Source: an uncultured Alphaproteobacteria bacterium (lineage in GTDB: Bacteria; Pseudomonadota; Alphaproteobacteria; Rs-D84; CACZYB01). Taken from it: DNA of 32,000 nt. The translations under genes and the position numbers were made by a program. Each line of letters begins with the position of its first letter. Position 1 is the first letter of the stretch. The stretch lies in assembly GCA_934246625.1 (NCBI GenBank), contig CAKQHZ010000001.1, positions 600,001-632,000 of the forward strand, written 5' to 3'. Of the stretch, positions 1-32,000 are shown one piece after another. The notes under the pieces are model-generated. The model searched no databases. It was not told the origin of the DNA and saw only the letters and a program-made list of their open reading frames with translations.

Positions 1-1
1 T

Positions 2-673
2 GATACAGTTTTATATTTTGAAGGCGAGCGTGGACATCACTTTAGGATTCTTCGTTCTGTTAAAAATCGATATGGTGCAACCGATGAAATTGGTGTGTTT
101 GAAATGACGGAAAAGGGACTTTGTGAAGTGGCGAATCCATCGGCTTTGTTTTTGGCGGAACGTAGGGGGAATATTTCTGGGTCTTCGGTTTTTGCAGGTA
201 TAGAAGGCACAAGACCTTTGCTTTTGGAAATACAGGCTTTGGTTTCAGCTTCAAATTATGGTAATGCAAAGCGTTCTGTAGTTGGATATGATTTGGCAAG
301 ACTTTCTATGATTACGGCTGTTTTAGATGCTCGATGTCATCAAGAATTTTATAATTATGATATATTTTTGAATATTGCTGGTGGGCTTAAAATTTCTGAA
401 CCTGCTGGCGATTTGGCTGTTGCTGCTGCATTGATGTCATCAAAAAATAATATTCCTGCTCCTGCTGATATGGCTATATTTGGTGAGATTGGGTTGTCTG
501 GTGAAATTCGTGCGGTGAATTTGATGGATTTGCGTGTTAAGGAGGCGGCAAAACTTGGGTTTAAAAAAGTTTTAATGCCAAAGTCGATTAAGAAAAAAAA
601 TCTTCCAGATTTGGGAATAAAAATTATTGAAATAGGTCATCTACAAGATTTGATAAATATGTTTATGAAATAA
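2..673 (+). CDS. radA: DNA repair protein RadA/Sms, C-terminal part (5' end lies outside the window)
   Basis: Frame 2 is open from the window edge (DTVLYFEGERGHHFRILRSVKNRYGATDEIGVFEM...) and continues into track ORF 95..673. It has the KNR(F/Y)G motif and a Lon-protease-like C-terminal domain (GEIGLSGEIR), both typical of RadA. Confidence 0.9.
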   Translation, partial: DTVLYFEGERGHHFRILRSVKNRYGATDEIGVFEMTEKGLCEVANPSALFLAERRGNISGSSVFAGIEGTRPLLLEIQALVSASNYGNAKRSVVGYDLARLSMITAVLDARCHQEFYNYDIFLNIAGGLKISEPAGDLAVAAALMSSKNNIPAPADMAIFGEIGLSGEIRAVNLMDLRVKEAAKLGFKKVLMPKSIKKKNLPDLGIKIIEIGHLQDLINMFMK

Positions 674-692
674 AAATTAGGAGAAATAGACT

Positions 693-1676
693 ATGAAATT
701 TTTTATGAAAAAGAAATATCCTTTTCGTGTAAGATTGGAGGCATCAACACTTTGCCAATTAAATTGTCGTGATTGTTTTATGCGAAAAAATAAATGTGGA
801 GCGGTTGGGTCTGGATTTTTAAAGTTGGTGGATTTTGTTGCTTTCCTTGATAAAAATCCATTTATCAAAGAGATTGAATTATCAAATAATGGTGAAATTT
901 TTCTTAATCCTCAGTTATTAGATATTCTTAGAGTTGCGTATGAGCGTGGAGTTGATATTTATGCTTCGAATGGTGTGAATTTTAATACAGTATCTGATGA
1001 AATGTTGGAGGCGTTGGTAAAGTATGGTGTTAAGAAAATTACTTTTTCTATTGATGGAGCTTCTCAAGAAATTTATTCAAAATACAGACGAAATGGTAAT
1101 TTTGATACGGTTATAAATAATATTAGAAAACTTAATGAATATAAGAAAAAGTATGATAGCTTTTTCCCATTGATGAAATGGCAATATGTTATTATGGATA
1201 CGAATGATAGCGAAAGTGAAATTTTAAAGGCGAAAAAGTTAGCGGAGGAATTAAACCTTAAAATGGTTTTTAAGAAAACTTGGAATCAAAATTATGTCCC
1301 AAAAAATCCAGAAATGTTGGAAAAATTGACTGGACTTTCTTTTTCAAATAAAGATGCTTTTTTTGAAGGTCGTAAGCGTTTTATTCCGTGTGCAGATTTA
1401 TGGAAAAATCCACAAATCAATTATGATGGAAGATTTTTAGGGTGTTGTTGTAATTATACTTTGCCATTTGATATAAATGTTTTTGATGTTGGACTTAAGA
1501 AATGTTTAGATTCAAAAGTTGTTCGCAAAAGTAAAGAAATGCTTAAGGGTGGAAAGCCATATAAGGACTCTCCTTGCTATAAATGTTATTTTTATTCAGA
1601 TTTGTTGAAAAGTAAAAATTTTATTAAGGAAGAAGAATTTGAAAATGATTATAGTAGTGATGCTATGATGTATTAG
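693..1676 (+). CDS. Radical SAM enzyme with Cys-rich SPASM/twitch-like C-terminal extension
   Basis: CQLNCRDCF (CxxxCxxC) cluster sits near the N-terminus. The C-terminal part has CADLW..PQINYDGRFLGCCC and CYKCY cysteine clusters. AGGAGA lies 8-9 nt upstream of the ATG at 693. Confidence 0.75.
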   Translation: MKFFMKKKYPFRVRLEASTLCQLNCRDCFMRKNKCGAVGSGFLKLVDFVAFLDKNPFIKEIELSNNGEIFLNPQLLDILRVAYERGVDIYASNGVNFNTVSDEMLEALVKYGVKKITFSIDGASQEIYSKYRRNGNFDTVINNIRKLNEYKKKYDSFFPLMKWQYVIMDTNDSESEILKAKKLAEELNLKMVFKKTWNQNYVPKNPEMLEKLTGLSFSNKDAFFEGRKRFIPCADLWKNPQINYDGRFLGCCCNYTLPFDINVFDVGLKKCLDSKVVRKSKEMLKGGKPYKDSPCYKCYFYSDLLKSKNFIKEEEFENDYSSDAMMY

Positions 1677-1733
1677 ATTGTCCTTGATAATTACTTGTTT
1701 TTATGCTATTTTATAAAGGTTAGGAGAGATAAA

Positions 1734-2441
1734 TTGTTCACATTTTTAGATTTTATTTTTTTGGTTGTGGTTGTTGCATCGGCTGTGTTTGCATACAATG
1801 GTGGACTTATTTCCGAGGCTTTTGGAATTGGTTCATGGATTGTGACTGCGATTTTAACAAAATATTTCTATCCTGTGGTGGAACCTCAATTTGCATCACT
1901 ATTCGGACAAAGTAATGTGTTTTCTTCTATGTCCGCATATATTTCAGTTTTTGTTGTGTTTATAATGTTTTTGTCCTTTATAAATAAAAGTATGGCAAAA
2001 AAACTTCATAATACAAATTTGGGTGGTATTGATAAATCATTGGGATTTTTCTTTGGACTTGTTCGTGGAATACTTATTATGGCGGTTGCATATATTGCAA
2101 TACTTTGGTTTATTCCTGAGAAAAAAGAGCGTCCAAAGTGGATTGTTAATGCAAGGTCAAAGCCTATATTAAAAGTATCTTCTATGTTTATTTCAGTGTT
2201 GCTTCCTGATGTTAATAATTTTAAGGAGATTAAGGAAGTTATCAAAAGTGATATGACAGGTAATGAAGTTGAAACCTTTGAAAAACTTAGCAAGCCAAGT
2301 GTTAAAAATGATGTGGATTCAAGTTCTGCGGAGGAGGGATATAAGGATTCCGAAATTCGTGATTTGGAAAGACAGTTGAAACAACTTGACCAGTTGGAAT
2401 TGGATTTTAATGATAAAATTCCGAATATAAATGAATTATAG
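1734..2441 (+). CDS. cvpA: CvpA-family (colicin V production) integral membrane protein
   Basis: Four hydrophobic segments and an FLDFIFL start are typical of CvpA. I prefer the TTG at 1734, preceded by TAGGAGAG (1721-1728), over the track start at 1695. The acidic, coiled C-terminal tail is atypical. Confidence 0.7.
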   Translation: MFTFLDFIFLVVVVASAVFAYNGGLISEAFGIGSWIVTAILTKYFYPVVEPQFASLFGQSNVFSSMSAYISVFVVFIMFLSFINKSMAKKLHNTNLGGIDKSLGFFFGLVRGILIMAVAYIAILWFIPEKKERPKWIVNARSKPILKVSSMFISVLLPDVNNFKEIKEVIKSDMTGNEVETFEKLSKPSVKNDVDSSSAEEGYKDSEIRDLERQLKQLDQLELDFNDKIPNINEL

Positions 2442-2444
2442 ATA

Positions 2445-2476
2445 AAAAATGACCCCTTTTGAAAGGGGCTTTTTTT
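2445..2476. terminator. Bidirectional intrinsic terminator between convergent cvpA and cmk
   Basis: aaaaaa-tga-CCCCTT-ttga-AAGGGG-c-ttttttt. The 6-bp GC-rich stem (2453-2458 / 2463-2468) is flanked by an A-run and a T-run. Confidence 0.6.
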
Positions 2477-3176
2477 ATATCTTTAAAACTTTATCGATTA
2501 TTTCTTTTGCGACTTCGAAAGTTTGTTCTTTGTTGTTTTTTGATGTGTCAATGACTATTGCATCATCAGCTTGTTTCATTGGACTTGTCGCACGGGTTCT
2601 GTCTGCTTCATCACGTGCGATGATTGATGCAAGAACTTCTTGATAACTGGCACTTTCGCCTTGGTCCAAATATTCTTTTAGACGACGGCTTGCACGAGTT
2701 TCAGGGCTTGCTGTGATAAAGAATTTCACAGGTGCGTTTGGACATATTACTGTGCCAATATCACGACCTTCTATAATTGCACCTTTTGCAGGAGTGCCAT
2801 CTTCAAGTGGTGGAGGATTGATTGCAAAATCGGTTTGATATTGTCGCATTATTTGGCGAAGTTCAGGGATTTTTGCAACAGAAGCAACATATTTGTTTGT
2901 AAGTTGAGAACGAATTGCTGGATCCTTTGCATAAATTAAAATTTCGTGAGTGTTTGATAGTCTTTGAGCAGTATCAGTTGCAAACTTTTCATCAAGGTTT
3001 TCCATATCAGTCTTCATTTTAATAAGGCAAAGTGTAATTGCACGATAAAGGCTTCCTGTGTCAAGTCCAGCAAATCCATAATGGGCACATAGCTTTTTTG
3101 TTAAGGTTCCCTTTCCCGCACCAGCAGGGCCATCAATTGCAATTATATTTTTATTTTCGTTTTGTGTATTAGGCAT
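2475..3176 (-). CDS. cmk: Cytidylate kinase
   Basis: IIAIDGPAGAGKGTL P-loop. The overall layout (LDTGSLYR, EGRDIGT, RRLKE) is that of Cmk. Confidence 0.9.
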   Translation of the reverse strand: MPNTQNENKNIIAIDGPAGAGKGTLTKKLCAHYGFAGLDTGSLYRAITLCLIKMKTDMENLDEKFATDTAQRLSNTHEILIYAKDPAIRSQLTNKYVASVAKIPELRQIMRQYQTDFAINPPPLEDGTPAKGAIIEGRDIGTVICPNAPVKFFITASPETRASRRLKEYLDQGESASYQEVLASIIARDEADRTRATSPMKQADDAIVIDTSKNNKEQTFEVAKEIIDKVLKI

Positions 3177-3196
3177 AATTTCTCCTTTATTTTTTC

Positions 3197-3222
3197 AAAA
3201 AAACACCTACAAAATGTAGGTG
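3197..3222 (-). terminator. Intrinsic terminator downstream of clpX (minus strand)
   Basis: Hairpin CACCTAC-aaaat-GTAGGTG (3204-3222). On the minus strand it is followed by a 7-T run (complement of 3197-3203). Confidence 0.5.
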
Positions 3223-3228
3223 AGTTGT

Positions 3229-4479
3229 TTATACTGCTTTTTTATCTTTCTTTTTGTCTTGATAAATTATCAATGGTTCCAAATTCTTTTCAACAATTTC
3301 TTTGTTAACGACAACCTTTTCAATATTTTTTGTGCTTGGAAGTTTGAACATTGTCTCAAGTAATAAATTTTCGATTATCGAACGAAGTCCACGAGCACCT
3401 GTTTTTCGTTTGATAGCTTGGTCTGCGATTGCTTCTAAGCTATCAGTTGTAAATTCAAGTTCAACATTTTCCATTGCAAATAAAGTTTTGTATTGTTTTA
3501 CAAGAGCATTTTTTGGTTCGGTTAAAATTGAACATAGGGCTTCTTTGTTAAGTTCATCAAGTGTTACAATAATTGGCATACGACCCATCATTTCAGGAAT
3601 AATACCGAATTTTATAATGTCTTCTGGTTCAATCATTGAAAAAAGTTCGGTTAAATTCTTTTCCTTTTTGGATTGAATGTTTGCACCGAAACCAATAGAT
3701 GTTTTTGTTGTTCGTTTTTCAATAATTTTTTCAATACCGTCAAATGCTCCACCGCAAATAAATAGCACGTTTGAAGTATCAAATTGAATAAATTCTTGTT
3801 GAGGATGTTTTCTTCCACCTTGAGGAGGAACGGAAATAACTGAACCTTCAATCAATTTTAAAAGTGCCTGTTGCACACCTTCACCACTTACATCACGAGT
3901 AAGAGATGGGTTATCAGATTTACGTGAAATTTTATCGATTTCATCAATATAAACGATACCCTTTTGAGCCTTTTCCAAATCATAATTTGTTGCCTGAAGA
4001 AGACGAACAAGTATGTTTTCAACATCTTCACCAACATAACCTGCTTCGGTTAATGTGGTCGCATCGGCAATGGTAAATGGAACGTCAAGAACCTTTGCAA
4101 GAGTGCTTGCAAGTAAAGTTTTACCACTTCCAGTTGGGCCAATCAAAAGTATGTTTGATTTTTGAATTTCAACATCATTTTTGATTGCAGAATTGTATAA
4201 TCTTTTGTAATGGTTATAAACGGCAACAGATAAAACCTTTTTTGCCCTTTGTTGCCCAATGACATAATCGTCAAGATGTTCAAGCATTTCTTGAGGTGTA
4301 GGAGTATCCTTTGCCCCTTCGGCAAGTGATTTTTTGTTTTCTTCCTTTATAATATTAGAGCAAAGATTTATACATGCATCGCATATAAAAACATTTGGAC
4401 CAGCAATAAGTTTTCCTGCTTCGTGTTGGCTTTTACCACAAAATGAGCAATATTTGATGTTTTTTGTATCTTCTGACAT
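3229..4479 (-). CDS. clpX: ATP-dependent Clp protease ATP-binding subunit ClpX
   Basis: N-terminal zinc finger CSFCGK...CDACI, Walker A GPTGSGKT, Walker B YIDEIDK, GYVG pore loop and sensor region are all present. Confidence 0.95.
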
Positions 4480-4539
4480 AACCTATAACCTTTATTTTTA
4501 TTCCTGCATTATATAGTGTTTGTATTTATTTTTCAAATG

Positions 4540-6243
4540 TTATTTAAAATTCTTTATAATTGTGAGGATTTCCTTAATGTCGCTTAAATTATTTACATTA
4601 TTTTCATCAATTAAATTAATAGCGTTAGATTTGAAAAGGGCTTTGATCGTGTTGATATTGTCCCAATTTGTTGGCTTTGTATAACCTGTGATTGAATAAG
4701 TTATATTTTCTTCATCTATTTCAGATTTAAAGCCATCTTCACAAATGTAATTTGTTTTGTTTAGTTTATCAATTATGATTTTTATATTTTCGATTGCAGT
4801 TTTGATTTCATCTTTTGAACTTTCTTCTGTAAAAGAATAAGTCGGAATTTCAACATCAGATTTAAGTGCAGTTTTTAGGGTTGTTAAATCTTCGCTGATA
4901 CTTTTATAGCTGTTCATAAAGACGCTTTGGATATGTTTATGTTTTTCAATGTTACTTAACGCAGTTTCAATTTTTGTTAAGATAGTATTTTTTTGATTTT
5001 TAAATTCAGTTTCAGTATATGATGAACAACTGTTAATAATAGTATTGATAGTTTTATTTTGTGATGTGTATAGTATGTCATTTTTACCCTTATCAAGAGC
5101 CTTTTGCACAGAAATAATTATACCATCGTTTTTCTTTTGTTGTGCCCAATCTTCACCCATAAATACACTTGCTTGATTAAGAGAGTAGTCATATAATCCC
5201 TTTAATAAACCCTTTTTAGCAACTTCACGTTCAAGGTTAGATTGTTTATCAACAAGGGCGAAAGTTGTATCTTGCATATCGGTTTTGAAACTTGACCCAC
5301 AAGATGTTTCCCCATCTGTGATAAAAGTATTCACAAGAACGGTTAGTTCGCGAGGATAGCTTGAGCTTTTTAAATCCCATGTGCCATCAAGGAAATTTCC
5401 AACCTTTCCGATAATGTTCCAATTTGCAACACCAACATTTGCAAATTGTGTAGCAACGCTTGAAGATAATTTTTTGTTTGAACCGATACCCTTTATATCA
5501 GATATTGCATTTGAGGCATTGTTGAAAAATAAATCCTCGTCAGAGCTGGTCCATTCGTCAATGCTTATTTTATTGTAGTTGGCGATTATTGCGTCCTTTC
5601 CACAACGTTCTTCAATTCCCTTATCAATTTCGGTTTGCTTTGATGTGCTTATTAAATTATTAAGGCCAGAGTTGTTCTTTTCTGATAAAACATAGTTAAA
5701 ACAATCTTGGGCAGAGTTGAATTTTGCCTTTGCAAAGTTGCAAGTTTTTCGTTCTCTTACTGCCTGTGCAGAATAAAGTGGCCAAAGACCAGAAACCAAT
5801 TCGTCGGCAAAGTTGGAACAAAATTTATCAAGATTGTCAGCAGTGCAAGATGTTCCATTTACATCAACTGATATATTCTTTAAAAGAGGTATGCCAAAAT
5901 TCATACTCATTGCAACCTTTAATGCACTTGTGCAAGTGGTTGCAGTGCAGTATTTTCCTAGGGCTTCGGAGTATGCGTTTGCACATAGTCGTTTTGCAAT
6001 TATATTATCTGATGATGCAGGTGTGCCACAAGCAATGGTTGAGCTTGTAGTATTTGTTGTTGAAACATTTGATGATATGTTTGTTTGGGTAAAAGTTTTT
6101 GTCTTGTTATTATATGTGCCAGATATGGTTGTTTTTTTTGTGCTTGATGCACGACGAGAACCACGTTTTGGTGCAGATAAAACTTCTGTATTATTAAATA
6201 TACAGGTTAATACAAGTAGTGATGTTATAAAACTTTTCCTCAT
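4540..6243 (-). CDS. Secreted Cys-containing protein, paralog family member A (uncharacterised)
   Basis: Signal peptide MRKSFITSLLVLTCIFNNTEVLSA, then a basic stretch (PKRGSRRASS) and a T/S/N-rich linker. A conserved module follows: CSNFADELVSGLW ... YPRELTVLVN ... FALVDKQSNLEREVAKKGLLKG ... NQASVFMGE. This module is shared with ORFs 9308..10564 and 10583..12055. Confidence 0.7.
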   Translation of the reverse strand: MRKSFITSLLVLTCIFNNTEVLSAPKRGSRRASSTKKTTISGTYNNKTKTFTQTNISSNVSTTNTTSSTIACGTPASSDNIIAKRLCANAYSEALGKYCTATTCTSALKVAMSMNFGIPLLKNISVDVNGTSCTADNLDKFCSNFADELVSGLWPLYSAQAVRERKTCNFAKAKFNSAQDCFNYVLSEKNNSGLNNLISTSKQTEIDKGIEERCGKDAIIANYNKISIDEWTSSDEDLFFNNASNAISDIKGIGSNKKLSSSVATQFANVGVANWNIIGKVGNFLDGTWDLKSSSYPRELTVLVNTFITDGETSCGSSFKTDMQDTTFALVDKQSNLEREVAKKGLLKGLYDYSLNQASVFMGEDWAQQKKNDGIIISVQKALDKGKNDILYTSQNKTINTIINSCSSYTETEFKNQKNTILTKIETALSNIEKHKHIQSVFMNSYKSISEDLTTLKTALKSDVEIPTYSFTEESSKDEIKTAIENIKIIIDKLNKTNYICEDGFKSEIDEENITYSITGYTKPTNWDNINTIKALFKSNAINLIDENNVNNLSDIKEILTIIKNFK

Positions 6244-6286
6244 ACTTGGAATTATAACATAAAATAAATTGTATGAAAAGGCTTTT

Positions 6287-6889
6287 TTAAAAATTGTTGA
6301 TTTCTTTTAATGCGAGTTTTATAAGGTCGTTCATTTCAATGTTTGGAGTTTTGTTTATGATTTTCATAACTGTTTCAAAACTTTGAGAACGAGTATAGCC
6401 AAGGTTTGATAATGCAGAAATTGCATCTTCGGCAATAGTGTTTGGCTTTATTGTTTTGGTAATTGTTGAAAGTTCAATGTTGATATTTGTTTTTGCAACT
6501 TTGTCCTTTAGTTCGGTAATAATTCGTTCAGCAGTTTTTTTACCTATGCCATTTGCAGTTGTGAAAATTTTTGCATCACCTGAAAGGATTGCTGTTGATA
6601 TTTCGTTTGGGGTTAATGCAGAAAGAATTGCAAGTCCAGCCTTTGGACCAATTCCCTGAACTGTTGTTAAAAGGTTGAAAAATTCGTGTTCGGAAGATGT
6701 TGAAAAACCGTAAAGTGAGATAGAATCTTCGCGAACAATTGTTTCAATAAAAAATGTTGCAGGAGAACCAATAGAAAGAGATGATAAAGTTTTTTGTGGG
6801 GCGAAAACAAGATAGCCTACACCATTGACATCTAATATTAAATTGGTGTCTGAAATTGTATCAATAATTCCTTTTAATTTTCCAATCAT
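6287..6889 (-). CDS. ruvA: Holliday junction branch migration complex subunit RuvA
   Basis: MIGKLKG..D....L.LDVNGVGY start, helix-hairpin-helix GIGPK and GIGKKTAERI motifs, about 200 aa. Confidence 0.9.
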   Translation of the reverse strand: MIGKLKGIIDTISDTNLILDVNGVGYLVFAPQKTLSSLSIGSPATFFIETIVREDSISLYGFSTSSEHEFFNLLTTVQGIGPKAGLAILSALTPNEISTAILSGDAKIFTTANGIGKKTAERIITELKDKVAKTNINIELSTITKTIKPNTIAEDAISALSNLGYTRSQSFETVMKIINKTPNIEMNDLIKLALKEINNF

Positions 6890-6902
6890 ATTTTTGCCTT
6901 AG

Positions 6903-9176
6903 TTATTTTTTATTGCCTTTATTGCCATAGGCATGACCTTCTTTTGCTGTTTTTAAAACGTTTAGCATATCTAAGTAATCGAATTTTACTTTTCCATCAT
7001 GACAATTGTTTTCTTTTTTAATTTTTTCAAGAACTTCTGTATCTGAAATGTCATTTCTTATTTCTGAAGTTTCATCAACAAGTCTTTCCAAAGAATTAAG
7101 ATTTCCATAATCCTCATAATAAATATTTGCTGCTGTTTTATAGCTTTTATTGTAGCGTTTATCTTGGTTTTGTTGAATGTAGCAGTTGTAAAAAATACCA
7201 TCATAACTTTTTCCTTCACAAGTTTTGTTAAAACGTTTGAAGATAGGACAAAGTTTTGATAAGTTTGTGATAAGTTTTTCAACTTGTTGAGTTTTCTTTT
7301 CTTCTGCTTGAAGACGTTCGCATTCCTTTTTGGCTCCTGCAATAGTAGTTATTGAAGCAGGAAGTGTAAAGTTTTCTATGCCTTCACATTTGTATGATTG
7401 AAGTTCACAATAACTTCTAATTGATTGAATAGAATTGTATTTTCTTTCTTTTATTCTTCCAATAACAACATCTTTTTTATTTCCACAGTTATTAAGAATT
7501 TTTTCTAATTCTTGTAAATTCTTTAAATTATTTTCACATATTTCTTGTTTTTGTTGTGCTTCGGTAATAGTCATAACTTTAGGGTTAGAGCAAGTTTTAC
7601 ATACATTTTCGCTAAAGTTATTTAATTCAGCTTGTGTGATTGGGAATAAGAATTTTGTTGTTGCACAATTGAAAGTTGCTCCTCTGTTTATTTCAAATAC
7701 AGGAGAAGATGGTGATGCACAATTCCAGCTTTGAGAACTTTGTTTTAAATATATGTATCCAGGTGGAATGCCATCATTTAATTCATTTGTTAAATCTATA
7801 CGTTTTGTAACGCCACCAATATTGTTTGTGCATTCTTTTAATTTATTTAAAATTTTTGTTTTTTCTTCTATATCCTTTTTAACAGCATCAAATTTAGGCA
7901 TATTGTTTTTTGCCTTTGCAATTTCGGATTTAAGATTGTTGATTGTATTTACATCTTTATTGTCTTCTATGTAATTATGAAGTTCAAATACAATATCAGG
8001 TTGTATTGTTAAAGCCTTTAAATCTTTGTTTAGATTTTCGGTGCTTGTTTTATCATTACCATTTGTAATTTGTGGTTTTGAAGTTTTTGTAATTTCAGCA
8101 ATTTTGTCAGCTTCTTGTTGTTTTAAAGTTTTTAATTCAGCAATAGCATCTTCAATGGATTTATTGACTATATCATTGTATTTCTTTTTTAATTCTTCTT
8201 CTATTGTATTAAGCTCTTCAACAGAAGTTGCAGATTTAATTGATTGATTATTTGCAGTTTGGAATTTATAGCCATCTTTGAAAACTGGTTCATCTTTGAA
8301 ATCATTATTGTATTGTTTTCTTAGGGCTTCAACTTCGGCTCTTCGTTTTTCAAGCTCGTTTGATTTCTTTTGATTTTTTAGTTTTGTAATATTTTCTTCG
8401 GTTATTGTTTCTTCAATATTTTTAGATTTGTTTAATAAATTATCAACTTCTGTTGAAGTTTTATCCTTGTAATCTTTTGTTAATTTTTCAATGTATTTAT
8501 TTACTGCGGTTTCAATATTTCCATTTGATTTTGATACAGCATTTGTAATTTCAGTAGTTGTATGATTTTTCAAATCACGAGGTAAATTATTTGAAAGTTC
8601 AGCACGTAAAGATTGTTCTTCTTTTAATAAAGTTTTTAGTTTGTTAGCAAAATCGTTTAATATTTGTTGTTTTTTTGCTTCGTCGGCTTTCTTTTCGGCT
8701 TCTTTCTTTAAGCGTTCGTTTTCTTCGTTTGCGGAGATTGTTTTTTCAATTTGAGATTTCATTTTTGTTGTAATAGTGATTGTATCAAGAGCATTGTAAA
8801 AGTTTTGTATTGTTTCAAATTGATTAAGTGTTTCACCAGAAAGACCTGTAAATTCAATAATTGGTTTTATTTTATTGTGAATTTCACCATTGTTTTCACA
8901 TACACAAGAATAGATTGTTCCAATAGTTTGTTTTCCATTTGTTGGAGTAGGGCAATCGTTTATTTTTTCAGCCATTTCTATAGATGAATTTTTGTTTAAA
9001 TCAGAGCATATATTTTCGTAAATATCTGATTTAAAATCCTTTGATATAGTTGAAAGAATTTTGCTTGTTTCTGGTGCAATTTCAATAATATAATTCTTTT
9101 TTTGTGTAGAGGAATTTTGTGCAAAAATTGGATTTGCAGAAATTATAAATGATAAAGTTAAAATAAATTTCCTCAT
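6903..9176 (-). CDS. Large secreted protein: Cys-rich ends, long K/E-rich coiled-coil centre (uncharacterised)
   Basis: I prefer the ATG at 9176 (MRKFILTLSFIISANPIFAQ, signal-peptide-like) over the track TTG at 9212. The central roughly 350 aa is heptad-like and K/E/N-rich. The C-terminal third has many Cys pairs. I saw no family motif shared with the three paralogs. Confidence 0.65.
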   Translation of the reverse strand: MRKFILTLSFIISANPIFAQNSSTQKKNYIIEIAPETSKILSTISKDFKSDIYENICSDLNKNSSIEMAEKINDCPTPTNGKQTIGTIYSCVCENNGEIHNKIKPIIEFTGLSGETLNQFETIQNFYNALDTITITTKMKSQIEKTISANEENERLKKEAEKKADEAKKQQILNDFANKLKTLLKEEQSLRAELSNNLPRDLKNHTTTEITNAVSKSNGNIETAVNKYIEKLTKDYKDKTSTEVDNLLNKSKNIEETITEENITKLKNQKKSNELEKRRAEVEALRKQYNNDFKDEPVFKDGYKFQTANNQSIKSATSVEELNTIEEELKKKYNDIVNKSIEDAIAELKTLKQQEADKIAEITKTSKPQITNGNDKTSTENLNKDLKALTIQPDIVFELHNYIEDNKDVNTINNLKSEIAKAKNNMPKFDAVKKDIEEKTKILNKLKECTNNIGGVTKRIDLTNELNDGIPPGYIYLKQSSQSWNCASPSSPVFEINRGATFNCATTKFLFPITQAELNNFSENVCKTCSNPKVMTITEAQQKQEICENNLKNLQELEKILNNCGNKKDVVIGRIKERKYNSIQSIRSYCELQSYKCEGIENFTLPASITTIAGAKKECERLQAEEKKTQQVEKLITNLSKLCPIFKRFNKTCEGKSYDGIFYNCYIQQNQDKRYNKSYKTAANIYYEDYGNLNSLERLVDETSEIRNDISDTEVLEKIKKENNCHDGKVKFDYLDMLNVLKTAKEGHAYGNKGNKK

Positions 9177-9227
9177 AGATTGAATTATAACATATTTGTA
9201 AGGGTGGGTCAAGATAGTTTTGATATA

Positions 9228-9251
9228 TAAAAAAACTCCCCGAAGGGAGTT
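9228..9251 (-). terminator. Intrinsic terminator for the 9308..10564 gene (minus strand)
   Basis: AACTCCC-cgaa-GGGAGTT hairpin (9234-9251). On the minus strand a T-run follows (complement of the A-run 9228-9233). Confidence 0.55.
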
Positions 9252-9307
9252 TGTTATTTTATGAACTTGGAGTTTCTTCTGTAGTTCCAGTTTCAGAAGA
9301 AGGATTT

Positions 9308-10564
9308 TTATTTGATTTTGTTTTCTTTTCTTTTCTTTTCTTCTTTCTTTTTTGCTTTTTCTTCTTTCTTTTTTGCTTTTTCTTCTTCTTTTTTAGCTTT
9401 GTTTTCAGCTTTCTTTTCATTTATGCAGGTAGTCATCCAAGTTTCTTTGAATTTTTCAGTATGAGAGCTTCTTTCTTCTACAGTATATTGACTTTCATAT
9501 TCGCTTTCACAAGCCTTTGTCTTTGGTCCCCGAGTTTCTTGGATTGATTTTACCATACCATCTTTTTTATATTCATTGGTTGAATTTGTTCCAGTGAATA
9601 CAGATACTTGGTCAGTTATATGATCAGCAGCACCCTTTAGGATACCTTTTTCTTTGATTGCTTTTTCAAGACTTGAAGTTTTATCAACAAGAGCAAAATT
9701 TGTATCGTAAAGTTCTGTGTATCTGTCTGGACCACACATTACATTACCTGTTGATTTTAAAGAGTTCACAAGTTGAACAAGTTCACGTGGATATTCAGAT
9801 GTGGTATTTTCACTAAAATCTAAGTCTGCAAATTTGCCAGCTAGTGCGGTCCAATTCCAGTTGCTCATCTTTCCAACACTGCTGAAAATTTTTGTTAAAT
9901 CATTACCGTTTAAAGATGATGGGATTGTGCTATCATCTCCTGCAAGTTGTTTATAATAATTTCTTACAGCGTCAGTGTTGCAAGCATTTGTATCACGGTC
10001 TTCCCATGCGGCACCTTGATTTTTTGTGGCAAGAATATTTCTATAGCATGCTTCTGCTGCAAGTGAACGAGCAAGAGCCATATTACAATTTTGTTCATTA
10101 AGGTTTGCAACGGAGTCATAGCTGTTCCAAAGTTTATTTACTGCGGTTTCAATAAAGTTTGCACAGTATGTTGTTCTGTATGCTGATGGAATATCTGATG
10201 TGCCACTAAGATTTGCATCATCTGTGCCACTAAGATTTGCATCATCGAATTCCAAAATTGCGTAAGTTTCAGTTGCATTTTTACATTTGTTTGTGCCTGT
10301 GCATTGTTTCTTTAATGCATTTACTATCATTTTTGTGCATTCACGTTCGGCTTGCTTGTCTGTGATTGGAGCAATGCTTGTGTATGCAGTTTTTGATGCG
10401 ATTGTGTCAGCAATACTTGCATTCACAGTGGTTGTTGTTCCTGTGACATTTACATTTTGAGTTCCACGAGAACGTATAGAATTTGCACGTCTGTTTCTTG
10501 AGGCATAAGTATCACTTCCAAAAAGTGTTAGAATACTTGCTAAGACTGCTAATTGTTTTTTCAT
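9308..10564 (-). CDS. Secreted Cys-containing protein, paralog family member B, with K/E-repeat tail
   Basis: Signal peptide MKKQLAVLASILTLFGSDTYA, a basic stretch (SRNRRANSIRSRG) and a T-rich linker. Conserved module: YCANFIETAVNKLW ... YPRELVQLVN ... FALVDKTSSLEKAIKEKGILKG ... DQVSVFTG. The C-terminal tail is KAKKEEEKAKKKEEKAKKKEEKKRKENKIK. Confidence 0.7.
   Translation of the reverse strand: MKKQLAVLASILTLFGSDTYASRNRRANSIRSRGTQNVNVTGTTTTVNASIADTIASKTAYTSIAPITDKQAERECTKMIVNALKKQCTGTNKCKNATETYAILEFDDANLSGTDDANLSGTSDIPSAYRTTYCANFIETAVNKLWNSYDSVANLNEQNCNMALARSLAAEACYRNILATKNQGAAWEDRDTNACNTDAVRNYYKQLAGDDSTIPSSLNGNDLTKIFSSVGKMSNWNWTALAGKFADLDFSENTTSEYPRELVQLVNSLKSTGNVMCGPDRYTELYDTNFALVDKTSSLEKAIKEKGILKGAADHITDQVSVFTGTNSTNEYKKDGMVKSIQETRGPKTKACESEYESQYTVEERSSHTEKFKETWMTTCINEKKAENKAKKEEEKAKKKEEKAKKKEEKKRKENKIK
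9340..9381. repeat. Perfect 21-bp tandem repeat x2 (cttctttcttttttgcttttt) inside the K/E tail coding region
   Basis: 9340-9360 and 9361-9381 are identical. They are flanked by a (ttttc)x4 run at 9321-9340 and a degenerate third unit after 9382. Confidence 0.8.
10200..10247. repeat. 24-bp in-frame tandem duplication (encodes DDANLSGT twice)
   Basis: gtgccactaagatttgcatcatct (10200-10223) is followed by gtgccactaagatttgcatcatcg (10224-10247), 23/24 identical. Confidence 0.85.
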
Positions 10565-10582
10565 AATTTTCTCCTTAAACTT

Positions 10583-12055
10583 TTATTTTGTTATTTTTTC
10601 GTCTGTTATTGATACAGAAGTAGATTCATTTCCATTTAGCATAAGTTTTAAAACTGATGCAGGTAAATTCATATCTTCATTATAATTTACAGTGGAATAG
10701 CTGTAATCGTTTGTATTGTTTGTTAAATCAATAAATCTATAATTTTTAGATGTTGAAATAATTATGTATCGTCCTGTTGCAGGCTTTTTTGATACAATTA
10801 TATTTTTGATTGTGTCAGTTGTGATTTCATCATTGTCAAGTTCAAGTGTTTGAATGTTATCTCCAACTTTTACATCGGCGTCCTTTGTCCCGCCAACAAT
10901 ACCTTCACGTTTGATTTTGTTAATTGTATTTTCACCCATAAATACTGATGCTTGGTTCATAGCCCAGTCAGATGCACCCTTTATGCTTCCACTTTCATCA
11001 ATAGAACGTTGAAGTGAAGATTTTTCAGATAAAAGTTGTATGTTTTCGTCGTGTAGGGTTGCGCTGTATTCACTTCCACAATTTATTGAAACTTGGTTTA
11101 AGTAGGTGTTGTTTATTTTTGTAATATCACGTTCCCATTCGTCGGTTTTATCTGTGATTTTTCCATCAAGCCATTTGCCGACAAGGTCAACACCATTTGC
11201 AACACCTGATTTTCCAGCATTTACATATAAATCAGGAAGGTTTGAAGGAAATTGTATATTTGATGGAGCATTTGTTCCAAAAAGTTTTTCGTATTGTGCG
11301 TTGATTCCTCCAACACCACAAGTATTGTTTAAATCACCTCTTATTGCATTAGTTGCACCTGCAGCCTTTCCAGTTGATATTACAAGAGCAAAACATTCAG
11401 AAGAGGCATTTGCAACGGCACGAGCCTTTTTACAAGCGATTGAGTTTGAACCAGTTATTTCATATTCGGTTGCGATAGATTTCATAAAATCTTCGGTATA
11501 ACTATAGCAAACATCATCATATTTATATGACTTGCCATTTGTAAAGATGTGTAATTTGCTTGTATCGAATAGTGCAAAAAGTTCGTTGGCATCATAGCAT
11601 TTATATTCGTCGTTATTGTCGCCACCCTTTCCGTTATGAGCAAAAGAGTCTTCGCATCCTGCAGATACTGCCTTTATAAGGACATTTCCACATTCCTTTT
11701 TAAGTGCAATAATTGTATTTGTATTTTTAGCTATACATTTTGTTTTATCATCAGGATTTACGACAAGATTATTGTCTTCGCAAATACAATTATTTTTTGA
11801 ATCCTTTTTTTGACCAGTAGGGCATGAAAATGGACCTATGTCTGTTTTACCGCTGTTAAGACAATTTAAGTCCCCAGGGTTTGCACATTTTTTTATTATT
11901 GTTTTTGAAGTAACCAACCCAATAGAATTTTTTTTATCAACAGCTTTTGCAGAAGCCTGTTTCATAGCACGTTCACGACGTGCAGAAAATGAAATATTTG
12001 GAAGTGTTAGTAAAACACTAATCAATGCAATTTTGTTTATATTTTTATTTTTCAT
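10583..12055 (-). CDS. Secreted Cys-containing protein, paralog family member C
   Basis: I prefer the ATG at 12055 (MKNKNINKIALISVLLTLPNISFSA, preceded by AAAGGAA) over the track start at 12112. A basic stretch RRERAMK follows. Family module: CYSYTEDFMKSI ... CGSEYSATLHDENIQLLSEKSSLQRSIDESGSIKGASDWAMNQASVFMGE. Confidence 0.7.
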   Translation of the reverse strand: MKNKNINKIALISVLLTLPNISFSARRERAMKQASAKAVDKKNSIGLVTSKTIIKKCANPGDLNCLNSGKTDIGPFSCPTGQKKDSKNNCICEDNNLVVNPDDKTKCIAKNTNTIIALKKECGNVLIKAVSAGCEDSFAHNGKGGDNNDEYKCYDANELFALFDTSKLHIFTNGKSYKYDDVCYSYTEDFMKSIATEYEITGSNSIACKKARAVANASSECFALVISTGKAAGATNAIRGDLNNTCGVGGINAQYEKLFGTNAPSNIQFPSNLPDLYVNAGKSGVANGVDLVGKWLDGKITDKTDEWERDITKINNTYLNQVSINCGSEYSATLHDENIQLLSEKSSLQRSIDESGSIKGASDWAMNQASVFMGENTINKIKREGIVGGTKDADVKVGDNIQTLELDNDEITTDTIKNIIVSKKPATGRYIIISTSKNYRFIDLTNNTNDYSYSTVNYNEDMNLPASVLKLMLNGNESTSVSITDEKITK

Positions 12056-12232
12056 TTCCTTTAATCTCTCTATAATATCTTTTAATATAACATTTTTTTT
12101 GACTTTAATCAAATAAAATAATTATTTTTCTTTTTTTGGAATAAAAACTTGATATTTTATAAAAATAGAGGTAAAACTATAGACAATTTGTAAATTAAAG
12201 ACTTTTAAAACATAAAAATATAGGAGTTTATT

Positions 12233-12817
12233 ATGGTTGGTAAAATTTTAATGCCTAAGGCAACAGCAGTTTGGTTGATTGATAATACAGCACTTACTTT
12301 TGAACAAATAGCTGATTTTTGTGGTATGCATACATTGGAAGTTCAGGCTTTGGCAGATAGAGAATCAACAGATTATATCGTTGGTTTAAGTCCTATATTA
12401 AATGGTATGCTTTCAAAAGAAGATATTGAAAAATGTGAAGCTGACCCAAATGCTCGTCTTGTTTTGAATAAGCATTCAGAAGAATTTATCAAAAAAAGTC
12501 ATGAAGTAAAATCAAGATATACTCCTATGGCTCACAGACAAAACAGACCAGATGCTATTTTGTGGCTTGTTAAAAATCACCCTGATATTTCAGATGCTCA
12601 AATTTGCAAACTTGTAAGAACAACAAAAGCAACAGTTCAATCTATTCGTGAAAGAACACATAAAAATATGGCTGAAATAGTTGCAAGAAATCCTGTGCTT
12701 TTGGGAATTTGTTCTGAATTTGATTTAAGTAAAGCTATTGAAGAATCTGAAAAGAAAGCTGTTTTGGCTGAAAAAAGATTAAAGAAGGCACAAGAAAAAG
12801 CACAAAAAGAAGGTTAA
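12233..12817 (+). CDS. DUF1013-family protein (annotated in alphaproteobacteria as cell-cycle transcriptional regulator TrcR, from memory)
   Basis: LMPKATAVWLIDNTALTFEQIADFCGMHTLEVQALAD matches my recollection of the highly conserved DUF1013 N-terminus. TAGGAG RBS lies before the ATG at 12233. Confidence 0.75.
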   Translation: MVGKILMPKATAVWLIDNTALTFEQIADFCGMHTLEVQALADRESTDYIVGLSPILNGMLSKEDIEKCEADPNARLVLNKHSEEFIKKSHEVKSRYTPMAHRQNRPDAILWLVKNHPDISDAQICKLVRTTKATVQSIRERTHKNMAEIVARNPVLLGICSEFDLSKAIEESEKKAVLAEKRLKKAQEKAQKEG

Positions 12818-12840
12818 TTCTTTCTTTTTGTTAAAATAAA

Positions 12841-12869
12841 TTGACTTTTGTCATAAATTACATTATATA
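12841..12869 (+). promoter_or_regulatory. Candidate sigma-70 promoter for rpoD
   Basis: TTGACT (12841-12846), 17-nt spacer, TATATA (12864-12869), about 45 nt upstream of the GTG start. Confidence 0.4.
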
Positions 12870-12914
12870 TTTTTGTAATTAGTTGATTTTAACCTTAAAA
12901 AATGAGGTAAAGTT

Positions 12915-14996
12915 GTGTTCTTTAGGAAAAAATCTGTTGGCGAATTAGAGCAAAATAATTTGAAAGAAAATCAAACATTAAATAATAATGATAATATCCA
13001 CGATGCTGGGTCTGATTTTTTGTTATCAAGTCTTTCTGAAAATCTTAGAAAACTTATAAAAAAGGTAAAAAATACAGGTGTTGTTTCAAAAGTAATGGTT
13101 GAACGTGCCGCTGAAATGGATGGGCTTAGTGCTGAAGAAACTGAAGATGCTTTAATCCTTATTTCTGAAATCGGTGTTAATGTAAAGGAAGAATATGATG
13201 AAGGTGAAGAACTTTCTTTGGGTGAAGATATGTCTTCTGATGACGATATTGATTTAGATGAAGATGAGGAAGAAGATGATGATGGTGAAATTTATGGCGT
13301 AAGCAAATCAAAAATTGAACATAACACTGCATTAAAAGAATTTTTATCTACACATCAAGAAGATGAAGAATTTCAAGCTATTGACAGCAGAAGTAGCGAT
13401 CCTGTGCGTAATTATTTACGTGCAATGGGAAGTATTGAACTTTTTTCTCGTGCTGGTGAAATTGCGATTGCTAAACGTATAGAAGCAGGAAGAAAACTTA
13501 TGATTGAAGGACTTTGTGATAGTCCTATGACAGTTAAAAAAATTCTTGGCTGGTATAATGATTTGGTAAAGGGTGAAATGCAACTTCGCGATATTATCAA
13601 CCTTGATTTGATGTATGGCGATATTTATATGGATAAGGAATTTTCTGATGAAGTGATGGACGCTGAAGAAGAAAATGACAATGTTGATGCCGATGAGGAA
13701 GGTTTAGAAGATGGTGAATTTTATGAAGATACCTCATCTGTTTCTGTTGCAGCAATGGAAGAATCTTTGATGCCAACAGTGGTTGATACATTCGAAAATA
13801 TCAAAAAGATTTATTCAAAAATTGAAAAATTGGAAGCAAAGAAAAATACTCTTAAGACAAAGGCTGAAATAACTGCTTCTAATGAAAAATATTCAAAACT
13901 TTATTTCGAATTAGTTTCTTATATGGCTACAATCAAACTTAATGATGTAAAGATTGCAGAAGTTATGGATGAAATGGTTGAAAAAAATCGCAAACTTCTT
14001 AGTCTTGAAGGAAAACTTTTAAGATTGGCTGAAAATTCAAGAATTAAACGTGAAGACTTTATTGAAAAATATAGTGAAACTGGTTTGACAGAGGCTTGGA
14101 TTAAAAAGATTTCAAAAATTTCATCAAAGGATTGGAAACGTTTTACAACTGTTCATATTGATGAAATTTACAGAATAAAAGGTGAAATGGATAAAATTTC
14201 TGCGGAAACAGGGCTTCCTATCAATGAATATAAAACTGTTGTTGAAGTTGTAAGAAAGGGTGAAAAGGAAGAATCTCGTGCAAAGAAAGAAATGATTGAA
14301 GCTAATCTTCGTTTGGTTATTTCTATTGCAAAAAAATATACAAATCGAGGACTTCAATTCTTGGATTTGGTTCAGGAAGGTAATATCGGCCTTATGAAAG
14401 CAGTTGATAAATTTGAATACAGACGTGGTTATAAATTTTCAACTTATGCAACATGGTGGATAAGACAGGCTATTACTCGTTCTATTGCTGATCAGGCAAG
14501 AACTATACGTATTCCTGTTCATATGATTGAAACAATTACAAAGTTGAAAAAAACTTCTCGTCTTATGATGCAAGATATGGGACGTGAACCTACACCAGAA
14601 GAATTGGCAAAAAAAATTGGTATGCCAATGGAAAAGGTTCGTAAAGTTCTTCGTATTGCAAAATCTCCTATATCACTTGAAACAACTGTGGGTGATGATG
14701 AGGATACTTCATTTAGAGATTTTATTGAAGATAAGAATGTTGTGAAACCTTTAGATGCTGTTGTAAATAGTAATCTTCGCGAAATTACTTCTCAGGTGCT
14801 TTCAACACTTACTCCTCGTGAAGAAAGAGTTCTTCGTATGCGTTTCGGTATTGGTATGAATAGCGACCATACTTTGGAAGAGGTTGGTAAGCAATTTTCT
14901 GTTACTCGTGAACGTATTAGACAGATTGAAGCAAAGGCCCTTAGAAAACTTAAACACCCAACAAGGGCGAAAAAACTTAAAACATTTATTGAGTAA
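12915..14996 (+). CDS. rpoD: RNA polymerase primary sigma factor RpoD with long acidic N-terminal/non-conserved region
   Basis: Region 2 ([27 protein letters not shown]), region 3, and region 4.2 ([27 protein letters not shown]) are present. The start is GTG. Acidic DE-rich inserts occur near aa 95-125 and 240-270. Confidence 0.95.
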
Positions 14997-14997
14997 G

Positions 14998-15023
14998 AAA
15001 GCCTCCGTTTGGAGGTTTTTTTA
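14998..15023 (+). terminator. Intrinsic terminator after rpoD
   Basis: aaaGCCTCC-gttt-GGAGGt followed by a T-run (15016-22). Confidence 0.7.
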
Positions 15024-15094
15024 TTACTTTTTTCTTGACTTTAGACATAAATTTATTATTATGTCCATAATTTAATTTTATATAAGGAGTAAAA

Positions 15095-15769
15095 ATGCGT
15101 AAGCCTTTATCTAAAAAAGAACAACGAGAAGTTTGTGAATTTGTAAAAAATGAATTGGTAAATGGTAAAATCCTTAAGGATATTCTTTCAGAAATAACTG
15201 AAACTAAAGGTATTTCTTCTTCTGAAGTATATTCTTGGAATAAAAAGTTTGGTATGATTTTTGAAAATAACAGTTTTTCAGATGAAGAACGACTTTGTGC
15301 TTTGGAAATGGTTGTTGAAAAAATGTTGTTTGGTATTTTACTTTCCGTTGCCGTTAATGATGTTGCAAAAAAGTTTGATATTGATAAGCGTACTATTTAT
15401 AAATGGAATAGAAAGTTTAAAATTTTTGAAACTTCAAAAAAATTTAGTATTGATGAAAAAAAGGTTATTTGTGAAGAAATTAAGGATATGATAATTGCTG
15501 GTGCACCAACATCTTATGCAGTTAGTGTTTATGCTGAAGATTTAGGAATTACAGTAAAAAGTATTTATAATTGGAATCAAAATTTTCATATTTTTGAAGT
15601 GCGTGATTATTCCAAACGTAAATCTTCTTTTTCCTCTGAATTTATTAAAATGGTTGTAAATGAGGCTATTATTGTAGGAAAAGGTGAAGAAAAGATAAAT
15701 GCAATTGCAAAGAAATATAATATATCTCCAACTACTGTGTATAAATGGAGAAGAGATTTTCAAAGATAG
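15095..15769 (+). CDS. Protein made of four tandem transposase-type helix-turn-helix repeats, no catalytic domain
   Basis: Four units of about 55 aa end in SSEVYSWNKKFGMIFE, KRTIYKWNRKFKIFE, VKSIYNWNQNFHIFE and PTTVYKWRRDFQR. Each is preceded by an FS..E...(I/V) helix, as in IS3-type OrfA N-termini. AAGGAG RBS is present. Confidence 0.6.
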   Translation: MRKPLSKKEQREVCEFVKNELVNGKILKDILSEITETKGISSSEVYSWNKKFGMIFENNSFSDEERLCALEMVVEKMLFGILLSVAVNDVAKKFDIDKRTIYKWNRKFKIFETSKKFSIDEKKVICEEIKDMIIAGAPTSYAVSVYAEDLGITVKSIYNWNQNFHIFEVRDYSKRKSSFSSEFIKMVVNEAIIVGKGEEKINAIAKKYNISPTTVYKWRRDFQR

Positions 15770-15838
15770 TCTTTTTGCTTGAAAATTTAGTTGCTTTGGT
15801 TTATATTGCTATTGCTTATTAACTAAAAGGAGTTTTTT

Positions 15839-17098
15839 ATGAGACGTGTTGTTATTACAGGTTTAGGAATTGTAAGTCCTCTTGGTCGTGGTTTGAAATA
15901 TAACTGGGAAGAAGGACTTTTGAAATCAAAATGTGGTATTAAAAAAATTCCATACTTTGATACTGAAAATTTTGCTGTGAAAATTGCTGGTATCGTTCCT
16001 CATGGTAAGGGTGAAGGCGAATTTGATGCAGAATCTGTTATACCTGTTAAAGATATTAAAAAAATGGATTTGTTTATTCAATATGCGATTGCTGCTGCAA
16101 CAGATGCTGTTGAAGATGCAAATTGGAAACCAGAAAGTGAAGAAGAAAAATTAAGAACTGGTGTTATGATTGGTTCTGGTATTGGTGGTTTGGGAACAAT
16201 TTATGAAACTGCAAAGGGTATGATTGAAAAGAATACTTCAAAGGTTTCTCCTTTCTTTATTCCTGCTTCCCTTATAAACCTTGCTTCTGGTCAAGTTTCA
16301 ATTAAATATGGATTTAAGGGTCCAAACCATGCAGTTGTTACTGCTTGTGCAACTGGAACCCATGCTATTGGTGATGCCGTAAGAATTATTGCTTTGGGTG
16401 ATGCTGATGTTATGATTGCTGGTGGTGCGGAAGCTGCTGTAAATCCTATTGGTGTTGCTGGCTTTAGTGCTGCTAAGGCTTTGTGTTCAACATATAATGA
16501 TGAACCTGAAAAGGCAAGTAGACCTTGGGATAAAAACCGCGGTGGTTTCGTTATGGCAGAAGGTTCAGGTGTTCTTGTTTTGGAAGAATATGAACATGCA
16601 AAGGCTCGTGGTGCAAAAATTTATGCTGAAGTTATTGGTTATGGTATGAGTGGTGATGCTTATCATATAACTGCTCCTGCTTCTGATGGTAATGGTGGAG
16701 AACGTGCTATGCGTGCGGCTCTTAAAAATGCTGGAATTAAACCAGAAGATGTTGACTATATCAATGCTCATGGAACTGCTACAATGGGTGATATGCTTGA
16801 ATTTGGTGCAGTAAAAAGAGTATTTGAAAATTGTTTAGATAAGGTTTCAATGTCATCAACAAAGTCTTGTGTTGGACATTTGCTTGGGGCTGCTGGTGCT
16901 GTGGAAGCTATATTCTGCACACTCGCAATTCGTGATCAAATTGTGCCTCCTACAATAAATCTTGATGATCCAGAAGAAGAAACAAAGTGTATGGATTTGG
17001 TTCCTCATGTTGCAAAGAAAAGAAAGGTTGATATTGCCCTTTCAAATTCATTTGGTTTCGGTGGAACAAATGCAACAGTTATTTTGAAAAAGATTTAA
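15839..17098 (+). CDS. fabF: 3-oxoacyl-ACP synthase II (KAS II)
   Basis: MRRVVITGLGIVSPLG start, active-site Cys in ACATGTHAIG, His motifs NAHGTAT and GHLLGAAG, and a C-terminal NSFGFGGTNA. Confidence 0.9.
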   Translation: MRRVVITGLGIVSPLGRGLKYNWEEGLLKSKCGIKKIPYFDTENFAVKIAGIVPHGKGEGEFDAESVIPVKDIKKMDLFIQYAIAAATDAVEDANWKPESEEEKLRTGVMIGSGIGGLGTIYETAKGMIEKNTSKVSPFFIPASLINLASGQVSIKYGFKGPNHAVVTACATGTHAIGDAVRIIALGDADVMIAGGAEAAVNPIGVAGFSAAKALCSTYNDEPEKASRPWDKNRGGFVMAEGSGVLVLEEYEHAKARGAKIYAEVIGYGMSGDAYHITAPASDGNGGERAMRAALKNAGIKPEDVDYINAHGTATMGDMLEFGAVKRVFENCLDKVSMSSTKSCVGHLLGAAGAVEAIFCTLAIRDQIVPPTINLDDPEEETKCMDLVPHVAKKRKVDIALSNSFGFGGTNATVILKKI

Positions 17099-17117
17099 TA
17101 AAAGTTTTTTTCGTTTT

Positions 17118-17143
17118 AAGCCTCCCTTTTGGGAGGTTTTTTA
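17118..17143 (+). terminator. Intrinsic terminator after fabF
   Basis: aagCCTCCC-tttt-GGGAGG followed by tttttt. Confidence 0.7.
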
Positions 17144-17193
17144 TTGTAAAAATTTCATATTTTGATATACTGTTTTTGGTCGAGGATTTAATT

Positions 17194-18153
17194 ATGAAAA
17201 AGAATTTCTTTATTGGTGTTTTTGTTGCTGGGATTGTTTCAATCATTTCCTTTTTTATGTATATTTATTTTTTCCCTGTGAATAAAAAACAAATGGTGGT
17301 GGAGCTTTCTACTGGTGATAGACTTTCTTTGGTTGCACAAAGATTTTATGATGATGAAATTATCAATTCAAAGTTTTGGTTTAAGGTTTTTATGTATCTT
17401 TCTTGGAACCAAAACAATTTGAAATTTGGTGAGTATGAAATTCCCGCTGGTGCAACACTTAATCAGATAAAAAATATTATTACTAGTGGTCGTATGTATA
17501 ATAAATTTATTACTATTCCAGAGGGAATGACCGTGAAACAAATTTATGAAATTTTGGATTCGCGAGAAGATTTGAGTGGAAAAATTTCTGTGAATGTAGA
17601 GGAAGGGAGGCTTCTTCCTCAAACATACGCATATAACAAAATGATTTCAAAAGATGATGTGATTTTGAAAATGAAAGATGCGATGGATAGGGCTTTGAAC
17701 GAAGAATGGGAAAAGCGTCAAGAAGGTCTTCCTTTTAAGGATAAGCGAGAGGCTCTTATCCTTGCATCAATAGTGGAAAAGGAAACTGGGGTGCCAGAAG
17801 AACGTGGTTTGGTTGCCTCTGTTTTTATTAACAGACTTAACAATAATTGGCGACTTCAAAGTGATCCTACGGTTGTTTATACTTTGACGAATAAGTATGG
17901 GAATATGATGGGGCGAAAACTTTATAAAAAGGATTTGGAAAAAGAAACTCCTTATAATACATATAGAATAAAGGGATTGCCAGTTGGGGCGATTTCGAAT
18001 CCTGGGATTGAAAGTATAAGGGCTGTGCTTAATCCCCCTAAGACAGATTATTTTTATTTTGTGGCTGATGGAAGTGGTGGACATAAGTTTGCAACTTCAC
18101 TTGAGGAGCATGAAAAAAATAGGCAAGAATGGAAAAAAATAAGAGATAATTAA
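17194..18153 (+). CDS. mltG: Endolytic murein transglycosylase MltG (YceG family)
   Basis: N-terminal TM anchor, LysM-like region, and the LASIVEKE catalytic-Glu motif plus QSDPTV/YNTY motifs of YceG. I prefer the ATG at 17194 over the track TTG at 17176. Confidence 0.85.
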   Translation: MKKNFFIGVFVAGIVSIISFFMYIYFFPVNKKQMVVELSTGDRLSLVAQRFYDDEIINSKFWFKVFMYLSWNQNNLKFGEYEIPAGATLNQIKNIITSGRMYNKFITIPEGMTVKQIYEILDSREDLSGKISVNVEEGRLLPQTYAYNKMISKDDVILKMKDAMDRALNEEWEKRQEGLPFKDKREALILASIVEKETGVPEERGLVASVFINRLNNNWRLQSDPTVVYTLTNKYGNMMGRKLYKKDLEKETPYNTYRIKGLPVGAISNPGIESIRAVLNPPKTDYFYFVADGSGGHKFATSLEEHEKNRQEWKKIRDN

Positions 18154-18180
18154 ATTTTTTAAAATTTTTATAAAAAATAC

Positions 18181-18209
18181 TTGACTATATAATTTTTTAT
18201 AGTATTATT
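18181..18209 (+). promoter_or_regulatory. Candidate sigma-70 promoter for tRNA-Lys
   Basis: TTGACT (18181-18186), 17-nt spacer, TATTAT (18204-18209), about 25 nt upstream of the tRNA 5' end. Confidence 0.5.
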
Positions 18210-18233
18210 TATTTCCATAAAGCGTATTGCTTT

Positions 18234-18309
18234 GGGTGTTTAGCTCAGCTGGTAGAGCAACTGACTTTTAATCAGTGGGTCACAGGTTCAAGTCCTGTAA
18301 CACCCACCA
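18234..18309 (+). tRNA. tRNA-Lys (anticodon UUU), CCA encoded
   Basis: Hand-folded cloverleaf. Acceptor GGGTGTT/AACACCC, D arm GCTC-AGCTGGTA-GAGC, anticodon arm ACTGA-CTTTTAA-TCAGT (anticodon TTT), variable loop GGGTC, T arm ACAGG-TTCAAGT-CCTGT, discriminator A, then CCA. Confidence 0.9.
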
Positions 18310-18343
18310 AAAATCAAAAGGCTTCCGAAAGGGAGCTTTTTTT
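18301..18343 (+). repeat. Direct repeat copy 1 (tRNA-Lys 3' end plus terminator)
   Basis: cacccaccaaaaatcaaaaggcttccgaaagggagcttttttt. The 27-nt core aaaaggcttccgaaagggagctttttt is identical at 18316-18342, 24422-24448 and 31940-31966. Confidence 0.9.
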
Positions 18344-18345
18344 AT
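18318..18345 (+). terminator. Intrinsic terminator after tRNA-Lys (also the core of the thrice-repeated att-like sequence)
   Basis: aaaGGCTTCC-gaaa-GGGAGCttttttt. Stem with one G-T pair, GNRA loop, 7-T run. Confidence 0.7.
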
Positions 18346-18808
18346 TTTCCACAACGCTAGGCAGTTTCTAGTCTTTCTGGTCAGTGGCGCATTTAGAAAA
18401 ATTTCGTACTTTTTCAAAAAAATACAATTTTAGAGTCATTTTTCTCTCTATTTTCTATGTTTTTTAGATTCTACTGATCCACTCCTCTAAAACACCTAAC
18501 TATATGAATTTACGAGTAAAATAGTTAGTGGGTCAATAGATTTTTAGAGAAATGTTAAGTATATGATTTTACAATGTTTTATTTTTAGAAAAATCTTAAA
18601 ATTTGTCAAAAATGATGCGTTTTTAGGGGATTTTTTTATCCCATTTTTTACATTTTTAGATTCTATTGACCCACTGATATAAAATACCAATATATTTCAT
18701 TAAAAACGGAGATAGTTGTGATTATTCTACATTAGTTCAAAAAAATTTTTTTATTTTCGCTGGAATTAAAACAGACTAATAAAAGTATATTAATTCCAAT
18801 TTATTTAC

Positions 18809-18837
18809 TTGCTTTTGTTTATGGATAAAATTATAAT
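18809..18837 (+). promoter_or_regulatory. Candidate sigma-70 promoter for the cassette-1 operon
   Basis: TTGCTT (18809-18814), 17-nt spacer, TATAAT (18832-18837). The ATG is at 18871. Confidence 0.4.
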
Positions 18838-18870
18838 TTTGTATAATTTTAGAATAGCAGGTAAAGTAAT

Positions 18871-19401
18871 ATGTTTATTAAATTAAAAAAATATATAACA
18901 GATATTTTGGAATCTATTGAAGAATATCCATTTTTCTTTTTTTGTTTTTTTCAAATAATTTTTTTTATTTGGTTTTATAAGATACCGTTATTACATAATT
19001 ATATTTATAAATTAATTACTCCTAGTGAAATCTACAAGGATATAATAACTACAATAGCATCTTTTGATGGAATATTATACTCTTTATTTTTTACTGAATT
19101 TTTGAGTAAATATAAGGAAATTGGTCAAATATATTCTGATAACAAATATGTTATGAAAAAAATAAAAAAAATAATTTTGAAATTTACTTCACTGGTTTTA
19201 TTCAATTTTATAGTAGCTTTATTTTGTTTACATAAGTTTGATAAAGATTTATTTATTGACGCAAAATATATGTTTATATTATTTTTGAATTTTGCTTTTG
19301 TCGTTACTTTTTACTATTTAAATTTTGGAAAAATGAATAAAATGTATTCTACTAAATATCTTATTGAAGGTTTAAAGGAGAATATTGATGAATATTTTTA
19401 A
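18871..19401 (+). CDS. Small multi-pass membrane protein (orphan)
   Basis: There are 3-4 hydrophobic segments (FFFFCFFQIIFFIWF, ITTIASFDGILYSLFF, LVLFNFIVALFCL, FILFLNFAFVVTFYYL). The stop overlaps the next gene's start by 14 nt. Confidence 0.5.
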   Translation: MFIKLKKYITDILESIEEYPFFFFCFFQIIFFIWFYKIPLLHNYIYKLITPSEIYKDIITTIASFDGILYSLFFTEFLSKYKEIGQIYSDNKYVMKKIKKIILKFTSLVLFNFIVALFCLHKFDKDLFIDAKYMFILFLNFAFVVTFYYLNFGKMNKMYSTKYLIEGLKENIDEYF

Positions 19402-21445
19402 AAAGAATTATAATAATTATTATGAATATATAGATAATTTATTAAAAATATTTGAAAATTCTGTAAAATATTTTTATACAAGTAAAAATTCTTTGGTAAT
19501 TACTGATGAAACATTTAAGGAAATTTTATCTAAAATAATAGATATATATAAGAAAATTTTAAATAGCCCTAAAAAAGAATTGCATTATAAAGAGACAAAA
19601 ATTAAAGATGATGTAAATTCGAACTTTTATATTCTGTTTAACCAGGATCAGTATATTGAAACTGTTAAGATTTTAAAAACAATATTTGATATATACCAAT
19701 ATTTATGTGATAATAATGATAAAGATTTAAAAGAAAAAATTCATTATACAATATATGATTTATTACTTTTTTCTTCATCGAAAGAAGATAATCAAGCCGA
19801 GGTCAATTATATATTGGACCGATTATTTTTATGTATGTTGTCTGATAAAAATACATTAACTATTTATTATAATTTTTACACAATTGTATTCGATAGATTC
19901 CGACAAGAAAAATTTAATAATATATATTTAACTTCATTTAATAAATATGCTTTAAATATTTTAAAGCACCTATTAGATATAGATAACATGAAAGCTTTTA
20001 AATGTGTCGTAGATATTTCAATAAATAAATCTATGGATATTTATGATTCATACGGGGAAAATATAGATAAATTAAAAATAAATAAATTTAGAGAATTATT
20101 TTTAAAAACTACTTCTTTTGCTTTATATAAAAAAAATTATGAAGCTTTAGATATTCTATTTAATTTTCATACCCCAAAAGATTACACTGTTTTCTGGGAG
20201 AATAAAGATATTTTACCACATTCTTTAAAAGAAGTTTTTGAATGGGTATATAATAACAATATATGGGTAGAAGAATTAGAAGATCATCATGGTATAGCAT
20301 CTTATTACGAAAAATTAATATATTTATTAATATTAAGAGCTTTATATAATAACAATAATATTAGTAAGGATACTATAAATTTAAGAGATTTAGAAAATAT
20401 TAATTTTTCAGATTTACATAGAATACAAAAATTTAATTTAAAAGCATTAAAAGATTTTCATCCAAATACGAAATATAATGAGAAGGATTTAGAACAATCC
20501 GAAAAAGAGGTTCTTTCTGTAGTTAATGATATATTTAACAATAATAAGTTATTGGATATTATTGGCATAAATGAAGATAATATAGATAAAATTAAAAATG
20601 AATTTATTGACGCTTTAAAGATAATTTCAAAATTAGCCAATGAAATGGAAATAAATATCATAAAAAAATCACAATGCTCAAATGAAAAAATAAATAATGT
20701 AAGAAACGAAATATTTAAAAATTATCAAAAAAATAATAATTTATTATCAATATTTAACCAATATAATTTGATTTCAAATGATTATTATAATAATTTTGAC
20801 ACTTCATATATTGGTTATAATGTAGCCCTTTCTAAAGAAATATTCATTGACAATTATGGGGTTTCATTTGTCGGTATGGAAGCTGATTTTTCAGAAGGAA
20901 TATATCGAAGAGAGAATTTAATAATATTAGATGAAGTCAGGAAAAAAGTTCAGCAAAAATATTTAGAAGATTTGGAAAATGTAATAACTAAAAGTGAAAA
21001 TAAAGAAGATTTATTTATTATTTTAAATTATGCTGATTTATTTAATTTAAGATCATTACAAAAAACAATGAATATAACATTAAAGGATAAATATCTATTT
21101 TCAGAAGAAGAAAAAAATACATATAAAGAATTTAATCTAAATAATTTTGTTGGTATTTTAATGTGTAATAATATTTCTATTCCTGTCTACTCTTGTTTTA
21201 TGGGAGACAATAAGTCACAATTGTTTTTATTATCAAAAAATAGAGAAAAATTTGGAAGTGTCATAGAATATATATATAATGGTGAAGATAAAGAATATTT
21301 TGATGAACAAACAAAGTTATTCTGTAAATTATCAGAATTTGAAGATAAAAAAAGAGTTTTATTACAATTATATAAGAAAATAGATATTAATCTATCTGAT
21401 AGTTTTGAAGGATATATGATATCGTTAAAAGATACAGTATACTAG
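19388..21445 (+). CDS. 685-aa orphan protein, N/K/I/Y-rich, no recognisable motif
   Basis: Long uninterrupted ORF in very AT-rich DNA. AAGGAG (19375-19380) lies 7 nt before the ATG at 19388. It is translationally coupled to the upstream membrane protein gene. Confidence 0.6.
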   Translation: MNIFKKNYNNYYEYIDNLLKIFENSVKYFYTSKNSLVITDETFKEILSKIIDIYKKILNSPKKELHYKETKIKDDVNSNFYILFNQDQYIETVKILKTIFDIYQYLCDNNDKDLKEKIHYTIYDLLLFSSSKEDNQAEVNYILDRLFLCMLSDKNTLTIYYNFYTIVFDRFRQEKFNNIYLTSFNKYALNILKHLLDIDNMKAFKCVVDISINKSMDIYDSYGENIDKLKINKFRELFLKTTSFALYKKNYEALDILFNFHTPKDYTVFWENKDILPHSLKEVFEWVYNNNIWVEELEDHHGIASYYEKLIYLLILRALYNNNNISKDTINLRDLENINFSDLHRIQKFNLKALKDFHPNTKYNEKDLEQSEKEVLSVVNDIFNNNKLLDIIGINEDNIDKIKNEFIDALKIISKLANEMEINIIKKSQCSNEKINNVRNEIFKNYQKNNNLLSIFNQYNLISNDYYNNFDTSYIGYNVALSKEIFIDNYGVSFVGMEADFSEGIYRRENLIILDEVRKKVQQKYLEDLENVITKSENKEDLFIILNYADLFNLRSLQKTMNITLKDKYLFSEEEKNTYKEFNLNNFVGILMCNNISIPVYSCFMGDNKSQLFLLSKNREKFGSVIEYIYNGEDKEYFDEQTKLFCKLSEFEDKKRVLLQLYKKIDINLSDSFEGYMISLKDTVY

Positions 21446-21541
21446 TAGATAACTTATAAATTTAACTAAAATTTTTATATTTGCATAATTTGTATTTCTG
21501 ATATAGATATATTCTATATATCAAAAACAAGTGAGGTTGAT

Positions 21542-21637
21542 ATGAAGATGTTCTTTTTGTGGTGTATATTCTTTACAAATTTCCCGCTTTGGTTGTTTTG
21601 GTACATTTTTTTACGTAATAATAATTCTAAAAAGTAA
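21542..21637 (+). CDS. Possible 31-aa hydrophobic, Trp/Phe-rich mini-protein (MKMFFLWCIFFTNFPLWLFWYIFLRNNNSKK)
   Basis: GTGAGGT Shine-Dalgarno-like sequence (21531-21537) lies 4 nt upstream of the ATG. The ORF ends 8 nt before the zinc-ribbon nuclease ATG. It is below the ORF-track length cutoff and was read by hand. Confidence 0.3.
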   Translation: MKMFFLWCIFFTNFPLWLFWYIFLRNNNSKK

Positions 21638-21645
21638 GATAATTA

Positions 21646-24009
21646 ATGATAAAAAAACACTTATCAGAAATCAAAGAGTTAATGCAAGAATGGGATTATG
21701 AAGCTAATAAAGATTTAGATCCTACAAAACTTACTGTTGGTAGTAAAGAAAACGTTTTATGGAAGTGTTCAAAATGTGGTTATCATTGGCATGCTATGAT
21801 TAATAGGAGATATAGTAATCATACTGGATGTCCTGCATGTGCAAATAAAGTATTTGCAAAAGGGTATAATGATTTAGAAACAATATATCCAGAAATAGCA
21901 AAAGAATGGCACCCAACAATGAATGGAAATTTGACTCCAAGTGATGTTAAACCAGCAAGTCTTAATCGTGTATGGTGGTTATGCCCAATTTGTAATAATG
22001 CTTACCAAAAAAGAATTATGGATAGAGTAAAAAAGGGATCTAAATGTAATAAATGTTGTGATCCTAAAGTAATACAGGGAAAAAATGATATTGCTACAAA
22101 ATTTCCAGATTTATTAAAGGAATGGAATTATGAAAAAAATTATCCATTTTTACCACAAAATTTTTCTTATGGAAGTACAAGAAAATTTTGGTGGAAATGT
22201 TCAAAATGTAATTATGAATGGATGGCTACAGCTTTAAATAGAAATAATTCAGGTTTTGGATGCCCAGTATGTAAACAATCTTCTGGTGCAATAAAAGGAT
22301 TAACAGATTTAGGAAAAACACATCCTGAACTAGCTAAAGAATGGGATTATGAAAATAATAAAAATCTAACACCAGAACAAGTTAAAGCAGGTTCAGGAAA
22401 AAATGTATGGTGGAAATGTCTTAAATGTCATTGCTCCTATAAAACACAAATAATTGCGAGAGTTAAAGGCAGAGGTTGTCCGAATTGTAAAGATACAGGA
22501 GTTGTAGATGGATTTAATGATTTTCAAACATTATATCCAAATCTTGTAAAAGAATGGCATCCAACAAAGAATACTAAAAAGCCAAATCAAATAAAATCGA
22601 AGTCTAAGTATAATGCTTTTTGGATATGTCCAACATGTGGATTAGTTTGGCAAGCACCTGTGGTAAGTCGAGTTGTCCAAGGGAGAGATTGTCCTGCATG
22701 TAATGATACTTCATTAGTTCCTGGAGTTAATGATTTAGCAACAAAATTTTCTGAAATTGCAAAAGAGTGGCATTCTACTAAAAATGGAGATTTAACTCCA
22801 AAAGACGTAAAATATGGAAGTCGTAAAAAAGTATGGTGGAAATGTTCTGTATGTAGTAAAGAATGGGAAACAACTATTGATAGTCGAACAAGACAATTAT
22901 CTGGTTGTCCTCGATGTTTAAATTCGAAACAAACATCATATCCAGAACAAGCGATTTATTATTATGTTCAACAAATATATCCAGATGCTATTAATAAATA
23001 TAAAGCTGATTTTTTAGGAAGAATGGAACTAGATATTTTTATTCCATCAATTAATTTTGCAATTGAATATGATGGTGAAGCTTGGCATAGAGAAAATAAG
23101 CGTTCAATGGAACAAAGAAAATATAAACTTTGTCAAAATAAAGGGATTAAACTTATAAGAATTAGAGAAAAACTTACATCTTTAGGTTGTGAAATTTCTG
23201 ATGATCAGATAGGTATTGTTAAATTAAATGGTAAAAATAGTTTGGAAGAAACAATAAAATATTTAATTAATAAAATTAATTTTACAGGCAAAAATATTCA
23301 TGTCGATTTAATAAATGATGAAATGTTAATTCGTTCATTATGTCATGGGAATCCTAAAGATTCTTTAGAAAAATTATTTCCAGAATTAGTTTGTGAATGG
23401 CATCCAACATTGAATAAAGATTTGAAACCTGAAAATGTATCATGTGGATCTAATCTAAGAGTTTGGTGGCTATGCCCTAAATGTAGCCAATCTTACAAAG
23501 CATCTATTAATCATAGAGTAAAAAGTAAATCAGGTTGTCCGGTATGTTCAAATAGGAAAGTAGCAACTGGAATTAATGATTTATTTACTACAAATCCGGA
23601 TTTAGCTAATGAGTGGCATCCAACAAAAAATGGAAGTTTAACACCTCATGATGTTACATATGGTTCAGGCAAAAAAGTTTGGTGGTTATGTCCTAAATGT
23701 AAATATGAATGGTTTCAAAGTGTAAATAGAAGAACTTCGATGAAATTAGGTTGTCCTTGTTGTACGGGAAAAAAATTAATAGTTGGTAAAAATGATTTAG
23801 CAACAGAATGTCCAGAATTAGCAAAAGAATGGCATCAAACTAAAAATGGAAATTTATCTCCAAAAGATGTAAAAGCAGGAAGTCATTTCCCTGTATGGTG
23901 GAAATGTTCTGTATGTGGTAATGAATGGAAAACAGATATTAGGTCAAGAGTAAAAGGACGGAAGTGTCCTAATTGTTCTAAAAAACAATTAAAACTAGAT
24001 TTAAAATAG
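21646..24009 (+). CDS. Nine-fold zinc-ribbon repeat protein with central Vsr/DUF559-like PD-(D/E)xK nuclease domain
   Basis: Nine repeats of about 70 aa follow the pattern EWH.TKNG.L.P.DV..GS..KVWW.C..C..W...I..R.....GCP.C. Six precede and three follow a core at about 22936-23170 (ELDIFIPSINFAIEYDGEAWH...QRKYKLCQNKGIKLIRIRE). Confidence 0.8.
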   Translation: MIKKHLSEIKELMQEWDYEANKDLDPTKLTVGSKENVLWKCSKCGYHWHAMINRRYSNHTGCPACANKVFAKGYNDLETIYPEIAKEWHPTMNGNLTPSDVKPASLNRVWWLCPICNNAYQKRIMDRVKKGSKCNKCCDPKVIQGKNDIATKFPDLLKEWNYEKNYPFLPQNFSYGSTRKFWWKCSKCNYEWMATALNRNNSGFGCPVCKQSSGAIKGLTDLGKTHPELAKEWDYENNKNLTPEQVKAGSGKNVWWKCLKCHCSYKTQIIARVKGRGCPNCKDTGVVDGFNDFQTLYPNLVKEWHPTKNTKKPNQIKSKSKYNAFWICPTCGLVWQAPVVSRVVQGRDCPACNDTSLVPGVNDLATKFSEIAKEWHSTKNGDLTPKDVKYGSRKKVWWKCSVCSKEWETTIDSRTRQLSGCPRCLNSKQTSYPEQAIYYYVQQIYPDAINKYKADFLGRMELDIFIPSINFAIEYDGEAWHRENKRSMEQRKYKLCQNKGIKLIRIREKLTSLGCEISDDQIGIVKLNGKNSLEETIKYLINKINFTGKNIHVDLINDEMLIRSLCHGNPKDSLEKLFPELVCEWHPTLNKDLKPENVSCGSNLRVWWLCPKCSQSYKASINHRVKSKSGCPVCSNRKVATGINDLFTTNPDLANEWHPTKNGSLTPHDVTYGSGKKVWWLCPKCKYEWFQSVNRRTSMKLGCPCCTGKKLIVGKNDLATECPELAKEWHQTKNGNLSPKDVKAGSHFPVWWKCSVCGNEWKTDIRSRVKGRKCPNCSKKQLKLDLK

Positions 24010-24023
24010 ATTTAGAAATTTTA

Positions 24024-24057
24024 ACTTCATAGTTTAGGATTATGCAAACTATGAAGT
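24024..24057 (+). terminator. Possible hairpin terminator after the zinc-ribbon nuclease gene (no clear U-tract)
   Basis: ACTTCATAGTTT-aggattatgc-AAACTATGAAGT, a perfect 12-bp stem. Confidence 0.35.
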
Positions 24058-24368
24058 ATAAGCAATAATCATATCCAAATTATAGTAACCAAGAACTTCT
24101 TTCTATATTTTTTTTAAAGCATGATTTACGACAGTTGCAAAATTTGCAGTTATCGAGTTTTCTGCAAATTAGCCATCATTAAAGTGGAAAACTAGTTACG
24201 AATGGTATAGGATTAGTATTCTCCCAACCAAAATAGAGAATTTTAGAAAATTTGAAAAAAAATGATGAATATGGTAAAACACTAAGAAAACTCTATATTG
24301 GAGCAGTTTTCGAGAATAGTTATGAATGGTATAGGATTAATATATAGTCGAAATGGATTGACCGATTT

Positions 24369-24448
24369 CTGCGGTTTAGAAATTGTTCGGGAATGGATAT
24401 AAACCCCCCACCAAAAATTCAAAAAGGCTTCCGAAAGGGAGCTTTTTT
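24369..24448 (+). repeat. Direct repeat copy 2: degenerate tRNA-Lys 3' fragment plus exact terminator copy (att-like junction)
   Basis: ctgcggtttagaaattgttcgggaatggatataaaccccccacca resembles the tRNA from the anticodon arm to CCA. It is followed by aaaattcaaaaaggcttccgaaagggagctttttt. Confidence 0.8.
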
Positions 24449-24693
24449 CTTTGCCTATAGACCCTAGATTCTTCCTAGTGTAATAATTAGAGATAATCTA
24501 TAAGTTATTTAGAAATTTCTTTTTAAGCATTTTCTCTCTATTCTCTATGCTTTATCCGAAGAACGCCTTATGTATTTGAATATACTTAATTTTATAACTG
24601 CGGATACAATAGAAAAGTTGTAGAAAATCTGTGGAGTAGCAAAAAGTATCAAAAAACTAGCTTATGATCTACAGTTTTAAAGGTTTATTTTCC

Positions 24694-24721
24694 TTGAAAG
24701 TAGTTTTTATAGGAGTATAAT
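24694..24721 (+). promoter_or_regulatory. Candidate sigma-70 promoter for the first cassette-2 operon
   Basis: TTGAAA (24694-24699), 16-nt spacer, TATAAT (24716-24721). Confidence 0.4.
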
Positions 24722-24752
24722 ACATCTTATGTATAATAAAAAGGATGTCAAA

Positions 24753-25043
24753 ATGGCTGCAAATTTCAAAAGAAAAGGAAATGAACTTAGAGATATACAT
24801 ACTCGTCTTATTGGAAAAATTGATGGTAAATATATTCGTGATGCACATGCTTGTCTTATGGGCAAAATTGATGGAATGGATGTAAAAGATAAACACGGTA
24901 TAAAAATTGGTCGTTTAGATGGGGATTACATTCGAGATGTACATAATGTAAAAATTGCAACAAGAAAAGATTTAATAAAGTCAATAGATGGAACAACAGG
25001 TGGTATTGAAGATGTCGCTCTATATTTGTTTTTTGTAAGATAA
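24753..25043 (+). CDS. Small protein with four 16-aa repeats (resembles '4-fold beta-flower' proteins, from memory)
   Basis: The repeats are NELRDIHTRLIGKIDG, KYIRDAHACLMGKIDG, MDVKDKHGIKIGRLDG and DYIRDVHNVKIATRKD (nt 24780-24971). I prefer the ATG at 24753, with AAGGA 7 nt upstream, because the ATG at 24729 sits only 7 nt after the predicted -10. Confidence 0.6.
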   Translation: MAANFKRKGNELRDIHTRLIGKIDGKYIRDAHACLMGKIDGMDVKDKHGIKIGRLDGDYIRDVHNVKIATRKDLIKSIDGTTGGIEDVALYLFFVR

Positions 25044-25062
25044 ATTTTAAAAAGGGGGCAAA

Positions 25063-25770
25063 ATGGAAAATAAAAAAGAAACAAAGATAGATAATTTTTT
25101 AGCATATATTGCTGGTATATGTGCATTTATTGGTATATGTGCGATAGTTTATAAATTATATCTTTTTGGATTTACAAGAGAAAATATTGCTGATGCTTCA
25201 ATAAATCTTGCACAAATTTTAACAAGTATTGGTGTCTTGTTTGGAGTTCTTTCATCACTTAGAACTTTATTAAAATGTCCTAAAAGTTATTTTTTTAAGG
25301 AGTTAGAAAAGTGGAATAAAAAATATGGTATATTAACAGATTGCAGCGAAGAATATGAAAAAGGTAAGGGAAAATTTATTAAATGCCAAATGTTGAGAAA
25401 TCATGCAAATATATTAAAAAATAAAGATAACCTTGAAGAACATTCAAAGGCATATATAAATTTTGTTAGAATTCCAACAGAAAATTTAGATGGAAATAAA
25501 ATAATTTTTTCTTTAAAACCATCAATGTTTAAAAAAAATGACAGAAAAGAACTTGAAAAATATGCTGAAAAAATAGTTGAAAAATTAAAAATAAGATATA
25601 GCGAAATTATTGATGATGACAAAGTTAAAATTTCATCTTTTGACAGAAAAGATGAAGTTATATATATTCATCTCGGATTAAACAGTGAATTAGATAATAA
25701 AAAAGAAATTTACAATCAAATCATAGATATGCTTGATTATATGACTATGGTGTATCTTGCAATAGCTTAG
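25063..25770 (+). CDS. Two-TM membrane protein with about 165-aa cytoplasmic K/E-rich domain (orphan)
   Basis: Strong RBS AAGGGGG before the ATG. TM1 is FLAYIAGICAFIGICAIVYKLYLF and TM2 is LAQILTSIGVLFGVLSSL. It starts 19 nt after the preceding stop. Confidence 0.55.
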   Translation: MENKKETKIDNFLAYIAGICAFIGICAIVYKLYLFGFTRENIADASINLAQILTSIGVLFGVLSSLRTLLKCPKSYFFKELEKWNKKYGILTDCSEEYEKGKGKFIKCQMLRNHANILKNKDNLEEHSKAYINFVRIPTENLDGNKIIFSLKPSMFKKNDRKELEKYAEKIVEKLKIRYSEIIDDDKVKISSFDRKDEVIYIHLGLNSELDNKKEIYNQIIDMLDYMTMVYLAIA

Positions 25771-25859
25771 TTTAATTTATTCAATACATTGCATCGTAAG
25801 GATAGTATATTGAATGGTTCGTGTAAACTTTTTAAATAAAAATAATAAGAAGTGTAAAA

Positions 25860-26420
25860 ATGAATAAAGAAAATATAATATCTTTTTATGTTGAAATAAT
25901 AAAATCGATATTGGAAATCTATAGATTAAATCAAAATAAAAATACTCAAAAAATTACCAAAAGAATTTTAAATTGGATTATTCGCGAATATAAGGGAAAA
26001 ATAAAATTATATGCATCAGAAGATGCAATAAAATGGGCAAAAAGCCAAGGTATTAATGATAACCTTTCAAATTATAATTGGAAAGATCAAGTAAAAAAGA
26101 AAGAAAAAGGTGGTCTTGGGGATAAAAAAAGAGAAAATTTACATCTTGAACATATTATTCCTATTTCTCAAATAATAGAAAATTTATTTGAAACAAAAAC
26201 TTCCAATAATATACAAAATATATTAAATGAAATTTCTGTTGCTTGGATTAAAAGGGATCAACAACAAAAATTAGATAAAGGACATAAAAAAGAAAGAGGT
26301 GAAAATTTAAAAAAATGTTTAGAATGTTGTAAAGAATATTGTGGTGAATTGACAGAAATTGGTGAGTACAAAGTACCTTTGGATTATGATAATGAAAGTG
26401 AAAAAAATGATATTTTGTAA
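25860..26420 (+). CDS. Hypothetical protein, possible His-Me finger (HNH/DUF1524-like) nuclease
   Basis: The only hint is LHLEHIIPISQ followed about 35 aa later by VAWIKRDQQQKLDKG, then a Cys cluster CLECCKEYC. The assignment is weak. Confidence 0.4.
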   Translation: MNKENIISFYVEIIKSILEIYRLNQNKNTQKITKRILNWIIREYKGKIKLYASEDAIKWAKSQGINDNLSNYNWKDQVKKKEKGGLGDKKRENLHLEHIIPISQIIENLFETKTSNNIQNILNEISVAWIKRDQQQKLDKGHKKERGENLKKCLECCKEYCGELTEIGEYKVPLDYDNESEKNDIL

Positions 26421-26676
26421 GTTTTTTATTTCTTTAACTGGCATATTAGGGTGTTTACAAATATCAAACTTACAAATTTCTTCATGCGTTAATTTTCTTT
26501 CTAATATTTTTGAAAGTTTAAAAGACAAAGAATTTAGAATAGAAATTGATAGATTGAATTTTATATTTACTCCAACTTTAAAAACTGGTTTTAACTTTGA
26601 TTTAGATTTTGATTTTAAATCATTTGATTTCGAAGTTTCATTATTAGGATTGGATTTAAAACTTAAACTTTGGTGA
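26407..26676 (+). CDS. Possible small exported protein
   Basis: MIFCKFFISLTGILGC looks like a signal or lipobox sequence. The C-terminus alternates hydrophobic residues and ends in an aromatic (VSLLGLDLKLKLW). The start is ambiguous (26359, 26392 or 26407). With 26407, it overlaps the upstream stop by 14 nt. Confidence 0.3.
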   Translation: MIFCKFFISLTGILGCLQISNLQISSCVNFLSNIFESLKDKEFRIEIDRLNFIFTPTLKTGFNFDLDFDFKSFDFEVSLLGLDLKLKLW

Positions 26677-26682
26677 TAAATT

Positions 26683-27015
26683 ATGTATTATTTAGATAAA
26701 GTTATTTACAAAAATTATAAAGATATTTTTCATTTAGAATTTTTTTTTGAATTAAAAAGATTTTTTGATATTTCTATAAACATTTTCAATATAATTAATG
26801 GTGGATTTTATATAAGAAATTATACAAAGCCAGATGATTTTTTCTATGATTCAAAACCAATTTGTTTGTATAAATTAAAAAATATTCATTTTAACTTTGG
26901 ATATAATAAAGATCTTTATACAGGTATGGAAATAGGAGATTATCTATCTAATTCAAAAAATAATTTTTATATTCAATTTGGAATTTTAGGATTGATATTT
27001 TCTATAGGTCAGTAG
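26683..27015 (+). CDS. Hypothetical small protein
   Basis: ORF of 110 aa starting 6 nt after the previous stop. Its C-terminal FYIQFGILGLIFSIGQ loosely echoes the preceding ORF's C-terminus. Confidence 0.3.
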   Translation: MYYLDKVIYKNYKDIFHLEFFFELKRFFDISINIFNIINGGFYIRNYTKPDDFFYDSKPICLYKLKNIHFNFGYNKDLYTGMEIGDYLSNSKNNFYIQFGILGLIFSIGQ

Positions 27016-27333
27016 GTAAAATATAATTTATTTCCGGATAAAATATATTTTCATTTGTTAGTGATTTTGTGGTAACAAATTTTATCTTGCTATTTTTGGG
27101 ATAATTACGATATGTTTGTCTAAAATGAGGCAGATAAAATGTGTAATTTTGATTTAAGAGAAATTGTTGAAGAAAATTTAAATAAAAATTTTGTTTTTTT
27201 TACTGGTTTTATACAAAAGATTTATATAAGATGAAGATTCCTGTGAATTTTTGTGATATTAACTTTTTTTTCTTTACATATAATATACTAAAAAATATAG
27301 TATGATTTATTCTTCTATATACAGGATTATGTT

Positions 27334-27663
27334 GTGTCAAAATTAAAAGAATTTATGGATATTGATGATTTATCTTCAGCAGATATTGTTGATTTCTTAT
27401 TTGGTAGTTTAAAACTATTAGAAAAAGACCCTTCTATTATTTCAAAGATAATTGATGACAGCAAAGATGGCAAAATATGTATGTATATTATTAGTAATCT
27501 TGAGGTACAAAGATGGGAACAAGTAGTATCAAAAAATGATAGAGCATTATGTATTAAATCTCTTAGATATTTATATAGTAAATTACCAAATGAACAAAAA
27601 AAATACTATAAAATAGAATTTTTTGATAAACACCCAGAAATTTTTGAAGGTCAAAACATCTAA
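27334..27663 (+). CDS. Hypothetical acidic 109-aa protein
   Basis: ORF with a GTG start (alternative ATG at 27355). It is convergent with pip and shows no recognisable motif. Confidence 0.35.
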   Translation: MSKLKEFMDIDDLSSADIVDFLFGSLKLLEKDPSIISKIIDDSKDGKICMYIISNLEVQRWEQVVSKNDRALCIKSLRYLYSKLPNEQKKYYKIEFFDKHPEIFEGQNI

Positions 27664-27734
27664 TGAAAAGATAAAGAATAGTATTTAATCCATCTTTTCA
27701 GTTAATTTCTTTATCAAAGCTATATGCTTTTTTA

Positions 27735-28640
27735 TTACAAAAATTCTTTTATCAACTTTGGCAAAAGTTTATTTTGTTTCTTGCTTCCATGACCAAAACT
27801 ATCAATAATATGCAAAGTTGATTTTGGCATAGCTTTGTGTAAAGTATATGCCTGTTCAAGTGGAGTACAGAAATCCAATCTGTTACCAATTATAAGTGTT
27901 GGAATATTTTTAATTTTGCCAATATTTTCGATAATTTCATTTTCTTTTATAAAATAGTGTTCTGTATAGTAATGCATATAAATTTTAAAGGAATTAACTA
28001 CCTTATCCCCCAGTTCTTCATCAAGATTTATTTTTAACTTACCAATTTGATAATCATAGTTTGTAAGATATTTTACAGTCTTTTTAATTTTAGCATTACT
28101 TTGCTTAAATAAATTTTCCAAATCTTTGTGAGTTTTTATAAGATATGGTGAAAGTTTTTCAATTATGTCAGGGTAGAACATCTTTGAATCTTTGTATGTC
28201 CAATTTGCATCTTTCTTCCTTGCTAAGAAAGTTTGTGATACAATTATTTTATCAACTAATTCAGGGTATGTTTCTGCAAACAAAAGTGCAAGTGTAGAAC
28301 CCCATGAACCACCAAAAGAAATTACCTTTTCTTTTATATTAAGGAAATCAAGAATTCTTTTTGCATCTTTAATTGTATCTTGAGTGGTATTTTTATAAAA
28401 TAAATCTTTAAATTCAGAATTTCCACAACCACGTTGATCAAAAATAATTACTTTATAATTTTTGAGATTACAACATTTTACATATTTAAATTTACTTCTT
28501 GCTCCTGGACCTCCATGAAAATTTAAGATGGTTTTCCCATTTGGGTTACCAAATACTTGGAAGTAAATTTTATGTCCATCAAGTTCGGGAAGATATCCTT
28601 TAAAAATAGCCTTTGGCTTATGTGAAAATATATGAAACAT
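27735..28640 (-). CDS. pip: Proline iminopeptidase (S33 alpha/beta-hydrolase)
   Basis: HGGPGA oxyanion motif, nucleophile elbow GGSWGSTLAL, a C-terminal His (SFGHG), about 300 aa. Confidence 0.85.
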   Translation of the reverse strand: MFHIFSHKPKAIFKGYLPELDGHKIYFQVFGNPNGKTILNFHGGPGARSKFKYVKCCNLKNYKVIIFDQRGCGNSEFKDLFYKNTTQDTIKDAKRILDFLNIKEKVISFGGSWGSTLALLFAETYPELVDKIIVSQTFLARKKDANWTYKDSKMFYPDIIEKLSPYLIKTHKDLENLFKQSNAKIKKTVKYLTNYDYQIGKLKINLDEELGDKVVNSFKIYMHYYTEHYFIKENEIIENIGKIKNIPTLIIGNRLDFCTPLEQAYTLHKAMPKSTLHIIDSFGHGSKKQNKLLPKLIKEFL

Positions 28641-28706
28641 TCTATTGCCTTTTTTTAATATAATATATAATTATTAACATAATATATAATTATTTCAAGG
28701 TGTTAA

Positions 28707-29816
28707 ATGAATAATTATAAAGAATTTGTATCTGAAATTTCTTCTTTTTTTAATTTAGAAAAAGTATCTGGTGAATATTTCCGATTTAAAGATCAAAAAA
28801 ATATTAGTAATTTCCCTAAACAATCTATTCATGAATATTTTAATGATGTTCCATTAATTCCTGCGGATAATGTCATAAGAACTGATGATAGTACAACGCT
28901 TTTTACATGTGCTGGAGTGCAACATATAGAAACAATGATAAAAAATAATGAAATTTTAAAAGATTTTAGTATTTATCAACCATCTATAAGAACTCAGTTT
29001 ATTGGTAAAACAAAAGAAGGAGTTTCTACATCTTTTGTTAATTTTTCTTCAACTATATTTAATATTTCGAATGATAAATTTTTAGATAAAACAAAAAGTT
29101 ATATTTCTTTACTTAATAATTATGGATACAATAATAATGATTTATTAGTTAGATTTGAAGAAAGATCTAATGCTTGGGGAACTAAAAAATTTACTACATA
29201 TGTTGCTAGTTTATATTATAATAATTTTAGAATGGGAGAATGTATTTTTATGAAATATTTTCCCATAAATTCAAATCAAGTTTCTAATATTATGGAAGTC
29301 GGATTTGGTCTAGAAAGAATGGAATGGTTATCAAAAAAAAATAATTATTATTTTTCTAGATACAAAGAAATTTATGATCAATTTAAAAATAATGATGTTT
29401 CTATTGATCAAATTACAACTATCATTGATTCTGTAAGAACTTCAATCTTAATTGCTGGTAATGGAATAGTTTCAAGTAATAATAATCATGGATATAGATT
29501 AAGACAGTTATTAAAGCATTTTGTTTTTAATAATGCCAATATATCAATACCTTTAAATAAATTAGAACGAATAGCATATGATGAATGGAAATCTAATACA
29601 TTCGTTCAGTATGATAAAATATGTGATATTATAGGAAAAGAAGTTGAAAGAAATGAACATGCATATTTATTAGATTTATTAAAGAGGTGTAATATAAAAA
29701 CAAATATAGATATAACATTACCAAATGATGCTTTTATAAGATCTTTAAAAAGTCGTATTTATAGAGAGAATACAGACGTGATATTAGATAAATTATTTAA
29801 AGAAAAGGTTAAATAA
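28707..29816 (+). CDS. Stand-alone alanyl-tRNA synthetase catalytic-core homolog (class IIc aaRS-like, no editing or C-Ala domains)
   Basis: Collinear matches to E. coli AlaRS as I remember it. TLFTCAGVQH aligns with LLFTNAGMNQF, QPSIRT with QRCVR, VSTSFVNFSSTIF with HHTFFEMLGNFSF, MEVGFGLERMEWL with VDTGMGLERIAAVL, and IIDSVRTSILIAGNGIVSSNNNHGYRLRQLLKH with [33 protein letters not shown]. It is only 369 aa. Confidence 0.8.
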   Translation: MNNYKEFVSEISSFFNLEKVSGEYFRFKDQKNISNFPKQSIHEYFNDVPLIPADNVIRTDDSTTLFTCAGVQHIETMIKNNEILKDFSIYQPSIRTQFIGKTKEGVSTSFVNFSSTIFNISNDKFLDKTKSYISLLNNYGYNNNDLLVRFEERSNAWGTKKFTTYVASLYYNNFRMGECIFMKYFPINSNQVSNIMEVGFGLERMEWLSKKNNYYFSRYKEIYDQFKNNDVSIDQITTIIDSVRTSILIAGNGIVSSNNNHGYRLRQLLKHFVFNNANISIPLNKLERIAYDEWKSNTFVQYDKICDIIGKEVERNEHAYLLDLLKRCNIKTNIDITLPNDAFIRSLKSRIYRENTDVILDKLFKEKVK

Positions 29817-30488
29817 ATGGGAGCTCTAATTTCTGATTTTTTATCTTACAAGCATTCTGTTTATGATGAAATTTCTGATTTATCAAAAAAAGAGATAGAT
29901 AATTTTTACTCTTTTATATTAGGTGGTGTAAAATTTAATAATTCAAGTCCTAAACTTATTATGATGTTGGGTATTAGTGGAGCGGGGAAAAGTACATTTT
30001 TTAATAATGCAAAGCAATATTATAAAGATTATGCTTTTTTATCAGGTGATGAAATTATGCATAATTTACAAATTTTTAAAGAATTAAAATTATTAAATAA
30101 ATCATCACATAATGATTTTCGAATTTGTGAAACAATTTCTAGAAAGCTATCATTCTATATTTTAGATTATTTAATTTCAAATAAAGCAAATATTTTTTAT
30201 GATTGTGGAGGTTTGGATTTAAATAAAAAAAATATGGTTAGATATATAAGTGATTTGGGATATAAAATAGAAATTAATGCTATTCTAGCAGATAAAAAAA
30301 TTGCTATCGATAGAGTAATAAAACGTCATTATAAAAATGGAGGTGGTTATATACCAGTTGATTTAATTGAACAAAATTTCAATGAGGTTTTACCAGCTAT
30401 TAATTATTATAAGCAATTTGTTGATAAGATAAATATTTATAACAATAATAATAAAATTTTTTTAGAAGAAACTTATATAAAAAGATAA
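29817..30488 (+). CDS. P-loop kinase, zeta-toxin/AAA_33-like
   Basis: Walker A MLGISGAGKST sits about 50 aa from the N-terminus, with IFYDCGG as a Walker-B-like strand. The size (223 aa) and layout fit small-molecule or nucleotide-sugar kinases. The ATG directly abuts the upstream TAA. Confidence 0.6.
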   Translation: MGALISDFLSYKHSVYDEISDLSKKEIDNFYSFILGGVKFNNSSPKLIMMLGISGAGKSTFFNNAKQYYKDYAFLSGDEIMHNLQIFKELKLLNKSSHNDFRICETISRKLSFYILDYLISNKANIFYDCGGLDLNKKNMVRYISDLGYKIEINAILADKKIAIDRVIKRHYKNGGGYIPVDLIEQNFNEVLPAINYYKQFVDKINIYNNNNKIFLEETYIKR

Positions 30489-30498
30489 GGAGTTTTAT

Positions 30499-31749
30499 AT
30501 GGATATTTGTATTTTTAATTCAAACACTAATGTTAATGCACAAGATTATGAAGTCGTTGAACGTAAAGGTATTGGCCATCCTGATACAATCTGTGATACT
30601 TTAGCAGAAAAGATAAGTGCTAATTATTCTCTATATACATATCAAAAATATGGACATATATTTAGACATATGATTGATAAATTATCTATTTTAGGGGGAA
30701 AAACAAAAGTTTATTTTGGAGGTGGAGAATTTATAAAACCTATAAGAATACTACTAAATGGACGATTTACTGGAAACTTCTGTGATGAAAAAATTCCATA
30801 TATTGATATTGCTACAGAAACTATTTATAAACATATGAAATTCCTATTTCCTATGATAGATTGTAAAAAAAATATAGAAATAATAGATAATACGCATTCA
30901 TCGCAAGGTCCTGGTGTTGTATACAAAAAAGATGGAACAACGAATAATGAACGTTCTAGTTTTTTTAACATAAAAAATGAAGCATTTATGCAATATCATA
31001 ATAATATGAATAGAACAAATGATACATCTACTACTGTTAGTTTTTATCCATATACAGTTCTAGAAAATGTTGTGTTATTTGTAGAAAATCAATTAAATTC
31101 TGAAGAATTTAAAAAGAAGTATCCTTTTGTTGGTAACGATATAAAAGTAATGGGAACAAGAATTGGCAAAAACATAGATATTACAACTTGTATACCTTTT
31201 ATTTCTTTATATACTCCTGATAAAAATTTTTACAAAGACAATATAAGCTTTTTAAAAAATCTTTTAATCAATATGTTATCAAAAAAATATTCGGATTATT
31301 CTTTTAATATTTCTATAAATACAAGAGATAATTTAGAAAACGATGATTTATATTTAACATTAACAGGAAGTGCTGTTGAAAGTGGAGATGAGGGGGCCGT
31401 TGGACGAGGTAATAGAAGTTGTGGATTTATTCCTTTTTGCCGTAATGTATCTTTAGAGGCTCCGTGTGGTAAGAATCCTGTATATCATACAGGGAAGTTA
31501 TTTACTGCTATTGGAAATATTATATCTAATAGAATTTATAGCCAAACAGGCATTGAAAATACTGTTTATTTAACAAGTCAGATGGGGGGTAAAATAGAAG
31601 AAACTTGGAAGATTGCTATTGGTTTAACAAATAGTCCTTCTATTTCACTAGAATTAAAAAATACAATTGAAGATATTGTAAATGAAGAGTTAAAAAATCA
31701 TAATAAAACTACACAAGATATAATTTTGGAAAAGATAAAATTATATTAG
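30499..31749 (+). CDS. Archaeal-type S-adenosylmethionine synthetase (MAT) homolog
   Basis: VERKGIGHPDTICDTLAEKIS, NDTSTTVSFYP, GNDIKVMGTR, LYLTLTGSAVESGDEGAVGRGNR and GKNPVYHTGKLF are collinear with M. jannaschii MAT motifs as remembered (ERKGLGHPDSICD, NDTSFGVGYAP, GEDIKVMG, TGTSAEMGDDGSVGRGNR, GKNPVNHVGK). AAGGAG lies 6 nt before the ATG. Confidence 0.85.
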   Translation: MDICIFNSNTNVNAQDYEVVERKGIGHPDTICDTLAEKISANYSLYTYQKYGHIFRHMIDKLSILGGKTKVYFGGGEFIKPIRILLNGRFTGNFCDEKIPYIDIATETIYKHMKFLFPMIDCKKNIEIIDNTHSSQGPGVVYKKDGTTNNERSSFFNIKNEAFMQYHNNMNRTNDTSTTVSFYPYTVLENVVLFVENQLNSEEFKKKYPFVGNDIKVMGTRIGKNIDITTCIPFISLYTPDKNFYKDNISFLKNLLINMLSKKYSDYSFNISINTRDNLENDDLYLTLTGSAVESGDEGAVGRGNRSCGFIPFCRNVSLEAPCGKNPVYHTGKLFTAIGNIISNRIYSQTGIENTVYLTSQMGGKIEETWKIAIGLTNSPSISLELKNTIEDIVNEELKNHNKTTQDIILEKIKLY

Positions 31750-31886
31750 ATAAAATTTAATATACTTAAGATTTATTCCTATGAAAATAATATTAAGTGT
31801 AGGCTAAATGACTTTTTATAGATGAGTTTTTTATGGTTGGTTTCGGTTATCCGAAATAGATTAGAAACCTGTAGAATAGCAAAAAG

Positions 31887-31967
31887 ACTGACTTTTAGAA
31901 AAGTTAGAGAAAGGTTCACAATCACCCACTAAAAATTCAAAAAGGCTTCCGAAAGGGAGCTTTTTTT
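31887..31967 (+). repeat. Direct repeat copy 3: degenerate tRNA-Lys 3' fragment plus exact terminator copy (att-like junction)
   Basis: actgactttta matches tRNA 18260-18270, aggttca matches 18284-18290, and cacccac matches 18301-18307. Next comes taaaaattcaaaaaggcttccgaaagggagcttttttt, one mismatch from copy 2 over 39 nt. Confidence 0.85.
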
Positions 31968-32000
31968 ATTGTGTATCGGTCTAGATGATGGGTGTTGAGG

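What the first reader, a model, noticed from the sequence alone, without database searches (positions are those of the whole stretch)
18234..31967. Two tandem AT-rich cassettes accreted at tRNA-Lys, bounded by three copies of a tRNA-3'-end plus terminator repeat, with no integrase
The 27-nt core aaaaggcttccgaaagggagctttttt occurs identically at 18316, 24422 and 31940. Copies 2 and 3 are each preceded by a decayed copy of the tRNA-Lys 3' part, from the anticodon arm through CCA, at 24369-24413 and 31887-31931. This is the signature of serial site-specific integration into a tRNA gene. However, neither cassette (about 6.1 and 7.5 kb) encodes anything resembling a tyrosine or serine recombinase. 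The repeat also extends well past the tRNA into its terminator. The first 100-200 bp of both cassettes are homologous, so they appear to be two members of one element family. The layout suggests integrase-less cassettes mobilised in trans, or an accretion hotspot whose recombinase lies beyond the window. The window ends 33 nt after copy 3, so the array may continue.
Basis: seen in the sequence. Interest (0 to 1): 0.75.

Follow-up and report, generated by a model that had tools for sequence, protein, structure and literature searches.

The report
Integrase-less cassette array at tRNA-Lys
Downstream of a lysine tRNA gene in an uncultured gut alphaproteobacterium sit two foreign gene cassettes that were inserted one after the other at the tRNA's 3' end, belong to a family with conserved non-coding ends but no recombinase of their own, and are swapped freely among strains, making this a readable example of how a defence-type genomic island is built.

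Summary
The 27-nt core occurs exactly three times (0 expected), after an intact tRNA-Lys(UUU). It bounds two low-GC cassettes of 6.1 and 7.5 kb (GC 0.25 and 0.24; backbone 0.32). Strains of the same species supply the missing controls: a precise empty site (L026, L025), a single 1.6-kb insert with an exact 33-nt tRNA-end direct repeat (L030), and an allele equal to another plus one extra tRNA-proximal cassette (L021 vs L024).

Every cassette has the same anatomy: a terminator, a conserved non-coding left module (130-500 nt), variable cargo, and a tRNA-derived right arm. These ends are conserved across species (29/30 and about 90% identity), whereas the terminator differs even between strains. 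Copy 3's "decayed tRNA" is therefore an element-borne arm, derived from tRNA-Lys(CUU).

No recombinase lies in any cassette, in 10 alleles, in 18 kb upstream or in 10 kb downstream. The array ends at copy 3.

Most likely these are non-autonomous cassettes integrated site-specifically at CCCACCA-AAAATCAA by an unidentified trans-acting recombinase and later reshuffled by homologous recombination. The closest known kinds are CIMEs, tycheposon islands and tRNA-associated additive defence hotspots. I rate it a new variant of a known kind, of moderate interest.

The parts
18234..18309 (+). Intact tRNA-Lys(UUU), the integration target (the attB/attL left half).
   Evidence: ARAGORN; Rfam RF00005, 76.8 bits. 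It is conserved downstream of MltG in six related species.
18303..18342 (+). Junction 1 (attL-like): acceptor end CCCACCA, spacer AAAATCAA (the inferred crossover zone), then the 27-nt terminator hairpin (copy 1).
   Evidence: In other alleles the hairpin after the spacer is a different one, so it belongs to the incoming cassette's left module.
18343..18870 (+). Cassette A left module: 528 nt, non-coding. It starts TATTTTCCACAACGCTAGGCAGTTTCTAGTCTTTCT, has TTTTCTCTCTATTTTCTATG at 18440, and carries three copies of a 22-nt motif (two direct, one inverted).
   Evidence: About 90% identical to L011, L014 and L015 of another species, although the cargo differs. Fits the family consensus. No Rfam match. 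RNA fold z = -4.0.
18871..19401 (+). Cassette A gene 1: 176-aa hydrophobic protein of unknown function.
   Evidence: ORF list. No hits in four libraries.
19388..21445 (+). Cassette A gene 2: 685-aa protein of unknown function, GC about 0.20.
21646..24009 (+). Cassette A gene 3: 787-aa protein with nine DUF4379 treble-clef zinc-ribbon repeats and a central nuclease region. It resembles homing/HNH endonucleases.
   Evidence: Pfam DUF4379, E = 8e-168. phrog_559 E = 1e-53, plus phrog_3339 and phrog_9084 'homing endonuclease'. Relatives in 144 phage records. This is the only protein family shared between cassettes of different cargo.
24355..24413 (+). Cassette A right arm: (C)GATTTCTGC, then TTTAGAAATTGTTCGGGAATGG, then ..CCCCCCACCA. 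It is a diverged member of the tRNA-derived arm family.
   Evidence: Alignment of right arms; coordinates.
24407..24448 (+). Junction 2 (between cassettes): CCCACCA, AAAATTCAA, and terminator copy 2.
   Evidence: Contig L051 spans it.
24449..24728 (+). Cassette B left module: 280 nt, non-coding. Contains CCCTAGATTCTTCCTAGTG, TTTTCTCTCTATTCTCTATG at 24530, the box AGAAAAGTTGTAGAAA at 24611 and CTGTGGAGTAGCAAAAAG at 24629.
24729..27663 (+). Cassette B variable cargo: Bflower_2-like 104 aa, a 235-aa membrane protein, a 186-aa protein, and small ORFs (94, 110 and 109 aa).
27734..31767 (.). Cassette B recurrent 4-kb block: prolyl-aminopeptidase-like hydrolase (27735-28640, minus strand), truncated AlaRS-like protein (28707-29816), zeta-toxin-type kinase (29817-30488) and archaeal-type AdoMet synthase (30499-31749).
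   Evidence: It is 98% identical in L021-L024 but sits in different cassette contexts.
31861..31931 (+). Cassette B right arm: AGAAACCTGTAGAATAGCAAAAAG, ACTGACTTTTA, GAAAAGTTAGAGAAA, GGTTCACAATCACCCACTA. It is a tRNA-Lys-derived pseudo-arm.
   Evidence: 29/30 identical to the right end of a cassette in L007, another species. It equals the tRNA-Lys(CUU) 3' part with a 6-nt deletion.
31925..31966 (+). Junction 3 (attR-like): CCCACTA, AAAATTCAA, and terminator copy 3. The chromosomal backbone resumes at 31967.
   Evidence: L026 joins its tRNA directly to this downstream sequence.

Best explanation
The region is an additive genomic island built by repeated insertion of non-autonomous cassettes at the 3' end of tRNA-Lys(UUU). 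The host is an uncultured, low-GC gut alphaproteobacterium.

Each cassette is a unit of four parts: (1) a terminator hairpin that re-terminates the tRNA, (2) a conserved non-coding left module of 130-500 nt, (3) variable cargo, mostly of defence or nuclease type, and (4) a right arm derived from a tRNA-Lys gene and ending in CCCACCA.

A circular form carrying right arm, CCCACCA-AAAAT(T)CAA and left module (an attP) recombines with the same short sequence at the end of the tRNA (attB). The tRNA stays intact, the newcomer lies next to it, and older cassettes are pushed outwards. In this strain cassette B (7.5 kb) came first and cassette A (6.1 kb) second.

The recombinase is not carried by the cassettes. 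It must be supplied in trans by the host or by a helper element that I could not find. After insertion, homologous recombination between the near-identical left modules and within cargo reshuffles and deletes cassettes. Whole alleles are probably exchanged between strains through the conserved flanks.

Shown: the repeats, the anatomy, the empty, single and double alleles, the cross-species conservation of the ends, and the absence of a recombinase in cis.

Inferred: the circular intermediate, the crossover in the 8-9-nt spacer between CCA and the hairpin, the trans-acting recombinase, and the order of insertion.
For: - **Repeats and tRNA:**
- **Precise empty alleles:** L026 and L025.
- **Single insert:** L030 has one 1.6-kb insert. 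Its attL is the tRNA plus an element-borne hairpin, and its attR is an exact GGTTCAAGTCCTGTAACACCCACCAAAAATCAA copy plus the host hairpin and the L025 backbone.
- **Proximal accretion:** L021 equals L024 plus a 5.1-kb tRNA-proximal cassette.
- **Shared sequence:** all junctions share only CCCAC(C/T)AAAAAT(T)CAA. AAAATC versus AAAATTCA segregates with host-side versus arm-side origin, which places the exchange in or just after the spacer.
- **Conserved arms:** the left-arm consensus occurs in at least 9 junctions of two species. The right arm is 29/30 identical between species, while the hairpin that follows it is the host's own. The left module is about 90% identical between species whose MltG is only 70-73% identical in protein.
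- **Possible binding box:** AGAAAAGTTrTAGAAA occurs in both arms, 3 observed against 0.13 expected.
- **No recombinase in cis:** none in any cassette of 10 same-species alleles or three other species sets, in the window backbone, in the 10 kb downstream, or among 2,847 ORFs in 756 kb of loci apart from two invertase-type serine recombinases. No protein family is common to all cassettes.
- **Composition:** the GC break.
Against: - No recombinase, circular junction or excision product was observed, so current mobility is unproven.
- The T-arm parts of copies 2 and 3 are degenerate. If the recombinase needs the T-loop (the L030 repeat starts there), these two cassettes may be immobile.
- The three hairpins in this strain are identical, whereas other alleles have different ones. 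A crossover strictly left of the hairpin does not predict this, so it needs an added assumption: gene conversion, or a crossover to the right of the hairpin.
- Cargo mosaicism (the 4-kb block in several contexts, and a degenerate internal boundary in L022-L024) shows that much of the variation arises by other recombination.
- Only about 10 kb on each side of the locus could be inspected. The distal ends of the longest arrays were not reached.
Confidence: 0.5

Rival explanations
1. The cassettes are decayed remnants (CIME-like). Each was once an integrase-bearing island or prophage that integrated at tRNA-Lys and later lost its integrase and core genes. The att scars remain, the cassettes no longer move on their own, and present diversity comes from deletion and homologous exchange.
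For: The tRNA remnants in copies 2 and 3 are degenerate. L022-L024 have a degenerate internal boundary. Several alleles carry pseudogenised cargo. A phage-like Cro/C1 HTH gene and a superinfection-immunity gene lie at the neighbouring tRNA-Lys(CUU). This is the documented route to tandem arrays in streptococci (PMC5704250) and to remnants in tycheposon islands (10.1101/2020.12.28.424599).
Against: No integrase fragment or other core-gene remnant was found in any of about nine different cassettes. All cassettes keep the same compact layout, with the conserved left module directly followed by unrelated cargo, and one cassette is only 1.6 kb. That would require the same clean deletion many times over. 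The 'degenerate' arm is 29/30 identical in two species, which is not random decay.
Confidence: 0.25
2. No site-specific recombinase is involved. The conserved left modules and right arms act as portable homology, and cassettes are gained, lost and swapped by RecA-type recombination after DNA uptake or transduction. Breaks made by the recurrent homing-endonuclease-like (DUF4379/NUMOD, GIY-YIG) proteins may stimulate this.
For: Near-identical left modules of about 490 nt flank the extra cassette in L021. The 4-kb block has sharp homology breakpoints inside cassettes. DUF4379 homing-endonuclease-like genes occur in 4 cassette types across 3-4 species, and a GIY-YIG gene sits at the locus in L028, L031 and L032. 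Hotspots with no identifiable means of mobilisation are known (PMC10121019, PMC10250203).
Against: Homologous exchange cannot create the short tRNA-end direct repeats in the first place. In L030 the repeat is an exact 33 nt, with unrelated sequence on the inner sides. Arms derived from a different tRNA-Lys isoacceptor point to capture of an att site. Several cassettes (B, D, and E in L007) lack any endonuclease-like gene.
Confidence: 0.17
3. A small serine recombinase of the Mpi/invertase family, encoded elsewhere in the genome, recombines the terminator palindromes and excises or inserts cassettes.
For: The only recombinases found in 756 kb are two related small serine recombinases. L007's abuts the tRNA-Lys(CUU) terminator, and L010's lies beside a partial tRNA 3' end plus terminator. 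The window species encodes a homologue on the same contig as allele L022. The 27-nt core is an imperfect palindrome of the size of a hix/gix site (read from the sequence).
Against: In the window species the gene lies roughly 55-65 kb away. It sits beside its own 94-nt promoter-like segment flanked by inverted repeats, which is the signature of a phase-variation invertase, and there are no att or arm motifs nearby. One homologue is named a master DNA invertase. The hairpins differ between alleles, and in L007 the loop differs between the two copies. Enzymes of this size normally act within one DNA molecule (established knowledge).
Confidence: 0.05
4. The repeat is a dispersed terminator or REP-type element, or an assembly artefact, and has nothing to do with integration.
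For: The core is a perfectly ordinary intrinsic terminator. Short-read unitigs break exactly at it.
Against: It occurs only at tRNA-Lys junctions in all sequence held from this species, and is absent from viral contigs. It is always preceded by CCCACCA-type sequence. Contigs assembled at k = 141 and scaffolds from independent samples span the junctions in the same order. Empty and alternative alleles break exactly there.
Confidence: 0.03

Closest known systems
CIMEs (cis-mobilizable elements) accreted with ICEs/IMEs, e.g. at the 3' end of tRNA-Lys in Streptococcus agalactiae (PMC5704250)
   Same: Elements that have attL and attR but no integration or transfer genes. They lie in tandem at the 3' end of a tRNA-Lys gene and are separated by att-type repeats. 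[quoted passage not shown]
   Different: CIMEs are defined as decay products of ICEs or IMEs and are mobilised in cis by an adjacent functional ICE. Here no ICE, IME or integrase is adjacent in any of 10 alleles. The cassettes are small (1.6-7.5 kb) and uniformly built with conserved arms, and they show no core-gene remnants. The host is a Gram-negative-type alphaproteobacterium.
Tycheposon-built islands of Prochlorococcus (10.1101/2020.12.28.424599)
   Same: Serial integration at one tRNA gene, with partial tRNA copies as separators. Newer elements push older ones into the island. The cargo is adaptive or defence-related, and degenerated remnants are present.
   Different: Tycheposons carry their own tyrosine (rarely large serine) recombinase and often a replication module. 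None is present here, and the cassettes share a conserved non-coding module of up to 0.5 kb instead.
tRNA-associated 'additive' core defence hotspots (P. aeruginosa cDHS, PMC10250203; E. coli hotspots, PMC10121019)
   Same: A fixed chromosomal site next to a tRNA-type gene, almost always occupied, with highly variable defence-type cargo between strains. Some cases have no identifiable means of mobilisation.
   Different: Here every unit still carries readable junctions (tRNA-derived arm, short shared spacer, conserved left module), so the mode of assembly can be read from the sequence. The islands are much smaller.
Integron cassette arrays
   Same: Recombinase-less cassettes held in an ordered array at one attachment point. 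A conserved recombination-associated element sits at each cassette boundary, cargo varies, and insertion appears to occur at the proximal position.
   Different: There is no IntI next to the array, no attC-type structure (R''/L''-L'/R' boxes), and the attachment point is a tRNA gene. The cassettes have long 5' non-coding modules and several genes each.
SCC / pseudo-SCC composite islands and IMEX elements
   Same: Tandem arrays in which some units lack a recombinase and depend on one supplied in trans (CcrAB for pseudo-SCC; host XerCD for IMEX). This comparison rests on established knowledge, not on a test here.
   Different: Those use different targets (the rlmH 3' end; dif) and different, known recombinases. 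Neither target nor enzyme was seen here.

Membership tests
tRNA-targeting integrative element (site-specific genomic island) | Direct repeats of the tRNA 3' end flank the insert, and the tRNA remains intact. | tested here: met
   L030 has an exact 33-nt repeat. The window copies share CCCAC(C/T)AAAAAT(T)CAA plus the hairpin.
tRNA-targeting integrative element (site-specific genomic island) | An empty-site allele exists whose junction is the simple attB. | tested here: met
   L026 (precise for this array) and L025.
tRNA-targeting integrative element (site-specific genomic island) | The element encodes its own integrase. | tested here: not met
tRNA-targeting integrative element (site-specific genomic island) | A circular excised form with an attP junction exists. 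| not testable with these tools
Unitigs of cassette length merely break at the repeat.
CIME (cis-mobilizable element) | attL and attR are retained, and integration and transfer genes are absent. | tested here: met
   Definition taken from PMC5704250.
CIME (cis-mobilizable element) | Derived by decay from an ICE or IME, with remnants or full-length relatives identifiable. | tested here: not met
   No remnants or full-length relatives in 57 sources totalling 756 kb. Absence in this sample is not proof.
CIME (cis-mobilizable element) | An adjacent functional ICE or IME provides mobilisation in cis. | tested here: not met
   None is adjacent in 10 alleles, nor within 18 kb upstream or 10 kb downstream.
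Integron | An intI tyrosine recombinase gene lies next to the attachment site. | tested here: not met
Integron | attC sites with paired R/L boxes at cassette ends. | tested here: inconclusive
   Junction sequences were inspected by eye and no RYYYAAC...GTTRRRY pairing was seen. No attC model was run.
Tycheposon | Serial integration at a tRNA, with partial tRNA separators. | tested here: met
Tycheposon | The element carries integrase and replication modules. | tested here: not met
IMEX (Xer-exploiting element) | Integration at the chromosomal dif site through a dif-like attP. | tested here: not met
   The target is the tRNA-Lys 3' end. No dif-like sequence was recognised at the junctions, by eye only.
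Dispersed REP/terminator repeat | Many copies across the genome, independent of one locus. | tested here: not met
   The core occurs only at tRNA-Lys junctions in the window, L001 and 12 alleles. Nothing closer than 5 mismatches occurs in L057, and there are 0 viral contigs. A whole genome was not available.

The most novel reading that the evidence does not exclude
This may be a tRNA-anchored cassette platform that works like an integron but without an adjacent integrase. In this reading, a family of purpose-built, recombinase-less cassettes spreads across several species of uncultured gut alphaproteobacteria. Each cassette has a conserved non-coding left module of up to 0.5 kb and a tRNA-Lys-derived right arm. 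A dedicated host- or helper-encoded recombinase of unknown type captures and releases them at CCCACCA-AAAATCAA of tRNA-Lys, giving these small genomes a swappable defence locus.
Probability: 0.3. Interest if true: 0.75.

Novelty: new variant of a known kind. Interest (0 to 1): 0.55.

Why it matters
How defence islands and tRNA-associated hotspots are assembled when no mobility gene is visible is an open question, raised explicitly for the P. aeruginosa and E. coli hotspots (PMC10250203, PMC10121019). At this locus every unit still carries readable ends. Natural alleles also cover the empty, one-cassette and two-cassette states, so the assembly rule can be read directly: insertion at the tRNA-proximal position, through a short spacer after CCA.

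If the cassettes are truly mobilised in trans, they define a compact, recombinase-less vehicle for defence genes in a poorly known group of gut bacteria. Their conserved arms would then be a handle for finding both further cargo and the missing recombinase.

If they are only scars, the locus is still a clean natural example of accretion followed by homologous reshuffling.

Tried and rejected
1. **Viral origin of the repeats or arms.** The 27-mer, the right arm and three left-module motifs gave 0 hits in viral contigs. The left module has no match in annotated phages or plasmids.
2. **A recombinase beyond the window.** L001 extends 10 kb and has none.
3. **A recombinase in the backbone.** The 224-aa protein with a resolvase-type HTH hit is four HTH repeats with no catalytic domain. 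The other unannotated backbone proteins have no recombinase domain.
4. **A tyrosine recombinase anywhere in the collected loci.** phmmer with an E. coli XerD sequence written from memory found nothing in 2,847 ORFs. The seed is from memory and a single-sequence search has limited reach, but the precomputed Pfam tables for L021-L058 also list none.
5. **The serine recombinase lead.** I followed it with the last homologue search and the last look-up. In the window species it looks like a phase-variation invertase with its own invertible promoter, far from the island. Kept only as a low-probability rival.
6. **Reaching the distal end of the long arrays (L022-L024) from the glycosyltransferase side.** The contigs break there.
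7. **Circular forms.** Unitigs L048 (6,126 nt) and L003 (7,542 nt) have cassette length but simply start and end inside the repeat, so they are not evidence.
8. **The left module as a structured RNA.** No Rfam match. Folding is significant only for the window's version, because of its internal inverted motif, and not for the L024 type.
9. **Metagenome scan with MltG.** Only two short related loci were found.
10. **Known defence systems.** No PADLOC model matched the cargo of cassettes A and B convincingly.
11. **Structure of the nuclease region.** A sequence search of the 787-aa protein's central region against solved structures gave nothing significant.

Full report
**1. The observation**

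- The 27-nt sequence AAAAGGCTTCCGAAAGGGAGCTTTTTT occurs at 18316, 24422 and 31940 without a mismatch. Nothing else in the window comes within 3 mismatches, and none is expected by chance.
- It follows an intact tRNA-Lys(UUU) at 18234-18309. It is a textbook intrinsic terminator with 11 pairs, a GAAA loop and a T-run.
- Identity among the three copies extends leftwards to CCCAC(C/T)AAAAAT(T)CAA. Copies 2 and 3 share 74 nt at 81%.
- GC falls from 0.322 in the 18-kb backbone to 0.250 in cassette A (0.205 in its first 3 kb) and 0.242 in cassette B.
- No ORF in either cassette has a recombinase domain in Pfam, NCBIfam, PHROGs or PADLOC.
- The order of the parts is the same in independent assemblies from several samples, and contigs span each junction. 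This is not a misassembly.

**2. Host and setting**

- The backbone encodes ClpX, RuvA, TrcR, a 693-aa RpoD, FabF and MltG.
- The nearest genomes are uncultured "Alphaproteobacteria" MAGs from animal and human guts, with MltG 70-73% identical.
- In all six relatives, tRNA-Lys(UUU) follows MltG, each with its own terminator hairpin.
- L001 is the same contig continued for 10 kb. It shows no fourth repeat and no recombinase. After copy 3 come two secreted-protein genes, a Cro/C1-type HTH gene, a superinfection-immunity gene, a convergent tRNA-Lys(CUU) and a glycosyltransferase cluster.
- The island therefore lies between two convergent tRNA-Lys genes. In the barest allele they are only 815 bp apart.

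**3. Alleles of the same species**

Looking up a 99%-identical MltG returned ten different arrangements, all with the same left flank.

| Allele | What follows tRNA-Lys |
|---|---|
| L026 | The tRNA acceptor end joins directly to the sequence after window copy 3 (98.8% over 9.8 kb). This is the precise empty site for this array. |
| L025 | Emptier still: tRNA, hairpin, backbone. |
| L030 | One 1.6-kb insert (see below). |
| L021 | Equals L024 plus 5.1 kb inserted next to the tRNA. The same non-coding module of about 490 nt lies on both sides of the insert. |
| L022-L024, L028-L032 | Further cargo sets: restriction-modification, GmrSD, HEPN, RhuM and GIY-YIG genes. |

In L030 the left junction is the tRNA followed by a different hairpin that belongs to the insert. 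The right junction is an exact copy of GGTTCAAGTCCTGTAACACCCACCAAAAATCAA, followed by the host hairpin and the L025 backbone.

Related species carry still other cargo at the same tRNA: AAA_21 plus RloB in L007, a KAP NTPase in L011, an HsdR-like gene in L014 and L015, and a NACHT-like gene in L039.

**4. Anatomy of a cassette**

Across these alleles every cassette has the same ends.

- **Left end.** A terminator hairpin comes first: the 27-mer in some alleles, AAACCG...CGGTTT variants in others. Then follows the motif series TTTTCCGCAACGCTAGGCAGwTTCTAGCCTTTCT, about 60 variable nt, and TTTTTsCTCTATTTTCTAyG. This sits within a non-coding module of 130 to about 500 nt.
- **Right end.** GCAGATTTCTGC-like sequence, then TTTAGAAAAGTTAGAGAAA, then a T-arm remnant, then CCCACCA.
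- **Shared box.** AGAAAAGTTrTAGAAA occurs in both arms: 3 in the window against 0.13 expected.
- **Shared by all junctions.** Only CCCAC(C/T)AAAAAT(T)CAA. The spacer reads AAAATC when the left side is the resident tRNA and AAAATTCA when it is a cassette arm. This places the exchange in, or just after, the 8-9-nt spacer between CCA and the hairpin. That placement is an inference.

**5. The "decayed tRNA" is a conserved arm**

- The segment before copy 3 (AAAGTTAGAGAAAGGTTCACAATCACCCAC) is 29/30 identical to the right end of the L007 cassette, in a species whose MltG is 72% identical. The hairpin that follows it in L007 is L007's own.
- Its 3' part equals the tRNA-Lys(CUU) sequence GGTTCA[AATCCC]CAATCACCCACCA with six bases deleted. 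It does not match the resident UUU gene.
- Likewise, the 350-nt left module of cassette A is about 90% identical to L011, L014 and L015, where it precedes different cargo.
- So the ends travel with the cassettes and are conserved. The hairpin is part of the left module, and it varies even within the species.

**6. The recombinase**

- None was found in about nine cassette types, 10 same-species alleles, three other species sets, 18 kb upstream or 10 kb downstream.
- A local scan of 2,847 ORFs from 756 kb found no XerD-like protein. It found only two related small serine recombinases, in L007 and L010, each next to a tRNA-Lys-type junction.
- The window species has a homologue, but it lies roughly 55-65 kb away. 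It sits beside a 94-nt promoter-like segment flanked by inverted repeats, with no att or arm motifs nearby. A family member is named "master DNA invertase". I regard it as a phase-variation invertase.
- No protein family is common to all cassettes. The only one shared by several is the DUF4379 zinc-ribbon, homing-endonuclease-like family, which occurs in cassette types A (window), C (L021), F (L011) and H (L039). Cassette A's 787-aa protein is a member.

**7. Interpretation**

- The best reading (confidence about 0.5) is serial site-specific integration of non-autonomous cassettes at the tRNA-Lys 3' end by a recombinase supplied in trans. Homologous reshuffling between the long conserved modules and inside cargo follows: the 4-kb hydrolase / AlaRS-like / kinase / AdoMet-synthase block occurs in several contexts, and L022-L024 have a degenerate internal boundary.
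- The main rival (about 0.25) is that these are CIME-like scars of once-autonomous elements. The uniform compact layout, the lack of any core-gene remnant, and the cross-species identity of the "degenerate" arm argue against it.
- A purely homologous or homing-driven model (about 0.17) explains the shuffling but not the origin of the short tRNA-end repeats.
- The serine invertase model (about 0.05) and the dispersed-terminator or artefact models (about 0.03) are unlikely.

**8. Comparison with what is known**

- The logic matches CIME accretion at tRNA-Lys in streptococci (PMC5704250), tycheposon islands (10.1101/2020.12.28.424599) and tRNA-associated additive defence hotspots (PMC10250203, PMC10121019).
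- It fails the membership tests for each of the element families: no own integrase, no adjacent ICE, no IntI or attC, and no dif.
- What differs is a family of small, uniformly built, recombinase-less cassettes with conserved non-coding arms, spread over several species of an uncultured lineage. I class it as a new variant of a known kind.

**9. Limits**

- No complete genome, read-level data or further collection scans were available.
- The distal ends of the longest arrays were not reached.
- The crossover position, the circular intermediate and trans-mobilisation are inferred, not shown.

Noticed in passing
window 27734-31767: A discrete 4-kb block is 98% identical in five alleles but embedded in different cassettes. 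It encodes a prolyl-aminopeptidase-like hydrolase, a truncated AlaRS-like protein (369 aa), a zeta-toxin-type kinase and an archaeal-type AdoMet synthase. Three alleles carry it partly pseudogenised. Its function is unknown; it could be a small-molecule or defence module.
   Followed up: partly
window 21646-24009; L021 11649-12812; L011 14754-15425; L039 8406-10157: DUF4379 zinc-ribbon proteins (with or without NUMOD) resembling phage homing/HNH endonucleases recur in four otherwise unrelated cassettes across species. This is the only protein family the cassettes share.
   Followed up: partly
L057 9794-10588 (window species, same contig as L022); L010 17885-18650; L007 8015-8626: An Mpi-family small serine recombinase lies beside a 94-nt promoter-like segment flanked by inverted repeats AAACTACCGTCTAT / ATAGACGGTGGTTT, which looks like an invertible promoter switch. 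In L007 and L010 the homologues lie right next to tRNA-Lys-type junctions.
   Followed up: partly
L001 14485-14560; L025 11041-12007; L007 8668-11109: The island is bracketed by convergent tRNA-Lys(UUU) and tRNA-Lys(CUU). In the L007/L009/L012 clade the two genes are divergent and 2.5 kb apart, and both outward flanks are variable between L007 and L012. In L007 and L009 both genes carry the same terminator.
   Followed up: partly
L010 11106-11175: In this empty-like allele of another species, a right-arm box (AGAAATGTTGTAGAGA) sits between the tRNA's CCA and its terminator, with no T-arm remnant. It may be a scar of an old excision or deletion. Unexplained.
   Followed up: no
window 15095-15769: A 224-aa protein made of four tandem transposase/resolvase-type HTH repeats with no catalytic domain. 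It is conserved two genes upstream of the tRNA in all strains of this species.
   Followed up: partly
L028 11150-13310; L031 and L032 11150-13700: Alleles with a GIY-YIG (LEM-3-like) gene and companions inserted at a different point, inside the backbone sequence after the host terminator. They have no cassette arms, so this is a second mode of insertion at the locus.
   Followed up: no
window 18438-18695: The left module of cassette A holds three copies of TTTTTAGATTCTAyTGAyCCAC (two direct, one inverted at about 18530-18551). They give a strong predicted hairpin (fold z = -4.0). L011 lacks the 49-nt piece with the inverted copy, while L014 and L015 have it.
   Followed up: partly
L001 11469-13688 (starts at window 31967): The two secreted-protein genes after copy 3 form a further indel, absent in L025 and L030. 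It is bounded by terminators but has no tRNA-like arm. The second gene is 52% identical to the second gene after tRNA-Lys in L010.
   Followed up: partly
window 9308-10564 (minus strand): A backbone protein with no family match varies in length (396-427 aa) among strains that are otherwise 98-99% identical.
   Followed up: no

What the first reader, a model, noticed from the sequence alone, without database searches (positions are those of the whole stretch)
27735..31749. Operon of AlaRS-core homolog, zeta-like kinase and archaeal-type SAM synthetase, divergent from a proline iminopeptidase
Three genes are packed as one unit on an AT-rich cassette. The TAA at 29814-16 abuts the ATG at 29817, and only a 10-nt gap containing AAGGAG precedes 30499. 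They encode a 369-aa protein collinear with only the aminoacylation core of alanyl-tRNA synthetase, a P-loop kinase of the zeta-toxin/AAA_33 type, and a homolog of the archaeal rather than bacterial MetK-type methionine adenosyltransferase. All three chemistries act on ATP or adenosine: aminoacyl-adenylate formation, phosphorylation, and displacement at adenosine C5'. I therefore infer a pathway that builds or modifies an aminoacylated or alkylated adenosine-type small molecule, or modifies a tRNA. It could act as a toxin, an antimetabolite or an immune signal. The divergent proline iminopeptidase is suggestive. Trojan-horse aminoacyl- and peptidyl-nucleotide antibiotics are activated by aminopeptidases. 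Microcin C is one example. Another is ascamycin, which a Xanthomonas proline-iminopeptidase-type enzyme dealanylates. That second point is my unverified recollection. I know of no described system with this gene trio.
Basis: partly seen in the sequence, partly recalled or inferred. Interest (0 to 1): 0.85.

Follow-up and report, generated by a model that had tools for sequence, protein, structure and literature searches.

The report
Mobile AlaRS-like / SAM-synthetase metabolite cassette
A 4-kb mobile gene cassette pairs a cut-down alanyl-tRNA-synthetase look-alike with an archaeal-type SAM synthetase, a zeta-toxin-type kinase and an aminopeptidase; the first two belong to a widespread, undescribed enzyme module that probably makes an aminoacylated adenosine/SAM-derived small molecule.

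Summary
All four ORFs, their junctions and their family assignments hold. The 369-aa protein has the AlaRS fold. It keeps R69, W170, D235 (as E), G237 and R243, but not W211 or N212.

The four genes form a discrete 4.1-kb cassette that recurs at about 89% nucleotide identity in four unrelated genomic contexts. All four genes are under purifying selection. The cassette lies in a tRNA-Lys-linked island.

The truncated AlaRS-like family is large, with 545 clusters at 50% identity. In 63 non-redundant loci across many phyla, mostly Patescibacteria, it has an archaeal-type MAT within 5 kb in 35 of 35 informative cases. A Peptidase_S51 gene follows it in 46 of 51 cases. INO1, glycosyltransferase and PIG-L genes often accompany it. 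Fusions to S51, a glycosyltransferase and a SAM methyltransferase exist. The kinase and the proline-iminopeptidase-type hydrolase occur only in the window's clade.

The only characterised precedent is AcmF. It is a 370-aa truncated AlaRS-like enzyme that uses Ala-tRNA to alanylate a 5'-modified adenosine, and it is paired with the hydrolase AcmE.

The product and its role are unknown. I found no description of this module.

The parts
27735..28640 (-). Proline-iminopeptidase-family (S33) alpha/beta hydrolase, 301 aa, with no signal peptide evident. It is part of the cassette and is proposed to remove the aminoacyl group.
   Evidence: TIGR01249 scores 214 bits, below the 259.75 cutoff. PDB 1qtr scores 2.7e-45 and 1azw 2.8e-39. 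GGSWG Ser, Asp and His align with the triad. SmPAP E232->Y, E204->D and Y149->T. Cassette homology with L001, L009 and L038 begins at its stop codon. dN/dS is 0.12-0.18.
28641..28706 (.). A 66-bp divergent promoter region. It holds a tandem 16-nt repeat ATAATATATAATTATT (28660-28675 and 28679-28694) and an AAGGTG ribosome-binding site before the 28707 ATG.
   Evidence: Read from the sequence. The repeat is partly conserved in L001, L009, L038 and L003. Its function is inferred only.
28707..29816 (+). Truncated AlaRS-like protein, 369 aa. It has the class II aminoacylation core plus a helical domain that aligns to the start of the AlaRS tRNA-recognition region. It has no editing or C-Ala domain. 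Proposed role: aminoacyl transferase acting on an adenosine-containing acceptor.
   Evidence: R69, W170, D235 (E here), G237, E241 and R243 are kept. W211->G, N212->E and E209->R. The motif-2 residues R85/H86/T88 are replaced (SF-N), and E91 is Ser here. The PSN Asn is kept. The LYDTYGFP Asp region is absent.
29817..30488 (+). Zeta/PezT-type P-loop kinase, 223 aa. Walker A is GISGAGKST. D78, R166 and R170 are invariant. Its start is translationally coupled to the AlaRS-like stop.
   Evidence: Zeta_toxin 1.5e-14. Only 6 homologues were found in 5.8 billion proteins, and every one of the four whose contig was examined lies in this module. A low-confidence model (pLDDT 60.6) still hits PezT/zeta (E 3e-6) and then AvrRxo1.
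30499..31749 (+). Archaeal-type methionine adenosyltransferase, 416 aa, 'type B'. The HHN methionine-carboxylate motif is replaced by RHM.
   Evidence: PF01941 335 bits. NCBIfam scores are about 300 bits, below the 435-577 cutoffs. PDB 4hpv scores 4e-68. The GHPD, NDTS, DIKVMG, LYLT and GDEG..GRGNR motifs are kept, while TkMAT H62/N64 become R/M. dN/dS is 0.10.
31750..31912 (+). Conserved 3' untranslated tail of the cassette.
   Evidence: blastn homology extends to 31831 with L001 and to 31912 with L038/L039.
31923..31972 (+). att-like direct repeat made of the tRNA-Lys 3' end plus a terminator hairpin (31939-31966). It probably marks the right border of the island that carries the cassette.
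   Evidence: There are three copies, at about 18300-18345, about 24405-24450 and about 31923-31972. Terminator scan. tRNA-Lys lies at 18234-18309.

Best explanation
The four genes are one mobile biosynthetic cassette. It is a derived variant of a widespread, uncharacterised module built around an archaeal-type SAM synthetase and a truncated AlaRS-like enzyme.

Proposed mechanism:
1. The MAT makes SAM, or a close adenosyl-sulfonium analogue, on site. An intact catalytic core is shown; activity is inferred.
2. The AlaRS-like protein binds an adenosine-containing acceptor, either SAM or a derivative, in the former alanyl-adenylate pocket. It transfers an aminoacyl group to it, most likely from Ala-tRNA(Ala) as AcmF does, and not via its own adenylate. 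This is inferred from active-site changes and the AcmF precedent.
3. The zeta/PezT/AvrRxo1-type kinase phosphorylates a sugar hydroxyl of the intermediate or product, as a pathway step or as self-protection. This is inferred from the family's substrates.
4. The PIP-type hydrolase removes the aminoacyl group, for reversal, proofreading, immunity or activation. It takes the place of the S51 peptidase of the ancestral module and parallels AcmE and the Xanthomonas PIP in the ascamycin system. This is inferred.

The product is an aminoacylated, possibly phosphorylated, adenosine/SAM-derived small molecule. Its biological role (antimetabolite, signal or surface component) is unknown.
For: - Operon structure and family assignments.
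- The cassette recurs as a 4.1-kb block at about 89% nucleotide identity with unrelated flanks in four contexts. All four genes have dN/dS of 0.10-0.35.
- AlaRS-like and MAT are linked in 35 of 35 informative non-redundant loci across Patescibacteria, Proteobacteria, Chloroflexota, Omnitrophota and Firmicutes. Their identity matrices correlate (Mantel r 0.645, 0 of 2000 permutations reach it). In the window the pair is re-assorted: a type-B MAT sits with an AlaRS-like protein of the type-A lineage, so the pairing was re-established rather than merely inherited.
- A peptidase is encoded beside the AlaRS-like gene almost everywhere: S51 in 46 of 51 loci, PIP in the window clade. An AlaRS-like::S51 fusion exists (P0155). 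So do an AlaRS-like::SAM-methyltransferase fusion (P0127) and an AlaRS-like::GT fusion (P0113).
- The kinase family has only 6 members. All four whose contigs were examined lie in this module, including an S51-MAT-kinase arrangement in L042.
- In the active site the motif-2 Arg, motif-3 Arg, W170 and the amino-group-binding acidic residue are kept. N212->E, W211->G and the motif-2 residues R85/H86/T88 are replaced, with E91 a Ser here.
- AcmF is 370 aa. It has the N219Q and D232E changes, lacks the ATP and Ala activation residues, and uses Ala-tRNA to alanylate dealanylascamycin in the adenylate site. AcmE hydrolyses the product. PIP is cited as the ascamycin-dealanylating enzyme.
- The kinase's nearest structures are PezT/zeta (substrate UDP-GlcNAc) and AvrRxo1. 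That AvrRxo1 phosphorylates the 3'-OH of NAD is from my own knowledge.
Against: - No biochemical data exist for any member of this family.
AcmF has Q where this family has E or D.
- The motif-2 and motif-3 arginines are retained, and E209 is retained in most of the family though it is Arg in the window protein. ATP use is therefore not excluded.
- SAM has no nucleophile placed like the sulfamoyl NH2 of dealanylascamycin, so SAM as the acceptor is speculative.
- One close relative (L009) lacks the MAT gene, so MAT is dispensable there or supplied in trans.
- In most relatives the module sits with INO1, GT and PIG-L genes. That points to an inositol-aminosugar acceptor rather than a nucleoside, and those genes are absent here.
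- In the window MAT the archaeal methionine-carboxylate residues H62/N64 are R/M, so its substrate may not be methionine.
Confidence: 0.4

Rival explanations
1. ATP-dependent amide ligase with mycothiol/MshC logic. The AlaRS-like enzyme still forms an acyl-adenylate, of alanine or of a larger amino acid and possibly SAM itself. It then ligates it to the free amine of an aminosugar-cyclitol made by INO1, GT and PIG-L enzymes. The window cassette would be a cut-down version whose acceptor is made elsewhere.
For: The dominant architecture in relatives is INO1-MAT-AlaRS-like-S51-GT-GT-PIG-L. The best NCBIfam matches are mycothiol INO1 (2.9e-125), MshB/Mca/BshB for the PIG-L protein and weak BshA for the GT. 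A PHP phosphatase occurs in some loci. An AlaRS-like::GT fusion exists. R69, R243 and E241 are retained, as is E209 in most of the family. W211->G enlarges the amino-acid pocket.
Against: The motif-2 residues R85/H86/T88 are replaced in the window protein and E91 is T or S in most of the family, and N212, which binds the substrate carboxylate in AlaRS, is replaced. The window clade has no INO1, GT or PIG-L gene in the cassette. This model does not explain why MAT is the most constant partner (35 of 35).
Confidence: 0.2
2. A tRNA-directed system. The AlaRS-like protein docks on tRNA(Ala) through its retained helical domain. It uses locally made SAM to alkylate (methyl or 3-amino-3-carboxypropyl) or otherwise modify the acceptor end. 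The kinase acts on the RNA or nucleotide, as a toxin or a tRNA-modification device.
For: The fold matches AlaRS bound to tRNA (3wqy is the top hit). The conserved PSN..GYRLRQ helix equals the AlaRS tRNA-recognition motif. An AlaRS-like fusion to a TRM5/TYW2-like SAM methyltransferase exists. AAA_33/polynucleotide-kinase-like hits are weak.
Against: The Asp half of the Asp-plus-Asn G3:U70 reader is absent. The constant peptidase partner and the GT, PIG-L and INO1 partners fit small-molecule chemistry better. The kinase is closest to the small-molecule kinases PezT, zeta and AvrRxo1.
Confidence: 0.1
3. A conflict or anti-phage defence island gene set. The cassette makes or depletes a SAM-derived nucleotide signal or toxin upon infection. 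The zeta-like kinase is the effector and the peptidase resets the system. This is a claim about role and is partly compatible with the best explanation.
For: The location is a tRNA-Lys-linked low-GC island bounded by att-like repeats. In other genomes the neighbours are integrase/HipA/resolvase, Fic/NUDIX-NrtR and SLFN-AlbA_2 plus a helicase-PLD protein. The zeta-toxin family includes growth-arresting kinases.
Against: There are no significant PADLOC matches (best E 0.0013, P-loop only). No sensor or nuclease component is present in the cassette. No relatives were found in viral contigs. In most relatives the module is embedded in sugar/cyclitol biosynthetic genes.
Confidence: 0.12
4. Coincidental neighbours. 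The MAT is simply the host's SAM synthetase and the other genes are unrelated.
For: Whether the host has a bacterial metK or a full alaS could not be tested. L009 lacks the MAT.
Against: The stop and start codons abut or lie 10 nt apart. The four genes move together between contexts. MAT is beside the AlaRS-like gene in 35 of 35 loci across phyla. Co-evolution is seen. Fusions exist.
Confidence: 0.03

Closest known systems
AcmF/AcmE (with AcmD) of the ascamycin cluster, Streptomyces sp. JCM9888/80H647
   Same: AcmF is a stand-alone AlaRS-like protein of nearly identical length (370 vs 369 aa). It has only the aminoacylation and helical domains. The Ala-pocket Asn and Asp positions are substituted (AcmF N219Q and D232E; here N->E and D->E). 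It lacks the full G3:U70 Asp-plus-Asn reader. It is encoded next to an alpha/beta-fold hydrolase that removes the aminoacyl group. The acceptor is an adenosine derivative bound in the adenylate site.
   Different: There are no sulfamate-pathway genes here and no dedicated full-length AlaRS (AcmD). The partners are an archaeal-type MAT and a zeta-type kinase instead. The hydrolase here shows no evident signal peptide, and it is a true PIP-family member, whereas AcmE is only 20% identical to the Xanthomonas PIP. No Q at the N212 position was seen among the commonest residues at that column across the 139 aligned family members. Sequence relatedness to AcmF was not tested.
Mycothiol/bacillithiol biosynthesis (Ino1, MshA/BshA, MshB/BshB, MshC)
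   Same: In most relatives the module contains INO1, a GT4 glycosyltransferase, a PIG-L deacetylase and an aaRS-derived enzyme. This is the same logic as Ino1-MshA-MshB-MshC.
   Different: The aaRS-like enzyme is class II and AlaRS-derived, whereas MshC is class I and CysRS-derived. MAT and S51 peptidase have no counterpart in mycothiol synthesis. None of INO1, GT or PIG-L is in the window cassette.
Archaeal methionine adenosyltransferases (TkMAT 4l4q, SsMAT 4hpv, PfMAT 6s83)
   Same: Full-length homology (E about 1e-68). The catalytic His, the ribose-binding Asps, the stacking Tyr, the NDTS Asn and the GRGNR motif are conserved.
   Different: It is bacterial and mobile. Scores fall below the NCBIfam equivalog cutoffs. 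The Met-carboxylate ligands H62/N64 are replaced by R/M in the 'type B' subfamily to which the window protein belongs.
Zeta/PezT and AvrRxo1 small-molecule kinases
   Same: A Pfam Zeta_toxin match, Walker A, a conserved Asp about 20 residues after the P-loop Lys, two conserved Arg residues, and PezT, zeta and AvrRxo1 as the nearest structures.
   Different: There is no epsilon/PezA-type antitoxin gene. It is translationally coupled inside a biosynthetic-looking operon. The family is very small (6 sequences).
Microcin C-type Trojan-horse aminoacyl-nucleotides (MccB/D/E/F)
   Same: The concept is shared: an aminoacyl or peptidyl adenosine derivative whose activity is controlled by peptidases. 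MccF and S51 are both Ser-His-Glu peptidases. This comparison is from my own knowledge.
   Different: There is no ThiF-like MccB and no precursor peptide gene. The aminoacyl-transfer enzyme is different. This comparison is an analogy only.

Membership tests
Canonical alanyl-tRNA synthetase (TIGR00344 / TIGR03683) | Full-length architecture with editing and C-Ala domains, and a score above the equivalog cutoff | tested here: not met
   The protein is 369 aa. NCBIfam scores are 24-31 bits against cutoffs of 457 and 745. In a family-profile search, canonical or short AlaRS score 91 bits or less, while family members score 337 bits or more.
Canonical alanyl-tRNA synthetase (TIGR00344 / TIGR03683) | Class II core fold with the motif-2 Arg (R69) and motif-3 GxGxERx Arg (R243) | tested here: met
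   All top Foldseek hits are AlaRS. R69 and R243 are invariant in 139 family members.
Canonical alanyl-tRNA synthetase (TIGR00344 / TIGR03683) | Alanine/adenylate pocket residues N212, W211 and D235, and the motif-2 residues R85/H86/T88/E91 | tested here: not met
   N212->E (D or E across the family). W211->G. D235->E. Motif-2 R85/H86/T88 -> S/F/N, with E91 -> S here and T or S in most of the family.
AcmF-type aa-tRNA-dependent AlaRS-like aminoacyl transferase | Truncation to the aminoacylation plus helical tRNA-recognition domains (about 370 aa) | tested here: met
   369 aa against 370 aa for AcmF. The model spans the catalytic core plus helical domain.
AcmF-type aa-tRNA-dependent AlaRS-like aminoacyl transferase | Substitutions at the AlaRS Asn212 and Asp235 equivalents (AcmF N219Q, D232E), and loss of activation residues | tested here: inconclusive
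   D->E is shared. Asn is replaced by Glu, not Gln. The motif-2 residues are largely replaced, but R69 and R243 are kept, and E209 is kept in most of the family.
AcmF-type aa-tRNA-dependent AlaRS-like aminoacyl transferase | Sequence/phylogenetic grouping with AcmF | not tested
   The AcmF sequence was not obtainable with these tools. No source names any hit AcmF.
AcmF-type aa-tRNA-dependent AlaRS-like aminoacyl transferase | Uses aminoacyl-tRNA as the acyl donor and an adenosine derivative as the acceptor | not testable with these tools
   This needs enzymology.
AcmF-type aa-tRNA-dependent AlaRS-like aminoacyl transferase | An adjacent hydrolase that removes the aminoacyl group (AcmE) | tested here: met
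   The gene presence is shown but the activity is not. The PIP-family hydrolase is divergent and inside the cassette. Relatives have S51 instead.
Archaeal-type methionine adenosyltransferase (PF01941) | Pfam gathering score and full-length alignment | tested here: met
   335 bits against a cutoff of 27, covering residues 9-410.
Archaeal-type methionine adenosyltransferase (PF01941) | NCBIfam equivalog cutoffs for bona fide MAT | tested here: not met
   278-311 bits against cutoffs of 435-577.
Archaeal-type methionine adenosyltransferase (PF01941) | Catalytic and ligand residues (TkMAT H33, D201, Y271, D283, N161; H62 and N64 for the Met carboxylate) | tested here: inconclusive
   The H33, D201, Y271, D283 and NDTS-Asn equivalents are kept. 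H62/N64 are replaced by R/M.
Zeta-toxin/PezT kinase (PF06414) toxin-antitoxin system | Kinase domain with the P-loop and catalytic Asp | tested here: met
   54.4 bits against a cutoff of 22.3. GISGAGKST, D78, R166 and R170 are invariant. PezT and zeta are the top structural hits for a low-confidence model.
Zeta-toxin/PezT kinase (PF06414) toxin-antitoxin system | A cognate small epsilon/PezA antitoxin gene immediately upstream | tested here: not met
   The upstream gene is the 369-aa AlaRS-like protein, whose stop abuts the kinase ATG.
Prolyl aminopeptidase (TIGR01249, S33) | Equivalog score and Ser-Asp-His triad | tested here: inconclusive
   214 bits is below the 259.75 cutoff. The triad aligns. 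The substrate-amine ligand E232 of SmPAP is Tyr here. Residue roles are from my own knowledge.
Known anti-phage defence systems (PADLOC-DB 2.0) | A significant match of any of the four proteins to a defence-system model | tested here: not met
   Only P-loop-level hits were found, at E of 0.0013 or weaker.
Mycothiol-like cyclitol-aminosugar pathway | INO1, GT4 and PIG-L deacetylase encoded with the aaRS-like ligase | tested here: not met
   These genes are absent from the window cassette and its close relatives. They are present in many distant relatives.

The most novel reading that the evidence does not exclude
The truncated AlaRS-like family is a previously unrecognised enzyme class that takes SAM, supplied by its dedicated archaeal-type MAT, into the old alanyl-adenylate pocket. 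It either aminoacylates SAM or transfers part of it. This would define a new family of SAM-derived aminoacyl or alkyl metabolites. The family would be widespread in Patescibacteria, where it is coupled to inositol-aminosugar chemistry. In the window's alphaproteobacterial lineage it would be repackaged, with a zeta-type kinase and a PIP hydrolase, as a mobile antimetabolite or signal cassette.
Probability: 0.22. Interest if true: 0.9.

Novelty: new variant of a known kind. Interest (0 to 1): 0.72.

Why it matters
Free-standing paralogues of the AlaRS catalytic core were unknown until AcmF in 2024. A 2022 review of aaRS paralogues lists none. This analysis shows that such proteins form a large family of 545 clusters at 50% identity. 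The family is almost always wired to an archaeal-type SAM synthetase and a peptidase. It is spread through candidate-phyla bacteria with tiny genomes and appears on mobile islands in Proteobacteria.

If the proposed chemistry is right, the family points to an unexplored group of aminoacylated adenosine/SAM-derived metabolites. These could be aminoacyl-adenylate mimics with antibiotic potential, or new signals. It would also point to a second use of aminoacyl-tRNA outside translation. The compact four-gene window cassette is an experimentally convenient entry point.

Tried and rejected
- PADLOC scan of all four proteins gave nothing significant.
- Rfam and tRNA scans found only tRNA-Lys.
- The promoter scan was no better than shuffles and is uninformative in AT-rich DNA.
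It was repeated with 28 sequences.
- The viral-contig scan for the AlaRS-like family found no relatives.
- The metagenome scan with the kinase alignment found none.
- The profile search through the word-indexed database returned only 30 proteins and no informative names, so AcmF could not be retrieved.
- The kinase AF2 model was poor (pLDDT 60.6). Its fold hits are used only as corroboration of the Pfam call.
- The idea that Arg substitutions (AlaRS-like E209->R; MAT H62->R) are specific adaptations to a phosphorylated substrate made by the kinase was rejected for the MAT. The RHM motif also occurs in kinase-less loci L030-L034 and L037. It remains an untested idea for E209->R.
- A search for other P-loop kinases in relatives found only sporadic, unrelated ones in L024, L036 and L097.
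- Literature searches for the MAT + AlaRS-like + S51 combination found nothing.
- The paper by Sudo et al. 1996 is not held. The claim was taken from a citing paper instead.

Full report
**1. Observation**

- The TAA of the 369-aa gene (29814-16) abuts the ATG of the kinase gene.
- The kinase TAA (30486-88) is followed by 10 nt and the MAT ATG at 30499. AAGGAG lies at 30487-92.
- The divergent hydrolase gene is separated from the operon by a 66-bp AT-rich spacer. The spacer carries a tandem 16-nt repeat and an AAGGTG ribosome-binding site.
- GC content is 0.22-0.27 here, against 0.30-0.39 in the housekeeping part of the window.

Profile searches confirm every family call.
- Kinase: Zeta_toxin 1.5e-14.
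- MAT: archaeal AdoMet_Synthase 7e-100.
- Hydrolase: prolyl aminopeptidase TIGR01249 2.6e-63.
- 369-aa protein: tRNA-synt_2c scores 28.8 bits, just under Pfam's 30.3 cutoff. An AlphaFold2 model built on 28 homologues has pLDDT 88.8. Its best PDB matches are all AlaRS, followed by GlyRS-alpha.

**2. The cassette is a unit and it is mobile**

blastn shows that window 27734-31831 aligns at about 89% identity to L001, a 136-kb contig of an alphaproteobacterial MAG. Window 27738-31912 aligns to L038, and 27735-30463 to L009. Homology starts at the hydrolase stop codon and ends about 80-160 bp after the MAT stop. The flanks are unrelated.

The flanks in each context are:
- DUF218 and outer-membrane/glycosyltransferase genes in L001;
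- integrase, HipBA and resolvase in L009;
- InPase, Fic and NUDIX-NrtR in L038/L039;
- hypothetical genes of a low-GC island in the window.

That island begins right after tRNA-Lys (18234-18309). A roughly 45-nt stretch made of the tRNA 3' end plus its terminator hairpin is repeated at about 24.4 kb and about 31.93 kb. This is the pattern left by two tandem tRNA-targeted integrations. The cassette sits at the right end of the second one.

All four genes are under purifying selection, with dN/dS of 0.10-0.35. L009 lacks the MAT gene between the kinase gene and the outer-membrane-protein gene that follows the MAT gene in L001.

**3. The AlaRS-like protein belongs to a large, unannotated family**

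The word-indexed search found only 7 relatives. An exhaustive profile search found 545 clusters at 50% identity with E<=1e-3, and 294 with E<=1e-10. Nearly all are 330-430 aa. In a family-profile search, members score 337 bits or more and canonical AlaRS score 91 bits or less. Sources call them 'hypothetical protein' or 'alanyl-tRNA synthetase'.

I aligned 139 members to E. coli AlaRS, using literature numbering.
- Kept: R69 (139/139), W170 (130), D235 (D 126, E 13; E in the window), G237, E241 and R243 (139/139).
- Changed: N212 is Asp or Glu (E178 in the window). W211 is Gly (126/139). The motif-2 residues R85, H86 and T88 become S, F and N, and E91 is T or S in most of the family (Ser in the window).
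- The window clade alone has Arg at the E209 position.
- The helix PSNxxHGYRLRQ, equivalent to E. coli [12 protein letters not shown], is conserved.
- The LYDTYGFP region is absent. It carries the Asp of the Asp-plus-Asn G3:U70 reader. The residue roles here are from my own knowledge; the architecture is mentioned.

**4. Comparative genomics changes the picture**

A scan of one genome per species returned 28 loci from Patescibacteria, Saccharibacteria, Alpha- and Gammaproteobacteria, Chloroflexota, Omnitrophota and Firmicutes. A metagenome scan returned 58 more. I searched their ORFs with phmmer and collapsed them to 63 non-redundant loci.

| Gene near the AlaRS-like gene | Loci with it / informative loci |
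|---|---|
| Archaeal-type MAT (within 5 kb) | 35 / 35 |
| Peptidase_S51 (directly after) | 46 / 51 |
| Glycosyltransferase | 30 / 43 |
| PIG-L deacetylase | 17 / 36 |
| Inositol-3-phosphate synthase (INO1) | 13 / 43 |
| Zeta-type kinase | 3 / 51 |
| PIP-type hydrolase | 3 / 52 |

- The dominant architecture is INO1-MAT-AlaRS-like-S51-GT-GT-PIG-L.
- A second architecture is AlaRS-like-S51-Amidohydro_2 with the MAT on the opposite strand.
- The kinase and the PIP occur only in the window's clade.
- The kinase family has just six members in 5.8 billion proteins. All four whose contigs were examined lie in this module. One, at 49% identity (L042), sits in an S51-MAT-kinase arrangement.
- Fusion proteins exist: AlaRS-like::S51 (P0155), AlaRS-like::GT1 (P0113) and AlaRS-like::class-I SAM methyltransferase (P0127).
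- The AlaRS-like and MAT identity matrices correlate (Mantel r=0.645; 0 of 2000 permutations reach it).
- The window pair is re-assorted. Its MAT is 53-57% identical to 'type B' MATs. Its AlaRS-like protein is closer (33-35%) to those paired with 'type A' MATs than to type-B partners (25-27%).

**5. The MAT**

It aligns end to end with solved archaeal MATs. It keeps the GHPD catalytic His, the NDTS Asn, DIKVMG, the stacking Tyr in LYLT, and GDEG..GRGNR. Residue roles are taken from the TkMAT paper. Module MATs fall into two types. Type A keeps the archaeal HHN motif, in which H62 and N64 bind the methionine carboxylate. Type B, which includes the window, has RHM. NCBIfam scores of about 300 bits fall below the equivalog cutoffs. 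I take it to be an active adenosyltransferase. Its amino-acid substrate is probably, but not certainly, methionine.

**6. The kinase and the hydrolase**

The kinase has the P-loop GISGAGKST, an invariant Asp 20 residues after the P-loop Lys, and two invariant Arg residues. Even its low-confidence model finds PezT and zeta first, then AvrRxo1. These enzymes phosphorylate hydroxyls of nucleotide-sugars or NAD (my own knowledge). There is no epsilon-type antitoxin gene.

The hydrolase is nearest to Serratia prolyl aminopeptidase and to Xanthomonas PIP. It has the triad, but Tyr replaces the SmPAP substrate-amine ligand E232, and its score is below the equivalog cutoff. It is a PIP-family aminoacyl hydrolase of uncertain specificity.

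**7. Comparison with what is known**

The only characterised free-standing AlaRS-core paralogue I could find is AcmF of the ascamycin cluster.
- It is 370 aa and has only the aminoacylation and tRNA-recognition domains.
- It carries N219Q and D232E and lacks most ATP and Ala activation residues.
- It transfers Ala from Ala-tRNA(Ala) onto the sulfamoyl nitrogen of dealanylascamycin, which is bound in the adenylate site.
- The neighbouring alpha/beta hydrolase AcmE cleaves the product.
- The enzyme that dealanylates ascamycin in Xanthomonas is cited as a proline iminopeptidase. AcmE was originally noted for weak similarity to it.

The window pairs an AcmF-like protein, sharing the D->E change, with a genuine PIP-family hydrolase.

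The wider module resembles mycothiol logic instead: Ino1, a GT4, a PIG-L deacetylase and an aaRS-derived ligase. That supports a rival in which the acceptor is an aminosugar-cyclitol. No paper describing the MAT/AlaRS-like/S51 module was found. PADLOC has nothing for it.

**8. Most likely mechanism (confidence about 0.4)**

- The MAT supplies SAM or an analogue.
- The AlaRS-like enzyme keeps the adenosine-binding frame and the acidic residue that holds an alpha-amino group, but has an enlarged and acidified pocket. It binds an adenosine-containing acceptor and receives an aminoacyl group, probably from Ala-tRNA.
- The kinase phosphorylates a sugar hydroxyl.
- The PIP, or S51 elsewhere, removes the aminoacyl group. 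S51 is sometimes fused where AlaRS carries its editing domain, which suggests a proofreading or reversal role. This is my inference.

What is shown: gene content, linkage, mobility, selection, fold and residue patterns. What is inferred: every catalytic step, the identity of the acceptor, and the biological role.

**9. Limits**

- The host's own alaS and metK could not be checked.
- ATP use is not excluded, because R69 and R243 are retained, as is E209 in most of the family.
- One close relative lacks the MAT.
- The INO1, GT and PIG-L partners of distant relatives are absent here.

**10. Verdict**

The finding is real and non-trivial. It is a mobile variant of a widespread, undescribed enzyme module whose nearest precedent is the ascamycin AcmF/AcmE pair.
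- Novelty: new variant of a known kind, with a realistic chance (about 0.2) of new SAM-centred chemistry.
- Interest: 0.72.

Noticed in passing
window 18234-18345, about 24405-24450 and about 31923-31972: tRNA-Lys(UUU) is followed by a low-GC region. The last roughly 10 nt of the tRNA plus its terminator hairpin (CACCCACCAAAAAT..AAAGGCTTCCGAAAGGGAGCTTTTTT) recur twice as direct repeats. This suggests two tandem integrated islands (18.3-24.4 kb and 24.45-31.9 kb) with no integrase gene visible in the window.
   Followed up: partly
window 21646-24009 (+): A 787-aa protein made of nine DUF4379 treble-clef zinc-finger repeats (Pfam E 8e-168). A non-repeat insert near residues 470-560 was not identified.
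   Followed up: partly
window 18871-21445 (+): The lowest-GC stretch of the window (0.19-0.21) holds overlapping 176-aa and 686-aa ORFs with no Pfam match.
   Followed up: no
window 4540-12112 (-): A run of large ORFs (567, 200, 769, 418 and 509 aa) lies in the 'core' part of the window. The four that were scanned (567, 769, 418 and 509 aa) have no Pfam hit at E<=1e-5. They sit between ClpX and RpoD.
   Followed up: no
window 24020-24103; L038 4678-4741 and 5951-6030; L039 3706-3769 and 4968-5047: A 64-80-nt intergenic element is 90-92% identical between the window and two sites in related contigs. It contains an inverted repeat (CTTCATAGTTT..AAACTATGAAG) and is probably a small dispersed repeat of this bacterial lineage.
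   Followed up: no
window 28660-28694: A perfect 16-nt tandem repeat ATAATATATAATTATT, with a 19-nt period, lies in the divergent promoter between the hydrolase gene and the operon. It is partly conserved in L001, L009 and L038 and may be an operator.
   Followed up: partly
L046-L053, L061, L067-L072 and other loci: In Patescibacteria and other phyla the AlaRS-like/MAT pair sits in a seven-gene cluster, INO1-MAT-AlaRS-like-S51-GT-GT-PIG-L. Some loci add a PHP (HisJ-like) phosphatase. This is a mycothiol-like layout with no described product.
   Followed up: partly
P0155, P0113, P0127 (also P0103 and P0156, 708 and 674 aa, with unidentified extra regions): Natural fusions of the AlaRS-like domain exist with Peptidase_S51, with a GT1 glycosyltransferase and with a TRM5/TYW2-like SAM methyltransferase domain.
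   Followed up: partly
L005 391-5241 and L006: In one metagenomic lineage the module lies directly downstream of a 1039-aa helicase-PLD-Zn-ribbon protein, an SLFN/AlbA_2 protein and a DUF5681 protein. This is a defence-island-like neighbourhood.
   Followed up: no
L009 11111-12612: An 81%-identical relative of the cassette lacks the MAT gene and has a kinase truncated by 10 residues. It sits next to integrase, HipBA and resolvase genes.
   Followed up: partly
L059, L060, L075-L078 and L080: Several loci show two MAT-like hits upstream of the AlaRS-like gene. These could be a duplicated or a split MAT gene.
   Followed up: no
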